DNA of 64,000 bases from an uncultured virus (IMG/VR IMGVR_UViG_3300035696_001394). Its lineage: Duplodnaviria > Heunggongvirae > Uroviricota > Caudoviricetes. The position numbers and the translations under genes were made by a program. The stretch lies in IMG/VR virus record IMGVR_UViG_3300035696_001394; one strand, given 5' to 3'. This document shows, in pieces, positions 1-64,000 of this stretch (its first letter is position 1; each line of letters starts with the position of its first letter). The notes under the pieces were generated by a model. The model did no database searches. It was not told where the DNA came from and saw only the letters and a list, made by a program, of their open reading frames with translations.

Positions 1-387
1 TACGCGGGGCGTGGCAAGGCGGCGGGGCGGCGCGCCACCCCGGTGAATCCGGCGGGGTCCGACGGCCGCGCAGCACCCCGGCGCCGGCTCGACGTCGGCC
101 GCTGGCGCGTCACCCCGGCGCGCTCGCCGCGGGGGTCGATCGCCACCCGCCGGCCGGCGAGGTGGTCGCCTGGCGCCGGGAGCTTTTCTACGTCGTTACG
201 GGCACTTGCGCCTCGACCGTGAGGCGGGCCGCCAGGAGCCTCGCCGCCGGCCGACGCTCAGGGCGGCCGGCGCCGTCCGAGGCGCTCCACGAGGCGCCCA
301 GGGGCCTCGGCGAGCCCGCCAGGGCGGGGGCCGCGGGGCGCGGGCGCGCGGCGCGCGGCGCAGGCCCCCCGGGGGGCGGAGCCCGTC

Positions 388-819
388 TCAGGGCGTCGTG
401 CCTGCCGGGGCTGCCGCTGCCGGCGCGGGCGGTACCGGCTGCCGGGCCTTCGCCGCCTTCGACGTCGCGATGGGCGACGGGCTTGCGGCGACCGGCATGA
501 GCGCTGAAGGCGCCTCGGCTGCGACGGACGGTTCGGGCATCGACGACGCGAAGGCCGTAGTCGTCGCCAGCGCCGACGGGATCTCGGCCGGGATCCGTGG
601 CGCTTCCGCTTCGATGGTGATCGGCGCCCCCGTGCAGGCATGGATGACGAAAGCCAGAACGACGCCGACGCAGAGCGCGACGCTATGCGAGAGCATGTCC
701 TTGAACGGTTCGCGCGCGTACCACGGCTTGTTCGCGGGCGCGTGCTTCTCGCGATGCTCGCGTGACGCACGCATCTCGTCTCGCAGCTCTTTCAACACCT
801 CTTCGATCGGATCGCCCAT
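388..819 (-). CDS. Hypothetical membrane protein (charged helix, one TM segment, Pro/Ala-rich tail)
   Basis: ATG at 819 preceded by GAGG-like RBS; MGDPIEEVLKELRDEM..., hydrophobic VALCVGVVLAFVIHAC. Confidence 0.6.
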   Translation of the reverse strand: MGDPIEEVLKELRDEMRASREHREKHAPANKPWYAREPFKDMLSHSVALCVGVVLAFVIHACTGAPITIEAEAPRIPAEIPSALATTTAFASSMPEPSVAAEAPSALMPVAASPSPIATSKAAKARQPVPPAPAAAAPAGTTP

Positions 820-830
820 GTGCGTGCCCT

Positions 831-1925
831 CTACGACGCCTTCACTTCTGCCGCCGCGACGACGAGCGGGCGCGCCTGCGTGGCCTGCGCTCGCGCCAGG
901 ATCGCCTTGAGCCGGAGCTGGTCGGCTTGCATCGCCTCGCGCTCGTTGCCGAGTGCGCGCAGCGCGTGGTGCAGCACGTTGTACGGCCCCTCCCAGAGTC
1001 CGAACGGGTTGCGGAACAGGATTCTCTTCACATCGGCGCCGCATCCGCGGAAGAGTCCGAGCGAGATCGCGATGCGCGACCAGTACACGGCCTGTTGGTG
1101 TTGACCCGCCTTGAAGGCCGACCACCCGGCAAGCCACGCCAGCTCGCCGATCCCCGGATGGATGGCGAGCCCCTTGGCGCACGCATCTACGGCGTACTTC
1201 CATTCCTTGAGCGTCCCCCAGCACTGCGCCATGCGGTAGCACGCCCACGCGCTCTCCTCGTCCCACACACGCATGTCCGCACACGTCTTGAACGACTTGA
1301 TCGCGTCACGGTACTGTCCGAGGTTCTCCAGCGCGTCTCCAAGATAGTAGTGCCACCGCGCTTCTTTCGGACGCTTGAGGATGTGCGCGCGCAGGATGCG
1401 AACGTCGCGCGTGAACTTCTCCTTGAGCTGCTCGGGCGTCTTGGGCTTGTCGCAGAAGATGCAGCGCGTGAGCCGGTCCGCCCCGAGCGAGTCGGCGGGA
1501 TACGCCTCGTGCGTCGGCCCGTCGAACTTGCCGATCGCCGGCAGCTTGAAGAACCGCGGCTGCGTGTACGTGCCGCTCTCGTGCGCGATCATGAAGTGCG
1601 GCTTACGCGCACGTTCCAGCTCGCCGCGGATGTCTTCGCCGCGCAGATCGATGGTCTCGTCGGTGTCGACCATCACGGCCCACTCGCCGCCAGCTTCGTG
1701 CCCGGCCTTCAGTGCGAAGTTCCGCCCCGCCGCGAAGTCGTTGATCCACTTGAAGCGCCGAACGACGAGCTTGTCGCCCGCGATCTCGCGTGCGATCTCG
1801 ACGCTCCTGTCGGTGGCGCCCGTGTCGACGAGAACGACCGCATCGACCCACGCGGCGACGCTGGCGATGGCCTCGCCGATCGTCGCCTCGTTGTTGCCCG
1901 TCATCGTGACCGAAACCAGCCGCAT
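831..1925 (-). CDS. Family 2 glycosyltransferase with C-terminal TPR repeats
   Basis: LVDTGATDRS, DFAAGRNFAL, MVDTDE (DxD), THE, then TPR-like YYLGDALENLGQYRDAIKSF. Confidence 0.85.
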   Translation of the reverse strand: MRLVSVTMTGNNEATIGEAIASVAAWVDAVVLVDTGATDRSVEIAREIAGDKLVVRRFKWINDFAAGRNFALKAGHEAGGEWAVMVDTDETIDLRGEDIRGELERARKPHFMIAHESGTYTQPRFFKLPAIGKFDGPTHEAYPADSLGADRLTRCIFCDKPKTPEQLKEKFTRDVRILRAHILKRPKEARWHYYLGDALENLGQYRDAIKSFKTCADMRVWDEESAWACYRMAQCWGTLKEWKYAVDACAKGLAIHPGIGELAWLAGWSAFKAGQHQQAVYWSRIAISLGLFRGCGADVKRILFRNPFGLWEGPYNVLHHALRALGNEREAMQADQLRLKAILARAQATQARPLVVAAAEVKAS

Positions 1926-1952
1926 CCCCCGATCCTACTACTACTTCTCGGC

Positions 1953-2291
1953 TCAGCCCACGGGCCCCGGCTTCGTCGGCGCGGGTGCCGGCTTGGGTGC
2001 GGGCCTGGGCGCCGATTGGGGCGGCGCGGGCGCGGGCGTCGGCTTCGACGCCACGGCCTGAAGCAAGTCTCCGGCGACCGGCATGCTCTGCTCGTCAGGG
2101 ACCTTCACCCACTGGAAGTGCGCCTTGAACGGCCCTGCGGTTTGGTAGAGGGTCACTTGCCCGAGCACCGTGCCGTCGGTCGCGCGCACCACGTTGAAAG
2201 CACCCGTAGGCTTGGCGCCGCGCACCATGCGCCCGCGCATCATTGCGCTGACGCCCACGGTCCCTACTGTCCTGATCACCGTGCCTGCCAT
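1953..2291 (-). CDS. Hypothetical protein with Pro-rich C-terminal tail
   Basis: GGAG RBS; fills gap between neighbours; PAP/PKP tail. Confidence 0.6.
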   Translation of the reverse strand: MAGTVIRTVGTVGVSAMMRGRMVRGAKPTGAFNVVRATDGTVLGQVTLYQTAGPFKAHFQWVKVPDEQSMPVAGDLLQAVASKPTPAPAPPQSAPRPAPKPAPAPTKPGPVG

Positions 2292-2304
2292 GGACTCCCT
2301 CGTT

Positions 2305-11535
<9,231 letters not shown>

Positions 11536-11543
11536 CTAGCGTC

Positions 11544-12701
<1,158 letters not shown>

Positions 12702-12756
12702 TCAGACGTTGAGACGCGTGTTGTTAGTAGCGCACACGTGGCGGCCCTCTACGTGA

Positions 12757-15237
<2,481 letters not shown>

Positions 15238-15597
15238 TCAGTTCTTGTGGTGGCAGTTGTAGCTTTCCAGCTCGTACGCGACCTGCCACGAGACATGGTT
15301 GCGTGCGATGAGGCGCTTGAGCACCTCGTAGAACTTGTTGTCGTGGTCGGGGCCCGTTTCGAGGTGCGCCCGTTCGTGCAGCACGATATAGCGCTTGCCC
15401 TCGGGGCTCAACTTCCCGAAGTGCTCCGAGAACTCGACCTGCTTCGCGTCGGGATCGGTGCGTGCCAACCATGACACGTCGCTGCGCGTCGCCTTCTTGA
15501 CGACGGCCGCGCCACGAACGTGTGGCAGACGGAAGCAACCGTAGCGCTTCGAGAGCGCGCAGCCACGACGTCGAGTGCGCGCGCATCCGCGGCTCAC
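15238..15597 (-). CDS. RRYG-leader protein with minimal HExxH zinc-metallopeptidase-like domain
   Basis: GTG start overlaps upstream stop (GTGA); RRRGCALSKRYG; YIVLHERAHLETGPDHDNKFY. Confidence 0.7.
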   Translation of the reverse strand: MSRGCARTRRRGCALSKRYGCFRLPHVRGAAVVKKATRSDVSWLARTDPDAKQVEFSEHFGKLSPEGKRYIVLHERAHLETGPDHDNKFYEVLKRLIARNHVSWQVAYELESYNCHHKN

Positions 15598-16250
15598 GGG
15601 CTCACCACCATCGTCGGCGAACGACCTTTCTTGTCCATCGTCACGAAGTTGAGATCCGCGGCCCAAGAGCCGCTCGGCAACTGCAACGTCTGCGTCGGGT
15701 ATCCCTGCCACTTGGCGTAGTCGGCGAACGCGACTTGCTGCACGTTCGACAGCGACCGCCAGTAGCTCGTGGCGAGCGGGATGCCGTAGAGCTGCGCGGG
15801 CGTAAGCGGCACGCTGTCGCCGACGTACACCTCACCGCGGAAGCCGCCGCTGACGACGGCCGCGCAACGGTTCGTCGCGTAGTCGAGCGCGTCGGCCGGT
15901 GCGCACGCGCCCATCCCTTCCATGTCGCATGCGAGACAGAGCAGCGGCGTCGCGTCCTGCGGCAAACCGAGCGCCTTGGCGAGCGCCACGGCGCGCTGGC
16001 CATCCTGCGTGCCGGTCGTCGCGTTCCACCCCGAGGTGCGCGCCTCGCTGACGAACGCCACACCGAGACTCGCCGCGAATAGCCCCGCCAACTCGGCGAT
16101 CGTCAGGTTCTCCAAGTAGCGATTGACGAACGTGAACCCCGTGCGCGTGCCCGGCATCGTGAACGCAGCGATCTCCTTGGCGGTCGGCGCCGCGATGGGG
16201 CTGAGGCAGTCGATGCCGACCGCGCCGAACGGGATGTTGACGACCCTCAT
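15594..16250 (-). CDS. Putative peptidoglycan glycoside hydrolase (DUF1906/GH25-like barrel)
   Basis: GIDC..., FVNRYL, LTIAEL, GTQDGQRAVALAKALGLP, ACDME, WQ, DLN pattern. Confidence 0.7.
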   Translation of the reverse strand: MRVVNIPFGAVGIDCLSPIAAPTAKEIAAFTMPGTRTGFTFVNRYLENLTIAELAGLFAASLGVAFVSEARTSGWNATTGTQDGQRAVALAKALGLPQDATPLLCLACDMEGMGACAPADALDYATNRCAAVVSGGFRGEVYVGDSVPLTPAQLYGIPLATSYWRSLSNVQQVAFADYAKWQGYPTQTLQLPSGSWAADLNFVTMDKKGRSPTMVVSP

Positions 16251-18715
16251 TGCGGCGCCTTCCCCGTGTCGATACCGACGTGCTTCGCGGCGATGCCGTG
16301 AGGTACGGGCTTGTTCTTGTGCGCGTGGCGCATCGCATCGACCGCGCCGCCCATCGCGACGCCCGCCGCCGCACCCGCGGGACCCACCGTCAACCCGCCG
16401 ACGAGGCCGCCGAATCCGACGCCGACCCAATGCAGCCAATCGGTCTTCTTCTTGTACCCGTCGATCTTCTTCTCCGCGAGCTGCACGCCCTTGGCCGCCA
16501 CCGGGTTCTTCACGACCGTCGCGAGCACCGCCTGCGAACGCGCCGGCTGCGCGTTGCGCATGCCGTGCGTGATCATGTAGCCCGCGATCTCGGTCGGGTT
16601 CGTCACCTTCTTCGGCGGCGGGTAGACGACGCGCGCGACGTGCAGTCCGAGCGCCATGTCGTAACCGATCTGCTCGGCGGGCGAGAGAAGCTTGCGCTGC
16701 GCGATGACTTGGAAGCGCGTGACGGCGTGCTTCGCGAGCATCGCGCCGACGTCGTAACCGCGCTTGCTCGCCTCATCGTTGAGCTGCGCTGCCGCGCCGA
16801 CGATCGGACTCGATGCGACGATCTGCGCGCCGGCCGACGCCGTCTTGGCGATGCTCGCCGCCATCGCGTTGCTTTGGAGCGCTTGGAGCGCTTGACCGTG
16901 CCCCAGCGCCATGCCCGTCGTCAGCCCACCGGTCAGGTTCGTGATCGTGGATGCCGGAACCCCCTTGATCATGTCGGGGCCGTACTTGAGCAAGACGTCG
17001 GCGACGTTCTTGCCGCTCGCGACGGCTTGCGCGGCCTTGGCCGCCGCTTGCCCAACCGGCGGGAGCTGCGAGACGGCCGCGTCGATGAGCGCCTGATCGG
17101 GCTTCTTGCCATTGGCGATGTCCTGCGTCGCCTGCACGCCCGCCGAGATCACCTTCTCGGCTTCGGGCGGGATCGGCACGCCCATCGCACCCGCGGCCTG
17201 GCTGAGCGCATCGACCGTCAGGCTCGCCGCGTCACCCTTGCCGCTCATGACCGCGACGCCCGCGTGGTAGACCGCCTTGACGATCTCGCCGCCCGGGATG
17301 GACGCCGCCGCCGCATCGATCATGACCTGATCGATCGGTTCGCCGCTCGCGAGCGCGAGACCGGCCGCGATGGCGCCGCTCGCCACGGGACCGACGCCGG
17401 GCACCACTGCGATGACCGTCTCGATGTACGGCGCGAGCGTGTGGATGTCCTTCATCGCGCGGCTGATGTTGTCGAGCACCGCGTGATCGATCGACTTGCC
17501 GTGCGCGATGTCGTCCGCGACGTGCAGCGGCGTCAGCGAGTAGTCCCAATAGGCTTCGAACGCCGAGCCGACGATGGGGATCTTGCCGAGGGCGCCGCCG
17601 ATGGCACCCGACACGTCGTCGACCATCTTGAGGCCGGTGCCGGCGAGCGCACCTGCGGTGTGGACGACGTTGCCCACGAAGTCGCCGACGCCACTGAGGT
17701 TGATGCCGCCGCTCTCGTGGTGCCAGTTGACGTATACTCCGCCTGGCCCGTCGAACGGCCGACCCACGAGCTTCGCGTACGCAATCGCCGTGTCCTTCGA
17801 ACCGGGCCAATCGCTCTGCCAAGGCGGCGGATCGGGATAGATGTCGGCGAAGTTGAAGCCGCTCATCATCACGAACATGATGGCGTCCGGGTTGATCTCC
17901 GAATAGTCGTAGCCAAACCCTTTCTTGTGCGCGACGAGATCGGGCGCGAGACTCTTGACCTCACCAGTACCGCCCGGATAGACCGCCTCGACGGGTGTCG
18001 GTGCATAGTTCGTCAGCTCCTTTTCGAGCTTCGACGCCTGCGCGCCTTTGGCGATGACGTACGGGTGCGCCATCGCGTTGAGCGTACGCAGCTTGATTCC
18101 GAACGGTCCGGTGCCCGAACGCGTGAGAATGAGCGGCGGCGCCGCCTTGCGAATCGCGTCGAGTTGAGCCTGAAGCTTCACGGCCGTCGCGAGATCCGTC
18201 AGCGTCTTCAGTCCGAGCGGCAGTGGCATGCGCGCCGCATCGGTCTTCTTCCACCGCGGGTACACGGCTTCGATCGGCACGCTCGAATGCGCGAGCGCCG
18301 TAGCGCGCGTCCCCGATCGGATGATGTACTCGCGCGCGAGCGGGTTGAGGACTTGCGGCCCGGGAAGCTGAATACCCAAGATGGGAGACAGATGCACGGT
18401 CAGCGGCGGCGCGGCCTTCCTGATCCCTGCCAGCTCGGTCAGATCGTGAAGCTTCTGCGCGGCGGCGTCCGCCTTCGCCTTGGCGTCGGCCGCCGCTTGT
18501 GCTTTGGCGTCGGCCGCCGCTTGCGCCTGCGCTTCGATCTCCGCCTGCGCCTTCGCTTTCGCCTCGGCCGCCGCCTTCGCTTTCGCCTTCGCCCCACGGC
18601 TACGCAGCACATCGATCGTCGCGCCGACACCGCCGCCGAAAGCCGCGCCCAAAGGCCCCGCCGCGAGGCCGATCGCCGCCCCGGCCGCCGTCGCACTCCA
18701 AGAGGGCAGCTTCAT
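16247..18715 (-). CDS. Large Ala/Gly-rich protein with glycine zippers at both ends (putative virion membrane/entry protein)
   Basis: MKLPSWSATAAGAAIGLAAGPLGAAFGGGVG; Ala/Lys coiled coil; internal duplication; C-terminal GVGFGGLVGGLTVGPAG. Confidence 0.7.
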   Translation of the reverse strand: MKLPSWSATAAGAAIGLAAGPLGAAFGGGVGATIDVLRSRGAKAKAKAAAEAKAKAQAEIEAQAQAAADAKAQAAADAKAKADAAAQKLHDLTELAGIRKAAPPLTVHLSPILGIQLPGPQVLNPLAREYIIRSGTRATALAHSSVPIEAVYPRWKKTDAARMPLPLGLKTLTDLATAVKLQAQLDAIRKAAPPLILTRSGTGPFGIKLRTLNAMAHPYVIAKGAQASKLEKELTNYAPTPVEAVYPGGTGEVKSLAPDLVAHKKGFGYDYSEINPDAIMFVMMSGFNFADIYPDPPPWQSDWPGSKDTAIAYAKLVGRPFDGPGGVYVNWHHESGGINLSGVGDFVGNVVHTAGALAGTGLKMVDDVSGAIGGALGKIPIVGSAFEAYWDYSLTPLHVADDIAHGKSIDHAVLDNISRAMKDIHTLAPYIETVIAVVPGVGPVASGAIAAGLALASGEPIDQVMIDAAAASIPGGEIVKAVYHAGVAVMSGKGDAASLTVDALSQAAGAMGVPIPPEAEKVISAGVQATQDIANGKKPDQALIDAAVSQLPPVGQAAAKAAQAVASGKNVADVLLKYGPDMIKGVPASTITNLTGGLTTGMALGHGQALQALQSNAMAASIAKTASAGAQIVASSPIVGAAAQLNDEASKRGYDVGAMLAKHAVTRFQVIAQRKLLSPAEQIGYDMALGLHVARVVYPPPKKVTNPTEIAGYMITHGMRNAQPARSQAVLATVVKNPVAAKGVQLAEKKIDGYKKKTDWLHWVGVGFGGLVGGLTVGPAGAAAGVAMGGAVDAMRHAHKNKPVPHGIAAKHVGIDTGKAPQ

Positions 18716-18727
18716 CGCCAATTCACC

Positions 18728-19543
18728 TCACGCCACGATCAGCGTCGTGGTCTGTTGCGTGCCGTACGCGTCCGTCCATGTCAGCGACGTCGAACCCGAG
18801 TTCGGCGTCTTCGTGAGCGCCCCCGTGGCTCCGATCGGCGACAGATCGGACGTACCCGTCGCCAGCGCTTCGGAGACCCAACCCTTCGCACCCGTCGGCA
18901 GGTGCAGCGTGACGGCCGCACCGCTCGACTGAATCGTGCCCATCGAGCCGGGTGCGAGCGTGACGTTCTCGCCGACCTGCGTGACGACACTCGGGGGCGC
19001 AGACGGCAGCATCTTGACGAGGCTCGGGTCGGGACGGATCGATGTGTCGTGCGTGAAGAGGATGAGCCCGACGGCCGTCTTCGTGTCGAACAGTCCCGTG
19101 ACGGGCAGCGTACCGAGCAGCTTGTGCGCCTCGCTCGTCGACGCACCGTTGAGCGCGTTCTGGAACGCGCCGACGAGCCCACTCGTCGCCAACGACTTCC
19201 AGAACGTGTCGCCGCCGAGCACTCGATCGGTCTTGTGCGCCACGAGGTAGTCGTGGAGCGCCGTGGCCTCGGGCGGGATCGACGTCGCCGGAGCGTTCGC
19301 AGCGTGCTTGACCGTTTCGAGCACGTCCTTCGGCACCTCGGCGACGGACTTCTTGGCCGCGCTCGGGAACACGCCGTTGTGGATCGCCAGGAGCGTCTTG
19401 TCCGTCGGCGCGTGCTTGTGCCCGCGCATGAGATCGATGCCACCACCGATGCCGGCGCCGACCGCTGCGCCGATCGGACCGCCGCCCAAGAAGAAGCCGA
19501 TGACGGCACCTGCGGCCGTCGCTGTCAGCGCCGGGAACTTCAT
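18728..19543 (-). CDS. Glycine-zipper protein with peptidoglycan-binding-like domain
   Basis: GAVIGFFLGGGPIGAAVGAGIG; AFQ...TGLFDTKT; paralog of 19546..20190 and 26790..27470. Confidence 0.7.
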   Translation of the reverse strand: MKFPALTATAAGAVIGFFLGGGPIGAAVGAGIGGGIDLMRGHKHAPTDKTLLAIHNGVFPSAAKKSVAEVPKDVLETVKHAANAPATSIPPEATALHDYLVAHKTDRVLGGDTFWKSLATSGLVGAFQNALNGASTSEAHKLLGTLPVTGLFDTKTAVGLILFTHDTSIRPDPSLVKMLPSAPPSVVTQVGENVTLAPGSMGTIQSSGAAVTLHLPTGAKGWVSEALATGTSDLSPIGATGALTKTPNSGSTSLTWTDAYGTQQTTTLIVA

Positions 19544-19545
19544 GG

Positions 19546-20190
19546 TCAGCCTGCCCCGGCCGACGGATCGGCCGCCACCGGATCGTGCGTGTAGAGCGTG
19601 AGCGCCGCCGCCGTCTTGGCGTCGTACAACCCCGTGGCCTTGAGCGGCCCGAGCGTCGCGCTCTCGGGCGCGCTGTTGAACGCCGACTGGAACGCGGTGA
19701 CGAGGTAGTTCGTGTGCGCCGAGCGCCAGAACGTACCGCCGAGCATGCGATCGTACGGGTACTTCTGGAAGTACGCGTAGAGCGCGGTGGCCTCGGGGGG
19801 CGCCGTCGCAGGCGCGGCCGTCGCCACGGCCTGGAGCGTCGCCGGGGGCGTTGTGGGGGGCGCGGCAGCGGTGACGGCCGCCATGTGAACGGCCGCGAGC
19901 GGCTGCGCCGAGGCCGGCGAGAGCTTCTTGAGCGCCGCGGGCGAGACGGCCGGTGCGCCGTGCGACACGGCGACCATCTTGCCGCCCACGGGCACGAGCA
20001 CGAGTCGGCCGCGACCGGGCACCCGATCACCCTTCTTCAGATGACGGTGAGCCTTGCGGTAGCGCCACCAGTCGACTCCCGCGCCGAGAGTCGCGCCGAC
20101 CGCCGTACCGACTCCGGGGATGATGAACGACCCGATCAAGGCCCCCGTCGCCGTCGCGCCCACCGTACCGACCTTCGATGCGAGACTCAT
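19546..20190 (-). CDS. Glycine-zipper protein with peptidoglycan-binding-like domain
   Basis: GALIGSFIIPGVGTAVGATLG; AFQ...TGLYDAKTAAALTLYTHDP. Confidence 0.7.
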   Translation of the reverse strand: MSLASKVGTVGATATGALIGSFIIPGVGTAVGATLGAGVDWWRYRKAHRHLKKGDRVPGRGRLVLVPVGGKMVAVSHGAPAVSPAALKKLSPASAQPLAAVHMAAVTAAAPPTTPPATLQAVATAAPATAPPEATALYAYFQKYPYDRMLGGTFWRSAHTNYLVTAFQSAFNSAPESATLGPLKATGLYDAKTAAALTLYTHDPVAADPSAGAG

Positions 20191-20206
20191 GACTTGCTCC
20201 TCTTCC

Positions 20207-21439
20207 TCACGCGGCCCTGCGTCCGCCCATGACGAGCGCGGCGACACCCCCGACCGCCGCGACACCCGCGACGATCCAACCGACCTTGCTCTTCTTCTTG
20301 CCGGGCGCCGGTCCAAACCAGACGACACCGTTGTTCTTCACGAAGGCGCCCCACGTCGCCGGCAGAAGGTACGCCCACGCGCTGCCGATGCCGCCGGTCT
20401 TCGCCTTGTCGTACAAGTCCTGCGTGAGCTTGCGCGCATCGAGCGTCGCGAACTGCGACGGATCGACCGTCGACTTCGACGGATCATCCGGCGTGTCCGC
20501 CAGCTCAGCGGCCGACGCCACACCGCGGCTGAGCGCCGCTGCGTAGTCGGCGACGTTGAGCTGTCCGGCGGGGCTCATCGGGTCGTGCTTCGTGTCGCCC
20601 GCGTGCATGCCGCCGAAGTAGCCGCCCTTGTAGAGAATCGCGGCGTAGCTCGTCGGATCGGTCGGGGCACCTTTCGCGAGCGCCGGGCCCCACCAGTTGT
20701 CGCCGAACCAGTGGCGCGCAGCTTCGAGCGGGCTCGGAGCGATCCAGTACCACCCGATGTACGCGCCCTTGTTCGGATCGGAATCCCGATGCGCGAACGC
20801 GCCCCACCCCGCGAGTCCCTTCTTCAGACTCGCGAGGCTCTTGTCGACCTGCGCGGCGCCCATGTTGTTCGTGCCGCCGAGCGACGACTTGACGCCGGGG
20901 TACGCGCCTTCGGCGCCGCGTAGCTGACCGATCATCAGCGAGAGGAGCTGATCGGAGAGATCGTAGCCCTTCTCCTTGCCCGCCTGACGCAGCGCCGCGA
21001 TGACGGTCGCGATCTTGACGGGCGTGCCCGGCTTGGCCGCGCTCGCGGGGCCCGGCTTGAACGCCGACTCGATCTTGGACAGGGCGCCGGGGCCCTTGGT
21101 CTCCATCGACTTGAGCCCGAGCGCGGCCAGCGTCGCATCGCCGACGACGCCATCGGGGCCCAAGCCGTGCGCGCGCTGGAACGCCTGGACGGCGGCCTTG
21201 CTCTTCGGGCCGTAGGAACCGTCGACCGTGAGCGGCCCGAAGCCCTGCGTGTTGAGGGCGTCCTGCACGGCTTTGATGATCGTGACGTCGTGCGTGTAGT
21301 CGACGCCGAAGCAATCCTCGTAGCCGAAGGTGCCGCCCTTGCGCTCGTAGTTCAGGACGGGCGCGTCGGAGTAGTCGAGGAGGTATCCCTCATCGAGCGC
21401 TTCGAGCTGATCCTGTAGCGACTCGTAGAACTTTCCCAT
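20207..21439 (-). CDS. Peptidoglycan-binding protein with putative lysozyme-fold domain and C-terminal TM anchor
   Basis: VQDALN..LTVDGSYGPKSKAAVQAFQRAHGLGPDGVVG (PG_binding_1 pattern); AEG...NNMG...YAAILYKGGYF; C-terminal hydrophobic helix. Confidence 0.7.
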   Translation of the reverse strand: MGKFYESLQDQLEALDEGYLLDYSDAPVLNYERKGGTFGYEDCFGVDYTHDVTIIKAVQDALNTQGFGPLTVDGSYGPKSKAAVQAFQRAHGLGPDGVVGDATLAALGLKSMETKGPGALSKIESAFKPGPASAAKPGTPVKIATVIAALRQAGKEKGYDLSDQLLSLMIGQLRGAEGAYPGVKSSLGGTNNMGAAQVDKSLASLKKGLAGWGAFAHRDSDPNKGAYIGWYWIAPSPLEAARHWFGDNWWGPALAKGAPTDPTSYAAILYKGGYFGGMHAGDTKHDPMSPAGQLNVADYAAALSRGVASAAELADTPDDPSKSTVDPSQFATLDARKLTQDLYDKAKTGGIGSAWAYLLPATWGAFVKNNGVVWFGPAPGKKKSKVGWIVAGVAAVGGVAALVMGGRRAA

Positions 21440-22558
21440 CTACACCCCCAGAGCCTTGCGCGTGGGCGCGTCGACGGTGCCACTCTGCGACAACCCCTTG
21501 CTCTTCTGGAAGGCGGTGATCGCTGCCTTGCTCTTGGGCCCGAGCGCGCCGTCCACGACGAGCGGCCCGAAGCCAAGCGCGTTGAGCTTCGACTGCACCG
21601 CCTTCGGATCGAGCGGGGTGCCCGCCGCGATAGCGGCCGTCGAGCCCTTGAGGTGCGGCATCTTGATCGACGGCGCCTTGAGGTAGCTCAGGCCCGCGCC
21701 CGCCGCGACGCCGAGCGCCGCACCCAACGGGCCGCCGAGGAAGAAGCCCACGAGCCCGCCGAGACCGCCGCCGATGAAGGGGTGCCCTTTGGCCTTCGAC
21801 ACGGTGAACGCCGCGGGGTAGTGGAACTGATCGATCGGGGCCTTGTGCGAGAGCACCGCCGCCGCGTTCTGGAACATCTGCTCGTTGCCCTGATCGCGGG
21901 GCACGATGCCGGGGTTGATCGACTCCTCGTGCGCGGACGCCTGGCGCATGATCGATGCGGCCTTCACGAAGTCGCGCGTCGCGACCGCCGAATCGAACAG
22001 CGAACCGTTGCCGCCCCACACGCGCGAGAAGCCGGGGCCCCACGCCCACGCGATCGAGTGGAGCGCCATCTGCGCGTCCGCCGGCCAGTTCACGTAGTCC
22101 GGGTACTTCGTGACGAAGTAGGAGTGGTTGGCCGCGATCGTCTTGAGCATGAGCTGCTTCAGCCCATCGCTGTCGAGACGGATGCTCGTGAGCTTCTGGC
22201 TCGCCGTGCTCTGCGTGCTCGGCCACGCCTTCTTGACGGTGTTCCACGCGTCGCTGATCTCCGCCTGCGATGCGGGCGAACCATCGGCGTGCTTCCACGG
22301 CAGTGCGAGCGCCGCGCCGATCGGGTCGATCAGGTTGCCGGTGCCGGTCGTCACGTACCCCTTCGAGTCCGTGTACATGTACGGCAGGCCCGAGCCTTCC
22401 CACTGTCCGAAGGTCTCGGGCAGCGCGGCCACCACCGATGCGTGAAGCCCAGGGATCGACGAGCCGTCGTTCGCCGCGACCCCGAAGGGTCCGTAGGCGA
22501 TCAGGTCGTCGATGTCGCCCGGGTGCTCCAGCCACGGCTTGCGCTGCGCGGTCCTCAT
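21440..22558 (-). CDS. Phage lysozyme-like (GH24-type) muramidase with glycine zipper and PG-binding domain
   Basis: WEG..PYMYTDSKGYVTTGTGNLI catalytic pattern; GGGLGGLVGFFLGGPLG; VDGALGPKSKAAITAFQKSKGL. Confidence 0.8.
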   Translation of the reverse strand: MRTAQRKPWLEHPGDIDDLIAYGPFGVAANDGSSIPGLHASVVAALPETFGQWEGSGLPYMYTDSKGYVTTGTGNLIDPIGAALALPWKHADGSPASQAEISDAWNTVKKAWPSTQSTASQKLTSIRLDSDGLKQLMLKTIAANHSYFVTKYPDYVNWPADAQMALHSIAWAWGPGFSRVWGGNGSLFDSAVATRDFVKAASIMRQASAHEESINPGIVPRDQGNEQMFQNAAAVLSHKAPIDQFHYPAAFTVSKAKGHPFIGGGLGGLVGFFLGGPLGAALGVAAGAGLSYLKAPSIKMPHLKGSTAAIAAGTPLDPKAVQSKLNALGFGPLVVDGALGPKSKAAITAFQKSKGLSQSGTVDAPTRKALGV

Positions 22559-22561
22559 GGG

Positions 22562-22837
22562 TCAGCTCGCAGTCGCCGGGGCGGTGGGGGGCGCGGTCGG
22601 CGGGATCGTGTCGTCGGCCGCGCTCGACGAGGGCGACGACTTCGGGATCTGCGCGAGGTGGACGACGGCGACGACGCCCATGACCCCCGCGCCGATGGCG
22701 ATCTGCTTCCAAGGCGTCGCGCCCGAGAGCCCCGCCTGAAGGTTGGCCTCGACGTAGCCGGTGGCACCGCCCACGAAGGTCGCACCGATGACGGAGAGCC
22801 AGTTCTCGATGCTCGTCCACTTCAGGCTGAACTTCAT
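22562..22837 (-). CDS. Small two-TM protein, holin-like
   Basis: Two hydrophobic segments; immediately upstream of lysozyme gene. Confidence 0.55.
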   Translation of the reverse strand: MKFSLKWTSIENWLSVIGATFVGGATGYVEANLQAGLSGATPWKQIAIGAGVMGVVAVVHLAQIPKSSPSSSAADDTIPPTAPPTAPATAS

Positions 22838-22865
22838 GCCATCCGCCTTCCTGCGCCCCCGGAAC

Positions 22866-22948
22866 GACAAAAGGCCGACGACTCTTGCGCGTGACGCCGA
22901 GGGGCCAATCTTGGAGCCCCACCGCGGACGCGCCGAGAATCCTCGGCC
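22866..22948 (-). ncRNA. Conserved structured 5' leader element, copy 1
   Basis: Shares CGCGCCGAGAATCCTCGGCC, CCAATCTTGGAG, CTTGCGC and GACAAAAGG with 44459..44550; compensatory base changes. Confidence 0.65.
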
Positions 22949-22960
22949 CAGACAACCCCT

Positions 22961-22969
22961 AGCGTACCA
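22961..22969 (-). promoter_or_regulatory. Putative extended -10 promoter (TGgTACGCT)
   Basis: -10-like hexamer lies 12 nt upstream of the conserved 20-mer, the same spacing as the promoter at 44563. Confidence 0.5.
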
Positions 22970-22991
22970 CTGAACGGGCCTTTATGCCGGG

Positions 22992-23603
22992 TCATCTGCC
23001 CCTCGTAAGCAGGTAGGCGACCACCGCCCCGATGACGAGCGGGATGACCGCCCGGAGCACCTCGCGGCCCACCAACGGCAGGAGCCCCTTGATCTTGCGC
23101 CAGGTCGTCAGCTCCGCCTCTTCGCCCGTCCGGCGCACGACTTCCTGCGCGACTTCGAGCGCGATGGCGCGCGCCCGGTCGGAGTCGATCTTGTTGTGCG
23201 GGTTCTTCACGAGGTCGGTCAGGCTGCGACCCGCGCTGCTCAGGATGCGATCCCAATCGTGGATGCTCGGCTCCTCGTCGTCGTCATCGTCATCGTCGAC
23301 GGACGGGGCCGCTGGCGGCGTCGGACGCGGCGGCGTCGGAACGTGCCCCGGCGGCCGACGTCGCGGGGGCGCCTTGCCTTCGAGGATCGCGAGCCGCTCC
23401 TGCACGTCGTCGAGTTCGAGTCGGAAGCCGGCGCTCAGCGCCCGCACGTACTCGTTGACGTGGAGCATGATGTCGAGCGCGCGCACGGCGATGGCGCGGT
23501 CGCTGAAGTGCGAGACGTCCTCGCGGTTGCTTTCGGGACCCACGATCTCACTGACGGGTCGAACAGGATGACGCGGCGGGGGCGGGGGCGGCACTGCGGA
23601 CAC
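22992..23603 (-). CDS. Hypothetical protein (Pro-rich, acidic tract, C-terminal TM)
   Basis: GTG start with GAGG RBS; DDDDDDDEE; AVIPLVIGAVVAYLL. Confidence 0.6.
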   Translation of the reverse strand: MSAVPPPPPPRHPVRPVSEIVGPESNREDVSHFSDRAIAVRALDIMLHVNEYVRALSAGFRLELDDVQERLAILEGKAPPRRRPPGHVPTPPRPTPPAAPSVDDDDDDDEEPSIHDWDRILSSAGRSLTDLVKNPHNKIDSDRARAIALEVAQEVVRRTGEEAELTTWRKIKGLLPLVGREVLRAVIPLVIGAVVAYLLTRGR

Positions 23604-23663
23604 CTCACACCCCCTCGATGTGTAGCTTCGATCTAACACCGCGCGCGATGCGTGCCATGTGCA

Positions 23664-23954
23664 TCAACGTCCTGCCGGCCACGCGGCGTCGATGCCCTTC
23701 GGCGTGATGTAGTAGCGCCCCTCATGCACCGCGACATGACCGCGCCGCTCGGCGGTCGAGAGCACGCGGTCGGTGACGGCCTTGTGTGTTCCGTCCATCT
23801 GCATCCAGTGCCGCCACATCCAGCGCGTCTGCCCCGGGTTGTTGTTCATCGCGACGAGGATCGCGCGGTAGGCGTGTCGCTGCTCTTCGGGCAAGCCGTA
23901 GCGCGGCCGTGCCGCTGCGCGACCGTACCGCCTGCGCAGGGCGCCCGTGTTCAT
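23664..23954 (-). CDS. RRYG-leader small protein (possible winged-helix cargo)
   Basis: MNTGALRRRYG; ends VLSTAERRGHV..GRYYITPKG; ATGA overlap. Confidence 0.75.
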   Translation of the reverse strand: MNTGALRRRYGRAAARPRYGLPEEQRHAYRAILVAMNNNPGQTRWMWRHWMQMDGTHKAVTDRVLSTAERRGHVAVHEGRYYITPKGIDAAWPAGR

Positions 23955-24187
23955 CCCGGCCTCTTCACCACGTTGCCGACGACGCCGAGCACCTCGTGAC
24001 CGTCGCGTGCCGCGCGCGACTTGGCGTGACCGATCGCTTCGACGGGCGACGCGGCGCGCACGACGTACTCCAGTTGGTGGCGCAGGCCAGGACGCGAGGC
24101 GCTGATGACCTGAAGCTGGACCGCCCACAAGCCTTCACGTCGTGCTCGCCCGTACCGCCGCTCCAGTGCATGGACCTTCAGCTTCAT
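23951..24187 (-). CDS. RRYG-leader small protein
   Basis: MKLKVHALERRYG; ATGA overlaps. Confidence 0.75.
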   Translation of the reverse strand: MKLKVHALERRYGRARREGLWAVQLQVISASRPGLRHQLEYVVRAASPVEAIGHAKSRAARDGHEVLGVVGNVVKRPG

Positions 24188-24396
24188 GCGTCTCCCATCG
24201 CTTCCTTCAACCTCTTGAGCGCTGCGCTTCGAACCTTGGCCGGAGCCGTACGGGCCGCTCGGTACGCTGCAAGCTCGGCAGGCGCCTTGCGCTCAGCGCG
24301 AGCCCACCACTTGCGGGAGTTGGCCGACCATCGATCGACGTCAGCCTGCGCTGAGCGCGAGCGGCCGTAGCGGCGCGTGAGGGCCGACCGCGCCAC
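24184..24396 (-). CDS. RRYG-leader small basic protein
   Basis: MARSALTRRYG. Confidence 0.7.
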   Translation of the reverse strand: MARSALTRRYGRSRSAQADVDRWSANSRKWWARAERKAPAELAAYRAARTAPAKVRSAALKRLKEAMGDA

Positions 24397-24401
24397 ACCG
24401 A

Positions 24402-24806
24402 CTACCCTTCACCCCGCGGGTACTCCTCGACCATGTGCCGCTTGAAGTTCGCCAGGCCCTCGCCGACCATCTTCGAGATCGCCGTCAGCTTGGCCTTCGT
24501 CATCTTGCCGGCCGGATCCTCGACGGCGAGCCACCCACCGCTGCGCCCCGTGAAGGACACCGATCCGATCCACGGGTACTTCGCGCGCAGATCGTGCTCG
24601 AACGCCTCGCGCGCCTGCTCGACTTCCCAGGACCACTGTTCCTCGGATGCGTCCGAGGCGAGACGCATGATCTTCACGTTGAACTCGTAGACCGCGTTCG
24701 GGTCGCCGAGCGTCCAGCGCGACTCGAACCTGACCTTCGGCATCGGCGCAAAGGGGTTCATCCCCGGGTTGTATCGCTGCCGCAGTATGCGTGCGTGCGT
24801 TCGCAT
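24402..24806 (-). CDS. RRYG-leader variant protein
   Basis: MRTHARILRQRYN; cargo with FTGRSGGWL. Confidence 0.7.
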   Translation of the reverse strand: MRTHARILRQRYNPGMNPFAPMPKVRFESRWTLGDPNAVYEFNVKIMRLASDASEEQWSWEVEQAREAFEHDLRAKYPWIGSVSFTGRSGGWLAVEDPAGKMTKAKLTAISKMVGEGLANFKRHMVEEYPRGEG

Positions 24807-24811
24807 GGTGC

Positions 24812-25006
24812 TCACCCGTGCCTTTCGCGCACGATCGCGACGGCCCGCGCGTGCGGAACCTTGCGCGCGAGCGGCCTGACGTGCGTGCCCTTGTTGTCCA
24901 CGAGCACGACGTCGTAGAGCCCCCTGCCCGCGGGGACCGTGATCGCTGAGAGGCTCGGCCACGAACGGCCGTAGCGCTTGCGCAGAGCATGTCCTCGACG
25001 TCGCAT
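24812..25006 (-). CDS. RRYG-leader small protein
   Basis: MRRRGHALRKRYG. Confidence 0.75.
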   Translation of the reverse strand: MRRRGHALRKRYGRSWPSLSAITVPAGRGLYDVVLVDNKGTHVRPLARKVPHARAVAIVRERHG

Positions 25007-25007
25007 G

Positions 25008-25487
25008 TCAGACCTCTCTCTTGTGAACGCCGAAGGAGCCTCTGACCGCCTTGCCCTCGCGCCAGTCGAACACCCCGTCCATGTTGCGCCCCATCTTCAC
25101 GAGGCAGTCGGCGGCCGTGTCGCAACCGGACACGTCGAAGCCGATCCCGGTCGGCGGCATCGGCCCTGACCACACGAGCTTCGTGAGCGAGCCCTGCCAA
25201 CGGGGCTTGCCCGCGGCCGTCGTGCCGTAGTTCAGGTTCCGCGAGATCGATGCGACCTCTTTGCCCTTGTGGAAGATCGGCCACGTGTCGCTCCAGAACG
25301 TGTCGCCCTTGAAGCGCGGCTCCACGCTCTCGATGCGCCCGAGGGTGAAGACCCGGCCGCCGGGCGACTTGAAGCTCTTGGGCGGAGCGTCACCCTTGGC
25401 GATCTTGCCGTGCTTCTTGTAGACGGTCTCGTCCCAAGTCGCCGCCTTGCCGTACCTGCGCCGAAGCGCGCTGCCTCTACCTCGCAT
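25008..25487 (-). CDS. RRYG-leader protein
   Basis: MRGRGSALRRRYG; GGAG RBS. Confidence 0.8.
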   Translation of the reverse strand: MRGRGSALRRRYGKAATWDETVYKKHGKIAKGDAPPKSFKSPGGRVFTLGRIESVEPRFKGDTFWSDTWPIFHKGKEVASISRNLNYGTTAAGKPRWQGSLTKLVWSGPMPPTGIGFDVSGCDTAADCLVKMGRNMDGVFDWREGKAVRGSFGVHKREV

Positions 25488-25496
25488 GGGCGCTCC

Positions 25497-25862
25497 TCAG
25501 ATCCACTCGTAGCCGAGGTTCGCCATGATCGACGACCCGAGGCTCATCGCTTCGTCGTCGCTCGACTGACCGAGCTTCTTGATCAGCGAGTAGAGCTGCT
25601 TCTCCGTCAGCTCGTAGCGGTTCTTGCCGTACTGACCGACGCCGGACGGCTCGACGCGCATCTTGCGCAGGATGCGGCCGTCCTCGCTGTTGGCGTGCGC
25701 CTCGATCGCGAACGTCTGCCCGGCGGCGAGGTACGGACGATCCTCATCCGGGGCGTTCGAGCGGATGTGCGCGAGGAACTCCTTGTACGCCGGCACCACG
25801 CCGAAGGTCATCGACTTCGCGTGTCCGTAGCGCCTTGCGAGCGCGTGTCCATGTCGTCGCAT
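25497..25862 (-). CDS. RRYG-leader protein
   Basis: MRRHGHALARRYG; ends LGYEWI. Confidence 0.8.
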   Translation of the reverse strand: MRRHGHALARRYGHAKSMTFGVVPAYKEFLAHIRSNAPDEDRPYLAAGQTFAIEAHANSEDGRILRKMRVEPSGVGQYGKNRYELTEKQLYSLIKKLGQSSDDEAMSLGSSIMANLGYEWI

Positions 25863-25864
25863 CG

Positions 25865-26419
25865 TCAGGTTCCTCCCGGCGTCATCAGTTCGAGCGCGCA
25901 CTGCCGCGCATCGTGGCCCATCGGCCGAACGGCGCGCTCCGAGAGCGCGACACGACACACCCGCGCCAGATCCGTATCGCCTGTCTCGACCGCTTTGCCG
26001 AGCAAGCGCTCGACACGCGGCCAGAACTCGGGCGAGCGCATGAGCGCCTCGACCTTCGCGTCGCGGTCGCTCCACGCCTTCATGATGCCGTGCGGCTCGG
26101 GGCCTGCTTTCGCCGCGTACTTCCGCGCTGCGACGACGGCCGACGCGGGACGCTCGAACGGGAAGGCGCCCGACGACTCGTGATGGCCGTCCTTGCCGAT
26201 CCACGCGTGCAGGCCGCCGCCCTCGGCTGCCGGCGACACGCGCAAGCTCCACCCGCCGGGCCGGCGACTGTCGTGGAAGCGCGGGTTGATCGAGTAGGTG
26301 CGGCCCTCGAAAACGAGCGAGTAGCTACCGCCCGCAATCGTGCTCCACGCGTCGAGACCTGGGAGCTTCCCCGCTCGCGCGTGACCGCTGTACCGCCGCC
26401 TGAGTGCTCGTTGCCTCAT
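25865..26419 (-). CDS. RRYG-leader variant protein
   Basis: MRQRALRRRYSG. Confidence 0.75.
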   Translation of the reverse strand: MRQRALRRRYSGHARAGKLPGLDAWSTIAGGSYSLVFEGRTYSINPRFHDSRRPGGWSLRVSPAAEGGGLHAWIGKDGHHESSGAFPFERPASAVVAARKYAAKAGPEPHGIMKAWSDRDAKVEALMRSPEFWPRVERLLGKAVETGDTDLARVCRVALSERAVRPMGHDARQCALELMTPGGT

Positions 26420-26456
26420 CGATCCGCCGTCCTCTCGTCGTGCGCGCCCGCGCACG

Positions 26457-26774
26457 CTACCGGTAGTGCCCCCTGCGCGAGTGCGCGAACTCCGCGACCT
26501 CGACAGGCGACGGCCCGAGCACCGCGCCCAGCTCCTCGGAACGGAGCCCGACCGGCGCCATCTCCTCGTACATCGGCGCGTGCGCGCCCTCGTAGAGCGC
26601 GAGCTGCGCGGGCACCTCGGCCTCGCCGATCTCGGCCTGCGCTTCCGCGACAGCCTCGGCGACCGTCTCGGGCTCGACGAAGAGCTGCCCGTGAACCTTC
26701 ATCGGGATCGCGCTGCGACCGTACCGGCGTGCGAGCCGGCGCGCGTGACCCTTCTTCTTTCCTCGCTTCGGCAT
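26457..26774 (-). CDS. RRYG-leader protein (acidic cargo)
   Basis: MPKRGKKKGHARRLARRYG; AAGGAG RBS. Confidence 0.75.
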   Translation of the reverse strand: MPKRGKKKGHARRLARRYGRSAIPMKVHGQLFVEPETVAEAVAEAQAEIGEAEVPAQLALYEGAHAPMYEEMAPVGLRSEELGAVLGPSPVEVAEFAHSRRGHYR

Positions 26775-26789
26775 GACGATCTCCTTCGA

Positions 26790-27470
26790 CTAGAAGCTGA
26801 ACCCGCCGCCCCCGCCACCGCCGGGCAACCCGCTCGTGATGGCGCTGCCCACCGCTTGCGCCGCGCTCTGCGCTGCCCCCTGCGCAGCGCCCTGCACCGC
26901 GCCTTGCACCGCGCCTACCCCGGGCACGTTCACGCTCGGCGCGCTGACGTTCACGTTCATGCCCAACAGACCGCCGCCACCCCCGCTCGGCTTCGGCGGT
27001 CCGATGAGCGTGACGGGATCAGGCGGGATGGGATCGTGCGTGTAGAACGTCAGCGCTGCCGACGTGCGCTTGTCGTAGGTCCCCGTGGGCAGTTGCGGCC
27101 CGAGCGCGCTCACGAGGTTCGCATCGAGCATGGCGTGACGCTGAAACGCGCCGATGAGCGCGAGTCCCGTCGGCGTGCGGAAGGCGATCATCCCCAGGGG
27201 ATTGCCTTTGAGGAAGTTGTGCAGATCGGATGCTTCCTTCGGGATCTGAATCGAAGCCGCCGCCGACGCCTGCGCGAGCTGACTCGGCGTCACGCCGGGC
27301 GCAGGCACCATGACGCGCATCGCTGCGGCCGGCGGCGCCTTGTGCTTGGGGCGTCGCAACCAGTCGACGAGGCCCCCGGCCGCCGCGCCGATGGGCGCTC
27401 CGATCGGGCCGCCGACGAAGAACCCCGTCGCCGCACCCGCAACCGTCGCAGTGAGCTTGGGCCACTTCAT
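26790..27470 (-). CDS. Glycine-zipper protein with peptidoglycan-binding-like domain
   Basis: MKWPKLTATVAGAATGFFVGGPIG; AFQ...TGTYDKRTSAALTFYTHDP. Confidence 0.7.
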   Translation of the reverse strand: MKWPKLTATVAGAATGFFVGGPIGAPIGAAAGGLVDWLRRPKHKAPPAAAMRVMVPAPGVTPSQLAQASAAASIQIPKEASDLHNFLKGNPLGMIAFRTPTGLALIGAFQRHAMLDANLVSALGPQLPTGTYDKRTSAALTFYTHDPIPPDPVTLIGPPKPSGGGGGLLGMNVNVSAPSVNVPGVGAVQGAVQGAAQGAAQSAAQAVGSAITSGLPGGGGGGGFSF

Positions 27471-27472
27471 GA

Positions 27473-27763
27473 TCAGCACTTCTCCCATCCGACGCGCGCC
27501 TGAACGCCGCGTCCACCGAGGTACACCGTACGAGTCCGCTCGAAGTGCGACGGGTCTTCCTGCCGCAGATGGATGAACTCCATCCCCGTGTCGAAGTCCA
27601 CGTCGTCGACCTTCCAGTCGTGACGCTCCGCCCACTCCTTGGCCGTCTCCAGCGTGAAGCGTGAGATCGGGAAGAGGAGCGTCTGCACACGCGAGCCCGT
27701 CGGGCAAAGCTTCTGCCCGCGATGTTCGTGGCCGTACCTGCGACGAAGGGCTCGATGCGCCAT
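27473..27763 (-). CDS. RRYG-leader protein
   Basis: MAHRALRRRYG; cargo VQTLLF...AKEWAERHDWK...LRQEDP. Confidence 0.8.
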   Translation of the reverse strand: MAHRALRRRYGHEHRGQKLCPTGSRVQTLLFPISRFTLETAKEWAERHDWKVDDVDFDTGMEFIHLRQEDPSHFERTRTVYLGGRGVQARVGWEKC

Positions 27764-27765
27764 GG

Positions 27766-28068
27766 CTACTCCGTGATGCCCGTCCCGACCTTGTGAGCGG
27801 CACGCACGATCCGACCGTGCGCCTCGCTGTACTCGGCCGCAGTGACGTGCCTCATGTTGCGCATCATCGACAGACGCGCTGCCGCCGCGTGGATGTGCTT
27901 CGCGTCGAGCTTGCCGCTCTTGTTGGTGAGGAGCAGACCGCCGTGACCGAGGTGCCGCTTCGACGGCAACGCGAATGCGCTGTCGGGGAGCTTCGATCGC
28001 TCCGCGTAGGTGACGTGCGTCCTGCCGTAACGGCGCCCGAGCGCCCGACCGTGCTTGTGATGCCTCAT
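27766..28068 (-). CDS. RRYG-leader protein (cargo resembles DUF6582)
   Basis: MRHHKHGRALGRRYG; AERSKLPDSAFALP...HIHAAAARL. Confidence 0.75.
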   Translation of the reverse strand: MRHHKHGRALGRRYGRTHVTYAERSKLPDSAFALPSKRHLGHGGLLLTNKSGKLDAKHIHAAAARLSMMRNMRHVTAAEYSEAHGRIVRAAHKVGTGITE

Positions 28069-28328
28069 GTCGCCCCTGTCACCCTTTCCCGATGCGCGCG
28101 CTTGAGCGCGACCCCGACCCCACCGCCGGCCATCGCGCCGATTGCCGCACCGATCGCACTGCCCGTCCCGCTGCTCGACAGAAGCGCTCCGACCGCCGCG
28201 CCCATGCCGGCCCCCACGACATCAGCGTGCTCGTGGATGTACTCCTCGGCGAACGTGATGTCGTGCGCCACCACGCTCGCGAACGAGCGGCCGTAGCGCC
28301 GAGCGAGAGCGGTGCGCTTGCGCTTCAT
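28065..28328 (-). CDS. RRYG-leader protein with glycine zipper
   Basis: MKRKRTALARRYG; GAGMGAAVG...GAAIGAMAG. Confidence 0.75.
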   Translation of the reverse strand: MKRKRTALARRYGRSFASVVAHDITFAEEYIHEHADVVGAGMGAAVGALLSSSGTGSAIGAAIGAMAGGGVGVALKRAHRERVTGAT

Positions 28329-28501
28329 GCGAGCGCCTCGGCGGCCAGATCACGGGCCGTCGTCGTGAGAACGCCACGCCCGAGCGCGGACTCCCACTCG
28401 GACATCCGTGCTCGCGCGTAGCGCCGCCTCAACGCGCGAGCACGCGCCGCCCTCTTCGCCGCGCAAGCGGGCCCGAAGTCGGGCAAGGAGCGGCGCTTCA
28501 C
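28325..28501 (-). CDS. Small basic protein with internal ALRRRYA motif
   Basis: GTG start; RARALRRRYA; ATGA overlap downstream. Confidence 0.5.
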   Translation of the reverse strand: MKRRSLPDFGPACAAKRAARARALRRRYARARMSEWESALGRGVLTTTARDLAAEALA

Positions 28502-28508
28502 GAGCGTC

Positions 28509-28742
28509 CTACTTCCCGCTCGTGACCTTCTCGATCGCCATGGCCGCGACGGCACCGACGGCCATCGCCGGCACGGCGCCGAGTTCCGCGATGACGAGGC
28601 CAGCCCCGGCGCCGACGACGCCAGCCGTCACCAAGGGGTACTCCTTGGCGAGCTTCTGGACTTCGGTGGTCGCCTTGTGGATGGGCTCCATCATCGACGC
28701 GTGACCGTAGCGTCGTGCCAGTGCGGTACGACGGCGACGCAT
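28509..28742 (-). CDS. RRYG-leader protein with hydrophobic/glycine-zipper C-terminus
   Basis: MRRRRTALARRYG; AGVVGAGAGLVI. Confidence 0.75.
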   Translation of the reverse strand: MRRRRTALARRYGHASMMEPIHKATTEVQKLAKEYPLVTAGVVGAGAGLVIAELGAVPAMAVGAVAAMAIEKVTSGK

Positions 28743-28903
28743 CACGCGTTCTTTCGCGCCGAGGACCAGACCTCGCCGTTCTTCTTCACGTAGTAGATCC
28801 GCTTCGCGTCGCGCTTGACCTTCACGCCCTCGGAGCGCTTGCCGGCATGCCCGTAGCGCTTGCGGAGCCCACGCGACCGACCGAACAGCTTGGGAAACTT
28901 CAT
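28742..28903 (-). CDS. RRYG-leader micro-protein (53 aa, absent from ORF track)
   Basis: Hand translation MKFPKLFGRSRGLRKRYGHAGKRSEGVKVKRDAKRIYYVKKNGEVWSSARKNA; TGATG overlap. Confidence 0.7.
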   Translation of the reverse strand: MKFPKLFGRSRGLRKRYGHAGKRSEGVKVKRDAKRIYYVKKNGEVWSSARKNA

Positions 28904-28932
28904 GGACCGTACCCGTACCCTTTCCGTTGTTG

Positions 28933-29166
28933 TCAGGTGAGATCGTTTTCGTCGATCTCACCCACGTTGTTCTTGCGCCACTCTGCCACGCCCTCACGTG
29001 TTGCTGCGATCTTCTTGCGTTGCTTCTCGACCGCCTTCTCCGCGTCGCTCGTGATCGACTCGATCGCCTTGGCGCCTGCACGCACGACCGATTCGACAGT
29101 CCCGACGAGGAAGTCCGCCGCCATCTTCGCGAAAAACGATTGTCGCTGTTGCTGTTCGTCGGCCAT
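28933..29166 (-). CDS. Small helical hypothetical protein
   Basis: MADEQQQRQSFFAKM...; fills gap. Confidence 0.65.
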   Translation of the reverse strand: MADEQQQRQSFFAKMAADFLVGTVESVVRAGAKAIESITSDAEKAVEKQRKKIAATREGVAEWRKNNVGEIDENDLT

Positions 29167-29181
29167 CTTGTGCCGCCTTCC

Positions 29182-30207
29182 TTACTTCTTGAGCTGCCCC
29201 GCCTTGGGGATGCACCCCAGATCGTCGGCGTCGGTGAAGAGCCCACCGGAGACGGGGACGACGAAGCCGCCGCCACCGCCCCAGCCGCCACGACCACCCC
29301 CACCACCCCCACGCGGCGGCCCGCCGAAGGTGTGCCCGTCGTGCCCCATCTCGCGGGCTTCCGCGTCGTCGTAGAAGTCGATCCGGGAGGTCTCGGTCAT
29401 CGTCCCCAGCGCGTGGACGCCGTGGATGCCGTCGCCGCTGCCGTCGCCGCCCATGCGCGACAGGCGCGGACCCCAATCGCCCTCGCCTGCGATGAGCGGC
29501 GCGTTGGGGAAGTCGGCCCTGTCGCCGCCGTCCTCGTCCAAGAACTGCGACGCCGCGAAGCCGCCGCCACCCAGGTGCATCACGCGATCGATGCCCCTGA
29601 ACCTGTTGACCGGGATCGGCATGCCCGAGAGCGTCTTCGGATCGTCGTCTTCCTCGCCGTGGAAGACCGAACCGATCTTGTGGAACAGCTTGGCGAAGAA
29701 CCCTTCCTTCTTCGGTTCGGGCGCGGGGGCCGGCTTCATCGGCGCGATGAGCCTGATCTGCGGTTCGTCGCCGAAGGGGCTGCGCATCCACCGCGGCTTG
29801 TGGAGCGACCTGGGCTGCCGCATCCAGAGCGGCAGATCGAAGCCCATCTCGTCGCCGTCGCAGCCCGTGTCGTCGCCCGCGTCATCGAGGCCGCTGCTCA
29901 ACTCGAAGCCGATGTCGCCGTGCGGCTGGTGCGTCATGACGACCGAGCCGTCGGGCATGTGCTTGATGTCCAGCTCACCGCTGAACTGGACGGTCGACAT
30001 CCAATTCTGGAAGTCGCCCATCGACGAGATGTTGCGCTCGGCGGTGTTCGGGTCGGGCGGGCGGCCGGGGGCGTACGTGTCGCCGCCCTTCTGACGCGCG
30101 AGCGCGGTCATCTGCGGGCCGTTCGCGTTCCAGAAGTTCTCGTCCACGGCCCCGATCGAACGGATCACGCCGTCCGCATCCAAGAGATCGACTTCGGTCA
30201 CACCCAT
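29182..30207 (-). CDS. Acidic, Gly/Asp-rich low-complexity protein
   Basis: 341 aa; many x-F/M-G-D/E motifs; RGG-rich end. Confidence 0.7.
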   Translation of the reverse strand: MGVTEVDLLDADGVIRSIGAVDENFWNANGPQMTALARQKGGDTYAPGRPPDPNTAERNISSMGDFQNWMSTVQFSGELDIKHMPDGSVVMTHQPHGDIGFELSSGLDDAGDDTGCDGDEMGFDLPLWMRQPRSLHKPRWMRSPFGDEPQIRLIAPMKPAPAPEPKKEGFFAKLFHKIGSVFHGEEDDDPKTLSGMPIPVNRFRGIDRVMHLGGGGFAASQFLDEDGGDRADFPNAPLIAGEGDWGPRLSRMGGDGSGDGIHGVHALGTMTETSRIDFYDDAEAREMGHDGHTFGGPPRGGGGGGRGGWGGGGGFVVPVSGGLFTDADDLGCIPKAGQLKK

Positions 30208-30223
30208 GATCCCACCACTCCTC

Positions 30224-30646
30224 TCAGGTCGTCCCGGCAGGCGTACTGCCCGAGAGCCACTGTTGCATCGTCGGTGCGTTCGCCCCGTCCCACCCGTTGG
30301 GGACGTTGAGCCACGGGTAGACGGGGACGTTCGCCATGTCGACCGGCGGCGTGCGGCCCGACAGATCGAGCCTGAGCGCCGTCATCGTCGAGGTGCCCGG
30401 GTAGCCATCCGCGTTGAGCCCGGCCTTGTGCTGGAAGAGCTTGTAGACCGGCTGGTCGATGCGCCTGTAGCCGTAGTGCTGGAGCAGCGCGTTCATGTCG
30501 AGCGCCGGATCGCCCGTCATGGTTCCGTCCTTCGGCGAAGGCGGCGGCAGCTTCTTCGAGCCCTTGGACTTGGGCATGAGGTCGACGATCGCCTCATAGA
30601 CGACCGTCCCCAGAGCTGCGACTGCGATGATTGCCGGCCACGCCAT
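30224..30646 (-). CDS. N-terminal TM protein with peptidoglycan-binding-like domain
   Basis: MAWPAIIAVAALG; FQHKAGLNADGYPGTSTMTAL. Confidence 0.7.
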   Translation of the reverse strand: MAWPAIIAVAALGTVVYEAIVDLMPKSKGSKKLPPPSPKDGTMTGDPALDMNALLQHYGYRRIDQPVYKLFQHKAGLNADGYPGTSTMTALRLDLSGRTPPVDMANVPVYPWLNVPNGWDGANAPTMQQWLSGSTPAGTT

Positions 30647-30658
30647 GATGCTCTCCTC

Positions 30659-31150
30659 TCACGTCCTGTTCTTGTACGTGCCGGGCGGGCCCCACCACGA
30701 GGGACGCGGCGAGCACGGCGCCGGGGCGTGCGACACGTACTTCGAGAGAAGCGCCGCGACGTCGTGGCCGTAGCGACCGTCGGTGCCCGGGGGGTTGACC
30801 GCGTTCCACCCCGCACCGCCGTTGAGCTGCGCGAGTCCGGCGGCAGCCTGGAAGTTGCGCACCGCCTGCTCGCTGCTCGCGTCGCACGGGTTGAGCGCGG
30901 CGAGCTGCGTGGCGGCCGTCTGGAGCACGTCGGGCGCAGCCTGCGGCGCCGTGTACACGTACGTGCCGCCAGGCACCTTGTGCGGCATCACCGGTTGCTG
31001 CGAGACGACGATCGGCGCCGTCGGGCTCACGACGCCCGGCACGAACGAATGCGGCGCGGGCGCCAGCTTCTTCTTGAAGAACAGATCCCGCACGATCTCG
31101 TAGCCGGCCACGGCAACCGCGCCGACCCCCAGGATTACCGGCCAGGCCAT
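30659..31150 (-). CDS. N-terminal TM protein with peptidoglycan-binding-like domain
   Basis: MAWPVILGVGAVAV; AVRNFQAAAGL...DGRYGHDVAALL. Confidence 0.7.
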   Translation of the reverse strand: MAWPVILGVGAVAVAGYEIVRDLFFKKKLAPAPHSFVPGVVSPTAPIVVSQQPVMPHKVPGGTYVYTAPQAAPDVLQTAATQLAALNPCDASSEQAVRNFQAAAGLAQLNGGAGWNAVNPPGTDGRYGHDVAALLSKYVSHAPAPCSPRPSWWGPPGTYKNRT

Positions 31151-31206
31151 GACTCACCTCTTTCCATTGCAGCCGACATGATACCTCATCCTCTCCTCGG
31201 GGGCCC

Positions 31207-31515
31207 CTAGACCCGCTCCCACCGTCCGTCGACCAGCTCCTCGACGGTGAGACGCTCGGCGAGCCACGCCTGCCTGTCGCCGCCGTAGTCGTCCAGCGTC
31301 ATGCGCGAGACCCAGACACGGTGCTTGCCGTCATCGTAGACGAGGTTGTCGAAGTGCCCGCTGTCGAGCACCGGGTGGTGGCGCCAGAACTCGTAGCCGT
31401 GCGACTTCAGCGATGCCGCCGTCTGCGCGGGAACGGGATGCGCCGAGCTGCGACGGATGCGCGTGCGCTTCGCGTGTCCGTATCGTCGTGAGAGTGCTCG
31501 TCCTCGTCGCTTCAT
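31207..31515 (-). CDS. RRYG-leader protein
   Basis: MKRRGRALSRRYG. Confidence 0.8.
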   Translation of the reverse strand: MKRRGRALSRRYGHAKRTRIRRSSAHPVPAQTAASLKSHGYEFWRHHPVLDSGHFDNLVYDDGKHRVWVSRMTLDDYGGDRQAWLAERLTVEELVDGRWERV

Positions 31516-31537
31516 GTGGATCAAACCTTTCTCACGC

Positions 31538-32017
31538 TCACCGACCGAGCTTGACGTGCTGTCCGCTCGCCGAGACCTGAAACTGCTCGCCGCGCCTCGC
31601 GATGATCTTGGCCGCGTCCTCGCGCACGAGCGGCAGAAGCGGCGACTTGGGCTTGTAGATCACGAGTTCGAGCGTGTCGAACGGCAAGAACGCCACCTTG
31701 GCGTAGTCACCGTGCTCCTCGCGCGCGCGATCCGCGTAGCTGATGCCACCGGGGTAGACGCCTGCGAACAGACGGTCCGCCAAACCGGCGCGCTCCGTCG
31801 ACCGCGCGTGACCCTTCGGCACCTTGCCGCCGAGGATCTCGATCGTGAAGCGCGCATCCGCCTTCGACATGCCGCCCCGAGCCCGCACGGCCTCGTCGCT
31901 CATCTTGAGCGTCGCGCGCGCGAGCTTCATCTGCGCCTTCTCGTACGAGTTGAGCGGGATCTTCTTGCTCACCCCGTGCCCGTACCGCACCCTGAGCGCC
32001 CGTCCTCGCCGCTTCAT
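31538..32017 (-). CDS. RRYG-leader protein
   Basis: MKRRGRALRVRYG; cargo FAGVYPGGISYADR..EHGDYAKVAFL. Confidence 0.8.
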   Translation of the reverse strand: MKRRGRALRVRYGHGVSKKIPLNSYEKAQMKLARATLKMSDEAVRARGGMSKADARFTIEILGGKVPKGHARSTERAGLADRLFAGVYPGGISYADRAREEHGDYAKVAFLPFDTLELVIYKPKSPLLPLVREDAAKIIARRGEQFQVSASGQHVKLGR

Positions 32018-32289
32018 GTGATGAGCCCTGCCTTCCGCCACGCGCCACGCACGTAGCGCCACTCCTCGGCGTCGAATGTGTCCGCCGAGTCGCCCCACTG
32101 ACCCTCGTACGCCGCGAGGATGCGCCACGCGCGCGCGGCATCGTGGATGTCCTTGAAGCGGCCGAGCACCTTGCGCGTCTCGCTGTAGATCACGTTGCCG
32201 TCCGCGACCGTCCCGTACGCCGTCGTGAACTCGTCGTTGAGCCCGACGTGGAGCGCGCGGCCGTATCGCTGTCGCAGAGCGTGCGTCAT
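32014..32289 (-). CDS. RRYG-leader protein
   Basis: MTHALRQRYG; ATGA overlaps. Confidence 0.75.
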   Translation of the reverse strand: MTHALRQRYGRALHVGLNDEFTTAYGTVADGNVIYSETRKVLGRFKDIHDAARAWRILAAYEGQWGDSADTFDAEEWRYVRGAWRKAGLIT

Positions 32290-32588
32290 GACGCCAGGAA
32301 GCGACGGATCGCCTCTCCCGCCTCGCGCTCGGTGTTGTAGTTCCCGTCGGCCGACGGGTGCTCGATCGCGCCCGGCATCGAACTGCCCGCGACGCGAGGA
32401 TCGTTGAGGCCGAACTTGATCCGACCGCCGGGCGACCACATGAAGAAGCCGCCCCCGCCTTCCCACACGACCACGTTGGGGCCACGGAAGACGACGTTGA
32501 GCCCGGTGGCACCGGCCCCGACGCCGCGACGGCCCCTGCGGCGTCCCGCGCGGCCGTAGCGATGACTGAGTGCGTGACCTCGATTCAT
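32286..32588 (-). CDS. RRYG-leader protein
   Basis: MNRGHALSHRYG. Confidence 0.75.
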   Translation of the reverse strand: MNRGHALSHRYGRAGRRRGRRGVGAGATGLNVVFRGPNVVVWEGGGGFFMWSPGGRIKFGLNDPRVAGSSMPGAIEHPSADGNYNTEREAGEAIRRFLAS

Positions 32589-32590
32589 CT

Positions 32591-32821
32591 TCAGCTCCGG
32601 TGAGGGACGGCCAGGATGTACTCCTGCTTCGCCTTGAACTTGCGCGCGGCCATGATGATCACCGAGCGGGCCTCGGAGATGTTGTGCTGGACTCCCTCGA
32701 AGGGGACCGCACGGTGCGTGTCCGTCGTCTGCGTGCGCGGGTTGTAGATGTGGACGTCCCAGAGCGTCGCCGCCGCGCCCGAGTGCCCGTACCGCCGCCT
32801 GAGAGCTGCCAAGAGGTTCAT
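32591..32821 (-). CDS. RRYG-leader protein
   Basis: MNLLAALRRRYG; TGATG overlap. Confidence 0.75.
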   Translation of the reverse strand: MNLLAALRRRYGHSGAAATLWDVHIYNPRTQTTDTHRAVPFEGVQHNISEARSVIIMAARKFKAKQEYILAVPHRS

Positions 32822-33258
32822 CAGTCCGCGATCTCCGGGATGGTGGACGCGTCGATCATCGCGAGCCACCGGCTGCCGATGATCTTGTTGTGGCTCACGA
32901 TGACGAGTGCGTCGCCCTCGCCGCGATCGACGATCTCGAAGAAGAGCCGATCGTCGATCGTGATCATGTTGTTCTTGATCCAGTCGATCACCATCTGCGT
33001 CGGACGCACGGCCATCGACCGGCCACCGCCGAGCGTCAGGTAGGGACCGATGTAGAGCGTCTCGCGCCGACGACCGTGCGAGCTGCTCGACGCAGGGATG
33101 AGCCCCATGCGCTTCTCGGAGTCCTTGCTCCACGGCTCGGCCGCGTCGAACAGCTCGTGGAAGTTCCTGACCTCGGGGAAAGCCAGCGGCTTCGCCAGGT
33201 AGCCCTTGTAGGCCGCGCGCCCGTAGCGCTTGTGCAGTGCGAGTCCTCGACGCTTCAT
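32821..33258 (-). CDS. RRYG-leader protein
   Basis: MKRRGLALHKRYG. Confidence 0.8.
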   Translation of the reverse strand: MKRRGLALHKRYGRAAYKGYLAKPLAFPEVRNFHELFDAAEPWSKDSEKRMGLIPASSSSHGRRRETLYIGPYLTLGGGRSMAVRPTQMVIDWIKNNMITIDDRLFFEIVDRGEGDALVIVSHNKIIGSRWLAMIDASTIPEIAD

Positions 33259-33341
33259 GACTTCCTCTTGCCGGCAAAGAACTGCCACACGCCCCACGCG
33301 GCGACCAGCACGGCACCCCCGACGACGATGATGGCGGGCAT
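33255..33341 (-). CDS. 28-aa single-TM micro-protein
   Basis: MPAIIVVGGAVLVAAWGVWQFFAGKRKS; overlaps both neighbours (TGATG and ATGA). Confidence 0.6.
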   Translation of the reverse strand: MPAIIVVGGAVLVAAWGVWQFFAGKRKS

Positions 33342-33628
33342 CAGCGGTCCCTCGCTTCTTCCAAGATCGTCAGCGGCGTCTCGCGGAACGAGTTGGAGAA
33401 CTCGTCGAACCACTTGGCGGTGTACACGCCACGCTCGCCGGTCGGCCAGAGCGTCATGTCCTTCGCGCGCGCCCACCCCGCGAACGCGTGCGCCGCCGAG
33501 TTCGAGATCGGCCCCGGACCCGCGTGGTAGAACCGCGTCGGGGTCGCGCCCTTGATACGCGCCACGTAGTGGAACGCCTGCGGGCGTCCCGCGTGACCGT
33601 ACCGGCGGTGCAGCGCGCGATGGCTCAT
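33341..33628 (-). CDS. RRYG-leader protein
   Basis: MSHRALHRRYG. Confidence 0.8.
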   Translation of the reverse strand: MSHRALHRRYGHAGRPQAFHYVARIKGATPTRFYHAGPGPISNSAAHAFAGWARAKDMTLWPTGERGVYTAKWFDEFSNSFRETPLTILEEARDR

Positions 33629-34203
33629 CGAATCTCCGTCGAGAGCTTGCCGGTCTTCTCGTTCTGCCAGAAGCCGACCGCCGGCCCCACTGCGATGACG
33701 TTGAAGTTGCCGGCCCCCAGGTGCGCGCGCGCCTCACGCTGGTTGGTCGCGTGGCAGTAGTCGATGAGCAACTCGTCGCCGCCGTCCTTGGTGTACGCGA
33801 TGGCGTAGAGCGGCTTCTGGCGGTTCCACTGATCGAGGTAGATCGTCCGGTGGAAGTCGCACCCGCCGTGCATGCAGAGCAGGTCGGGCGAGACCTTGCC
33901 GTAGCTGTCGATCGAGTGCGCGACGGGGATCGCCTTGCCGAGCATGCGGCTGACGGCCCGCGCGGCACCCGGCGTCGGCGTGAGGATGAGCAGGTGCGCG
34001 CACCGCGGGCACGCGACCATCGGCACGACCGTCGAGTCGGTGCGGCTGGCGCCACGAACGATCTGCGCGTGCCACGTCCCCTTCTCGGGCCGAAGCCCGA
34101 GCTGACCGTTCGGCGTCCGCATCGTCTCCCACTTCTTGAGGGCGAGCGCGATCGGACGAACGGACATCGAGGCTTGCGTGTGGACGGTGGCGGTGGCGGT
34201 CAT
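33625..34203 (-). CDS. Hypothetical Cys/His (zinc-ribbon-like) protein
   Basis: CPRC ... CMHGGCDFH. Confidence 0.65.
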   Translation of the reverse strand: MTATATVHTQASMSVRPIALALKKWETMRTPNGQLGLRPEKGTWHAQIVRGASRTDSTVVPMVACPRCAHLLILTPTPGAARAVSRMLGKAIPVAHSIDSYGKVSPDLLCMHGGCDFHRTIYLDQWNRQKPLYAIAYTKDGGDELLIDYCHATNQREARAHLGAGNFNVIAVGPAVGFWQNEKTGKLSTEIR

Positions 34204-34214
34204 CTTCGTTGCTC

Positions 34215-34430
34215 TCAGAACTTGATCTTGGTGTGGATTGCAACGCCCCCCGCGGTGTGCGGCGCGTCGTCGTCGGGGAACGTGATCGGGAACGTCTCGC
34301 CGTTGAGATCGTCGACGCCATCGGCGATGACGACGCCCGACGCGGTCATCAGATCACCCTCGTCGTCCGAGCCGCCCGTGATGGGACGGAACTCGGTGCC
34401 GAAGCTCAGTCTTTGCAGATCGCTCTTCAA
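34215..34430 (-). CDS. Small acidic hypothetical protein
   Basis: TTG start overlapping upstream stop; RLSFG then acidic body. Confidence 0.5.
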   Translation of the reverse strand: MKSDLQRLSFGTEFRPITGGSDDEGDLMTASGVVIADGVDDLNGETFPITFPDDDAPHTAGGVAIHTKIKF

Positions 34431-34801
34431 TGGAACCTCACCCCCTTCGACTCCAGCGTCGACTTCAGACGGCGGATTGCGTTCGCCGGGCCGCGAATGT
34501 GCAGCGCGTAGGTCGTCACGTCGCCCGTGCCGTAGTCCATGTGCTCTTCCGAATCGTAGAAGCGCAGCATGTCACCGTGCGCCTGCGCTTCGTCGATGTG
34601 TCCGAGCTTCTCGACCTCACGGACCGCATCACGCAACGTCATGGTCGTATCTTCGAACTCGTAACCGCGATCGGCGACGTCGCCCTCGCGCGCCGACTCC
34701 TCGGACACGACGTCGTAGGTCTTCGCGACGCGGAAGGGCGCGTGAGGCCCCGCTGCCTGTCCCGAACGACCGTACCTGCGGCGAAGAGCGCGATGCTTCA
34801 T
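34427..34801 (-). CDS. RRYG-leader protein
   Basis: MKHRALRRRYG; cargo TYDVVSEESAREGDVADRGYEFE. Confidence 0.8.
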   Translation of the reverse strand: MKHRALRRRYGRSGQAAGPHAPFRVAKTYDVVSEESAREGDVADRGYEFEDTTMTLRDAVREVEKLGHIDEAQAHGDMLRFYDSEEHMDYGTGDVTTYALHIRGPANAIRRLKSTLESKGVRFH

Positions 34802-35358
34802 GACGACCCCTTCACCCGCTTCATGCCGTTCCACTCGTAGACCTCTTCGACGTGGAACGGCTCGGTCCAGGGGATACCGGTGCGCTCGCCGCCCCCAGCG
34901 CTGGCGCGATAGAAGCGCGCCTTGGTGCCGATGGGCCGCGTGAGAAGCTCGGACTCCACACGCGAGCGAGCGCGCGCGAAGTCGTGCGCCCGGAACTCCG
35001 GGCCGCCCTCGACCTTGACGATGAAGCTCCCGCTCACCTGCTCTTCGGCAGCCTCGCGGGCGCGCTGCTTCGCCATGATGCGCCCTTCGCGCTTCAGGTC
35101 GGAGCGCGCGGCGTCGAGCATGCTCCGGGCAGCCTCGCTGTACCCGCGCGGGACGGACCCCGACGAGCGCCACACCGAGATCGTGCCGCGCTCGTTGATC
35201 GTCCCCAGCGTCGTGCCGGCGGGAACCGACCGGCCCGCGGAGCCGACTTCGAGCGGACGCGTAAGCTTGACGACGAAGAGGCCGCCGCTCTGCTCGATAG
35301 CGTACGCGCCGCCCGTCGAGCGGCCGTACCGCTTGCGTAGTGCTCGTCCTCGACGCAT
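34798..35358 (-). CDS. RRYG-leader protein
   Basis: MRRGRALRKRYG. Confidence 0.8.
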   Translation of the reverse strand: MRRGRALRKRYGRSTGGAYAIEQSGGLFVVKLTRPLEVGSAGRSVPAGTTLGTINERGTISVWRSSGSVPRGYSEAARSMLDAARSDLKREGRIMAKQRAREAAEEQVSGSFIVKVEGGPEFRAHDFARARSRVESELLTRPIGTKARFYRASAGGGERTGIPWTEPFHVEEVYEWNGMKRVKGSS

Positions 35359-35364
35359 CTCGCC

Positions 35365-35787
35365 CTACCTCTTCCAGCCCTTGAGGATCGCGCGCTCCGT
35401 CTTGAAGCGCTCGCCCGCCACCGCGTTCCGAATCGCCTCTCGCGTCTGCTCCGGCAACTTGACCGCGCGCGCTTCGGGCGGCAGCCGACTCACGATCCCG
35501 GCCGCGATCGAGTTGTACATCTCGGCGCCCGACGCATCGCCGCGTCCCGCGCACATCATGGCTGTCGCCCGGTTCGAGGCGTAGCCCGCGAGCGAACTCG
35601 CGGCGTTCGTGAAGCCGGGGAACCGCTTGCCGAAAAGGTGCTGCGCGAGGTTCGGCCCGGAGCGGTGGTAGACGGACCAGAACGTCATGAGCCCGTCTTC
35701 GCCGAGGCTGTCCAGCTCGGGGATCGTGCCCGCGCCGCCGGCATGGCCGTACCTGCGACGAAGCGCGTGAACTCGGTGCGTCATCAT
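35365..35787 (-). CDS. RRYG-leader protein
   Basis: MMTHRVHALRRRYG. Confidence 0.8.
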   Translation of the reverse strand: MMTHRVHALRRRYGHAGGAGTIPELDSLGEDGLMTFWSVYHRSGPNLAQHLFGKRFPGFTNAASSLAGYASNRATAMMCAGRGDASGAEMYNSIAAGIVSRLPPEARAVKLPEQTREAIRNAVAGERFKTERAILKGWKR

Positions 35788-36131
35788 GACTCCCGCGCCG
35801 CCTTCATGCGCGCCTCACGCAGCCCCCGCGCTTCGCGCGCGTAGACCTTGAGCTTGTACTCGAACGGCGGGCTCTCCAGCTCTCGCTTGAGCGCCGCGTA
35901 CTCCTCGGGCTTCGCAGCACGCGTCCGACGGATGACGCCCGCGCAGTCGGCGCCGCCGTGCTGACCGACGTGCTGGTAGCTCTGGCACTCGTAGCCCCTG
36001 CGGTCGTACGGGATCGTCGGGAAGAGCGCGATGACATCGCCGCCCTCGCTCTTCGGCCACACGCGGAAGATGACCGGCGTGATGTCGCCGCCTTCCGACT
36101 TGCCGTACCTGCGCTTGAGAGCCTTCGTCAT
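35784..36131 (-). CDS. RRYG-leader protein
   Basis: MTKALKRRYG; cargo PVIFRVW..VIALFP..CQSYQHVGQHG. Confidence 0.8.
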   Translation of the reverse strand: MTKALKRRYGKSEGGDITPVIFRVWPKSEGGDVIALFPTIPYDRRGYECQSYQHVGQHGGADCAGVIRRTRAAKPEEYAALKRELESPPFEYKLKVYAREARGLREARMKAARES

Positions 36132-36141
36132 CTCTTCCTCT

Positions 36142-36426
36142 TCACCGAACGCCCATGGTCTTGAACAGCGACCGTGGCACCCACACACGACGGTTGCCGT
36201 CGGGGAGCGGCACGCCCGCGCCCGCATCTTCGTGGAACGCCTGAATGCGCCAACCCGGCTTCGAAGGCGACGGCGCCAGAACGCGCCCGCCACGACTGCC
36301 GTGCTGCCCGAGCTGCCCCGTGAGCATCTCGTGAGCCTCGGCTTCCGAGCGCGCGGTGTCGGTGTACTGCGTCAGCCACTCGCCGCCACCGGACATGCGG
36401 CCGTACCTCTTGCGGAGCGCACTCAT
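36142..36426 (-). CDS. RRYG-leader protein
   Basis: MSALRKRYG. Confidence 0.75.
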   Translation of the reverse strand: MSALRKRYGRMSGGGEWLTQYTDTARSEAEAHEMLTGQLGQHGSRGGRVLAPSPSKPGWRIQAFHEDAGAGVPLPDGNRRVWVPRSLFKTMGVR

Positions 36427-36728
36427 CGCCGCCCCCTCGCGCGCTTCGCCGCCTTCTCGTCCGCGAGCCGCTCCAACTGCGCCGACCACTGCACCATGTC
36501 GAGCGCGATCTCGTCGGCCGTGAGACCGGCGATCGACAGGAGCTTCTTGTACTTCCGCATGAGCGCGTCCGCGCGCTCCTCGGAGAGCCCCCAACCCCAC
36601 GGCCCGACGGTGTACGCGCCCTCGGGCGCGAGCGGCTTCGTGAGGCGCTCCTTGACCTGCCGGGCGCGCTCCGCCGCCGCAGGGCTCATGCCCGCACGAC
36701 CGTACCGGTGACGAAGAGCGCGGCTCAC
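36423..36728 (-). CDS. RRYG-leader protein
   Basis: (GTG)SRALRHRYG; GTGA overlap. Confidence 0.75.
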   Translation of the reverse strand: MSRALRHRYGRAGMSPAAAERARQVKERLTKPLAPEGAYTVGPWGWGLSEERADALMRKYKKLLSIAGLTADEIALDMVQWSAQLERLADEKAAKRARGRR

Positions 36729-37054
36729 GGGTTGTAGACCTTCCGCAGCTCGACGCGCGTCGCTTCGGGCCCATGGCCCGGCTTCGCCCCCGCCAGCGTC
36801 ATCGGGTGAACGACCTCGCAGCGCAACTCGTGCCCAGCGCGGTTCGCCGCCGAGGGCAGCATGAACACGTGGAAGCTCTTGAACAGATCGTTCGCTTCGA
36901 GGCCGTAGTCGTAGCCGAACTCGTTGGCCTTGCGCTGCGCCTCGTCGCGCGCGGCGAGATACTTCGCGTGCCCCTCGGGCGTGCTACGCCACGCGGTCGG
37001 GTCCTTGCGGACACGACGCGCATGACCGTAGCGGCGGCGGAGAGCACGGTTCAT
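36725..37054 (-). CDS. RRYG-leader protein
   Basis: MNRALRRRYG. Confidence 0.8.
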   Translation of the reverse strand: MNRALRRRYGHARRVRKDPTAWRSTPEGHAKYLAARDEAQRKANEFGYDYGLEANDLFKSFHVFMLPSAANRAGHELRCEVVHPMTLAGAKPGHGPEATRVELRKVYNP

Positions 37055-37057
37055 GGA

Positions 37058-37399
37058 TCAGGGCCTCATGCCCCAGAACGGGAAGCGACGACGACGGCGA
37101 GCGATGATGACGGGAGTCGTCGCCACCACGGGCGCGTGTACCACGGGGACGGCCGTCACGGGATGCGTCGCCGCCGCGAGGTGCGCGGTCGGGTTGGGAA
37201 CGGTCGATGGCGCCGCCGTGATGAGGAGCGGATCGTCGTAGTCGTCGTCGTCCCACCACCCGTAGCCCCACGGACCGCCCCAACCCCAGCCGCCGCCGTA
37301 GCCGTAGAACGGGCCACGCCCGCGACCGCGCCCGCCACGGCCACCGCCGCCGTGACCGCCGCCACCGCCACCACCGCGTCCGAAGACGTCGCCGCTCAT
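37058..37399 (-). CDS. Gly/Arg-rich low-complexity protein
   Basis: MSGDVFGRGGGG..RGGRGRGRG..YGYGGGWG. Confidence 0.55.
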   Translation of the reverse strand: MSGDVFGRGGGGGGGHGGGGRGGRGRGRGPFYGYGGGWGWGGPWGYGWWDDDDYDDPLLITAAPSTVPNPTAHLAAATHPVTAVPVVHAPVVATTPVIIARRRRRFPFWGMRP

Positions 37400-37421
37400 G
37401 ACGTTGATCCCTTTCCCATCT

Positions 37422-37706
37422 TCAGGGGGCCATCCTGCCGCCCCTGCGAGTGACGTCCACTTCACCGAAGAAGCGCGACGCGATGTTGGGGCGCCAGCGC
37501 GACGGAACGACACCGACGGGATCCATGCCGTCGTCGATGTCGAGCACGATGTCGATGTCGTCGTAGACAGGCATCGCGAACCCCTGCCACGGCCAGAGGC
37601 TCCCCCTGTAGCGCGGCCCCCCGGGGTAGTACGGGTGACCGCCGGCATAGGGCAGGCCCATGCGCCCGCCCCCACCACCACTACCGCCGCTACCTCCCAT
37701 GTGCAT
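37422..37706 (-). CDS. Gly-rich small protein
   Basis: [30 protein letters not shown]. Confidence 0.5.
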   Translation of the reverse strand: MHMGGSGGSGGGGGRMGLPYAGGHPYYPGGPRYRGSLWPWQGFAMPVYDDIDIVLDIDDGMDPVGVVPSRWRPNIASRFFGEVDVTRRGGRMAP

Positions 37707-37815
37707 CAGGCAATCTCCTTTCGATGGATGTCCACGCACACCTTGACCGTTCGCACGTTGGGGCGTGCGTCGGTCACGATGACGTGCGAGATGCCGGAGA
37801 GCACGGGAGCGCGCC

Positions 37816-38154
37816 CTACTTCTTCTTGTGGAAGAGCCCCGTGATCTTGTCGTAGACCTTGCCGATGGGGCCGCCCGCGATCTGGTAGCGCTCCGTGAGG
37901 AACCCGATGCCGGCGCCGATGGCAGCGCCGGGAGGGCCACCGACCGCGAGGCCGATGAGCGCGCCCGTGCCGGTGCCCGTCATCACCTTGGGGCTCGTGA
38001 CGGCGAGCTTGACGGAGTGGGTCGCGTGCGGGTCGGTCGCGACCACCGCGTCGGCCTTGGCCTTCTCGGTGGCCTTGTCCTCGGCCTGAGCGGCGAGGGC
38101 AGCGGGGGGAGTCGCCGGAGCGGCGGGGGCAGCGGGAGCGTTGGGGTCAGCCAT
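37816..38154 (-). CDS. Glycine-zipper membrane protein
   Basis: GTGTGALIGLAVGGPPGAAIGAGIG. Confidence 0.75.
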   Translation of the reverse strand: MADPNAPAAPAAPATPPAALAAQAEDKATEKAKADAVVATDPHATHSVKLAVTSPKVMTGTGTGALIGLAVGGPPGAAIGAGIGFLTERYQIAGGPIGKVYDKITGLFHKKK

Positions 38155-38215
38155 GGGAGAACCTGTTTCCTTTCACTACGCCGCCTGGGCGGCAACCGAG
38201 AGCACGATTCCGTTA

Positions 38216-39022
38216 CTACGCAGCCGCCGCGATGGCGGCCTTCGCTGCCGCAGTGGGCAACGAGATGATCGACCAAACCTGCCAGAGCACCATGCCGCCG
38301 ACAGCGAGACCGCCCGTGATGATGAGCGCCTTGCGATGGTCGTAGAACCACTTGAGCGCGCTGAGCATCGAGCCCGGCGGCGGGGGCGCGAGCTGTCCGG
38401 TGATCTTGGCCACGACGTCGAGCGGCTGCGTCGTCTGGAGCACTTGCAGATCGACGTCTTGCGCCACCGGCTGGATCGTCGGCGCCGACTGCATGGCGGT
38501 CGACTGACCTGCCGACGACTGCGCCGCCGAGACGCGCTGGAGCAGCTCGTCGTAGTCGCCCTTCGATGTCGGGCAACCGTCCGGCGGGTAGCACTGCCGG
38601 ATCGCCTTCATGATGTTGTCGAAGGCGTTTTGCGCCGGGATCATCGACGCGGGCAGCGGGTTCCACGAGCTGTCGGAGATGGCCGCCTTGGCGTCACTCG
38701 ACGCCTTGCCGTAACGCGCGGTGAGCGCGCCCATGTCCCTGTCGAAGTCGGCCCACGCGTTCGGGTCGGACGCCTGCCACTGCCCCGAGAACGCGTTGAC
38801 GGACGCGTTGAGCGCCGCCATGCGGGCGTCCCAATTCGCGAGCAAGTCCTTCACCTCGGCGATGGTCTGCTGCCCGTTCACCGTCCCGAAGTCGTCCTCG
38901 ACGTCGTGCCGCACGACGATCGGCTCGAAGTCGGCCTCGACGTCGCCGTCCGTCAAGATGCGCGCGCGCTGACGAGCGCGCGTGCGCGCGTCGAGCTGCG
39001 CGATCATCCGCTCGCCGAGCAT
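38216..39022 (-). CDS. Helical protein with C-terminal TM
   Basis: MLGERMIAQL...; ALIITGGLAVGGMVLW. Confidence 0.65.
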   Translation of the reverse strand: MLGERMIAQLDARTRARQRARILTDGDVEADFEPIVVRHDVEDDFGTVNGQQTIAEVKDLLANWDARMAALNASVNAFSGQWQASDPNAWADFDRDMGALTARYGKASSDAKAAISDSSWNPLPASMIPAQNAFDNIMKAIRQCYPPDGCPTSKGDYDELLQRVSAAQSSAGQSTAMQSAPTIQPVAQDVDLQVLQTTQPLDVVAKITGQLAPPPPGSMLSALKWFYDHRKALIITGGLAVGGMVLWQVWSIISLPTAAAKAAIAAAA

Positions 39023-39024
39023 GC

Positions 39025-39519
39025 TCAAGACGTCACCTGCTTTCGGAACAGGAAACCGATGCCCGCGCCGACCGCACCGACGACGAGCGCCGGCACGAGG
39101 CCGCCTGCCACGAGCCCCAGCGCGAGCCCGAGACCGCCCGTGACGAGAGGCAAGCTCGGGACACCCGTGGGCATCCTGATCGCCGGACCGACCGTCGCCG
39201 TCGAGTTCGGGATCGCCGCGATGGCCGCTCGATACTGCGCGAGCATCTGCCCGATGAGCGTCTTGGCCTGCGCGGCGTCGGTCGCGCCGGCCGTCGGACC
39301 GTTGTTGACCTGCGCGAGCGTGCCGTTGAGCACCCACGCCGCATGTGTCTGCGGCATGCTCGCGCCGTTCGAGGCCGCGTCGATCGACGGGCCCACGACC
39401 GTCGCGCCCGTGTTGCCGGCCCGCTGGTACGCGGAGACGGCCGCACCATAGGCGTTCGCGGTGAGCGACTTGTCGCCCGCCGTGATGTCAGCGTTGAACG
39501 CGGCAACATCGATCGTCAT
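39025..39519 (-). CDS. Ala-rich protein with C-terminal glycine-zipper TM
   Basis: GGLGLALGLVAGG..GAVGAGIG. Confidence 0.7.
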   Translation of the reverse strand: MTIDVAAFNADITAGDKSLTANAYGAAVSAYQRAGNTGATVVGPSIDAASNGASMPQTHAAWVLNGTLAQVNNGPTAGATDAAQAKTLIGQMLAQYRAAIAAIPNSTATVGPAIRMPTGVPSLPLVTGGLGLALGLVAGGLVPALVVGAVGAGIGFLFRKQVTS

Positions 39520-39530
39520 GACAGCCTCGA

Positions 39531-39641
39531 TTACCGCTTGCTCTTGCGGTGCCCGTGACCGTGCTTCTTGTGCCGCGCCATGCCGAAGCGCTTGCGGAGT
39601 GCCGCCGGGAGAAGCTTCTTGAGGGAGTCCTTGATCGCCAT
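39531..39641 (-). CDS. 36-aa basic His/Lys-rich peptide with ALRKRFG leader variant (absent from ORF track)
   Basis: Hand translation MAIKDSLKKLLPAALRKRFGMARHKKHGHGHRKSKR; GAGG RBS. Confidence 0.7.
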   Translation of the reverse strand: MAIKDSLKKLLPAALRKRFGMARHKKHGHGHRKSKR

Positions 39642-39685
39642 GATGAGACCTCTGTCACCTTTCTACGCCGAAACGTGGGGTTGAG

Positions 39686-40087
39686 CTAGGGCCGCAGGCT
39701 GTTGGGCCAGCGGGGGTAATACACCGGGACCGGATCGAAGTCGCATTCGAGAACGTCGTGCGCGTTCATCAGGAGTCGATGATTCGCGCTGTTGAGCGTC
39801 ACGAGTGCGAGATGCCCGCGCTCCGGGACACGCACCCCCGCGGCGCGAGCGAAGTCGGGTGTGAGCGAAGTGAGCGCTTGGCGCAGCTCCGGGATGTTGA
39901 AGCCGGGACCAAGCACCCATCCGAGCAAGTGGAGCGCGAGCTGCGCGTCGGACGGCCAGAACGCGAACGAGGGATACTTCTTCCGAAAGACACCCTCGTT
40001 CGCGTCGAGCCGACACGCCGCGCTTGCGTCGCCCGAGAGGACGGTCGCGAGCCCGACGAAGGCACGCTCGACGCTCTCGCGCGCCAC
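39686..40087 (-). CDS. Truncated lysozyme-like paralog lacking the catalytic N-lobe
   Basis: KYPSFAFWPSDAQLALHLLGWVLGPGF aligns with KYPDYVNWPADAQMALHSIAWAWGPGF of 21440..22558. Confidence 0.6.
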   Translation of the reverse strand: MARESVERAFVGLATVLSGDASAACRLDANEGVFRKKYPSFAFWPSDAQLALHLLGWVLGPGFNIPELRQALTSLTPDFARAAGVRVPERGHLALVTLNSANHRLLMNAHDVLECDFDPVPVYYPRWPNSLRP

Positions 40088-40090
40088 TTG

Positions 40091-40183
40091 CTACCGCCGC
40101 TTGCCCTTGTGATGCGCACGGCCCTTCTTGGGCTTCTTGTGGGCCATGCCGACGCGGGGCTTCTTGTGCTTCTTGTGACGCAT
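40091..40183 (-). CDS. 30-aa protamine-like basic peptide (absent from ORF track)
   Basis: Hand translation MRHKKHKKPRVGMAHKKPKKGRAHHKGKRR; AAGGAG RBS. Confidence 0.7.
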   Translation of the reverse strand: MRHKKHKKPRVGMAHKKPKKGRAHHKGKRR

Positions 40184-40209
40184 GTTCTCCTTGACCTTTC
40201 TTTGACGGA

Positions 40210-40863
40210 CTATCCGTCGATTCCGAACACGACCGTGACGCTGGCATCAGCCGCACCAGCATTCGAGACACCGATACCGAGAGCACCCGCAAGGAGTGGA
40301 ACGTAGATGCCGGGCGTGATGGACGTCGACATCAGCGTCACGATCTCGGCCGGCGGGTAGAGCGCTTGTTGCACGAGCACGATGTCGGCGGGGCCCGTCG
40401 TCGTCGACGAGAAGACCGCGACGGAGTTCGCGCCCTCGGGGATGTCCACGAGCGCCGGCAGGGAAGTACCGGCCGGAAGAAGCGTGCTACGCAGCGCCGT
40501 GAAGACGGGGTACGCCGCGGTACGAGGACGCGTGCGCGCTGCGACGTTGGCGGTGACGCCATACTTGAAGCCCGGCGGGAACGGCGCCGCCGTACCGTCC
40601 TTGACGAGAATGCGGCACGCCTCGGCGAGACCGGAGATGGACGCGCCCGCGCACACGTCGATCGTGCGGCTCTGCGTGATGCCGTTGACCGTCCACTCCA
40701 CGGTCATGTACGCGAAGCACGAGACGCCATCCTCGATGTCCTGATCGACCTCGGCCTGCGCCGTGAACATCGTCGGTTCTTCGAACTCGGCGCTCAAGCT
40801 AATGAACGTGGCCGTACGGCCCGTGATCAGCCTGTCGCTTCGGCCCCATCCAGTGCGTTTCAT
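40210..40863 (-). CDS. Beta-rich putative virion structural protein (possible jelly-roll/penton-like)
   Basis: 217 aa with alternating beta-strand pattern; ATGA overlap. Confidence 0.5.
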   Translation of the reverse strand: MKRTGWGRSDRLITGRTATFISLSAEFEEPTMFTAQAEVDQDIEDGVSCFAYMTVEWTVNGITQSRTIDVCAGASISGLAEACRILVKDGTAAPFPPGFKYGVTANVAARTRPRTAAYPVFTALRSTLLPAGTSLPALVDIPEGANSVAVFSSTTTGPADIVLVQQALYPPAEIVTLMSTSITPGIYVPLLAGALGIGVSNAGAADASVTVVFGIDG

Positions 40864-41531
40864 TCGCCCAGCTCCCATCCCGCCACGGGGGCGTAGCGAC
40901 TGATCGAGCTGCCGGGGTGTCGCGCCATCTGAAGCTGGCGCGCGCGGCCGACGCATTGCCCGACGACGAGCGCGCGACGTAGCTGCGGATCGAGACGGGG
41001 CGCCAGCTCTTGCCAGTCCTTCTCGCCGCAGAACTTCACGCCGTGCAGGAAGCACGCAGCGTGCGCCTTGGACTCGTCGTCCTCGCCGCCGAACATGCTC
41101 TCACCGATTCCCTTGATCGCTTCGATGGTGAGCGGGTCGCTGGTCGCGAGCACGACGGCCGCCGCTGCGAGCCCGTGACGGAACTTGCACGCGCGCAGGA
41201 TGCAGACCTCGAAGCGCTCGGGATCGAAGATGCCGTCGAGAAGACCGGGGGGCAGTGCGGGTTTCTTCATCTCGGGATCGGGCCGTGTTGAGAACTTGGA
41301 GACCGTGATGCCGTTGTCAGCGCCGAAGAAGCTTTGCGCCGCCGACTTGACCGGATGCCCGTCGATGTACTTCTTGATCATCGCGTACGCGGCGCGTGCG
41401 CGCGCACCACCCTTGCGCGCCGCCATACCCACTTGCTGGATCAACGCCATCGCGTTCTGGTCCCCCGCGCGTGCGCGCCGGACCAGGGCGGCTGACTGAT
41501 CGGCCAGCGAGAGGGCAGAGGCGGCGGCCAT
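40860..41531 (-). CDS. Helical hypothetical protein
   Basis: MAAASAL..VRRARAGDQNAMALI; FFG and MFG motifs. Confidence 0.65.
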   Translation of the reverse strand: MAAASALSLADQSAALVRRARAGDQNAMALIQQVGMAARKGGARARAAYAMIKKYIDGHPVKSAAQSFFGADNGITVSKFSTRPDPEMKKPALPPGLLDGIFDPERFEVCILRACKFRHGLAAAAVVLATSDPLTIEAIKGIGESMFGGEDDESKAHAACFLHGVKFCGEKDWQELAPRLDPQLRRALVVGQCVGRARQLQMARHPGSSISRYAPVAGWELGE

Positions 41532-41533
41532 GA

Positions 41534-42511
41534 TCAGGTCTGCGCGGCCTCTTCGTTGACGGCGTTCTGATCCGCGAGCGCGGCCTGCACGGACGCGGCG
41601 GCGGTCGCGGGCGCAGCCGGCGGGGGCTGCACGGGTTCCGGGGGGTTCTCCACTTCGGCCGGCACCGCCACGGCGCGCGGAGCGGCGGGGGGCGGAGCTG
41701 CCGCCCCGGCAGCCGGCGGGATCGCATCCTCGTCTTCTTCCACCGGGGGCACACCGCTCGCGGGCGCGCCGCCCGTGGGGGCAGCGGCGGCAGCGGCAGC
41801 GGCCGGCGGTGCCGTACCGGCGCCCGCGTTCGGATCGACTTCGAGTTCGGCCTGCGCGATCGAGATCGCGTCGGCGACGTTGGTGTCGTCCGGCGTCAAG
41901 CCGCGCGCGTTGATGAAGTTCGAAGCCGCCGCCTTGGCCTCGTTGCTCGTCGGACCGAAGTGCATGATCGCCTTCGCGAGCTTGTCGGCGAAGGCGTGCA
42001 GCACATTCGGGTCGACCGGCTTGGCGCTCTTGCCCGCCGAGTGCGCGGCTCGCACCGCCGCCGCGTGCGCGCGCAGCGAAGCCGCCGCGTCGATCGCGCC
42101 CTGCTCCTCGAACGCCGCCGCCACCTCGTCGATCCCTTCGGGGATGTCGCTCGTGAGCGCACGACGGTACGCGTCGCGCCGGGCCACCTTGGTCGCCTCG
42201 GGCAGCTCGCGCAGCCCCGCGCGCTTCCTGAGCATCTCGGCCTGCCCGTGGAGCCCTTCCTTCTCGAAGACGTCGGCGAGGTCCCGCAGCTCCTTGGGGT
42301 CCTTGATCGTCGCCATCGCGTTCTCGTAGACGACCTTGCGCTTGGGCGTCATCTCGCCCGAGGGCTTCTTCGGCGACGCGTTCGCCAGCCCGCCCCCGAG
42401 AAGCGCACCGATCCCGGCCCCGACGGGGCCCCCGAGCATGAAGCCGACGAGCGCGCCGATGCCGGCGCCGACGCCCGTCCTCTTGTTGATGATCTCGTTC
42501 ACGGTTGTCAC
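41534..42511 (-). CDS. N-terminal glycine-zipper helical protein with Pro/Ala tail
   Basis: GVGAGIGALVGFMLGGPVGAGIG; two similar helical repeats (ADVFEKEG / AAAFEEQG); start uncertain. Confidence 0.7.
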   Translation of the reverse strand: MTTVNEIINKRTGVGAGIGALVGFMLGGPVGAGIGALLGGGLANASPKKPSGEMTPKRKVVYENAMATIKDPKELRDLADVFEKEGLHGQAEMLRKRAGLRELPEATKVARRDAYRRALTSDIPEGIDEVAAAFEEQGAIDAAASLRAHAAAVRAAHSAGKSAKPVDPNVLHAFADKLAKAIMHFGPTSNEAKAAASNFINARGLTPDDTNVADAISIAQAELEVDPNAGAGTAPPAAAAAAAAPTGGAPASGVPPVEEDEDAIPPAAGAAAPPPAAPRAVAVPAEVENPPEPVQPPPAAPATAAASVQAALADQNAVNEEAAQT

Positions 42512-42536
42512 GATTGCACCCCAATCCTTACAGGGT

Positions 42537-42968
42537 TCATTGTGGGAAGACCCAGAGCCCGCGCGCCGCATGGTACTCGGCCATGCCGAGCTTGCGCGAG
42601 GGATCTTCGAAGCCGCCGGGTCGCTGCACGAGAATGTGGAAGTCCTTGGCCCCTCGTTGCGGGTTGATCGCGAATCGGAAGACCGGTTTGGCGCTCTCGC
42701 CCTTGTTGCGTAGCTCCGCGACGCGCGCGGCCGTGAGTGACTTGCAGTCGCCGTAGTGGCGTTGGTAGAGATCGGGAATCGAGTCCCACACCTTCGTCCG
42801 CGCGTAGGTGACGCCCGCGGAGTACAGCGGCGGCGTCGAGGGGTAGCGCGCGAGGTAGACCCGATTGGCTGCGATCAACGCTTCGAGCATGACGCGCAGC
42901 ACGAGCGCGTTGTCCTCGTCGGACGCGCCCGCATGAAACACGAAGCCGAGATCGAAACAGATCCGCAT
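42537..42968 (-). CDS. Transglutaminase-like cysteine protease (candidate maturation protease)
   Basis: YGDCKSL..ARVAEL, FHILV, EDPS give an ordered Cys-His-Asp triad. Confidence 0.65.
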   Translation of the reverse strand: MRICFDLGFVFHAGASDEDNALVLRVMLEALIAANRVYLARYPSTPPLYSAGVTYARTKVWDSIPDLYQRHYGDCKSLTAARVAELRNKGESAKPVFRFAINPQRGAKDFHILVQRPGGFEDPSRKLGMAEYHAARGLWVFPQ

Positions 42969-42986
42969 GGGCTCCTGTCGGCAGAG

Positions 42987-43093
42987 AGCACTCCGATAGG
43001 GGCAGGAGAGGTTGCCGTCGCTCCGCTCGACCGCCGCTCAGCATAGGCGCCAGCGGTTGGGGTGCAGGAGCGACTTCTCGCTACCGGAGTGCT
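42987..43093 (-). other. Nested inverted repeats (structured intergenic RNA)
   Basis: AGCACTCCG/CGGAGTGCT enclosing GTCGCTCC/GGAGCGAC and CCGCT/AGCGG. Confidence 0.5.
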
Positions 43094-43114
43094 TCAGCCT
43101 TCAGCTCAGGGCGA

Positions 43115-43864
43115 TCAGGCCGAGAGCGTCGCCGGGCCCGTGAACGACACGACGAACTGGAAGCTTCCCGTCCCGCTGAGGGGCGAGGGCACCAGGCCGG
43201 TGTAGTTCGCGTTGACCGTGGCCTTGTTCGCAGGCGTCAGGGTCGGCACGCTCAGGGCGCGGCCGACGCCGTTCGCGTTGAACTGCCAGGCGTCCAGGGT
43301 TCCGCCGACCGTGAACGAGACGTTCGCGACGCGACCGTCCGTGATCAGGATCATGCCGGGGGACACGACGTTGATCGTGACCTGCTCGGGGCGGAAGTTG
43401 ACGTCCGGGGCGCCCGACGCCGTGAGGGCCTGGCTCGTTCCGAGCGCGAGGATCACGTCGTTGACCGAGAACGTGTAGCGCTCGATCTTCAGCTCCGAGT
43501 GCATGTTCGGCTCCAGAAGGAGCGCGCGCTGCGACCGGTGCTTGTTGCGCTTCATGTGCATCGCGATGATGCGCTGCGCCGCCGGGTTCGGGTGATGCAG
43601 GGGGTGGTGCGGGTGCGCCACGTGCATCGGGTGAACCGGCGCCGCCGCGGGGGCGGGGTCGGTCCCGAAGATGGACGAGAGCCCCATGGCATCCTCGCCG
43701 TCCATCTCGTCCCAATCGGCGCCGAAGATCGACTCGACGCCGAAGTCCGCCTCGCCGCCGAGGGAGAAGTTCTCCTCGGTGCCGAAGTCGGCCATCCCGT
43801 TCACGCCCATCAGGGCCGCGAGCGCCGGGTCACGCATCGCGAGGTCGTGTGCCTTCTTTCCCAT
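43115..43864 (-). CDS. Candidate major capsid protein precursor (acidic propeptide plus single-jelly-roll-like domain)
   Basis: Very strong codon bias; acidic N-part with DFG/IFG repeats, His/Pro linker, ~125-aa all-beta C-domain (NFRPEQVTI, ITDGRVAN, FQFVVSFTG). Confidence 0.5.
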   Translation of the reverse strand: MGKKAHDLAMRDPALAALMGVNGMADFGTEENFSLGGEADFGVESIFGADWDEMDGEDAMGLSSIFGTDPAPAAAPVHPMHVAHPHHPLHHPNPAAQRIIAMHMKRNKHRSQRALLLEPNMHSELKIERYTFSVNDVILALGTSQALTASGAPDVNFRPEQVTINVVSPGMILITDGRVANVSFTVGGTLDAWQFNANGVGRALSVPTLTPANKATVNANYTGLVPSPLSGTGSFQFVVSFTGPATLSA

Positions 43865-43935
43865 GACTTTTTCTCTCTCCTTGTACGACCGCTCCGGCGT
43901 GATGCCGGCGCGGAAGACTCTGTTGGTCGCCCGAT

Positions 43936-44439
43936 TCAGCCGAGACCTCTGGCTGCCTTGAGGATCGGGTCTTCCTCGTCGTCGTCTTCCCCTGCGATCT
44001 TCGACTTGCCGGCTCCGGGCTTCGGGGCGATGCCCGCCGTACCCTTCTGACGACGGATGAGCGTCTCGGCGCCGCGATCCGAGAGGATGGCTGCCGCCGC
44101 CGCGCCCACCTGCCGCATGTCCTGCGCAGCCTCGGGGAAGTGCCCTGCCGCTGCGACCGACGCCACGGCGCCGAGCCCCGCGACGGCCGCTGCCGCCGCG
44201 TTCGCAGGACCATCACCGAACATGGCGCGCGTGGTTCCGAGCAACGCGCCCGTCACCGCGCTCTCGCCGTAGGTTCGGAGCACGCTGCCGCCCGCCTTCA
44301 TGTACGGCGCAGCCGAAGCCGGCGTGGTGGGCTTGATCTCGCCCTTCGCACGCTCGACGAACTTCTTGACCCACGACGCGTGACCCGGCTTCTCGGTCAC
44401 GGATGTCGTCGTGGTGATCGCCTTGTTCTCGTCAGCCAT
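43936..44439 (-). CDS. Ala-rich membrane-associated hypothetical protein
   Basis: First gene after leader element; hydrophobic Ala helices; acidic tail. Confidence 0.65.
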   Translation of the reverse strand: MADENKAITTTTSVTEKPGHASWVKKFVERAKGEIKPTTPASAAPYMKAGGSVLRTYGESAVTGALLGTTRAMFGDGPANAAAAAVAGLGAVASVAAAGHFPEAAQDMRQVGAAAAAILSDRGAETLIRRQKGTAGIAPKPGAGKSKIAGEDDDEEDPILKAARGLG

Positions 44440-44458
44440 CTTCGAGTGCTCTCCGCCG

Positions 44459-44550
44459 GACAAAAGGCAAAAGCCGAGGAACCCTTGCGCGGTTGCGATG
44501 GGGACCAATCTTGGAGTCCGCCGCCGCCCTCGCGCCGAGAATCCTCGGCC
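44459..44550 (-). ncRNA. Conserved structured 5' leader element, copy 2
   Basis: Homologous to 22866..22948; long stem followed by U-tracts on the minus strand. Confidence 0.65.
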
Positions 44551-44562
44551 TACTGACGCTAG

Positions 44563-44591
44563 AGGTTACGCTGCCATACGTGACCCGTCAA
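44563..44591 (-). promoter_or_regulatory. Sigma70-type promoter TTGACG-N17-TAACCT
   Basis: -35 at 44591..44586, 17-nt spacer, -10 at 44568..44563, in an intergenic gap. Confidence 0.65.
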
Positions 44592-44613
44592 CGTACGTGC
44601 CAATTCCTGTACG

Positions 44614-44880
44614 TCAGGGCACGTCCCGGAGCTGATAGCGCAGGGTGTCGAGGAGCCCCACCTGGGCGCACGAGGCGTGCTCCAGCGCTTCGTGCTTGTA
44701 CACGACGGCTTCCTTGAACCAGTGGACGTAGGTCGCCGCGTCCGCCCTCGACTTGGCGGCAAGCTCCCACGCCGCGAGCGCACGCGCGCCCCACTTCACC
44801 GCCGTCTCGCCCTCGATGGTCTCCGAGGACTTCGCGAGCAGCTCCGCGCGCGCCGCGTCGAGATCGGCCGGCGCGATCAC
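44614..44880 (-). CDS. Small helical hypothetical protein
   Basis: GTGA overlap; HEALEHA. Confidence 0.6.
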   Translation of the reverse strand: MIAPADLDAARAELLAKSSETIEGETAVKWGARALAAWELAAKSRADAATYVHWFKEAVVYKHEALEHASCAQVGLLDTLRYQLRDVP

Positions 44881-45137
44881 GACGCCCGGAAGACGGCGAA
44901 CTCGGCGAGCCGGTTGGCCGCCGCGAGACGCTTCACGTCTTCGAGGCTCTTGCCCGAGTCGTAGAGCATGCCCGCGTTGGCGAACGGCGAGACGTAGCCG
45001 GCGCGGTCGAGGAACGCCGCGATCTGCGGCACCGTGCGATCACGCGCCTTGGTCTCGGGCGACGAGCGAACGTCGTCGGTGAACCCGAACCATCCTCGCC
45101 CGTACCTGCGCGCGAGCGCGCGACCTCGCCTCTTCAT
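44877..45137 (-). CDS. RRYG-leader protein (outside the main array)
   Basis: MKRRGRALARRYG; GAGGAG RBS. Confidence 0.8.
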   Translation of the reverse strand: MKRRGRALARRYGRGWFGFTDDVRSSPETKARDRTVPQIAAFLDRAGYVSPFANAGMLYDSGKSLEDVKRLAAANRLAEFAVFRAS

Positions 45138-45140
45138 GGA

Positions 45141-45401
45141 TTACTCCTCGTATTCGTACGCCGGGGAGAGCGCCGGTGTCGTCTTCGCCTTGATCAACAG
45201 CTTCACGCCGCTCTTGGCCGACCCGCTCTGCAAGTGCAGGCCGTCCATCTCTCCGAGCGCCCCGGTGTGCGCCATCCGGCTCACGCCGTCGAGCACGTCG
45301 TTCGCGCCCTTGTGGAGCGTCGCCGCGGTGCGCGCGTGGGACGTGTGCTTCCCGACGAAGTACCCCGCGATGGCGCCGACAACGAAGTAGAGGAGCGGCA
45401 T
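45141..45401 (-). CDS. Small N-terminal TM protein
   Basis: MPLLYFVVGAIAGYFVG. Confidence 0.6.
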   Translation of the reverse strand: MPLLYFVVGAIAGYFVGKHTSHARTAATLHKGANDVLDGVSRMAHTGALGEMDGLHLQSGSAKSGVKLLIKAKTTPALSPAYEYEE

Positions 45402-45435
45402 CCGGGTACAACCGTACCACACCGCCCGCCCGCCC

Positions 45436-48400
45436 TCACGCCCAGAGGATCAGCTTCACCTCGTAGGCCACCCCGCGGACGACGATCGTGGTGCGCACAA
45501 CCTTCATGGTGCGCCCCTGCTCGATCTCGATGCCCCCATCCTGCGCGACCTGCTCGACCTCTTCCTGCGCCTCGCCGCGCACCGCCGAGAGCACCTGCTC
45601 TTGGAAGTCGCGGAAGGTGACGCGCGGCCCGTAGGGCGGCAGGTCCAGCTCCCACGTGACGCTACGCTCCCGATCCGAGTCATCGGTGGTCGGCGCGTCG
45701 CGCTGGTCCCACGCGAGCGGGATGTCATCGTCGCGGACACCGAACCGCTGCCGCCGCATGACGGCGGGCGTGCCCATCCACCCCGTCTCTTCGCGGTCGT
45801 CGGCACCGCCTTGGAAGAGCAACGGGTTGATCGGCCGCACCGGCGGCACGAACTCCTCGGGGACCGACGTGATCGGCCGCACGCGCGGGAGCGGCAGCCA
45901 GATCGGTACGGTGTACTCGTCGACCACCAGCGAGACGACGACGTCTTCGTACGGGTGAACGATCGTCAGCGTCGCGCGCGGCTCCCGCTGCGGGATGAAC
46001 GGCGCCGTCTCGTCGACGATGCGCGTGCCGGCGAAGTCTTCCGAGAAGGTGACGCCGATCCACGGGACAGGCGCCGGCACAACCGGCGGCAGACCGGTCT
46101 CCTCGATCGGCGCGCTCGCGATCTCCTCGCTCGCGACCGGGACGACACGCACCGGCACGAGCGGCACACGCGCCGGCAGTGCGACCTCTTCGATCGGAAG
46201 CGACCCCGCGAACTCCTCGCTGACCGGGACGGTGATCCACGCCGGTGGCGGCGGGAGCCAGAGCGCCGGCCCGATCTCGTCGATGGGTGCCGCACCTGCG
46301 AACTCCTCGTCCACCGGCACGATCGGCCGGACGCGCACGGGGATGAGCGCGACAACGACAGGCGGCTCTTCAAGCGGGAGCGCGCCCGCGAACTCTTCGT
46401 CCTGACTCGGGAGCTGACGCTCGGGCTCGGGCGCGATCCACGGCGCAAGCGACGTCTCCTCGACGACGATCGTGCCAGCGAAGTCCTCGCTGACGGAGAC
46501 GGTGATCCACGCACGAGGCTCCGCCACCCACGGCGGCAGCGCGTACTCCTCGACCGGGAAGCTCCCGGCGAACTCCTCGCTGACCGAGCTGCCGTACACG
46601 GCGCGCGGCGGCGCCAGCCACGACACGCTCGTCGTCTCTTCTTCTTGAGCGAGCGATCCCGCGAACTCCTCGTCCACGGGCGTCGTCCACACCGCGCGCG
46701 GGACAACCACACGCACCGGCGTCGCGAACTCGTCCTGCGGCAACGAGCCGGTGAAGTCCTCGCCGGTCGACGTCAGCCACACGGCCCGAGGCGGCGCCAG
46801 CCACGGTGCGAGCGCGCTCTCCTCTTGCGGCAACGTGCCGGTGAACTCCTCGTCCACCGATCCCGTGATCCACGCAGGCGGCGGAGCGAGCCACGGTGCG
46901 AGCGTCGTCTCATCGAGCGGGAGCGAACCCGCGAACTCCTCGTCCACCGACGTCGTGAAGACCGCACGCGGCGGCGGCAGCCACGGAGCCACCGTCGCCT
47001 CCTCGAACGCGAGGCTCCCCGCGAACTCCTCGGAGCCCGACGCGAGCCACACGGCCCGCGGGGGCGGCAGCCAAGGTGTAACCGCCGACTCCTCTTCGAC
47101 CTGCGTGCCCGCGAACTCCTCGCTGACCTGCACCGTGATCCACGCGGGCGGGGGCGGCAGCCAGATCACGACGGCATACTCGTCTTGCGCCAAGGAGCCT
47201 GCGAACTCCTCGTCCACGGACCCGAGCCACACCGCGCGAGGCGGAGCCAACCACGGGGCCTGCGTCGTCTCTTCCTGGGGCAACGCTCCCGCGAACTCCT
47301 CGTCGACCGATCCGATCCAAACCGCCTGCGGCGGAGCAAGCCACACGATGACGGTGGGCTCCTCTTGCAGAAGCGATCCCGCGAAGTCCTCGGGCCACGG
47401 ACCGAGCCACGTCGCGCGCGGCTCTCGCCGGAGCGGCAAGCTCGGCGTCTCTTCCTCGATCGTCGAACCGGCGAAGTCCTCGGCCGGCGACGCGATGTAG
47501 ACCGCACGAGGGGGCGGTAGCCACGGCGGCAGCGGGTTCTCTTCCTCGACCTGCGAACCGGCGAACTCCTCGTCGAGCGCCGTCGCAAGCCACACCGCAC
47601 GCGGCGGCGCGAGCCACACGATCGCGGCCACCTCGTCTTGAGGCAGGCTGCCGGCGAACTCCTCGCCGGTAGAACCGTTCCAGACAGCACGCGGCGGGGC
47701 CAGCCACGGTGCAACGGTGGGCTCCTCGAAGGCGAGACTGCCCGCAAACTCCTCGCTCACGGGCACCGTCACCCACTCGGGCTCGGGGCCAAGCCACGGC
47801 ACGATGCCGATCTCTTCGATCGCGAAGCTGCCTGCGAAGTCTTCCCCGAGCGAGACGTTGAAGACTGCACGCGGCGGAGCGAGCCACGGCGGGTTCGTGG
47901 GCTCCTCGAAGGCGAGGCTCCCAGAGAACTCCTCGCTCTGCGAGACGATGTAGACGGCTCGCGGCGGCGCGAGCCACAAGACGTTGACGGCTTCCTCGAA
48001 CGCCAGACTGCCGGAGAACTCCTCGGCGGGCGACGCGTTGAACACGGCGCGCGGTGGCGGGAGCCACACCGGTGTCCCGTTTTCGTCGAAGGCCACGCTC
48101 CCGGCGAAGTCCTCGCCGGTCGATACCGTAATCCACGCGCGCGGCTCGAACCGGAACGCTAGCCCGGCGGGCTCGTCGACCACCGAACCGGCGAAGTCCT
48201 CGCCCGACGAGACGTTGTAGACGGCGCGGGGCGGCGCCAGCCACACGGGCGTCCCGTTCTCATCGACAGGGATGCTGCCTGCGAACTCCTCGGAGACCGG
48301 GACGGTGATCCATGCACGAGGTTCGAGCTGGAACGCGAGGCCAGACGGTTCATCGACCTGCGAGCCGGCGAAGTCTTCACCCGGCGACTGGTTGAAGACG

Positions 48401-51192
48401 GCGCGCGGGGGCGCCAACCATACGGGCGTGCCGTTCTCGTCGAACGCGACGCTCCCCGCGAAGTCCTCGCCGATCGAGCTGAGGATCCACGCGTCGGGCT
48501 CGATGGCGAGCACGTACCCCGACGGCTCGTCCACCTGGCTGCCAGCGAACTCCTCTCCGATCGCGACCGTGTACCAGGCACGCGGCTCCGGCTGGAACGT
48601 GAGACCCGACAGCTCGACGACCTGCGAACCCGCAAAGTCTTCGCCGAGCGAGACGAGGTAGATCGCTCGCGGCGGCGCGACACGCAGCGGCGGTCCGTTC
48701 TCCTCGAAAGGCACGCTCCCCGCGAAGTCCTCACCGACGAGCGGCAGCGCGACGAGCGGCTCCGGCTCGATCGACACCACGAGCGCCGACTCCTCGGCCG
48801 GGTGAGGCAGGCCGAACTCCTCGTCGAGCTGCCAGGGTGTGATCCACACCGGCTCGGGGCGCGGCCAGATCCCCGACGACTGTTCCTCTTGCGGCAAGCT
48901 CCCGGCGAAGTCTTCGCCGATAGAGATCGCGTACAGCTCAAGCGGCTCTTGCGCGTTGACGAGACCCGACAGCTCGACGACACGCGACAGCGTGAAGTCC
49001 TCTGGCGGCGACGCGAGGTACCAGGCGTCAGGCTCTCGCTGCGGAACGAGACCGGGCTCCTCGTACGGGAACGAGCCGGCGAACTCCTCGGAGATCGAGA
49101 CCGTGTACCAAGCCGCCGGCTCGCGTTGGAGAACGAGACCCGACAGCTCGACGACCTGACTGCCGGCGAAGTCTTCGCCCAACGTGACCGCGAAGAGATC
49201 GGGCTCGGGTGGCAGCCACGGGACAGGCGCACTCTCGTCGTGGGGCAACCATGTCCCGTAGTCCTCGCCCCGACTCGCCGCGAAGAGATCGGGCTCGGGC
49301 GGTTGCCAAACAGGCGGCCCATTCTCGTCGCGAGGCATGCTGCCCGCGAACTCTTCGTCCAAGCTGATAGTGAAGAGATCAGGGTCAGGTCCCAACCACG
49401 GGAAAGGGCCGTTCTCGTCGCGCGGCTGGGAGCCCGCGAAGTCCTCACCGATGCTGACCGTGATCCACTCGGGCTCTCCGGGGAACCACGGCACGGGCGC
49501 GCTCTCGTCATGAGGAAGCCACGTGCAGGAGTCCTCACCCAAGCTCGCCGCAAACAGATCCGGGTCGGGGCCGAGCCAGACAGGGGGGCCGTTCTCATCA
49601 CGCGGCGAGCTGCCCGCGAAGTCTTCACCCGAGCTGCCGAAGTAAAGGTCCGGCTCCGGCGGCAAGAGCACGAACCGCGGTTCCTCAACGGGATGCGGGA
49701 GACCGAACTCCTCGTCACGCGGCCACGGCGTGATCCAATCCGGCTCGGGTTCGAGGGTGACGCGCGGTCCCGTCTCATCGAACGGCCGCGAGCCGCCGAA
49801 GTCCTCACCGGAGCTGACGTTGAAGAGGTCGGAATCGGGGCCGAGCCAGATCGGCGCGCCGTTCTCATCGCGCGGCAACGCACCGGCGAAGTCCTCTGCC
49901 GGACTGACGAAGAACAGATCGGGATCGGGCGGCAGCCACGGGACGGGCGCGGATTCATCTCGTGGGAGCGAGCCTGCGAAGTCCTCACCCGAGCTGATGG
50001 CGAAGAGATCAGGATCGGGCGCGAGCCACGGCACGCGAATGGACTCGTCGTGCGGCAGCCACGTACACGAGTCCTCGCCCAAGCTCGCCGCGAAGAGGTC
50101 AGGATCGGGCCCAAGCCACGGCACCGGTGCCGATTCATCCCGCGCCAACGAACCCGCGAAGTCCTCGGGCGTCGACACCAAGAGCCAGTCGGGCTCGGGC
50201 GGTTGCCACGGTACGAGCGCGCTCTCGTCGTGCGGGAGCCACGTGCAGTAGTCCTCGCCCGAGCTGGCAGCGTAGAGGTCCGGGTCCGGGGCGAGCCACG
50301 GGATAGGGCCCGCTTCGTCGCGAGGCAGCGAGCCGGCGAAGTCTTCCCCGCGCGAGACGCTGAAGAGGTCTTCAGGCTCCTGCGTGCGCGCGAGACCGGG
50401 CGTATCGTCCGGCGTGCGCGACACCACGAAGTCCTCACCCGCGGTGCCGACCGCGAGCGCCAGCTCTTCGGGCAAGAGGATGACGACGGGCGAGACCTCG
50501 AAGGGGAAGCTCCCCGCGAAGTCCTCGGGCACGGTGACCGTGAGCCACACCGGCTCTTCGGGGAGCGGCAGCGGCGGCCCAGCGTCTTCGGTCAGGTGCG
50601 GGCGCGCGAACTCCTCGTCGCGGCTCGCGATCGGCGTCGGCTCTTCGACCTCGACATTGCGCGCGAGCCCCGCCGGCTCGTCGGACTGGACGTGCGCGAT
50701 CTCTTCGCTCGCGACGATGACCGCGACGGGCTCCTCGGGAAGCGGCGAGGGCGGCTGCCCAGCAATGTCGAACGGGAAGCTCGCGGGGAAGTCTTCACCG
50801 GCCGAGCCGAGCCCCGGGGGGAAGTCTTCCGGGAGCGGCGCAAGACGCGGGCCGTCTTCGATGAACGCGCGCGACTGCGCCGCGTCCTCACCGAAGGTCG
50901 AGACGAACGGTGTCGGCTCCTCGGCGAGCAGCGGCGGTGGAAGCCCCGGCTCGTCGGGTACGAACCGAACCGGGACCTCTTCGCCAGTCGACCCGAGGAA
51001 CGGGGTCGGCTCTTCGGGAAGCGGGGGCGCGACGGAGCCGCTCTCGTCGACGATGTGGATCGGCGCGACGAGTTGGGCCGGCCTAACGTCCTCGACGTCC
51101 GGCGTCGCGCCCTTGATGATGAGGACGATGCCGAATGCAGTCGTGTACCTACGCGTCGGGCTGTTCGCGTAGATGTAACGACGGTGCGCCAC
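45436..51192 (-). CDS. 1918-aa acidic Pro/Trp-rich tandem-repeat protein
   Basis: Roughly 55 imperfect ~30-aa repeats, E(E/D)FAGS-x3-(D/E)E-x4-PWLAPPRAVW. Confidence 0.85.
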   Translation of the reverse strand: MAHRRYIYANSPTRRYTTAFGIVLIIKGATPDVEDVRPAQLVAPIHIVDESGSVAPPLPEEPTPFLGSTGEEVPVRFVPDEPGLPPPLLAEEPTPFVSTFGEDAAQSRAFIEDGPRLAPLPEDFPPGLGSAGEDFPASFPFDIAGQPPSPLPEEPVAVIVASEEIAHVQSDEPAGLARNVEVEEPTPIASRDEEFARPHLTEDAGPPLPLPEEPVWLTVTVPEDFAGSFPFEVSPVVILLPEELALAVGTAGEDFVVSRTPDDTPGLARTQEPEDLFSVSRGEDFAGSLPRDEAGPIPWLAPDPDLYAASSGEDYCTWLPHDESALVPWQPPEPDWLLVSTPEDFAGSLARDESAPVPWLGPDPDLFAASLGEDSCTWLPHDESIRVPWLAPDPDLFAISSGEDFAGSLPRDESAPVPWLPPDPDLFFVSPAEDFAGALPRDENGAPIWLGPDSDLFNVSSGEDFGGSRPFDETGPRVTLEPEPDWITPWPRDEEFGLPHPVEEPRFVLLPPEPDLYFGSSGEDFAGSSPRDENGPPVWLGPDPDLFAASLGEDSCTWLPHDESAPVPWFPGEPEWITVSIGEDFAGSQPRDENGPFPWLGPDPDLFTISLDEEFAGSMPRDENGPPVWQPPEPDLFAASRGEDYGTWLPHDESAPVPWLPPEPDLFAVTLGEDFAGSQVVELSGLVLQREPAAWYTVSISEEFAGSFPYEEPGLVPQREPDAWYLASPPEDFTLSRVVELSGLVNAQEPLELYAISIGEDFAGSLPQEEQSSGIWPRPEPVWITPWQLDEEFGLPHPAEESALVVSIEPEPLVALPLVGEDFAGSVPFEENGPPLRVAPPRAIYLVSLGEDFAGSQVVELSGLTFQPEPRAWYTVAIGEEFAGSQVDEPSGYVLAIEPDAWILSSIGEDFAGSVAFDENGTPVWLAPPRAVFNQSPGEDFAGSQVDEPSGLAFQLEPRAWITVPVSEEFAGSIPVDENGTPVWLAPPRAVYNVSSGEDFAGSVVDEPAGLAFRFEPRAWITVSTGEDFAGSVAFDENGTPVWLPPPRAVFNASPAEEFSGSLAFEEAVNVLWLAPPRAVYIVSQSEEFSGSLAFEEPTNPPWLAPPRAVFNVSLGEDFAGSFAIEEIGIVPWLGPEPEWVTVPVSEEFAGSLAFEEPTVAPWLAPPRAVWNGSTGEEFAGSLPQDEVAAIVWLAPPRAVWLATALDEEFAGSQVEEENPLPPWLPPPRAVYIASPAEDFAGSTIEEETPSLPLRREPRATWLGPWPEDFAGSLLQEEPTVIVWLAPPQAVWIGSVDEEFAGALPQEETTQAPWLAPPRAVWLGSVDEEFAGSLAQDEYAVVIWLPPPPAWITVQVSEEFAGTQVEEESAVTPWLPPPRAVWLASGSEEFAGSLAFEEATVAPWLPPPRAVFTTSVDEEFAGSLPLDETTLAPWLAPPPAWITGSVDEEFTGTLPQEESALAPWLAPPRAVWLTSTGEDFTGSLPQDEFATPVRVVVPRAVWTTPVDEEFAGSLAQEEETTSVSWLAPPRAVYGSSVSEEFAGSFPVEEYALPPWVAEPRAWITVSVSEDFAGTIVVEETSLAPWIAPEPERQLPSQDEEFAGALPLEEPPVVVALIPVRVRPIVPVDEEFAGAAPIDEIGPALWLPPPPAWITVPVSEEFAGSLPIEEVALPARVPLVPVRVVPVASEEIASAPIEETGLPPVVPAPVPWIGVTFSEDFAGTRIVDETAPFIPQREPRATLTIVHPYEDVVVSLVVDEYTVPIWLPLPRVRPITSVPEEFVPPVRPINPLLFQGGADDREETGWMGTPAVMRRQRFGVRDDDIPLAWDQRDAPTTDDSDRERSVTWELDLPPYGPRVTFRDFQEQVLSAVRGEAQEEVEQVAQDGGIEIEQGRTMKVVRTTIVVRGVAYEVKLILWA
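45850..51000 (-). repeat. ~90-bp coding tandem repeat array
   Basis: Recurrent plus-strand gcgaactcctc/gcgaagtcctc about every 90 nt. Confidence 0.85.
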
Positions 51193-51227
51193 GACGCTTC
51201 GAGTCTACCGCTCTGGAGAGCGGGCGC

Positions 51228-52154
51228 TCAGGTCATCTGCGCGTAGGAGCTGTACTGCTCGATCGCCGCGCCGCGGAAGGCGCAGTTGGTGGCGTTCGGG
51301 GACGCCGGCTTGAAGCTCGACGCGATGGACGTCTGCGCCGTCTCCATTGCCGCCTTTGCGCCGCTCACGCCCGTCCAGTACGACGTGCCCGCCGACTGCC
51401 CGCTGTCGGTGAGCGCGGTGCAAAAGAGCCCCACGTTGTGCCCGACGCCGGTCTCCGACGCGTCGTTGTACCAGGGCTGGAGATCACCTTCCTGCCCGGT
51501 CGCCGTGTTGAGGTAGCAAGCCACCGCCACGAAGTCGCACTGATGGCTGATGACAAGCCCTTCGAGGCCGGTGTCGCCGTCGTACGTGATCGTGAGCGCC
51601 TCGGAACCGCTCGCCGCGAGCCAGCTCGTGAGGAAGCACCCGACCGGGATGTTCAGCGCACGCCGGCACGCGTTGACGAGATCGCAGAGGCCGACGGGCT
51701 CCACCGAGGTGTAGTTGCCCGCGCCGACGGTCCAGTATTCGACGTCGAAGATGAGACCGTCGAACTTGCACTCGCTGTACGACGAGTTGCCCGCGAGGCT
51801 CTGGAACTCTTCCAGCCGACGGATGATGTTCTGCATCACCCACTGTTGGTTGTGCCCCCAATCGGTGTTGCCGCAGAGCGCGAAGACCTTGATCCCGCTC
51901 GCGTGAGCGAAGTGGAGAAGCTTCTGGACCTGCGCCGCGTTCGCGCTCGTCCAGTTGCCCCCGCCGAGGTAGAGCCAGATGTCGAGGAAGGCGATGCTCA
52001 CGCCGTTGCTCGAACACCAGTTGAGAAACGACTGCATGTGCGAGTCGCTCGACAGCGGATCGTAGGTTGCGCCCACGGTCGGGATCCACGTGAACATGGC
52101 GCGATCGAGATCCCCGTTGGGCGGGGTCGGCGGCGTGACGGCGGTGACGGACAT
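51228..52154 (-). CDS. Putative glycoside hydrolase (TIM-barrel, DxxxDxE)
   Basis: AHASGIKVFALCG, FDGLIFDVEYW, DFVAVACY. Confidence 0.6.
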   Translation of the reverse strand: MSVTAVTPPTPPNGDLDRAMFTWIPTVGATYDPLSSDSHMQSFLNWCSSNGVSIAFLDIWLYLGGGNWTSANAAQVQKLLHFAHASGIKVFALCGNTDWGHNQQWVMQNIIRRLEEFQSLAGNSSYSECKFDGLIFDVEYWTVGAGNYTSVEPVGLCDLVNACRRALNIPVGCFLTSWLAASGSEALTITYDGDTGLEGLVISHQCDFVAVACYLNTATGQEGDLQPWYNDASETGVGHNVGLFCTALTDSGQSAGTSYWTGVSGAKAAMETAQTSIASSFKPASPNATNCAFRGAAIEQYSSYAQMT

Positions 52155-52171
52155 TGGTTCTTTCCCTTCCC

Positions 52172-52525
52172 CTAGAGCAGCGACGCGAAGTAGGCGAAGT
52201 GCCCGTTCTCGTCGCGCTGCTCGCTGATGGCCTTGTTGATGACGAGTGGATCGCTGAGAAGCTTGAGGGTAGCGCGGTGCTCTTCTGGGCACGCCTTGTT
52301 GTGCGCCGCCATCCACGCCTTCATACCCTCGGGCGTGCCGTGCGTGAAGAGATGGACGCGCTTGCCGCCGTCGAGCACGGCGTAGGCGATGGCGACCTGC
52401 GCGCTCGCGTGAACGTGCGTCTCCTTCTCCTCTCGCGCCTCTTCCGTCTCCGTCTTCTCCCTCTTCTCCTCGAAGTGGTAGAGATGCAGGAGACCGTCGC
52501 TCTCTTTCTTGTAGTAGTCGCGCAT
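52172..52525 (-). CDS. Hypothetical protein
   Basis: MRDYYKKESDG...; fills gap. Confidence 0.55.
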   Translation of the reverse strand: MRDYYKKESDGLLHLYHFEEKREKTETEEAREEKETHVHASAQVAIAYAVLDGGKRVHLFTHGTPEGMKAWMAAHNKACPEEHRATLKLLSDPLVINKAISEQRDENGHFAYFASLL

Positions 52526-52529
52526 GGCA

Positions 52530-53291
52530 TCACCCTTGTACGTACTCGAACCCTGCGACCGCCGTTGACGCGGTCGCCGCTGTCGGTCGCTCGACGAGCC
52601 AGACGAGATCCGGCCCCGGGAGCGCGAGCGGCACCTCAAAGTCGTGATCGAACGAGCTGCCCGCGAGATGCACGAGCGTCATGCCGATCTGAAGCTGCGG
52701 GCTGTTGGTCGACGTCGGGTTGCCCGAGTGGTTGAGGTTCGTCTGTCCCGCCACGATAGTGCCCCCGCACGTCATGCTGAGCAGATAGCAGGAGACCCCC
52801 GCCGGCACGTAGTGGTGCGCGTAGAACGTCATGCCGTCGCTCGCCGCGATCGACGCCCACGCCGTGCCGCCGCCCGCCGTCGCCGTGAAGAGGCTGATCG
52901 CGCCGGTGTTGCCGCCGCCCTGCGTGCCGACCTGACTGACGATCATGTTCTCGATGAACGCGTAGTTCGTCCCGACGGTGTTGACCGCCGTCGTGCCGTT
53001 CATCGTCACGATCTCGGAGTGCAGCGCGACGCTCGCGTCGAGGTAGTTGATCGTGATCTGCTGAGCGCCCGTCCCCGCCGATGAGTCGGCGGCGTTCGAC
53101 GACGAGACGCTACGCTGCGCGTTCGCGCCCTGCGGCGTGTACGTCGTCGCGCGGATCGCCTTGCCTGTCGTCGCGCTCGTGGCGGTGTAGCCCTGAGCAC
53201 GCCCGCTGATCGTCGTGCCGTCGCTGATCGTCCCGAACGCGAGCGCCCACGCGATGTCCTCGACGACCGGGTTGTTCTGAAGGACGCCCAT
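52530..53291 (-). CDS. Thr/Gly-rich beta structural protein, paralog of 53301..54482
   Basis: SSSNAADSSAGTGAQQITINYLD..MNGTTAVNT. Confidence 0.7.
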   Translation of the reverse strand: MGVLQNNPVVEDIAWALAFGTISDGTTISGRAQGYTATSATTGKAIRATTYTPQGANAQRSVSSSNAADSSAGTGAQQITINYLDASVALHSEIVTMNGTTAVNTVGTNYAFIENMIVSQVGTQGGGNTGAISLFTATAGGGTAWASIAASDGMTFYAHHYVPAGVSCYLLSMTCGGTIVAGQTNLNHSGNPTSTNSPQLQIGMTLVHLAGSSFDHDFEVPLALPGPDLVWLVERPTAATASTAVAGFEYVQG

Positions 53292-53300
53292 CGCTCGACC

Positions 53301-54482
53301 TCACTGATCCCAGAACTCGAACGAACCGAGGTTCTTGAGACTCGTCGTTCCGCCGGGGAGCGCGAAGAGCAAGATACGCGCGGGCCCCGGGACCAACAAC
53401 GACGAGTACGCCCGCTGCACTTGGAAGTCCTGATCACCGGTGAACCAGTCGGAGAGCTGCAAGTCGACGTTGGTCCCTACCGGAATCGTCTGCTCGAAGA
53501 TGGAGAAGATCGACGCGTTGCCAGCGACGGAGTTGTTGTTGAGCCCACTCGCGCTGATGACGTGACAGGTCTTGCCGCTCACGACGTAGTGCTGCGCCCA
53601 GAACGTCTGGTTGTCGCCGACCGCGATCGATCCGACGTTGGTGCCCGCGCCGCCTGCCCCCGTGAAAAGCGTGATGATGCCGACGTTGCTCCCGCCCGAG
53701 CCCACGGACGTGACGACGATCTTCTCGATGAAACACTTGGTCGTCGTGACGAGGTTGACCGCGGTCGTGCCGTTGAGCGTCGCGTTCTCGGTACCGAGTG
53801 TCGCACCCGTCTGATCGATAAACGTGATGGTCAACGTGCGCGCGCCTGTACCGGCCGCAGCGTCCGCCACGTTGCCGCTGACGACCGAGCCCGTGAAGTT
53901 CGTCGTCTGCTCGGTGTACGTGGTCGCGCGCACCGGCACGTTCGTCGTCGCCGTCGTCGTGATGTAGCCCTTCGCGAGACCCGACGTGGCGCTCGACGGG
54001 ATCGGGCTGACGGTGACCGAGATGTCGCCGTTCGCGTCGACGCGCACGGGCACGACGACGCCCCCCGCGGTGAGCCCCAGAATCACGCCCGGCAGCTTCG
54101 AGAGCAGCGTCGCGTAGACGCCCGTGAAGCTCGGCGTCGTGCCGGTGATCGTCCACGTGACTTGGACGACGCCGGTCACGCTCGTACGGATCGTGATCAC
54201 CTGCGTGCCGGCCGCGGTCATCGCGGTGCCAGTGACCGCCGCGCCGATAGCCGTCACCTGATCGCCGGGGTCGACTTCTTGGATCGACCACGTGATGCTC
54301 GGCGTCGTCCCCGTCGGCGCGTTCTTGATATTGACGATGAGATCGATCTCGCAGGTGCCGTACTGCCCCGTCGAGATGACCTGCGAACCGGTCGCGGTGA
54401 GCGTCGCGTTGGCCTGAACCAACTGCTTGTTGTTGTGGATCCCCGCGTCGACGCCGGAGATCGGGTTCCAGGGGTTCGCCAT
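53301..54482 (-). CDS. Thr/Gly-rich beta structural protein
   Basis: SGNVADAAAGTGARTLTITFID..LNGTTAVNL. Confidence 0.7.
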   Translation of the reverse strand: MANPWNPISGVDAGIHNNKQLVQANATLTATGSQVISTGQYGTCEIDLIVNIKNAPTGTTPSITWSIQEVDPGDQVTAIGAAVTGTAMTAAGTQVITIRTSVTGVVQVTWTITGTTPSFTGVYATLLSKLPGVILGLTAGGVVVPVRVDANGDISVTVSPIPSSATSGLAKGYITTTATTNVPVRATTYTEQTTNFTGSVVSGNVADAAAGTGARTLTITFIDQTGATLGTENATLNGTTAVNLVTTTKCFIEKIVVTSVGSGGSNVGIITLFTGAGGAGTNVGSIAVGDNQTFWAQHYVVSGKTCHVISASGLNNNSVAGNASIFSIFEQTIPVGTNVDLQLSDWFTGDQDFQVQRAYSSLLVPGPARILLFALPGGTTSLKNLGSFEFWDQ

Positions 54483-54495
54483 CGCGCCCTCTACC

Positions 54496-54858
54496 CTACC
54501 GCGTGATCACGTGGACGATGCACTCCCGCCGCACGACGCGGGGCCCGGTCCCCGCAGTCGCCTCGTGATTGACCGTGCAGTCCTGAGTCTCCTTCTGGCA
54601 CACGCGCCCGCACCCGCGCTGCACGCTGCACTCCAACTCGGCGGCGAGCTGCCGCTCACGCGTCTCGCGCTCGGCCGGCTCGTCGATCTGACCCGTCGCC
54701 ATCACGACGCACTCGGCCGCGCCCTCGTCGCTCGCGATCTGCACCTCGATGAGCGCGCGCACCAAGTCGGGCATCGCGGGGAGCACCTTCTCGTGCTTTT
54801 CGATCGCTTCGCGCAGTCCCGCGGGCGGCCCCTCGTATCGGAAGCACCAATCGCTCAC
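54496..54858 (-). CDS. Hypothetical Cys-containing protein
   Basis: GTG start; CSVQRGCGRVC..CTVNHE. Confidence 0.55.
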   Translation of the reverse strand: MSDWCFRYEGPPAGLREAIEKHEKVLPAMPDLVRALIEVQIASDEGAAECVVMATGQIDEPAERETRERQLAAELECSVQRGCGRVCQKETQDCTVNHEATAGTGPRVVRRECIVHVITR

Positions 54859-54862
54859 GGGA

Positions 54863-55321
54863 CTACTCCTCGTAGATGACGGTCACCGCGAGGGCCTGAC
54901 CCGTGTTGGCGCCACCGAAGTTCCACGCGACGAGGTAGGTGCTCTTCGCGATCGTGATCTTGCCCTGACCGTCGAGCGGATAGGTCTCGATGAGGATCTG
55001 GCCGCTCGCCGGCCCGAACGCGACGACTTCGAGCCAGTTGGGCGCCACTGCGATCGTGGGCGCGGTCGACCACGCCGTGTCGAGTGCGCACGTCGCCGCC
55101 GCGTCGTTGGTGTCGTGCGGCTGCGGCGTCGTGCTCGTGGTCGCGACGGGCGTGTTGCTCGGGTAGACGAGCCCCACCGGCGAGTAGATGAACGTGGTCG
55201 TGCTCGTACGCTTCTCGCGCAAGAACGCGCGCCGGCTCGCAGCGGTGTGGAACGTGTAGTACGCCGCGCCGCCCCCCGAAGGGTTCGCAGTGGCCGTGAC
55301 GGCGGTCGTGTAGACGGGCAT
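54863..55321 (-). CDS. Thr/Ala-rich beta protein (putative structural)
   Basis: 152 aa; ends VTVIYEE, similar to 56185..56682. Confidence 0.65.
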   Translation of the reverse strand: MPVYTTAVTATANPSGGGAAYYTFHTAASRRAFLREKRTSTTTFIYSPVGLVYPSNTPVATTSTTPQPHDTNDAAATCALDTAWSTAPTIAVAPNWLEVVAFGPASGQILIETYPLDGQGKITIAKSTYLVAWNFGGANTGQALAVTVIYEE

Positions 55322-55328
55322 GGGCGGA

Positions 55329-55733
55329 CTACTTCCCCACGCGAAGGATAGCGGCTTCCGCGTCGAGCTGTTGCCGGATACGCGTGCGGCCTTCCTTCTC
55401 CGAGAGCGAGTCGACGGCGTACAGCTCCTTGTGCGCGTGCTTGTTCACGGAGAGCAGGTGCTCGATCTTCTCGCGGAGCACGCGCCGGAGCGTGTCGTCC
55501 TTGAGCGGCTTGCCTGTCGCCATGTTCTCGATGACGATCGCCTGCGCCGGATCGAACTGCGTCGCCGGGTGAACGTTCGGGTCCCACCGAAGGATGACCG
55601 CGGGCGCGAAGATGCCGGCGCCGACAGGCACGAGGTCGATGGTGTACTGGACGCCGTCACACTCGTGGCCGATCTCTTCGAGGACCCGCCGCACGAGGTC
55701 CAGCGTGTGGAGCCGCTCGACCTCGGTCGCCAC
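55329..55733 (-). CDS. Hypothetical protein
   Basis: GTG start just after upstream stop. Confidence 0.55.
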   Translation of the reverse strand: MATEVERLHTLDLVRRVLEEIGHECDGVQYTIDLVPVGAGIFAPAVILRWDPNVHPATQFDPAQAIVIENMATGKPLKDDTLRRVLREKIEHLLSVNKHAHKELYAVDSLSEKEGRTRIRQQLDAEAAILRVGK

Positions 55734-55735
55734 GG

Positions 55736-56152
55736 CTACTTCACGGCGGTGAGCGGCTTGCGCGCGTGCGCCTGGAGCATCTGCGCGCGCTGCTTCTCGG
55801 CCTGCCCGATGAGCGTCACGATCTGCTCGCGCTCGGCGTCGCAGAGACACGAGCACCGGATGATCTGGTAGGTGCCGTAGAACTCCTGACGCACCTGCCC
55901 GGCGATCGTGAGGATCGGGTTGACCTCGCGATGCACCTTGATCCTGTCGTCCTTGAGCGTCTCGACGGCCACGAGGTATCCGTACGCTGGCTCGACGGCC
56001 GCCCCGATGACGCGCGTCCCCGCCGAACCGGGGACCTCGCGCGCCTCGTCGGTGAGCTTGCCGATGTACCAGCGGTTGCCGTCTTGGCTGATGAGGACCC
56101 AATCCTGAGCCAGCTCGTCGGGCGTGATAGCCCGATGCTCCTTGATCTCCAT
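55736..56152 (-). CDS. Hypothetical protein
   Basis: AAGGAG RBS; MEIKEHRAIT. Confidence 0.65.
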   Translation of the reverse strand: MEIKEHRAITPDELAQDWVLISQDGNRWYIGKLTDEAREVPGSAGTRVIGAAVEPAYGYLVAVETLKDDRIKVHREVNPILTIAGQVRQEFYGTYQIIRCSCLCDAEREQIVTLIGQAEKQRAQMLQAHARKPLTAVK

Positions 56153-56184
56153 CTTCGTCTCCTTGCCGCTTGCGCGGCGCTCGG

Positions 56185-56682
56185 TCACTCGAACGTGTCG
56201 AGGCTGATCTCGTATGCGAGCGACGCGGCGGCGGCGACGTTGAAGATGTCCATGCTGCCCGTCGAGCCCGCGGTGCCGGCGCCGTAGCCGTAGAGGCGGT
56301 ACGCCTCGTCGTAGGTGCGCGCCTGCCAGTTGCCGGGCGAGGTCGTGCCGGAGCCGATGGAGAGCAGGATCACGGGCCCACCCGTGCCGCTCGTCACCGT
56401 GCCCGCCGAGAAGCCGGCGGTCGCCTGGGCGGCCTGGTAGCCGGGCTCCTTGGGGGTCGGCGTGATCGCCGTGCCGCCGGAGCTGGCCGTGGTCGTCCAC
56501 TTCTCCAGGCGGTAGGTGATGCCGCTGATGTTCGTGAGGTTCGCGCCCTTACCGCTCGGGTAGATGGCGTCGATGCCCACCGCCCTGCCGGCGCCGGGGG
56601 CGACGAAGAGCGAGTCGTTGGCCGTGTTCGGGGCCGCGTTGGTGGTCTGCGTTGCGCCGGGGGCGACGTTGTAGAAGAGCAT
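56185..56682 (-). CDS. Thr/Gly-rich beta protein (putative abundant structural protein)
   Basis: Strong codon bias; ends YEISLDTFE. Confidence 0.7.
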   Translation of the reverse strand: MLFYNVAPGATQTTNAAPNTANDSLFVAPGAGRAVGIDAIYPSGKGANLTNISGITYRLEKWTTTASSGGTAITPTPKEPGYQAAQATAGFSAGTVTSGTGGPVILLSIGSGTTSPGNWQARTYDEAYRLYGYGAGTAGSTGSMDIFNVAAAASLAYEISLDTFE

Positions 56683-56722
56683 GATCCTTTGGGTTCTCCT
56701 TGGTGGGCCGAGACGACGCCCC

Positions 56723-56953
56723 CTACTTGCGGGCGCGGTAGACGTCGGTCGCCGCGAAGCGCGCGCCGTCCTCTGAGCACGACCAGTTCGAGTGCGTCGT
56801 GCAGAGATTGATGTTCTTGATGCTCGGACGGTTGAGCGGGCCCTTGGGCCCGACCGCAGTATCCTTCTCGGTGCCGTCGGTCATGAAGTCGGCGAGGTGC
56901 GAGCAGCCGGGGACGTCGCAGCGCGGCGGATCGGCTTTGGGAGCTTGGGCCAT
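56723..56953 (-). CDS. Small Zn-binding-like protein
   Basis: CDVPGC ... LCTTH. Confidence 0.65.
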   Translation of the reverse strand: MAQAPKADPPRCDVPGCSHLADFMTDGTEKDTAVGPKGPLNRPSIKNINLCTTHSNWSCSEDGARFAATDVYRARK

Positions 56954-56955
56954 GG

Positions 56956-57333
56956 CTATCTGTTCTCCTTGGACACGCGAACTTGCCAGTCCCGGAACAG
57001 GGCGGCAAGAGCGGGCGAGACATCGTTGTGCCGGACCATCTCGTCCAACTCCTCGACGGTGACCGGACGTCCCAGCTTGGTGATCTCCTCACCGAGCTTG
57101 ATCCGATACTCCCCGTCGGGGTCCATGAGTAGCGCGTTGGCCGTGTTGCCGTACTTCTCCGCGCAGCCACCGGTATCGCAGAGCGCGGTGACGTGCGTGA
57201 TTAGGCGCGCCGGCACCATGCCCTGCGGCTTGCCGCAGCTCGCGCAGAAGATGGGTACGTAGTCGCCCTTGTCCGTCCGAATGATGCCGGTCCGCGCGCG
57301 CGTTCGGCTGTCGGGCAGGATGTCAAGAGCCAC
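56956..57333 (-). CDS. Small Zn-binding-like protein
   Basis: CASC ... CDTGGC. Confidence 0.65.
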   Translation of the reverse strand: MALDILPDSRTRARTGIIRTDKGDYVPIFCASCGKPQGMVPARLITHVTALCDTGGCAEKYGNTANALLMDPDGEYRIKLGEEITKLGRPVTVEELDEMVRHNDVSPALAALFRDWQVRVSKENR

Positions 57334-57390
57334 GCAACGAGAGTGCCACCTCTACCCCCCGAGGTCAACCGGAGCGCGGGGCGCGGCGGG

Positions 57391-57579
57391 CTACTTCTTC
57401 TTGGCCGCTTTGACGAGGTAGCTCTGGAGCTGCTGTCCGATGACGGCCAGATCCTTGTGCGTGAGCGACATGGTGCTGCCGGCCTTCTGCAAGGTGACGG
57501 TCGCATCGGTCATGACGTTCACGGTCCCGCCCGAGGGCAGCGGCGTGGTCGAAGCGGTGAGGGCCTTGGTGGCTGCCAT
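57391..57579 (-). CDS. Small hypothetical protein
   Basis: 62 aa; TAGACT -10-like hexamer 7 nt before ATG (possible leaderless transcript). Confidence 0.55.
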   Translation of the reverse strand: MAATKALTASTTPLPSGGTVNVMTDATVTLQKAGSTMSLTHKDLAVIGQQLQSYLVKAAKKK

Positions 57580-57610
57580 GCGTCCAAGTCTACAGGATCA
57601 GGGCGCCGGC

Positions 57611-58282
57611 TCAACCCCACGGGGGGCGCAGCGCCGTGACCCGGCATTCGTCGCACTGGCACGGGAACCGGCGCAGCACGTTGTAGCCCTTGGTCCCGCC
57701 CCACTTCTGCGTGGCGAAGATCGTCTCCTGGCCGGGAGCCGCAGTGCCCGAATGGTGGACCGGATTGAACATGCGCGCGGGGAAGACGCGGAGCTGCCCG
57801 GGAAACTGCGTCGCGACACGCGTGAGCAGCATCGGCCCCACGACCTTCCATGCGGGCGCGTCACCGTCGGCGGCGCCGGCTTCTTCCATGCACGACTTGA
57901 AGATGGGCGCGCCCTGCACGCCGCCCATCGCACCGCACGCGATGACACCGGGCCGCACGATCTCGTTCTCGAAGCAGGCCCACGCATCGAGCGTCAGGAA
58001 GCGATCGTCGAGCGTCTCCATGCACTCGCTGTCGGCGTCCACCACGACGCCGCCGAAGCGCACGAGGATCTCCCATCGGATCACGTCGCAGACGCCGTTC
58101 CATTCACGCCGCTGGGCGCGCCGCTCGATCTGCGCCTTGTTCTCGTTGAAGGCGTTGTGATCGCGGTGGACAGCGACCTCCCATCCGGTCGCCGGCCCGT
58201 GCTTGGCGAACCACGAGTCGATGAGCGCCGTCGGGGGATCGTGAGGCCCGAACCAGCAGATGTGGAGCGTCTTGTTGATCAT
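57611..58282 (-). CDS. DxD glycosyltransferase (GT32/Gly_transf_sug-like)
   Basis: KTLHICWFG, DVIRWEILVRFGGVVVDADSEC, VGPMLLT. Confidence 0.85.
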   Translation of the reverse strand: MINKTLHICWFGPHDPPTALIDSWFAKHGPATGWEVAVHRDHNAFNENKAQIERRAQRREWNGVCDVIRWEILVRFGGVVVDADSECMETLDDRFLTLDAWACFENEIVRPGVIACGAMGGVQGAPIFKSCMEEAGAADGDAPAWKVVGPMLLTRVATQFPGQLRVFPARMFNPVHHSGTAAPGQETIFATQKWGGTKGYNVLRRFPCQCDECRVTALRPPWG

Positions 58283-59094
58283 CGGGAACCTCGTTCGAAC
58301 AGGTAGTAGGTCGTCGGGAACGCCCCCTCGACCCCGGCCGGGTACTTCGGCCGACTCGTGGCGAGCTTGTAGCCGTGCGATTCGAGCAACGGCAAGTAGG
58401 TAGGACGCGTCTTGTCAGGCTCCATGCACGAGAAGGTCTCGTCGTGGGGCACGATGAAGAGGTTGCGCACGTCGTGGTCGGCGAGCCACCCGAGCCAGAA
58501 GTCGATCGCGGTGCGCGGGCACTCCGACCACGAGTGGATGTTGCACGCGAGATCGACGCCGGCCGAGAGCACCTCGTCCAAGTCGGGCAACCCCACGACG
58601 TGCGCGTGGCTGCCGCGGTAGCCGAGGTAGCGCTCGCACACGAGCGTCGAGATGGGAACGGCGTCGACGCAGTAGACCTCGTGCGCCGAGAACAGTTCGA
58701 GCAGCCGGTGCGCAAAGCGTCCGTAGCCCGCGCCGATGTCGAGGATGTCGAGCGGCGTCGAGCCGAGGTCGAGCGCGTCGTGCAGGAACCCGACTTCGAG
58801 GATGCTGTCGAGCAAGTCGCGGCTGACCGGCTTGCCGTCGAAGTCGAAGGTGATGGCGCCAAAGGTGCCGTCCTCTTCGAGCTGGTCGAGCCACTCGGGG
58901 CGCTCTCGCCGCACGTAGGCCAGCTCGACGGCGTACTGCTCACGCGTCGCGCCGAAGTTGAGCTGCCCGAGGTACTGCGACTCGCCGCGGAAGGTGTCGA
59001 GGCCGATCGTCTTGGCCCACTCCGCCCAGAGCGTGAGTTCGACGCCGGACTTCGCGTACGCCGCTTCAAGCGCGACGAGCTGCCGAGGCTTCAC
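58279..59094 (-). CDS. SAM-dependent putative sugar O-methyltransferase
   Basis: VSRDLLDSILE, ILDIGAGYGRFA, NIHSWSEC. Confidence 0.8.
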   Translation of the reverse strand: MKPRQLVALEAAYAKSGVELTLWAEWAKTIGLDTFRGESQYLGQLNFGATREQYAVELAYVRRERPEWLDQLEEDGTFGAITFDFDGKPVSRDLLDSILEVGFLHDALDLGSTPLDILDIGAGYGRFAHRLLELFSAHEVYCVDAVPISTLVCERYLGYRGSHAHVVGLPDLDEVLSAGVDLACNIHSWSECPRTAIDFWLGWLADHDVRNLFIVPHDETFSCMEPDKTRPTYLPLLESHGYKLATSRPKYPAGVEGAFPTTYYLFERGSR

Positions 59095-59750
59095 GGACGC
59101 ACCCACGCGCTCGTGACGCAGCCGTTGCGGCCGGGGTTGGCGAGCGTCATCTCCAGCCCCCAGCCCCACGCGATCTTGCAAAGCTCGATGAAGTCCTCGC
59201 GGCGATGCGTCTCGATGAGCAGCGCCGACAACTCCGCGCCGTGTTGGAAGTCGCGCAGGATGGGCAGCTCGGCGCCCTCGGTGTCGAGCTTGAGGATGCG
59301 GCACTTCTTGAGGCGCTTGGCCGAGAGCGTTCGCGCCTTCACCGTGTGCTCGGGGTTCTGCCACGCGAGCCGGTGCATGCTCGTGCCGAGGAGCGTGCGC
59401 CGCCCTTCGAAGAGCGTCACCTGCCCCTCTTCATCGATCTGCACCGCGTCATCGGTCGAACCCACGACCGCGCACTCGACGACCTCGGCGTTCATCGCCG
59501 CGAGGTTGTCGCGGCAGAGCGCCGCGATCTGCGGGTGCGCCTCGTAGCAGGTGACGTGCGTGCGGTCGGCCGGGAACTCGGCGAACACCCAGAGCGCGAA
59601 GATCCCGACGTGCGCGCCGACGTCGAGGATCTCGATGGGCTCCGAGTCCTTCTCGAAGCGAGGGATCTTGGCGTGCGCGTAGTCGCGGTCCATCTCCGCG
59701 AGGTTCCACATCGAGGTGCGGGGCAGGTGCAGCATCGAAGAGTTGTTCAT
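59091..59750 (-). CDS. FkbM-family methyltransferase
   Basis: LDVGAHVGIFA, YEA, LKLDTEGAELPIL. Confidence 0.85.
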   Translation of the reverse strand: MNNSSMLHLPRTSMWNLAEMDRDYAHAKIPRFEKDSEPIEILDVGAHVGIFALWVFAEFPADRTHVTCYEAHPQIAALCRDNLAAMNAEVVECAVVGSTDDAVQIDEEGQVTLFEGRRTLLGTSMHRLAWQNPEHTVKARTLSAKRLKKCRILKLDTEGAELPILRDFQHGAELSALLIETHRREDFIELCKIAWGWGLEMTLANPGRNGCVTSAWVRP

Positions 59751-59755
59751 GGTGC

Positions 59756-61573
59756 TCACTTCGCCCAATTCGCGTCGTTCTGGTGAACCGTGTACTCGCC
59801 CGGGTTGAGCACGAGCTTCTGTTCGAGGATGCGGATGTTCGGGTCGCCGTACGACACGAAGGCCGTCGTGAAGAACGTGGGCCCGCTGCGCTTGGGGATG
59901 TCCCCGATCGGGCAGCCGAGCATCGTCGGGTAGTGCTCCTTGAGGCACTGGAGCACGTACGCGAGGAAGAGCGATCCCTTCGGGGCGCCGAAGATGCCGT
60001 GGCAGATGTTGGCGAAGCGGGGATCGAACGTCGCCGCGACGAACGCGCGCGAGAACAGCCCGTCGAAGGGCTTGAGCGCCGTCGAGTCGATGTCGCAGTA
60101 GATCCCGCCGTGCTGATAGAGGATGTCGTAGCTGGCGATGTCCACCTTCGCGCCGAAGTTGGGCTCCTGCTCGTACAGCTCGCGCAGGATGAGCCCCTCG
60201 GGTCGCACCATCTCGATTCGCACGCGGTCGATGGGCGCGCGCTCGCGATCGACCCAGAGGATGATCTCGTAGGTCGGGTTCTGGTCGCGGTAGCTCTCGA
60301 CGTTGCGGACGTACTTCTCGGGGATCTCGGAGCCGACCCAGAAGAGGTGGATCTTCTTGGGCAGCGTGTAGTCGGCGTCGCGCTCCGTCGGCACCGCGAA
60401 GCGCTTGGGCAAGCACCCCTTGCCGATGATCGCCATCGCCTGCGCGAACGTGTGCGCTGCGCCGGGCGGGGGCGCCGCGGGGGGCGTGATCTCCCGCAGG
60501 CGCCGGGCCGCGAGCGGCTCGGTCAGCGCGGCCAGCTTGAAGTCCGCGATGGCGCCACGCGTGTCGCCGTGATGCTGGCGGTAGATCCCGCGGAAGAGGT
60601 GCGCTCCCGGGTCGCCGGGGAACCACTCGATGCGCTGTTCGAGACGCCGGAGCGCGTCGGCCGACATGTTCGCGACCGCATCGAGATCGCGCGCGACCTG
60701 CTCGTTCGCGTACGCGTCCGCATGCCGGAGCCGAACCGTCGACGGGATGAACGTGTGCAGCTCCGCCGACGTCGTGGCCGTCCCGTTCTGATCGTGGACG
60801 CGGTACGAGAGGAGCCGCTCGGGGACATGCCGCACGACCGGCGCGTGACGCGAGCACGCGATCCAGAACGCCCAATCCTCGCAGCCGAGGAGCGACACGT
60901 CGTAGCCGCCCGCGAGGCGCCAGAGGTGCTTGGTGATGAGGGTGCAGCACGTCACAAGATTCTGGTTCAGGAGCTTGCCGGCGTCGTAGGGCGACAGGTC
61001 CCACACGCCCGTGCCGCTGCCGATGTTCTTCATGTTCGTCGTGACCATCGCGACCGGGCTGTCGGGGGCCACCGCGAGCGTCTGCGCGAGGAAGTCCGGT
61101 TCGATCGTGTCATCACCATCGAGCGGCAGCACGAAGTGGCTCCGAGCCGCGGAGAAGCCCGCGTTGCGCGCGTCGGCCGCGCCCCGGTCGTAACCGGTGA
61201 GCACGCGGATGGTCTTGTGATTGGACGCGAACTCGCGCGCCACCCGCGCGCTCGGTTCGTCACCGCAGACCACGATGATCTCGTTGGCCGCGCGTGTCTG
61301 CACGACCGCGCTCGTGATGGCTTCGGCGAGGTAGCCCGGCTGCTTGAAGGCCGTGATGACGATCGCCACGCTCGCATCGCGCGCCACCGGGCGCTCGTCG
61401 GGCGTGGGCGGCGTCACCGTGCGCACCGCCGGGAGCGGCGCCGGGTGCGCGTGCGCGCGAGCGAACGCTCTGTCTGCGGCCGTTGGCACCGGGGGTTTGG
61501 TGTCGGACTTCTGCGTCTCCTGCGGCGGGGTCGCCTTGGGGCCCTGCCAGGCGGCCCAATCACTACCGAACAT
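59756..61573 (-). CDS. Bifunctional glycosyltransferase (GT2, TPR, GT32-like)
   Basis: GAADARNAG, LPLDGDD, CEDWAFW; then PKKIHLFWVG, GGIYCDID, SGPTFFT. Confidence 0.85.
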   Translation of the reverse strand: MFGSDWAAWQGPKATPPQETQKSDTKPPVPTAADRAFARAHAHPAPLPAVRTVTPPTPDERPVARDASVAIVITAFKQPGYLAEAITSAVVQTRAANEIIVVCGDEPSARVAREFASNHKTIRVLTGYDRGAADARNAGFSAARSHFVLPLDGDDTIEPDFLAQTLAVAPDSPVAMVTTNMKNIGSGTGVWDLSPYDAGKLLNQNLVTCCTLITKHLWRLAGGYDVSLLGCEDWAFWIACSRHAPVVRHVPERLLSYRVHDQNGTATTSAELHTFIPSTVRLRHADAYANEQVARDLDAVANMSADALRRLEQRIEWFPGDPGAHLFRGIYRQHHGDTRGAIADFKLAALTEPLAARRLREITPPAAPPPGAAHTFAQAMAIIGKGCLPKRFAVPTERDADYTLPKKIHLFWVGSEIPEKYVRNVESYRDQNPTYEIILWVDRERAPIDRVRIEMVRPEGLILRELYEQEPNFGAKVDIASYDILYQHGGIYCDIDSTALKPFDGLFSRAFVAATFDPRFANICHGIFGAPKGSLFLAYVLQCLKEHYPTMLGCPIGDIPKRSGPTFFTTAFVSYGDPNIRILEQKLVLNPGEYTVHQNDANWAK

Positions 61574-62807
61574 GTTGTGCGTTCTCCCTCTTGCCCTTGG
61601 TGGTCTTCACCTTCGACGTCTTCTTCGTGCGCGTCTTGTCGTCGCGCCGGCTCTTCGACGCCGCGCGCTTCGGCATCGGCGTGCGCTTACGCTTGAGCGC
61701 CTCACCTTCAATAGCGCGCGCCCGCGAGATGGTCTCAGCGGTGACGAGCACATCCTCTTCGCGCACGTCCTTCTTCGCGCGCGCAGGCTTGCCGTCCGCG
61801 CGCTTCATCTTGCCGCCCTCACCCTTCTTGACCTTCACGAGCCCGGCGGCCGGCGGGGGCAGCTCGCGCCGCACGCGCCCGCGCTTCTCCTCTTGAGCGA
61901 GCTGCGCTTCCAGCTCGGGGGGCATCGGGAGCGGATCGTCCGCGGTGCCCGTCGCCGCGACCTCGCCCGGCGTCGGCGGCTCGGGGGCCAGCGGCGGGAC
62001 GAGCATCAGGTTGCCGCGCTTCTTGCCGCGCTCGGGTTTCTCGGGCATCGCTGCCAAACCCGTCTGCGTCATGATGAGCTTGTACTCGCCGTGCGTCGGG
62101 CCAAAGCGGTTCTTCCACGGCTTGAGCACGCGCGAGCCGTCCTCTTCGGGGAACAGCGTCACGAGCGTGCTGACCTCGTGCTGGAGCGTCATGAGCCCGG
62201 CGAAGTCACCTTCCTTCGTCATGTGCGCGATGAGGAACGCGGGCGCCTTGTACTTTGAGGCGTAGTCCCTGTACCGCTTGCAGATCACGATGGCCGCGTG
62301 CGCGTCCTTGCCGCAGAGCGAGGTGATCGAGTCGAGGATGATCATGCCCGGCGGATCGTCCTTGAACAACTCCTCTTCGATCTCGGCGCCCGTACCGAAG
62401 TCGGTGAGCACACGGAGCCTGTCGATGTTGTCGATCTTGAGGCGGTCGGCCGTGATGCGTAGCTCGCCGGCAGGCTGCTCAGCGGACAGGTAGAACGAGC
62501 GCTTGCCGGTGATCTTCGCGAAGACCGACGAGAGCTGGAGCAGCAAGGTCGTCTTGCCGGCGCCGGGCGCGCCGCCGAGGAGCGTGATGCTCGTTGGCAC
62601 GAAGCCGCCGCCCCACGCGATGTCCCACGGACCACCCGTCACGATACGGTCGACCGACGTCGCCGTGACTTGATCGAGCGTCGTCGTCTGCTTCTTACCC
62701 ACCGCGCCGCCCACGCTCCCGGTCTCCGAGAGCGTCCAGTTCCCGCACTTCTGGCAAAGCGACTTGCCGGGCATCATCGGGTTGCCGCAGTGGGCGCAGT
62801 TCGCCAT
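61563..62807 (-). CDS. radA: RadA/Sms-like ATPase lacking the Lon-like C-terminal domain
   Basis: N-terminal CxxC..CxxC, Walker A GAPGAGKT, SAEQ, ILDS, HMTKEGDFAG, KNRFG signature; basic tail. Confidence 0.75.
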   Translation of the reverse strand: MANCAHCGNPMMPGKSLCQKCGNWTLSETGSVGGAVGKKQTTTLDQVTATSVDRIVTGGPWDIAWGGGFVPTSITLLGGAPGAGKTTLLLQLSSVFAKITGKRSFYLSAEQPAGELRITADRLKIDNIDRLRVLTDFGTGAEIEEELFKDDPPGMIILDSITSLCGKDAHAAIVICKRYRDYASKYKAPAFLIAHMTKEGDFAGLMTLQHEVSTLVTLFPEEDGSRVLKPWKNRFGPTHGEYKLIMTQTGLAAMPEKPERGKKRGNLMLVPPLAPEPPTPGEVAATGTADDPLPMPPELEAQLAQEEKRGRVRRELPPPAAGLVKVKKGEGGKMKRADGKPARAKKDVREEDVLVTAETISRARAIEGEALKRKRTPMPKRAASKSRRDDKTRTKKTSKVKTTKGKRENAQHVR

Positions 62808-63199
62808 TAGCCAGGGCCCATGACGGCGAGGCAGAATCGAAAGAGCTGCCCGCCCTTGAGGCCCTCGGGGATGTGCCCCGAGTACGTGGCGCGCACGAGG
62901 ACGCCGTGATCGCAGAGCAGCGGCTTGAACGAACGCTTCTCCTTGGGCACGTCGGGGTGGAAGTCGTACGCGTCGCGGGTCGGGTAGTAGTCGGGACCGA
63001 CCTCGTTGTAGAAGAGCGGCTCGGGCGAGACGGCGTCGATCGACATGTCGTCGAGTCGCACGAAGCCCGCGCACGGCGCGTTGGTCGTCAGGTGCTCGGC
63101 GGTGAACGCGCGCATCGTCCAGTCGCGCGCCTCGAACTGGCACGGCACGCCGAGCACGATCTCGGCGCCGAGCGCGAACGTGTATATCTCGACCTTCAT
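62807..63199 (-). CDS. Hypothetical protein
   Basis: MKVEIYTFALG; overlaps both neighbours. Confidence 0.55.
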   Translation of the reverse strand: MKVEIYTFALGAEIVLGVPCQFEARDWTMRAFTAEHLTTNAPCAGFVRLDDMSIDAVSPEPLFYNEVGPDYYPTRDAYDFHPDVPKEKRSFKPLLCDHGVLVRATYSGHIPEGLKGGQLFRFCLAVMGPG

Positions 63200-63474
63200 G
63201 TTGCGACCTTCCCTGCAAGGAGCTGCTCGAACGGCTTGTGCTGCAACGTCGGCTTGCCCTCTTCGAGCAAGCGCTCCGCGCGTCTCTTCCTTCGCTGCGC
63301 GAGACAGAGGTCGCACGGCTTGGACGGCAGTACCGTCACCTTGCGCTTGCGCGACTCGACGAGTGCCGCATCACGGCAGTGGTCGCAGAAGTGCAAGTCC
63401 TCGGGCTCGCGGGGCGCGAGCGCCGTCTCGTCGGGCGTGTACATCCGGTACCGCTTGTCGAACCCGCGGCTCAT
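63196..63474 (-). CDS. Small Zn-finger-like protein
   Basis: CDHC ... CDLC. Confidence 0.6.
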   Translation of the reverse strand: MSRGFDKRYRMYTPDETALAPREPEDLHFCDHCRDAALVESRKRKVTVLPSKPCDLCLAQRRKRRAERLLEEGKPTLQHKPFEQLLAGKVAT

Positions 63475-64000
63475 AGCGGCTTGCCCCCCGGCCCCACGAG
63501 CCCAGCCCCACGCACCCTCGTCATCTCTTCCCCGAAACAGCCTTCGAGCCCCCGGTGGTTGGTCCGCGCGTCGAGCGAGACCCAGATCGTGATCTTCGCC
63601 CCCCGCAGTCGCGCGCTGAAGGCGCGGTCGTCGCCGAGAAACTCGTTCTCGTCTTCCGGCGCACCCTCTTCGAGCGCGTTGGCCGGCATGAGGATCGAGT
63701 TGAACAGCGCGTAGCTACGCTGCCCCGGGATCACCTGCGAGCGAAAGTGGTCGTCGGGGTACGTCTTGCAGAGCGTGTCGAACGCTGCGCGACGCACGAG
63801 CACGCAGCCGAGGCCCGTCGAGAGCGTCTCGGCGAGCCGCACGCCATTGACGCGGATCGGATCGGTGTACGGCACCACGTTGTAGACATGACGATCCGCG
63901 CGGACCGGCTCAGCGACGCCGTAGTCCCCCGCGTCGCCGCGCATGAGGCACGGCGCGGTCACGACGTCCTTACCGCACTTGATCATGTCGAGCATCGACG
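63471..64000 (-). CDS. GT-A fold glycosyltransferase-like protein (5' partial)
   Basis: DVVTAPC, TGLGCVLVRRAAF, LGDDRAFSARL; runs off the window edge. Confidence 0.65.
   Translation of the reverse strand, partial: SMLDMIKCGKDVVTAPCLMRGDAGDYGVAEPVRADRHVYNVVPYTDPIRVNGVRLAETLSTGLGCVLVRRAAFDTLCKTYPDDHFRSQVIPGQRSYALFNSILMPANALEEGAPEDENEFLGDDRAFSARLRGAKITIWVSLDARTNHRGLEGCFGEEMTRVRGAGLVGPGGKPL

Follow-up and report, generated by a model that had tools for sequence, protein, structure and literature searches.

The window analysed here, a 64,000-nucleotide stretch of DNA from an uncultured peat virus (IMG/VR IMGVR_UViG_3300035696_001394), contains an element of about 80 letters that is predicted to fold as an RNA rod and occurs in two copies on the minus strand, within non-coding gaps of 154 and 174 nt (Table 1). 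Copy 1 heads lysis-like and collagen-fibre genes, while copy 2 heads a capsid-like operon; the genes downstream of both copies are of late type by sequence and fold comparison, in agreement with a preliminary description of this DNA. The same description took the copies to stand at the head of two runs of ~21–22 kb each. They do head gene groups, but these are not independent units, the main genes being all co-oriented on the minus strand, and the picture is further qualified by a third strong promoter (57368), located before other structural-looking genes and not followed by the rod.

Table 1. Coordinates of the element, its motifs and the neighbouring features in the window
Feature	Position	Strand	Remarks
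Copy 1 rod	22873..22948	(-)	76 nt, 28 bp
Copy 1 U-rich tail	22863..22872	(-)	UUUUGUCGUU, 7/10 U
Copy 1 GAGGAUU	22938..22944	(-)	invariant; 5' arm of closing helix; inside local 5' hairpin in nascent fold
Copy 1 AAGAUUG	22906..22912	(-)	invariant apical motif
Copy 1 extended -10 promoter, TG-n-TACGCT	22961..22969	(-)	no recognisable -35; predicted start ~22954
Copy 2 rod	44472..44550	(-)	79 nt, 28 bp
Copy 2 U-rich tail	44463..44472	(-)	UUUUGCCUUU, 7/10 U, one more U after
Copy 2 GAGGAUU	44540..44546	(-)	invariant 5' motif
Copy 2 AAGAUUG	44506..44512	(-)	invariant apical motif
Copy 2 sigma70-type promoter, TTGACG-17-TAACCT	44563..44591	(-)	predicted start ~44556
91-aa hydrophobic protein	22562..22837	(-)	first behind copy 1; putatively holin-like, without family match
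Two peptidoglycan-binding-domain proteins	21440-22558, 20207-21439	(-)	after the holin-like gene
Four collagen-repeat fibre proteins	2305-15225	(-)	copy 1 side
167-aa Gly/Ala-rich protein	43936..44439	(-)	first behind copy 2; probably membrane; homologues in 54/80 metagenome loci
Single-jelly-roll, major-capsid-like protein	43115..43864	(-)	249 aa; acidic N-terminal half of low confidence
Second, different conserved RNA rod	42988..43092	(-)	after the capsid-like gene, same operon; apical GCGC-CUAWG-CYGC; single copy in window
Transglutaminase-like cysteine protease	42537..42968	(-)	143 aa, with Cys, His and Asp invariant; a candidate for the maturation protease

The capsid-like protein has 246 homologues, its AF2 model reaches a mean pLDDT of 75, and its Atlas neighbours are mostly viral. 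Because the jelly-roll matches to SPV1 and HHIV-2 chains (Z 6.8) score below that to a cellular jelly-roll enzyme (Z 8.0), the comparison supports the fold only. Of 401 Myxococcota genomes, a single one contains relatives of this protein; it is the seed MAG, and the contig concerned is 2.7 kb long. Searches of GenBank phages, PLSDB plasmids and an IMG/VR set yielded no relative of the virus group, four protein scans of the latter giving no confirmed match. Peculiarities of the group include genome-specific palindromes at gene boundaries, with the AATCCTAGGATT palindrome present at nearly every boundary in the smaller relatives, and a basic leader common to some two dozen proteins.

The sequence identities between the copies are as previously reported: a common 20-mer (22929/44531), the 12-mer CCAATCTTGGAG (22905/44505), CTTGCGC and GACAAAAGG are all present in both. 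With copy 1 as query, nhmmer recovers copy 2 at E 1.6e-6, and the only further non-self match in the window (E 0.38) is the opposite strand of copy 2. Among contigs from four DNA runs, a variant from a soil run spans copy 2 and differs at 53 of 907 letters; the differences listed, which run up to the rod, show one inserted base at its 5' edge.

Both copies are placed directly behind predicted promoters. The 12-nt spacing claimed between the -10 box and the element is exact for TACGCT (22966-22961, with TG upstream) and for TAACCT (44568-44563, with TTGACG 17 nt upstream), and the rod begins 5–7 nt past the predicted start site. When minus-strand positions were scored with a promoter matrix trained on the promoters of 28 relatives, the copy 1 -10 box ranked first (12.5 bits, -10 only) and the full copy 2 promoter third (12.9 bits). 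Neither was called by a scanner built on an E. coli-type consensus. TACGCT also serves as a -10 box in three relatives (L034, L056 and L067), and the orthologous place carries a promoter-like pattern in 28 of 38 distinct relatives.

The same rod occurs at the same place in two related viruses, L011 and L015, giving four distinct sequences from three viruses, two of them paralogues, for the analysis of covariation. Within this set, both partners are substituted in 7 of the 21 pairs, a result matched by none of 500 shuffles, with slid controls giving 0–2; this bears out the earlier proposal of a promoter-proximal structured RNA with a covarying stem. The rod energies are -52.4 kcal/mol for copy 1 (z -5.55; 0/200 shuffles as good) and -46.9 kcal/mol for copy 2 (z -3.42; 1/200). 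The coding-strand rod is more stable than that of the opposite strand in all four sequences, by 3.4–17.2 kcal/mol, and this G-U strand asymmetry together with the compensatory pairs indicates that the rod is read as RNA. Unchanged in all four are the 5' GAGGAUU, the apical AAGAUUG and the presence of a 3' U-tract. GAGGAUU holds a fixed position relative to the -10 box (+11, +11, +13 and +11) and lies 31–35 nt from the apical AAGAUU. It stays constant even though the strand opposite has changed or fails to pair at several sites, suggesting that it functions in the unpaired state.

The alternative 5' hairpin put forward in the preliminary description is strong in the window virus alone, where both copies reach -11.1 kcal/mol (p ~0.02 relative to random GC-rich segments and 0.03–0.08 relative to shuffles); in L011 and L015 (-6.2 and -5.1; p 0.10–0.26) it lies at chance level. 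In equilibrium folding of the growing transcript of this virus, the hairpin lasts until 6–9 nt before the U-tract, and the nascent fold consists of two adjacent stems, relative to which the full rod is 11–18 kcal/mol more stable. The conserved, covarying fold is one rod. Dimerisation through a kissing loop was rejected, since the loop pairs well with itself in the window copies alone (-8.2 kcal/mol, against -4.2 and +0.4 kcal/mol elsewhere).

The 3' end of the rod is terminator-like, as had been suggested: in all four sequences a GC-rich helix is followed immediately by a U-rich tract at the stem base (6–9 U in 10; 9/10 in L015 and 6/10 in L011), as in an intrinsic terminator. The coding strand of the window has 13 candidate sites, among which the two rod tails are the U-richest, the other 11 having at most five U in 10, and they are the only U-rich sites to follow a very stable hairpin; no further intrinsic-terminator-like site was found on this strand. 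A simple terminator scanner reported an alternative short stem at copy 2 and made no call at copy 1. With rod arms ~60 nt apart and four proximal U after them, such a terminator may be weak.

Among relatives, the distribution of the rod on the tree is patchy. In L012 and L019 the promoter is retained, but the leader measures 25–32 nt and contains no rod, so the element is not essential for the capsid-like operon, while in L014 it was not found within ~260 nt of sequence. When 88 sources were searched with model R1, the only matches below E 0.1 were to the sequences on which it had been trained, to the identical L008 and to the opposite strands of these; weak nhmmer matches in L012 and L078 were dismissed, both lying inside coding sequence. 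In IMG/VR, 16-mer matches at seven loci lack the remaining element and are attributable to chance, and none of six loci with the three-part pattern folds as a rod. A search with the element DNA produced nothing better than a match of 23 nt (E 0.9). Weak matches appeared in 2 of 151 genomes of Myxococcota, a tentative host phylum, one being a hairpin after a tRNA-like 3' end and the other lacking the motifs; a metabolite riboswitch was rejected on this scarcity and on the single-rod fold. Consistent with the claim that the element belongs to no known Rfam family, Rfam 15 gave no match at the gathering threshold in the window or in nine related loci. The best E-values around the copies (2.2–7.8) fall far short of gathering scores, and a likeness to the rdlD antitoxin (E 3.8) was rejected as chance. 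No description of the rod was found in the literature searched, and five motifs are absent from six supplementary files of PMC10690425, a set of candidate viral structured RNAs whose files 1, 2 and 4, outside the search, may hold it.

The explanation we tentatively prefer, at a little under even chances and from sequence, is a cis-acting leader terminator (attenuator) resembling pR'-tR' before the two late operons of a single-jelly-roll bacterial virus, with read-through probably set by a factor that binds the two RGAUU motifs. Host RNA polymerase would start constitutively at the sigma70-type promoter and stop at the rod and U-tract, releasing an RNA of ~90 nt, as at lambda pR'-tR'. Read-through would depend on preventing the 5' arm GAGGAUU from pairing with the 3' arm. 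The likeliest agent is an RNA-binding dimer of viral or host origin that would bind both GAGGAUU and the similar apical AAGAUU while the RNA is being made; in the window virus the local 5' hairpin may assist. The presence of the element before two different late operons suggests their co-regulation. No antiterminator family was detected among the 74 window proteins scanned, and the genome extends beyond the window. Against the terminator reading stands the patchiness of the rod, which means that the operon functions without it.

Several known systems offer partial parallels. PMC7547250 describes lambdoid pR'-tR' (6S RNA / StxS; Q antitermination) as an always-on sigma70 promoter with a short leader running to an intrinsic terminator and the lysis and virion genes behind. 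At the sequence level, the window element shares with this system the strong sigma70 promoter, the short leader with a terminator-like end, the late genes and -10-like sequences in the early transcribed region. It differs in that the promoter spacers share no motif usable as a Q-binding element, no Q-family match was found among the 74 window proteins (the genome being incomplete in the window), conservation resides in RNA loop and stem motifs, and the virus is not a tailed lambdoid phage. The twin-hairpin leaders recognised by ANTAR proteins (AmiR/NasR/EutV) contain, according to PMC3369936, two similar motifs suited to a dimer, one overlapping the terminator stem. Here too there are two similar short motifs with one overlapping the terminator stem, but the first forms part of the terminator arm and the second sits inside the terminator loop, the loops are AAGAUU and (G)GAUU with the A1/G4 hexaloop pattern in only one L015 register, and no ANTAR domain occurs among the 74 proteins. 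For LicT-RAT, PMC5393181 reports a 5' hairpin mutually exclusive with the terminator, with kinetic competition during transcription. A 5' hairpin competing with a terminator recalls this BglG/LicT arrangement, from which the element differs in its lack of an Rfam match and of a CAT/PRD protein in the window, its non-conserved 5' hairpin and its viral late-gene context. As for a leader-peptide attenuator, the four leaders have no conserved ORF and no start codon at conserved spacing after GAGGA.

By analogy, pR'-tR', RAT and ANTAR leaders stand closer to the element than does put/nut, the comparison drawn in the preliminary description. PMC9378689 describes HK022 put as a stable RNA whose two stems form a V, which contains a triplex and binds the beta' zinc-binding domain, and places a NANNAT pause element in putL. 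The promoter-proximal position, the length (~70–80 nt), a NANNAT pause-like element and a possible nascent fold whose two stems loosely resemble that V shape would agree with a put/nut-like processive antiterminator modifying RNA polymerase over the whole 21-kb run. We regard this as very improbable: what is conserved is a single rod that ends in U residues, and the coding strand offers no other intrinsic-terminator-like site downstream to be read through. The two-stem form also collapses into the more stable rod and lacks a conserved first stem.

A less likely but serious alternative is an independent small RNA gene of ~85–95 nt, a rod with paired 5' and 3' ends and a U-tract of its own, which would use the strong late promoters and act in trans, for instance as a protein decoy or a virion or assembly RNA, with leaky unregulated read-through downstream. 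After synthesis the complete rod is the dominant fold (minimum-energy fold frequency 0.75, copy 1), the conserved sequence of the apical loop and helix would be well suited to a protein ligand, presence across the clade is patchy with the element duplicated, and StxS, a by-product of pR', acts in trans according to PMC7547250. Yet all four copies lie between a promoter and a start codon 30–55 nt beyond the element, never free-standing; sequences complementary to the loop (CAATCTT) and to the 5' motif (AATCCTC) are both absent from the coding strand, and good loop self-pairing is not shared by the homologues. That the rod belongs to the 5' UTR without causing termination, whether to stabilise the 5' end, as a processing stem for RNase III or as an operator through which a structural protein tunes the first cistrons, is improbable, as the U-tract is conserved at the stem base and the ribosome-binding sites lie outside the rod, even though stems are long and near-perfect in L011 and L015, several distant relatives (L024, L025, L030 and L037) have long hairpin leaders without U-tracts, and another conserved rod follows the capsid-like gene. 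Still less probable is a role for the conserved letters at the DNA level, with the RNA fold secondary, be it as sigma-dependent pause elements or as half-sites of a viral DNA-binding protein akin to the AATCCTAGGATT palindrome of distant relatives. Both motifs fit a -10-like NANNAT in all four sequences (~+11 and +42 to +45), and AGGATT is half of a palindrome of which relatives have as many as 37 copies within 20.7 kb; the evidence that the rod is read as RNA stands against this, as do the imperfect 5' DNA palindrome in L011 and L015 and the absence of a genome-wide palindrome from the window. A pause role could coexist with the leader terminator.

Placing the capsid operon on a near-consensus host promoter calls for some way to delay late genes. 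A more far-reaching proposal, which we consider rather unlikely as a whole, is that the element represents a new class of RNA-level antitermination switch timing late genes in non-tailed single-jelly-roll bacterial viruses, in which a dimeric viral protein would recognise a pair of RGAUU motifs while the leader is being transcribed, the terminator arm holding one and the apical loop the other; the AATCCTAGGATT palindrome may be the origin of the motif. Being short, covarying, used twice and equipped with two unvarying motifs, the leader is a directly testable 80-nt candidate. If it is a protein-controlled terminator, it would extend lambda-style late control to an unrelated virus lineage through a new RNA–protein pair; if the RNA acts free, it would be a new viral small RNA.

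The two structured RNAs placed in the window by the preliminary description are confirmed at their positions, within gaps of 154 and 174 nt that hold no coding sequence, and represent a covarying leader RNA of an uncultured virus group that is real and previously unlisted. Copy 1 as query retrieves copy 2 within the window at E 1.6e-6, its sole further non-self match (E 0.38) being the opposite strand of copy 2, and each copy folds on the minus (coding) strand into a long stem, or rod. Related viruses came from a metagenome scan with a capsid alignment (the best 80 of 88 confirmed loci, denoted by L-numbers; L008 is the same virus as the window). A profile of the two copies detected two new sequences, in L011 and L015, which lie directly upstream of an orthologue of the 167-aa gene behind copy 2 and take the same rod fold; neither the iterated profile nor a covariance model of the rod searched over 88 sources yielded further ones. 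The covariation claimed from the two copies is borne out, on the thin basis of four sequences that include two paralogues: both sides have changed in 7 of 21 consensus pairs, against 0 of 500 shuffles and 0-2 in slid controls. In all four, the fold is more stable on the coding strand than on the complementary one (margin 3.4-17.2 kcal/mol), which points to an element acting as RNA. Invariant throughout are a 5'-arm GAGGAUU, an apical AAGAUUG placed 31-35 nt further on and a basal U-tract; the strand that pairs with GAGGAUU is variable, with G-U swaps, a G-G mismatch and an unpaired A.

Coordinates of the leader rods and of other features in the window and related loci
Feature	Position	Strand	Remarks
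Leader rod, copy 1	22948-22873	-	-52.4 kcal/mol, z -5.55
Leader rod, copy 2	44550-44472	-	-46.9 kcal/mol, z -3.42
Identical 20-mer	22929; 44531
Identical 12-mer	22905; 44505
Leader rod, L011	238-324		E 0.0035, z -5.17
Leader rod, L015	1591-1678		E 0.038, z -4.38
Top-scoring promoter	57340-57368	-	TTGACC-17-CACTCT; in 57-nt gap, no rod behind
Second RNA rod	42988-43092	-	right after capsid-like gene; apical GCGC-CUAWG-CYGC hairpin, one bulge
Short hairpin with U-tract, L043	9250-9290
130-aa protein	62807-63199	-	second single-jelly-roll paralogue, by sequence match
Gaps with short unannotated ORFs	39520-39685; 40088-40209	-	very Lys/Arg/His-rich
Glycosyltransferase and methyltransferase genes	57611-61573; 831-1925	-	cluster
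1918-aa protein	45436-51192	-	many internal repeats; no Pfam or PHROG match
About 24 small ORFs	23.6-37.1 kb; 45.1 kb	-	basic leader M..ALxRRYG(H/R)(A/S)

The novelty of the element withstood the Rfam check, as the window gives no match at gathering level, only noise (E 2-8) around both copies, and none was found for the element in the related loci searched. Weak matches occur in 2 of 151 genomes of a Myxococcota sample, neither with the motifs. The element is not described in the literature searched; three supplementary files of a viral structured-RNA catalogue (PMC10690425) fall outside that search and may bear on novelty.

The window is viral, and the virus is carried by DNA datasets from peat and soil metagenomes and by no RNA dataset among the matches listed; no relatives were found in GenBank phages, PLSDB plasmids or the IMG/VR set. 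Copy 2 is followed by genes for a Gly/Ala-rich 167-aa protein, a 249-aa protein with 246 homologues and a transglutaminase-like cysteine protease. The C-terminal half of the 249-aa protein is a predicted single jelly roll (AF2 mean pLDDT 75). Its structure matches, SPV1 and HHIV-2 chains at Z 6.8, show fold only, since a cellular jelly-roll enzyme scores higher (Z 8.0) and Foldseek against the PDB gives no match at E 0.001; the fold and the mostly viral Atlas neighbours led us to name it capsid-like. The 130-aa paralogue matches this jelly-roll half in 44 loci at 24-30% identity. Behind copy 1 stand a small hydrophobic ORF, presumably holin-like, two peptidoglycan-binding-domain proteins and four collagen-repeat fibre proteins. 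Genes do lie downstream of each copy as described, but all main genes are on the minus strand, so that the "two runs" are delimited by the elements themselves.

The basic leader of the small ORFs recurs in similar form 15, 10, 6 and 4 times in L012, L016, L018 and L015; taken with the cysteine protease and with FG repeats at the N-terminus of the capsid-like protein, it suggests a leader that directs proteins to the capsid and is cleaved after aromatic-Gly, as with the internal proteins of T4. The Lys/Arg/His-rich ORFs are candidates for protamine-like proteins in DNA condensation, and the glycosyltransferase/methyltransferase cluster probably glycosylates virion fibres; one of its genes has a 39-residue Pfam match to a TcdA/TcdB-type glycosyltransferase stretch beneath a stronger Gly_transf_sug match. 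The second RNA rod, also present in L010, L012-L019, L021 and L032, shows double changes in 9 of 11 consensus pairs and has no Rfam match; its covariance model recovers L010 and L013, both outside the training set, plus one window copy. It is a candidate coat-protein operator or 3' stabiliser.

Of 38 distinct relatives for which upstream DNA is available, 28 show a permissive TTG(A/C)(C/A)N-16/18-TANNNT pattern before the orthologue of the 167-aa gene, 19 of the 28 having a 17-nt spacer. Under a matrix trained on relatives' promoters, with the window virus excluded, the copy 2 promoter ranks third on the minus strand and the extended -10 of copy 1 first among all -10-only positions; a scanner based on the E. 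coli consensus (sigma70) called neither. Counted from 7 nt past the -10 box, GAGGAUU starts at +11, +11, +13 and +11.

The leader region is visible in six viruses of the GC-rich clade, and the rod is present in the window virus (twice), L011 and L015. The same promoter stands in L012 and L019 before rod-less leaders of 25 and 32 nt, and L014 lacks a rod in about 260 nt. In a capsid-plus-protease tree (IQ-TREE, 33 rows), the window virus groups with L011 (support 92) and L015 falls among L019 and L012 (58-79), a patchy pattern by which the rod was lost or gained more than once and the operon does not depend on it. Leaders of other kinds occur in more distant relatives, among them long hairpins that lack U-tracts. 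The capsid-operon leaders of the distant relatives L024, L025, L027, L030 and L037 contain a common hairpin whose loop sequence is close to AUUCUAACC and, in reverse complement, similar to a tRNA T-loop; the hairpin often lies within a long rod beginning right behind the promoter. In L043, L044 and L058 the same gap, which precedes the capsid-operon gene, carries a classical short hairpin with U-tract; its place in L043 and L044 is upstream of the predicted -10 box, not behind it.

Smaller relatives carry a genome-specific perfect 12-16-bp palindrome at apparently nearly all gene boundaries; neither the window nor the GC-rich clade has it. AATCCTAGGATT, that of L070, L071, L083, L030, L029, L046, L053, L031 and L049, occurs 37 times in 20.7 kb of L070; others are AGTGGTACCACT (16 times in L044, of the L043/L044 group), AACGCTAGCGTT (19 in L058), TATTCCGGAATA (20 in L087) and AACGAATTCGTT (9 in L027). 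The 14-mer palindrome has no match in the literature searched. These palindromes could be DNA-condensation or recombination sites, cassette-like and comparable with integrons, and may surprise more than the leader itself.

The window's coding strand has 13 U-rich sites: the tails of the two rods reach 7 of 10 U and the remainder at most 5 (the rods of L015 and L011 have 9 of 10 and 6 of 10). A comparably stable hairpin precedes such a site only at the two rods, which appear to be the sole intrinsic terminators of the 64-kb window. The analogy with put RNAs and nut sites is thus unlikely: with no other terminator-like sites of intrinsic type (Rho-dependent ones aside) there is nothing downstream for such an element to read through, and the conserved fold has no two-stem form, so that a put-like element fits poorly and is very improbable. 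The proposed alternative 5' hairpin is strong in the window copies alone (p 0.02-0.08 against chance). In equilibrium folding of the growing transcript it dominates there up to 6-9 nt short of the U-tract, after which the rod beats it by 11-18 kcal/mol. In L011 and L015 it yields earlier, at 13-15 nt from the tract, and its strength does not exceed chance (p 0.10-0.26), so that conservation rests with the 5'-arm sequence and not with the hairpin.

We infer that a factor would bind the nascent RNA at GAGGAUU and at the apical AAGAUU, which resembles it, and keep the 5' arm from closing the terminator, a logic modelled on ANTAR twin loops and LicT-RAT competition as outlined in PMC3369936 and PMC5393181. 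Both motifs fit the -10-like NANNAT, which passages of PMC9378689 give as a pause element in putL, and a pause of this type could provide folding time. No read-through factor was recognisable among the 74 proteins scanned in the window, which holds part of the genome. What the analysis shows is the sequence of the element, its fold, its covariation and its position; that it is transcribed, terminates, regulates and is read by a factor is inferred. A free small RNA of ~90 nt with leaky read-through would agree with the rod's stability, its duplication and its patchy occurrence; it is a less likely reading, given that every copy lies between promoter and start codon, that the coding strand holds no complement of either motif and that the loop's pairing with itself is not conserved. 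A stabiliser or processing stem that does not terminate is a poorer fit and unlikely, and sites acting at the DNA level, likewise poorer in fit, are quite improbable.

The layout of promoter and near terminator is that of lambda pR'-tR', where, in the account drawn from PMC7547250, transcription from a constantly active late promoter stops at a terminator close by and gives a short RNA. By analogy, the element would work most like pR'-tR' with RAT/ANTAR-style control, and it is a member of none of the known kinds compared, having no Rfam match, none of the A1/G4 loops of ANTAR, no conserved two-stem fold as in put and no leader peptide found in its leaders. Judged from sequence, the leader RNA is most likely a gated late-operon terminator.
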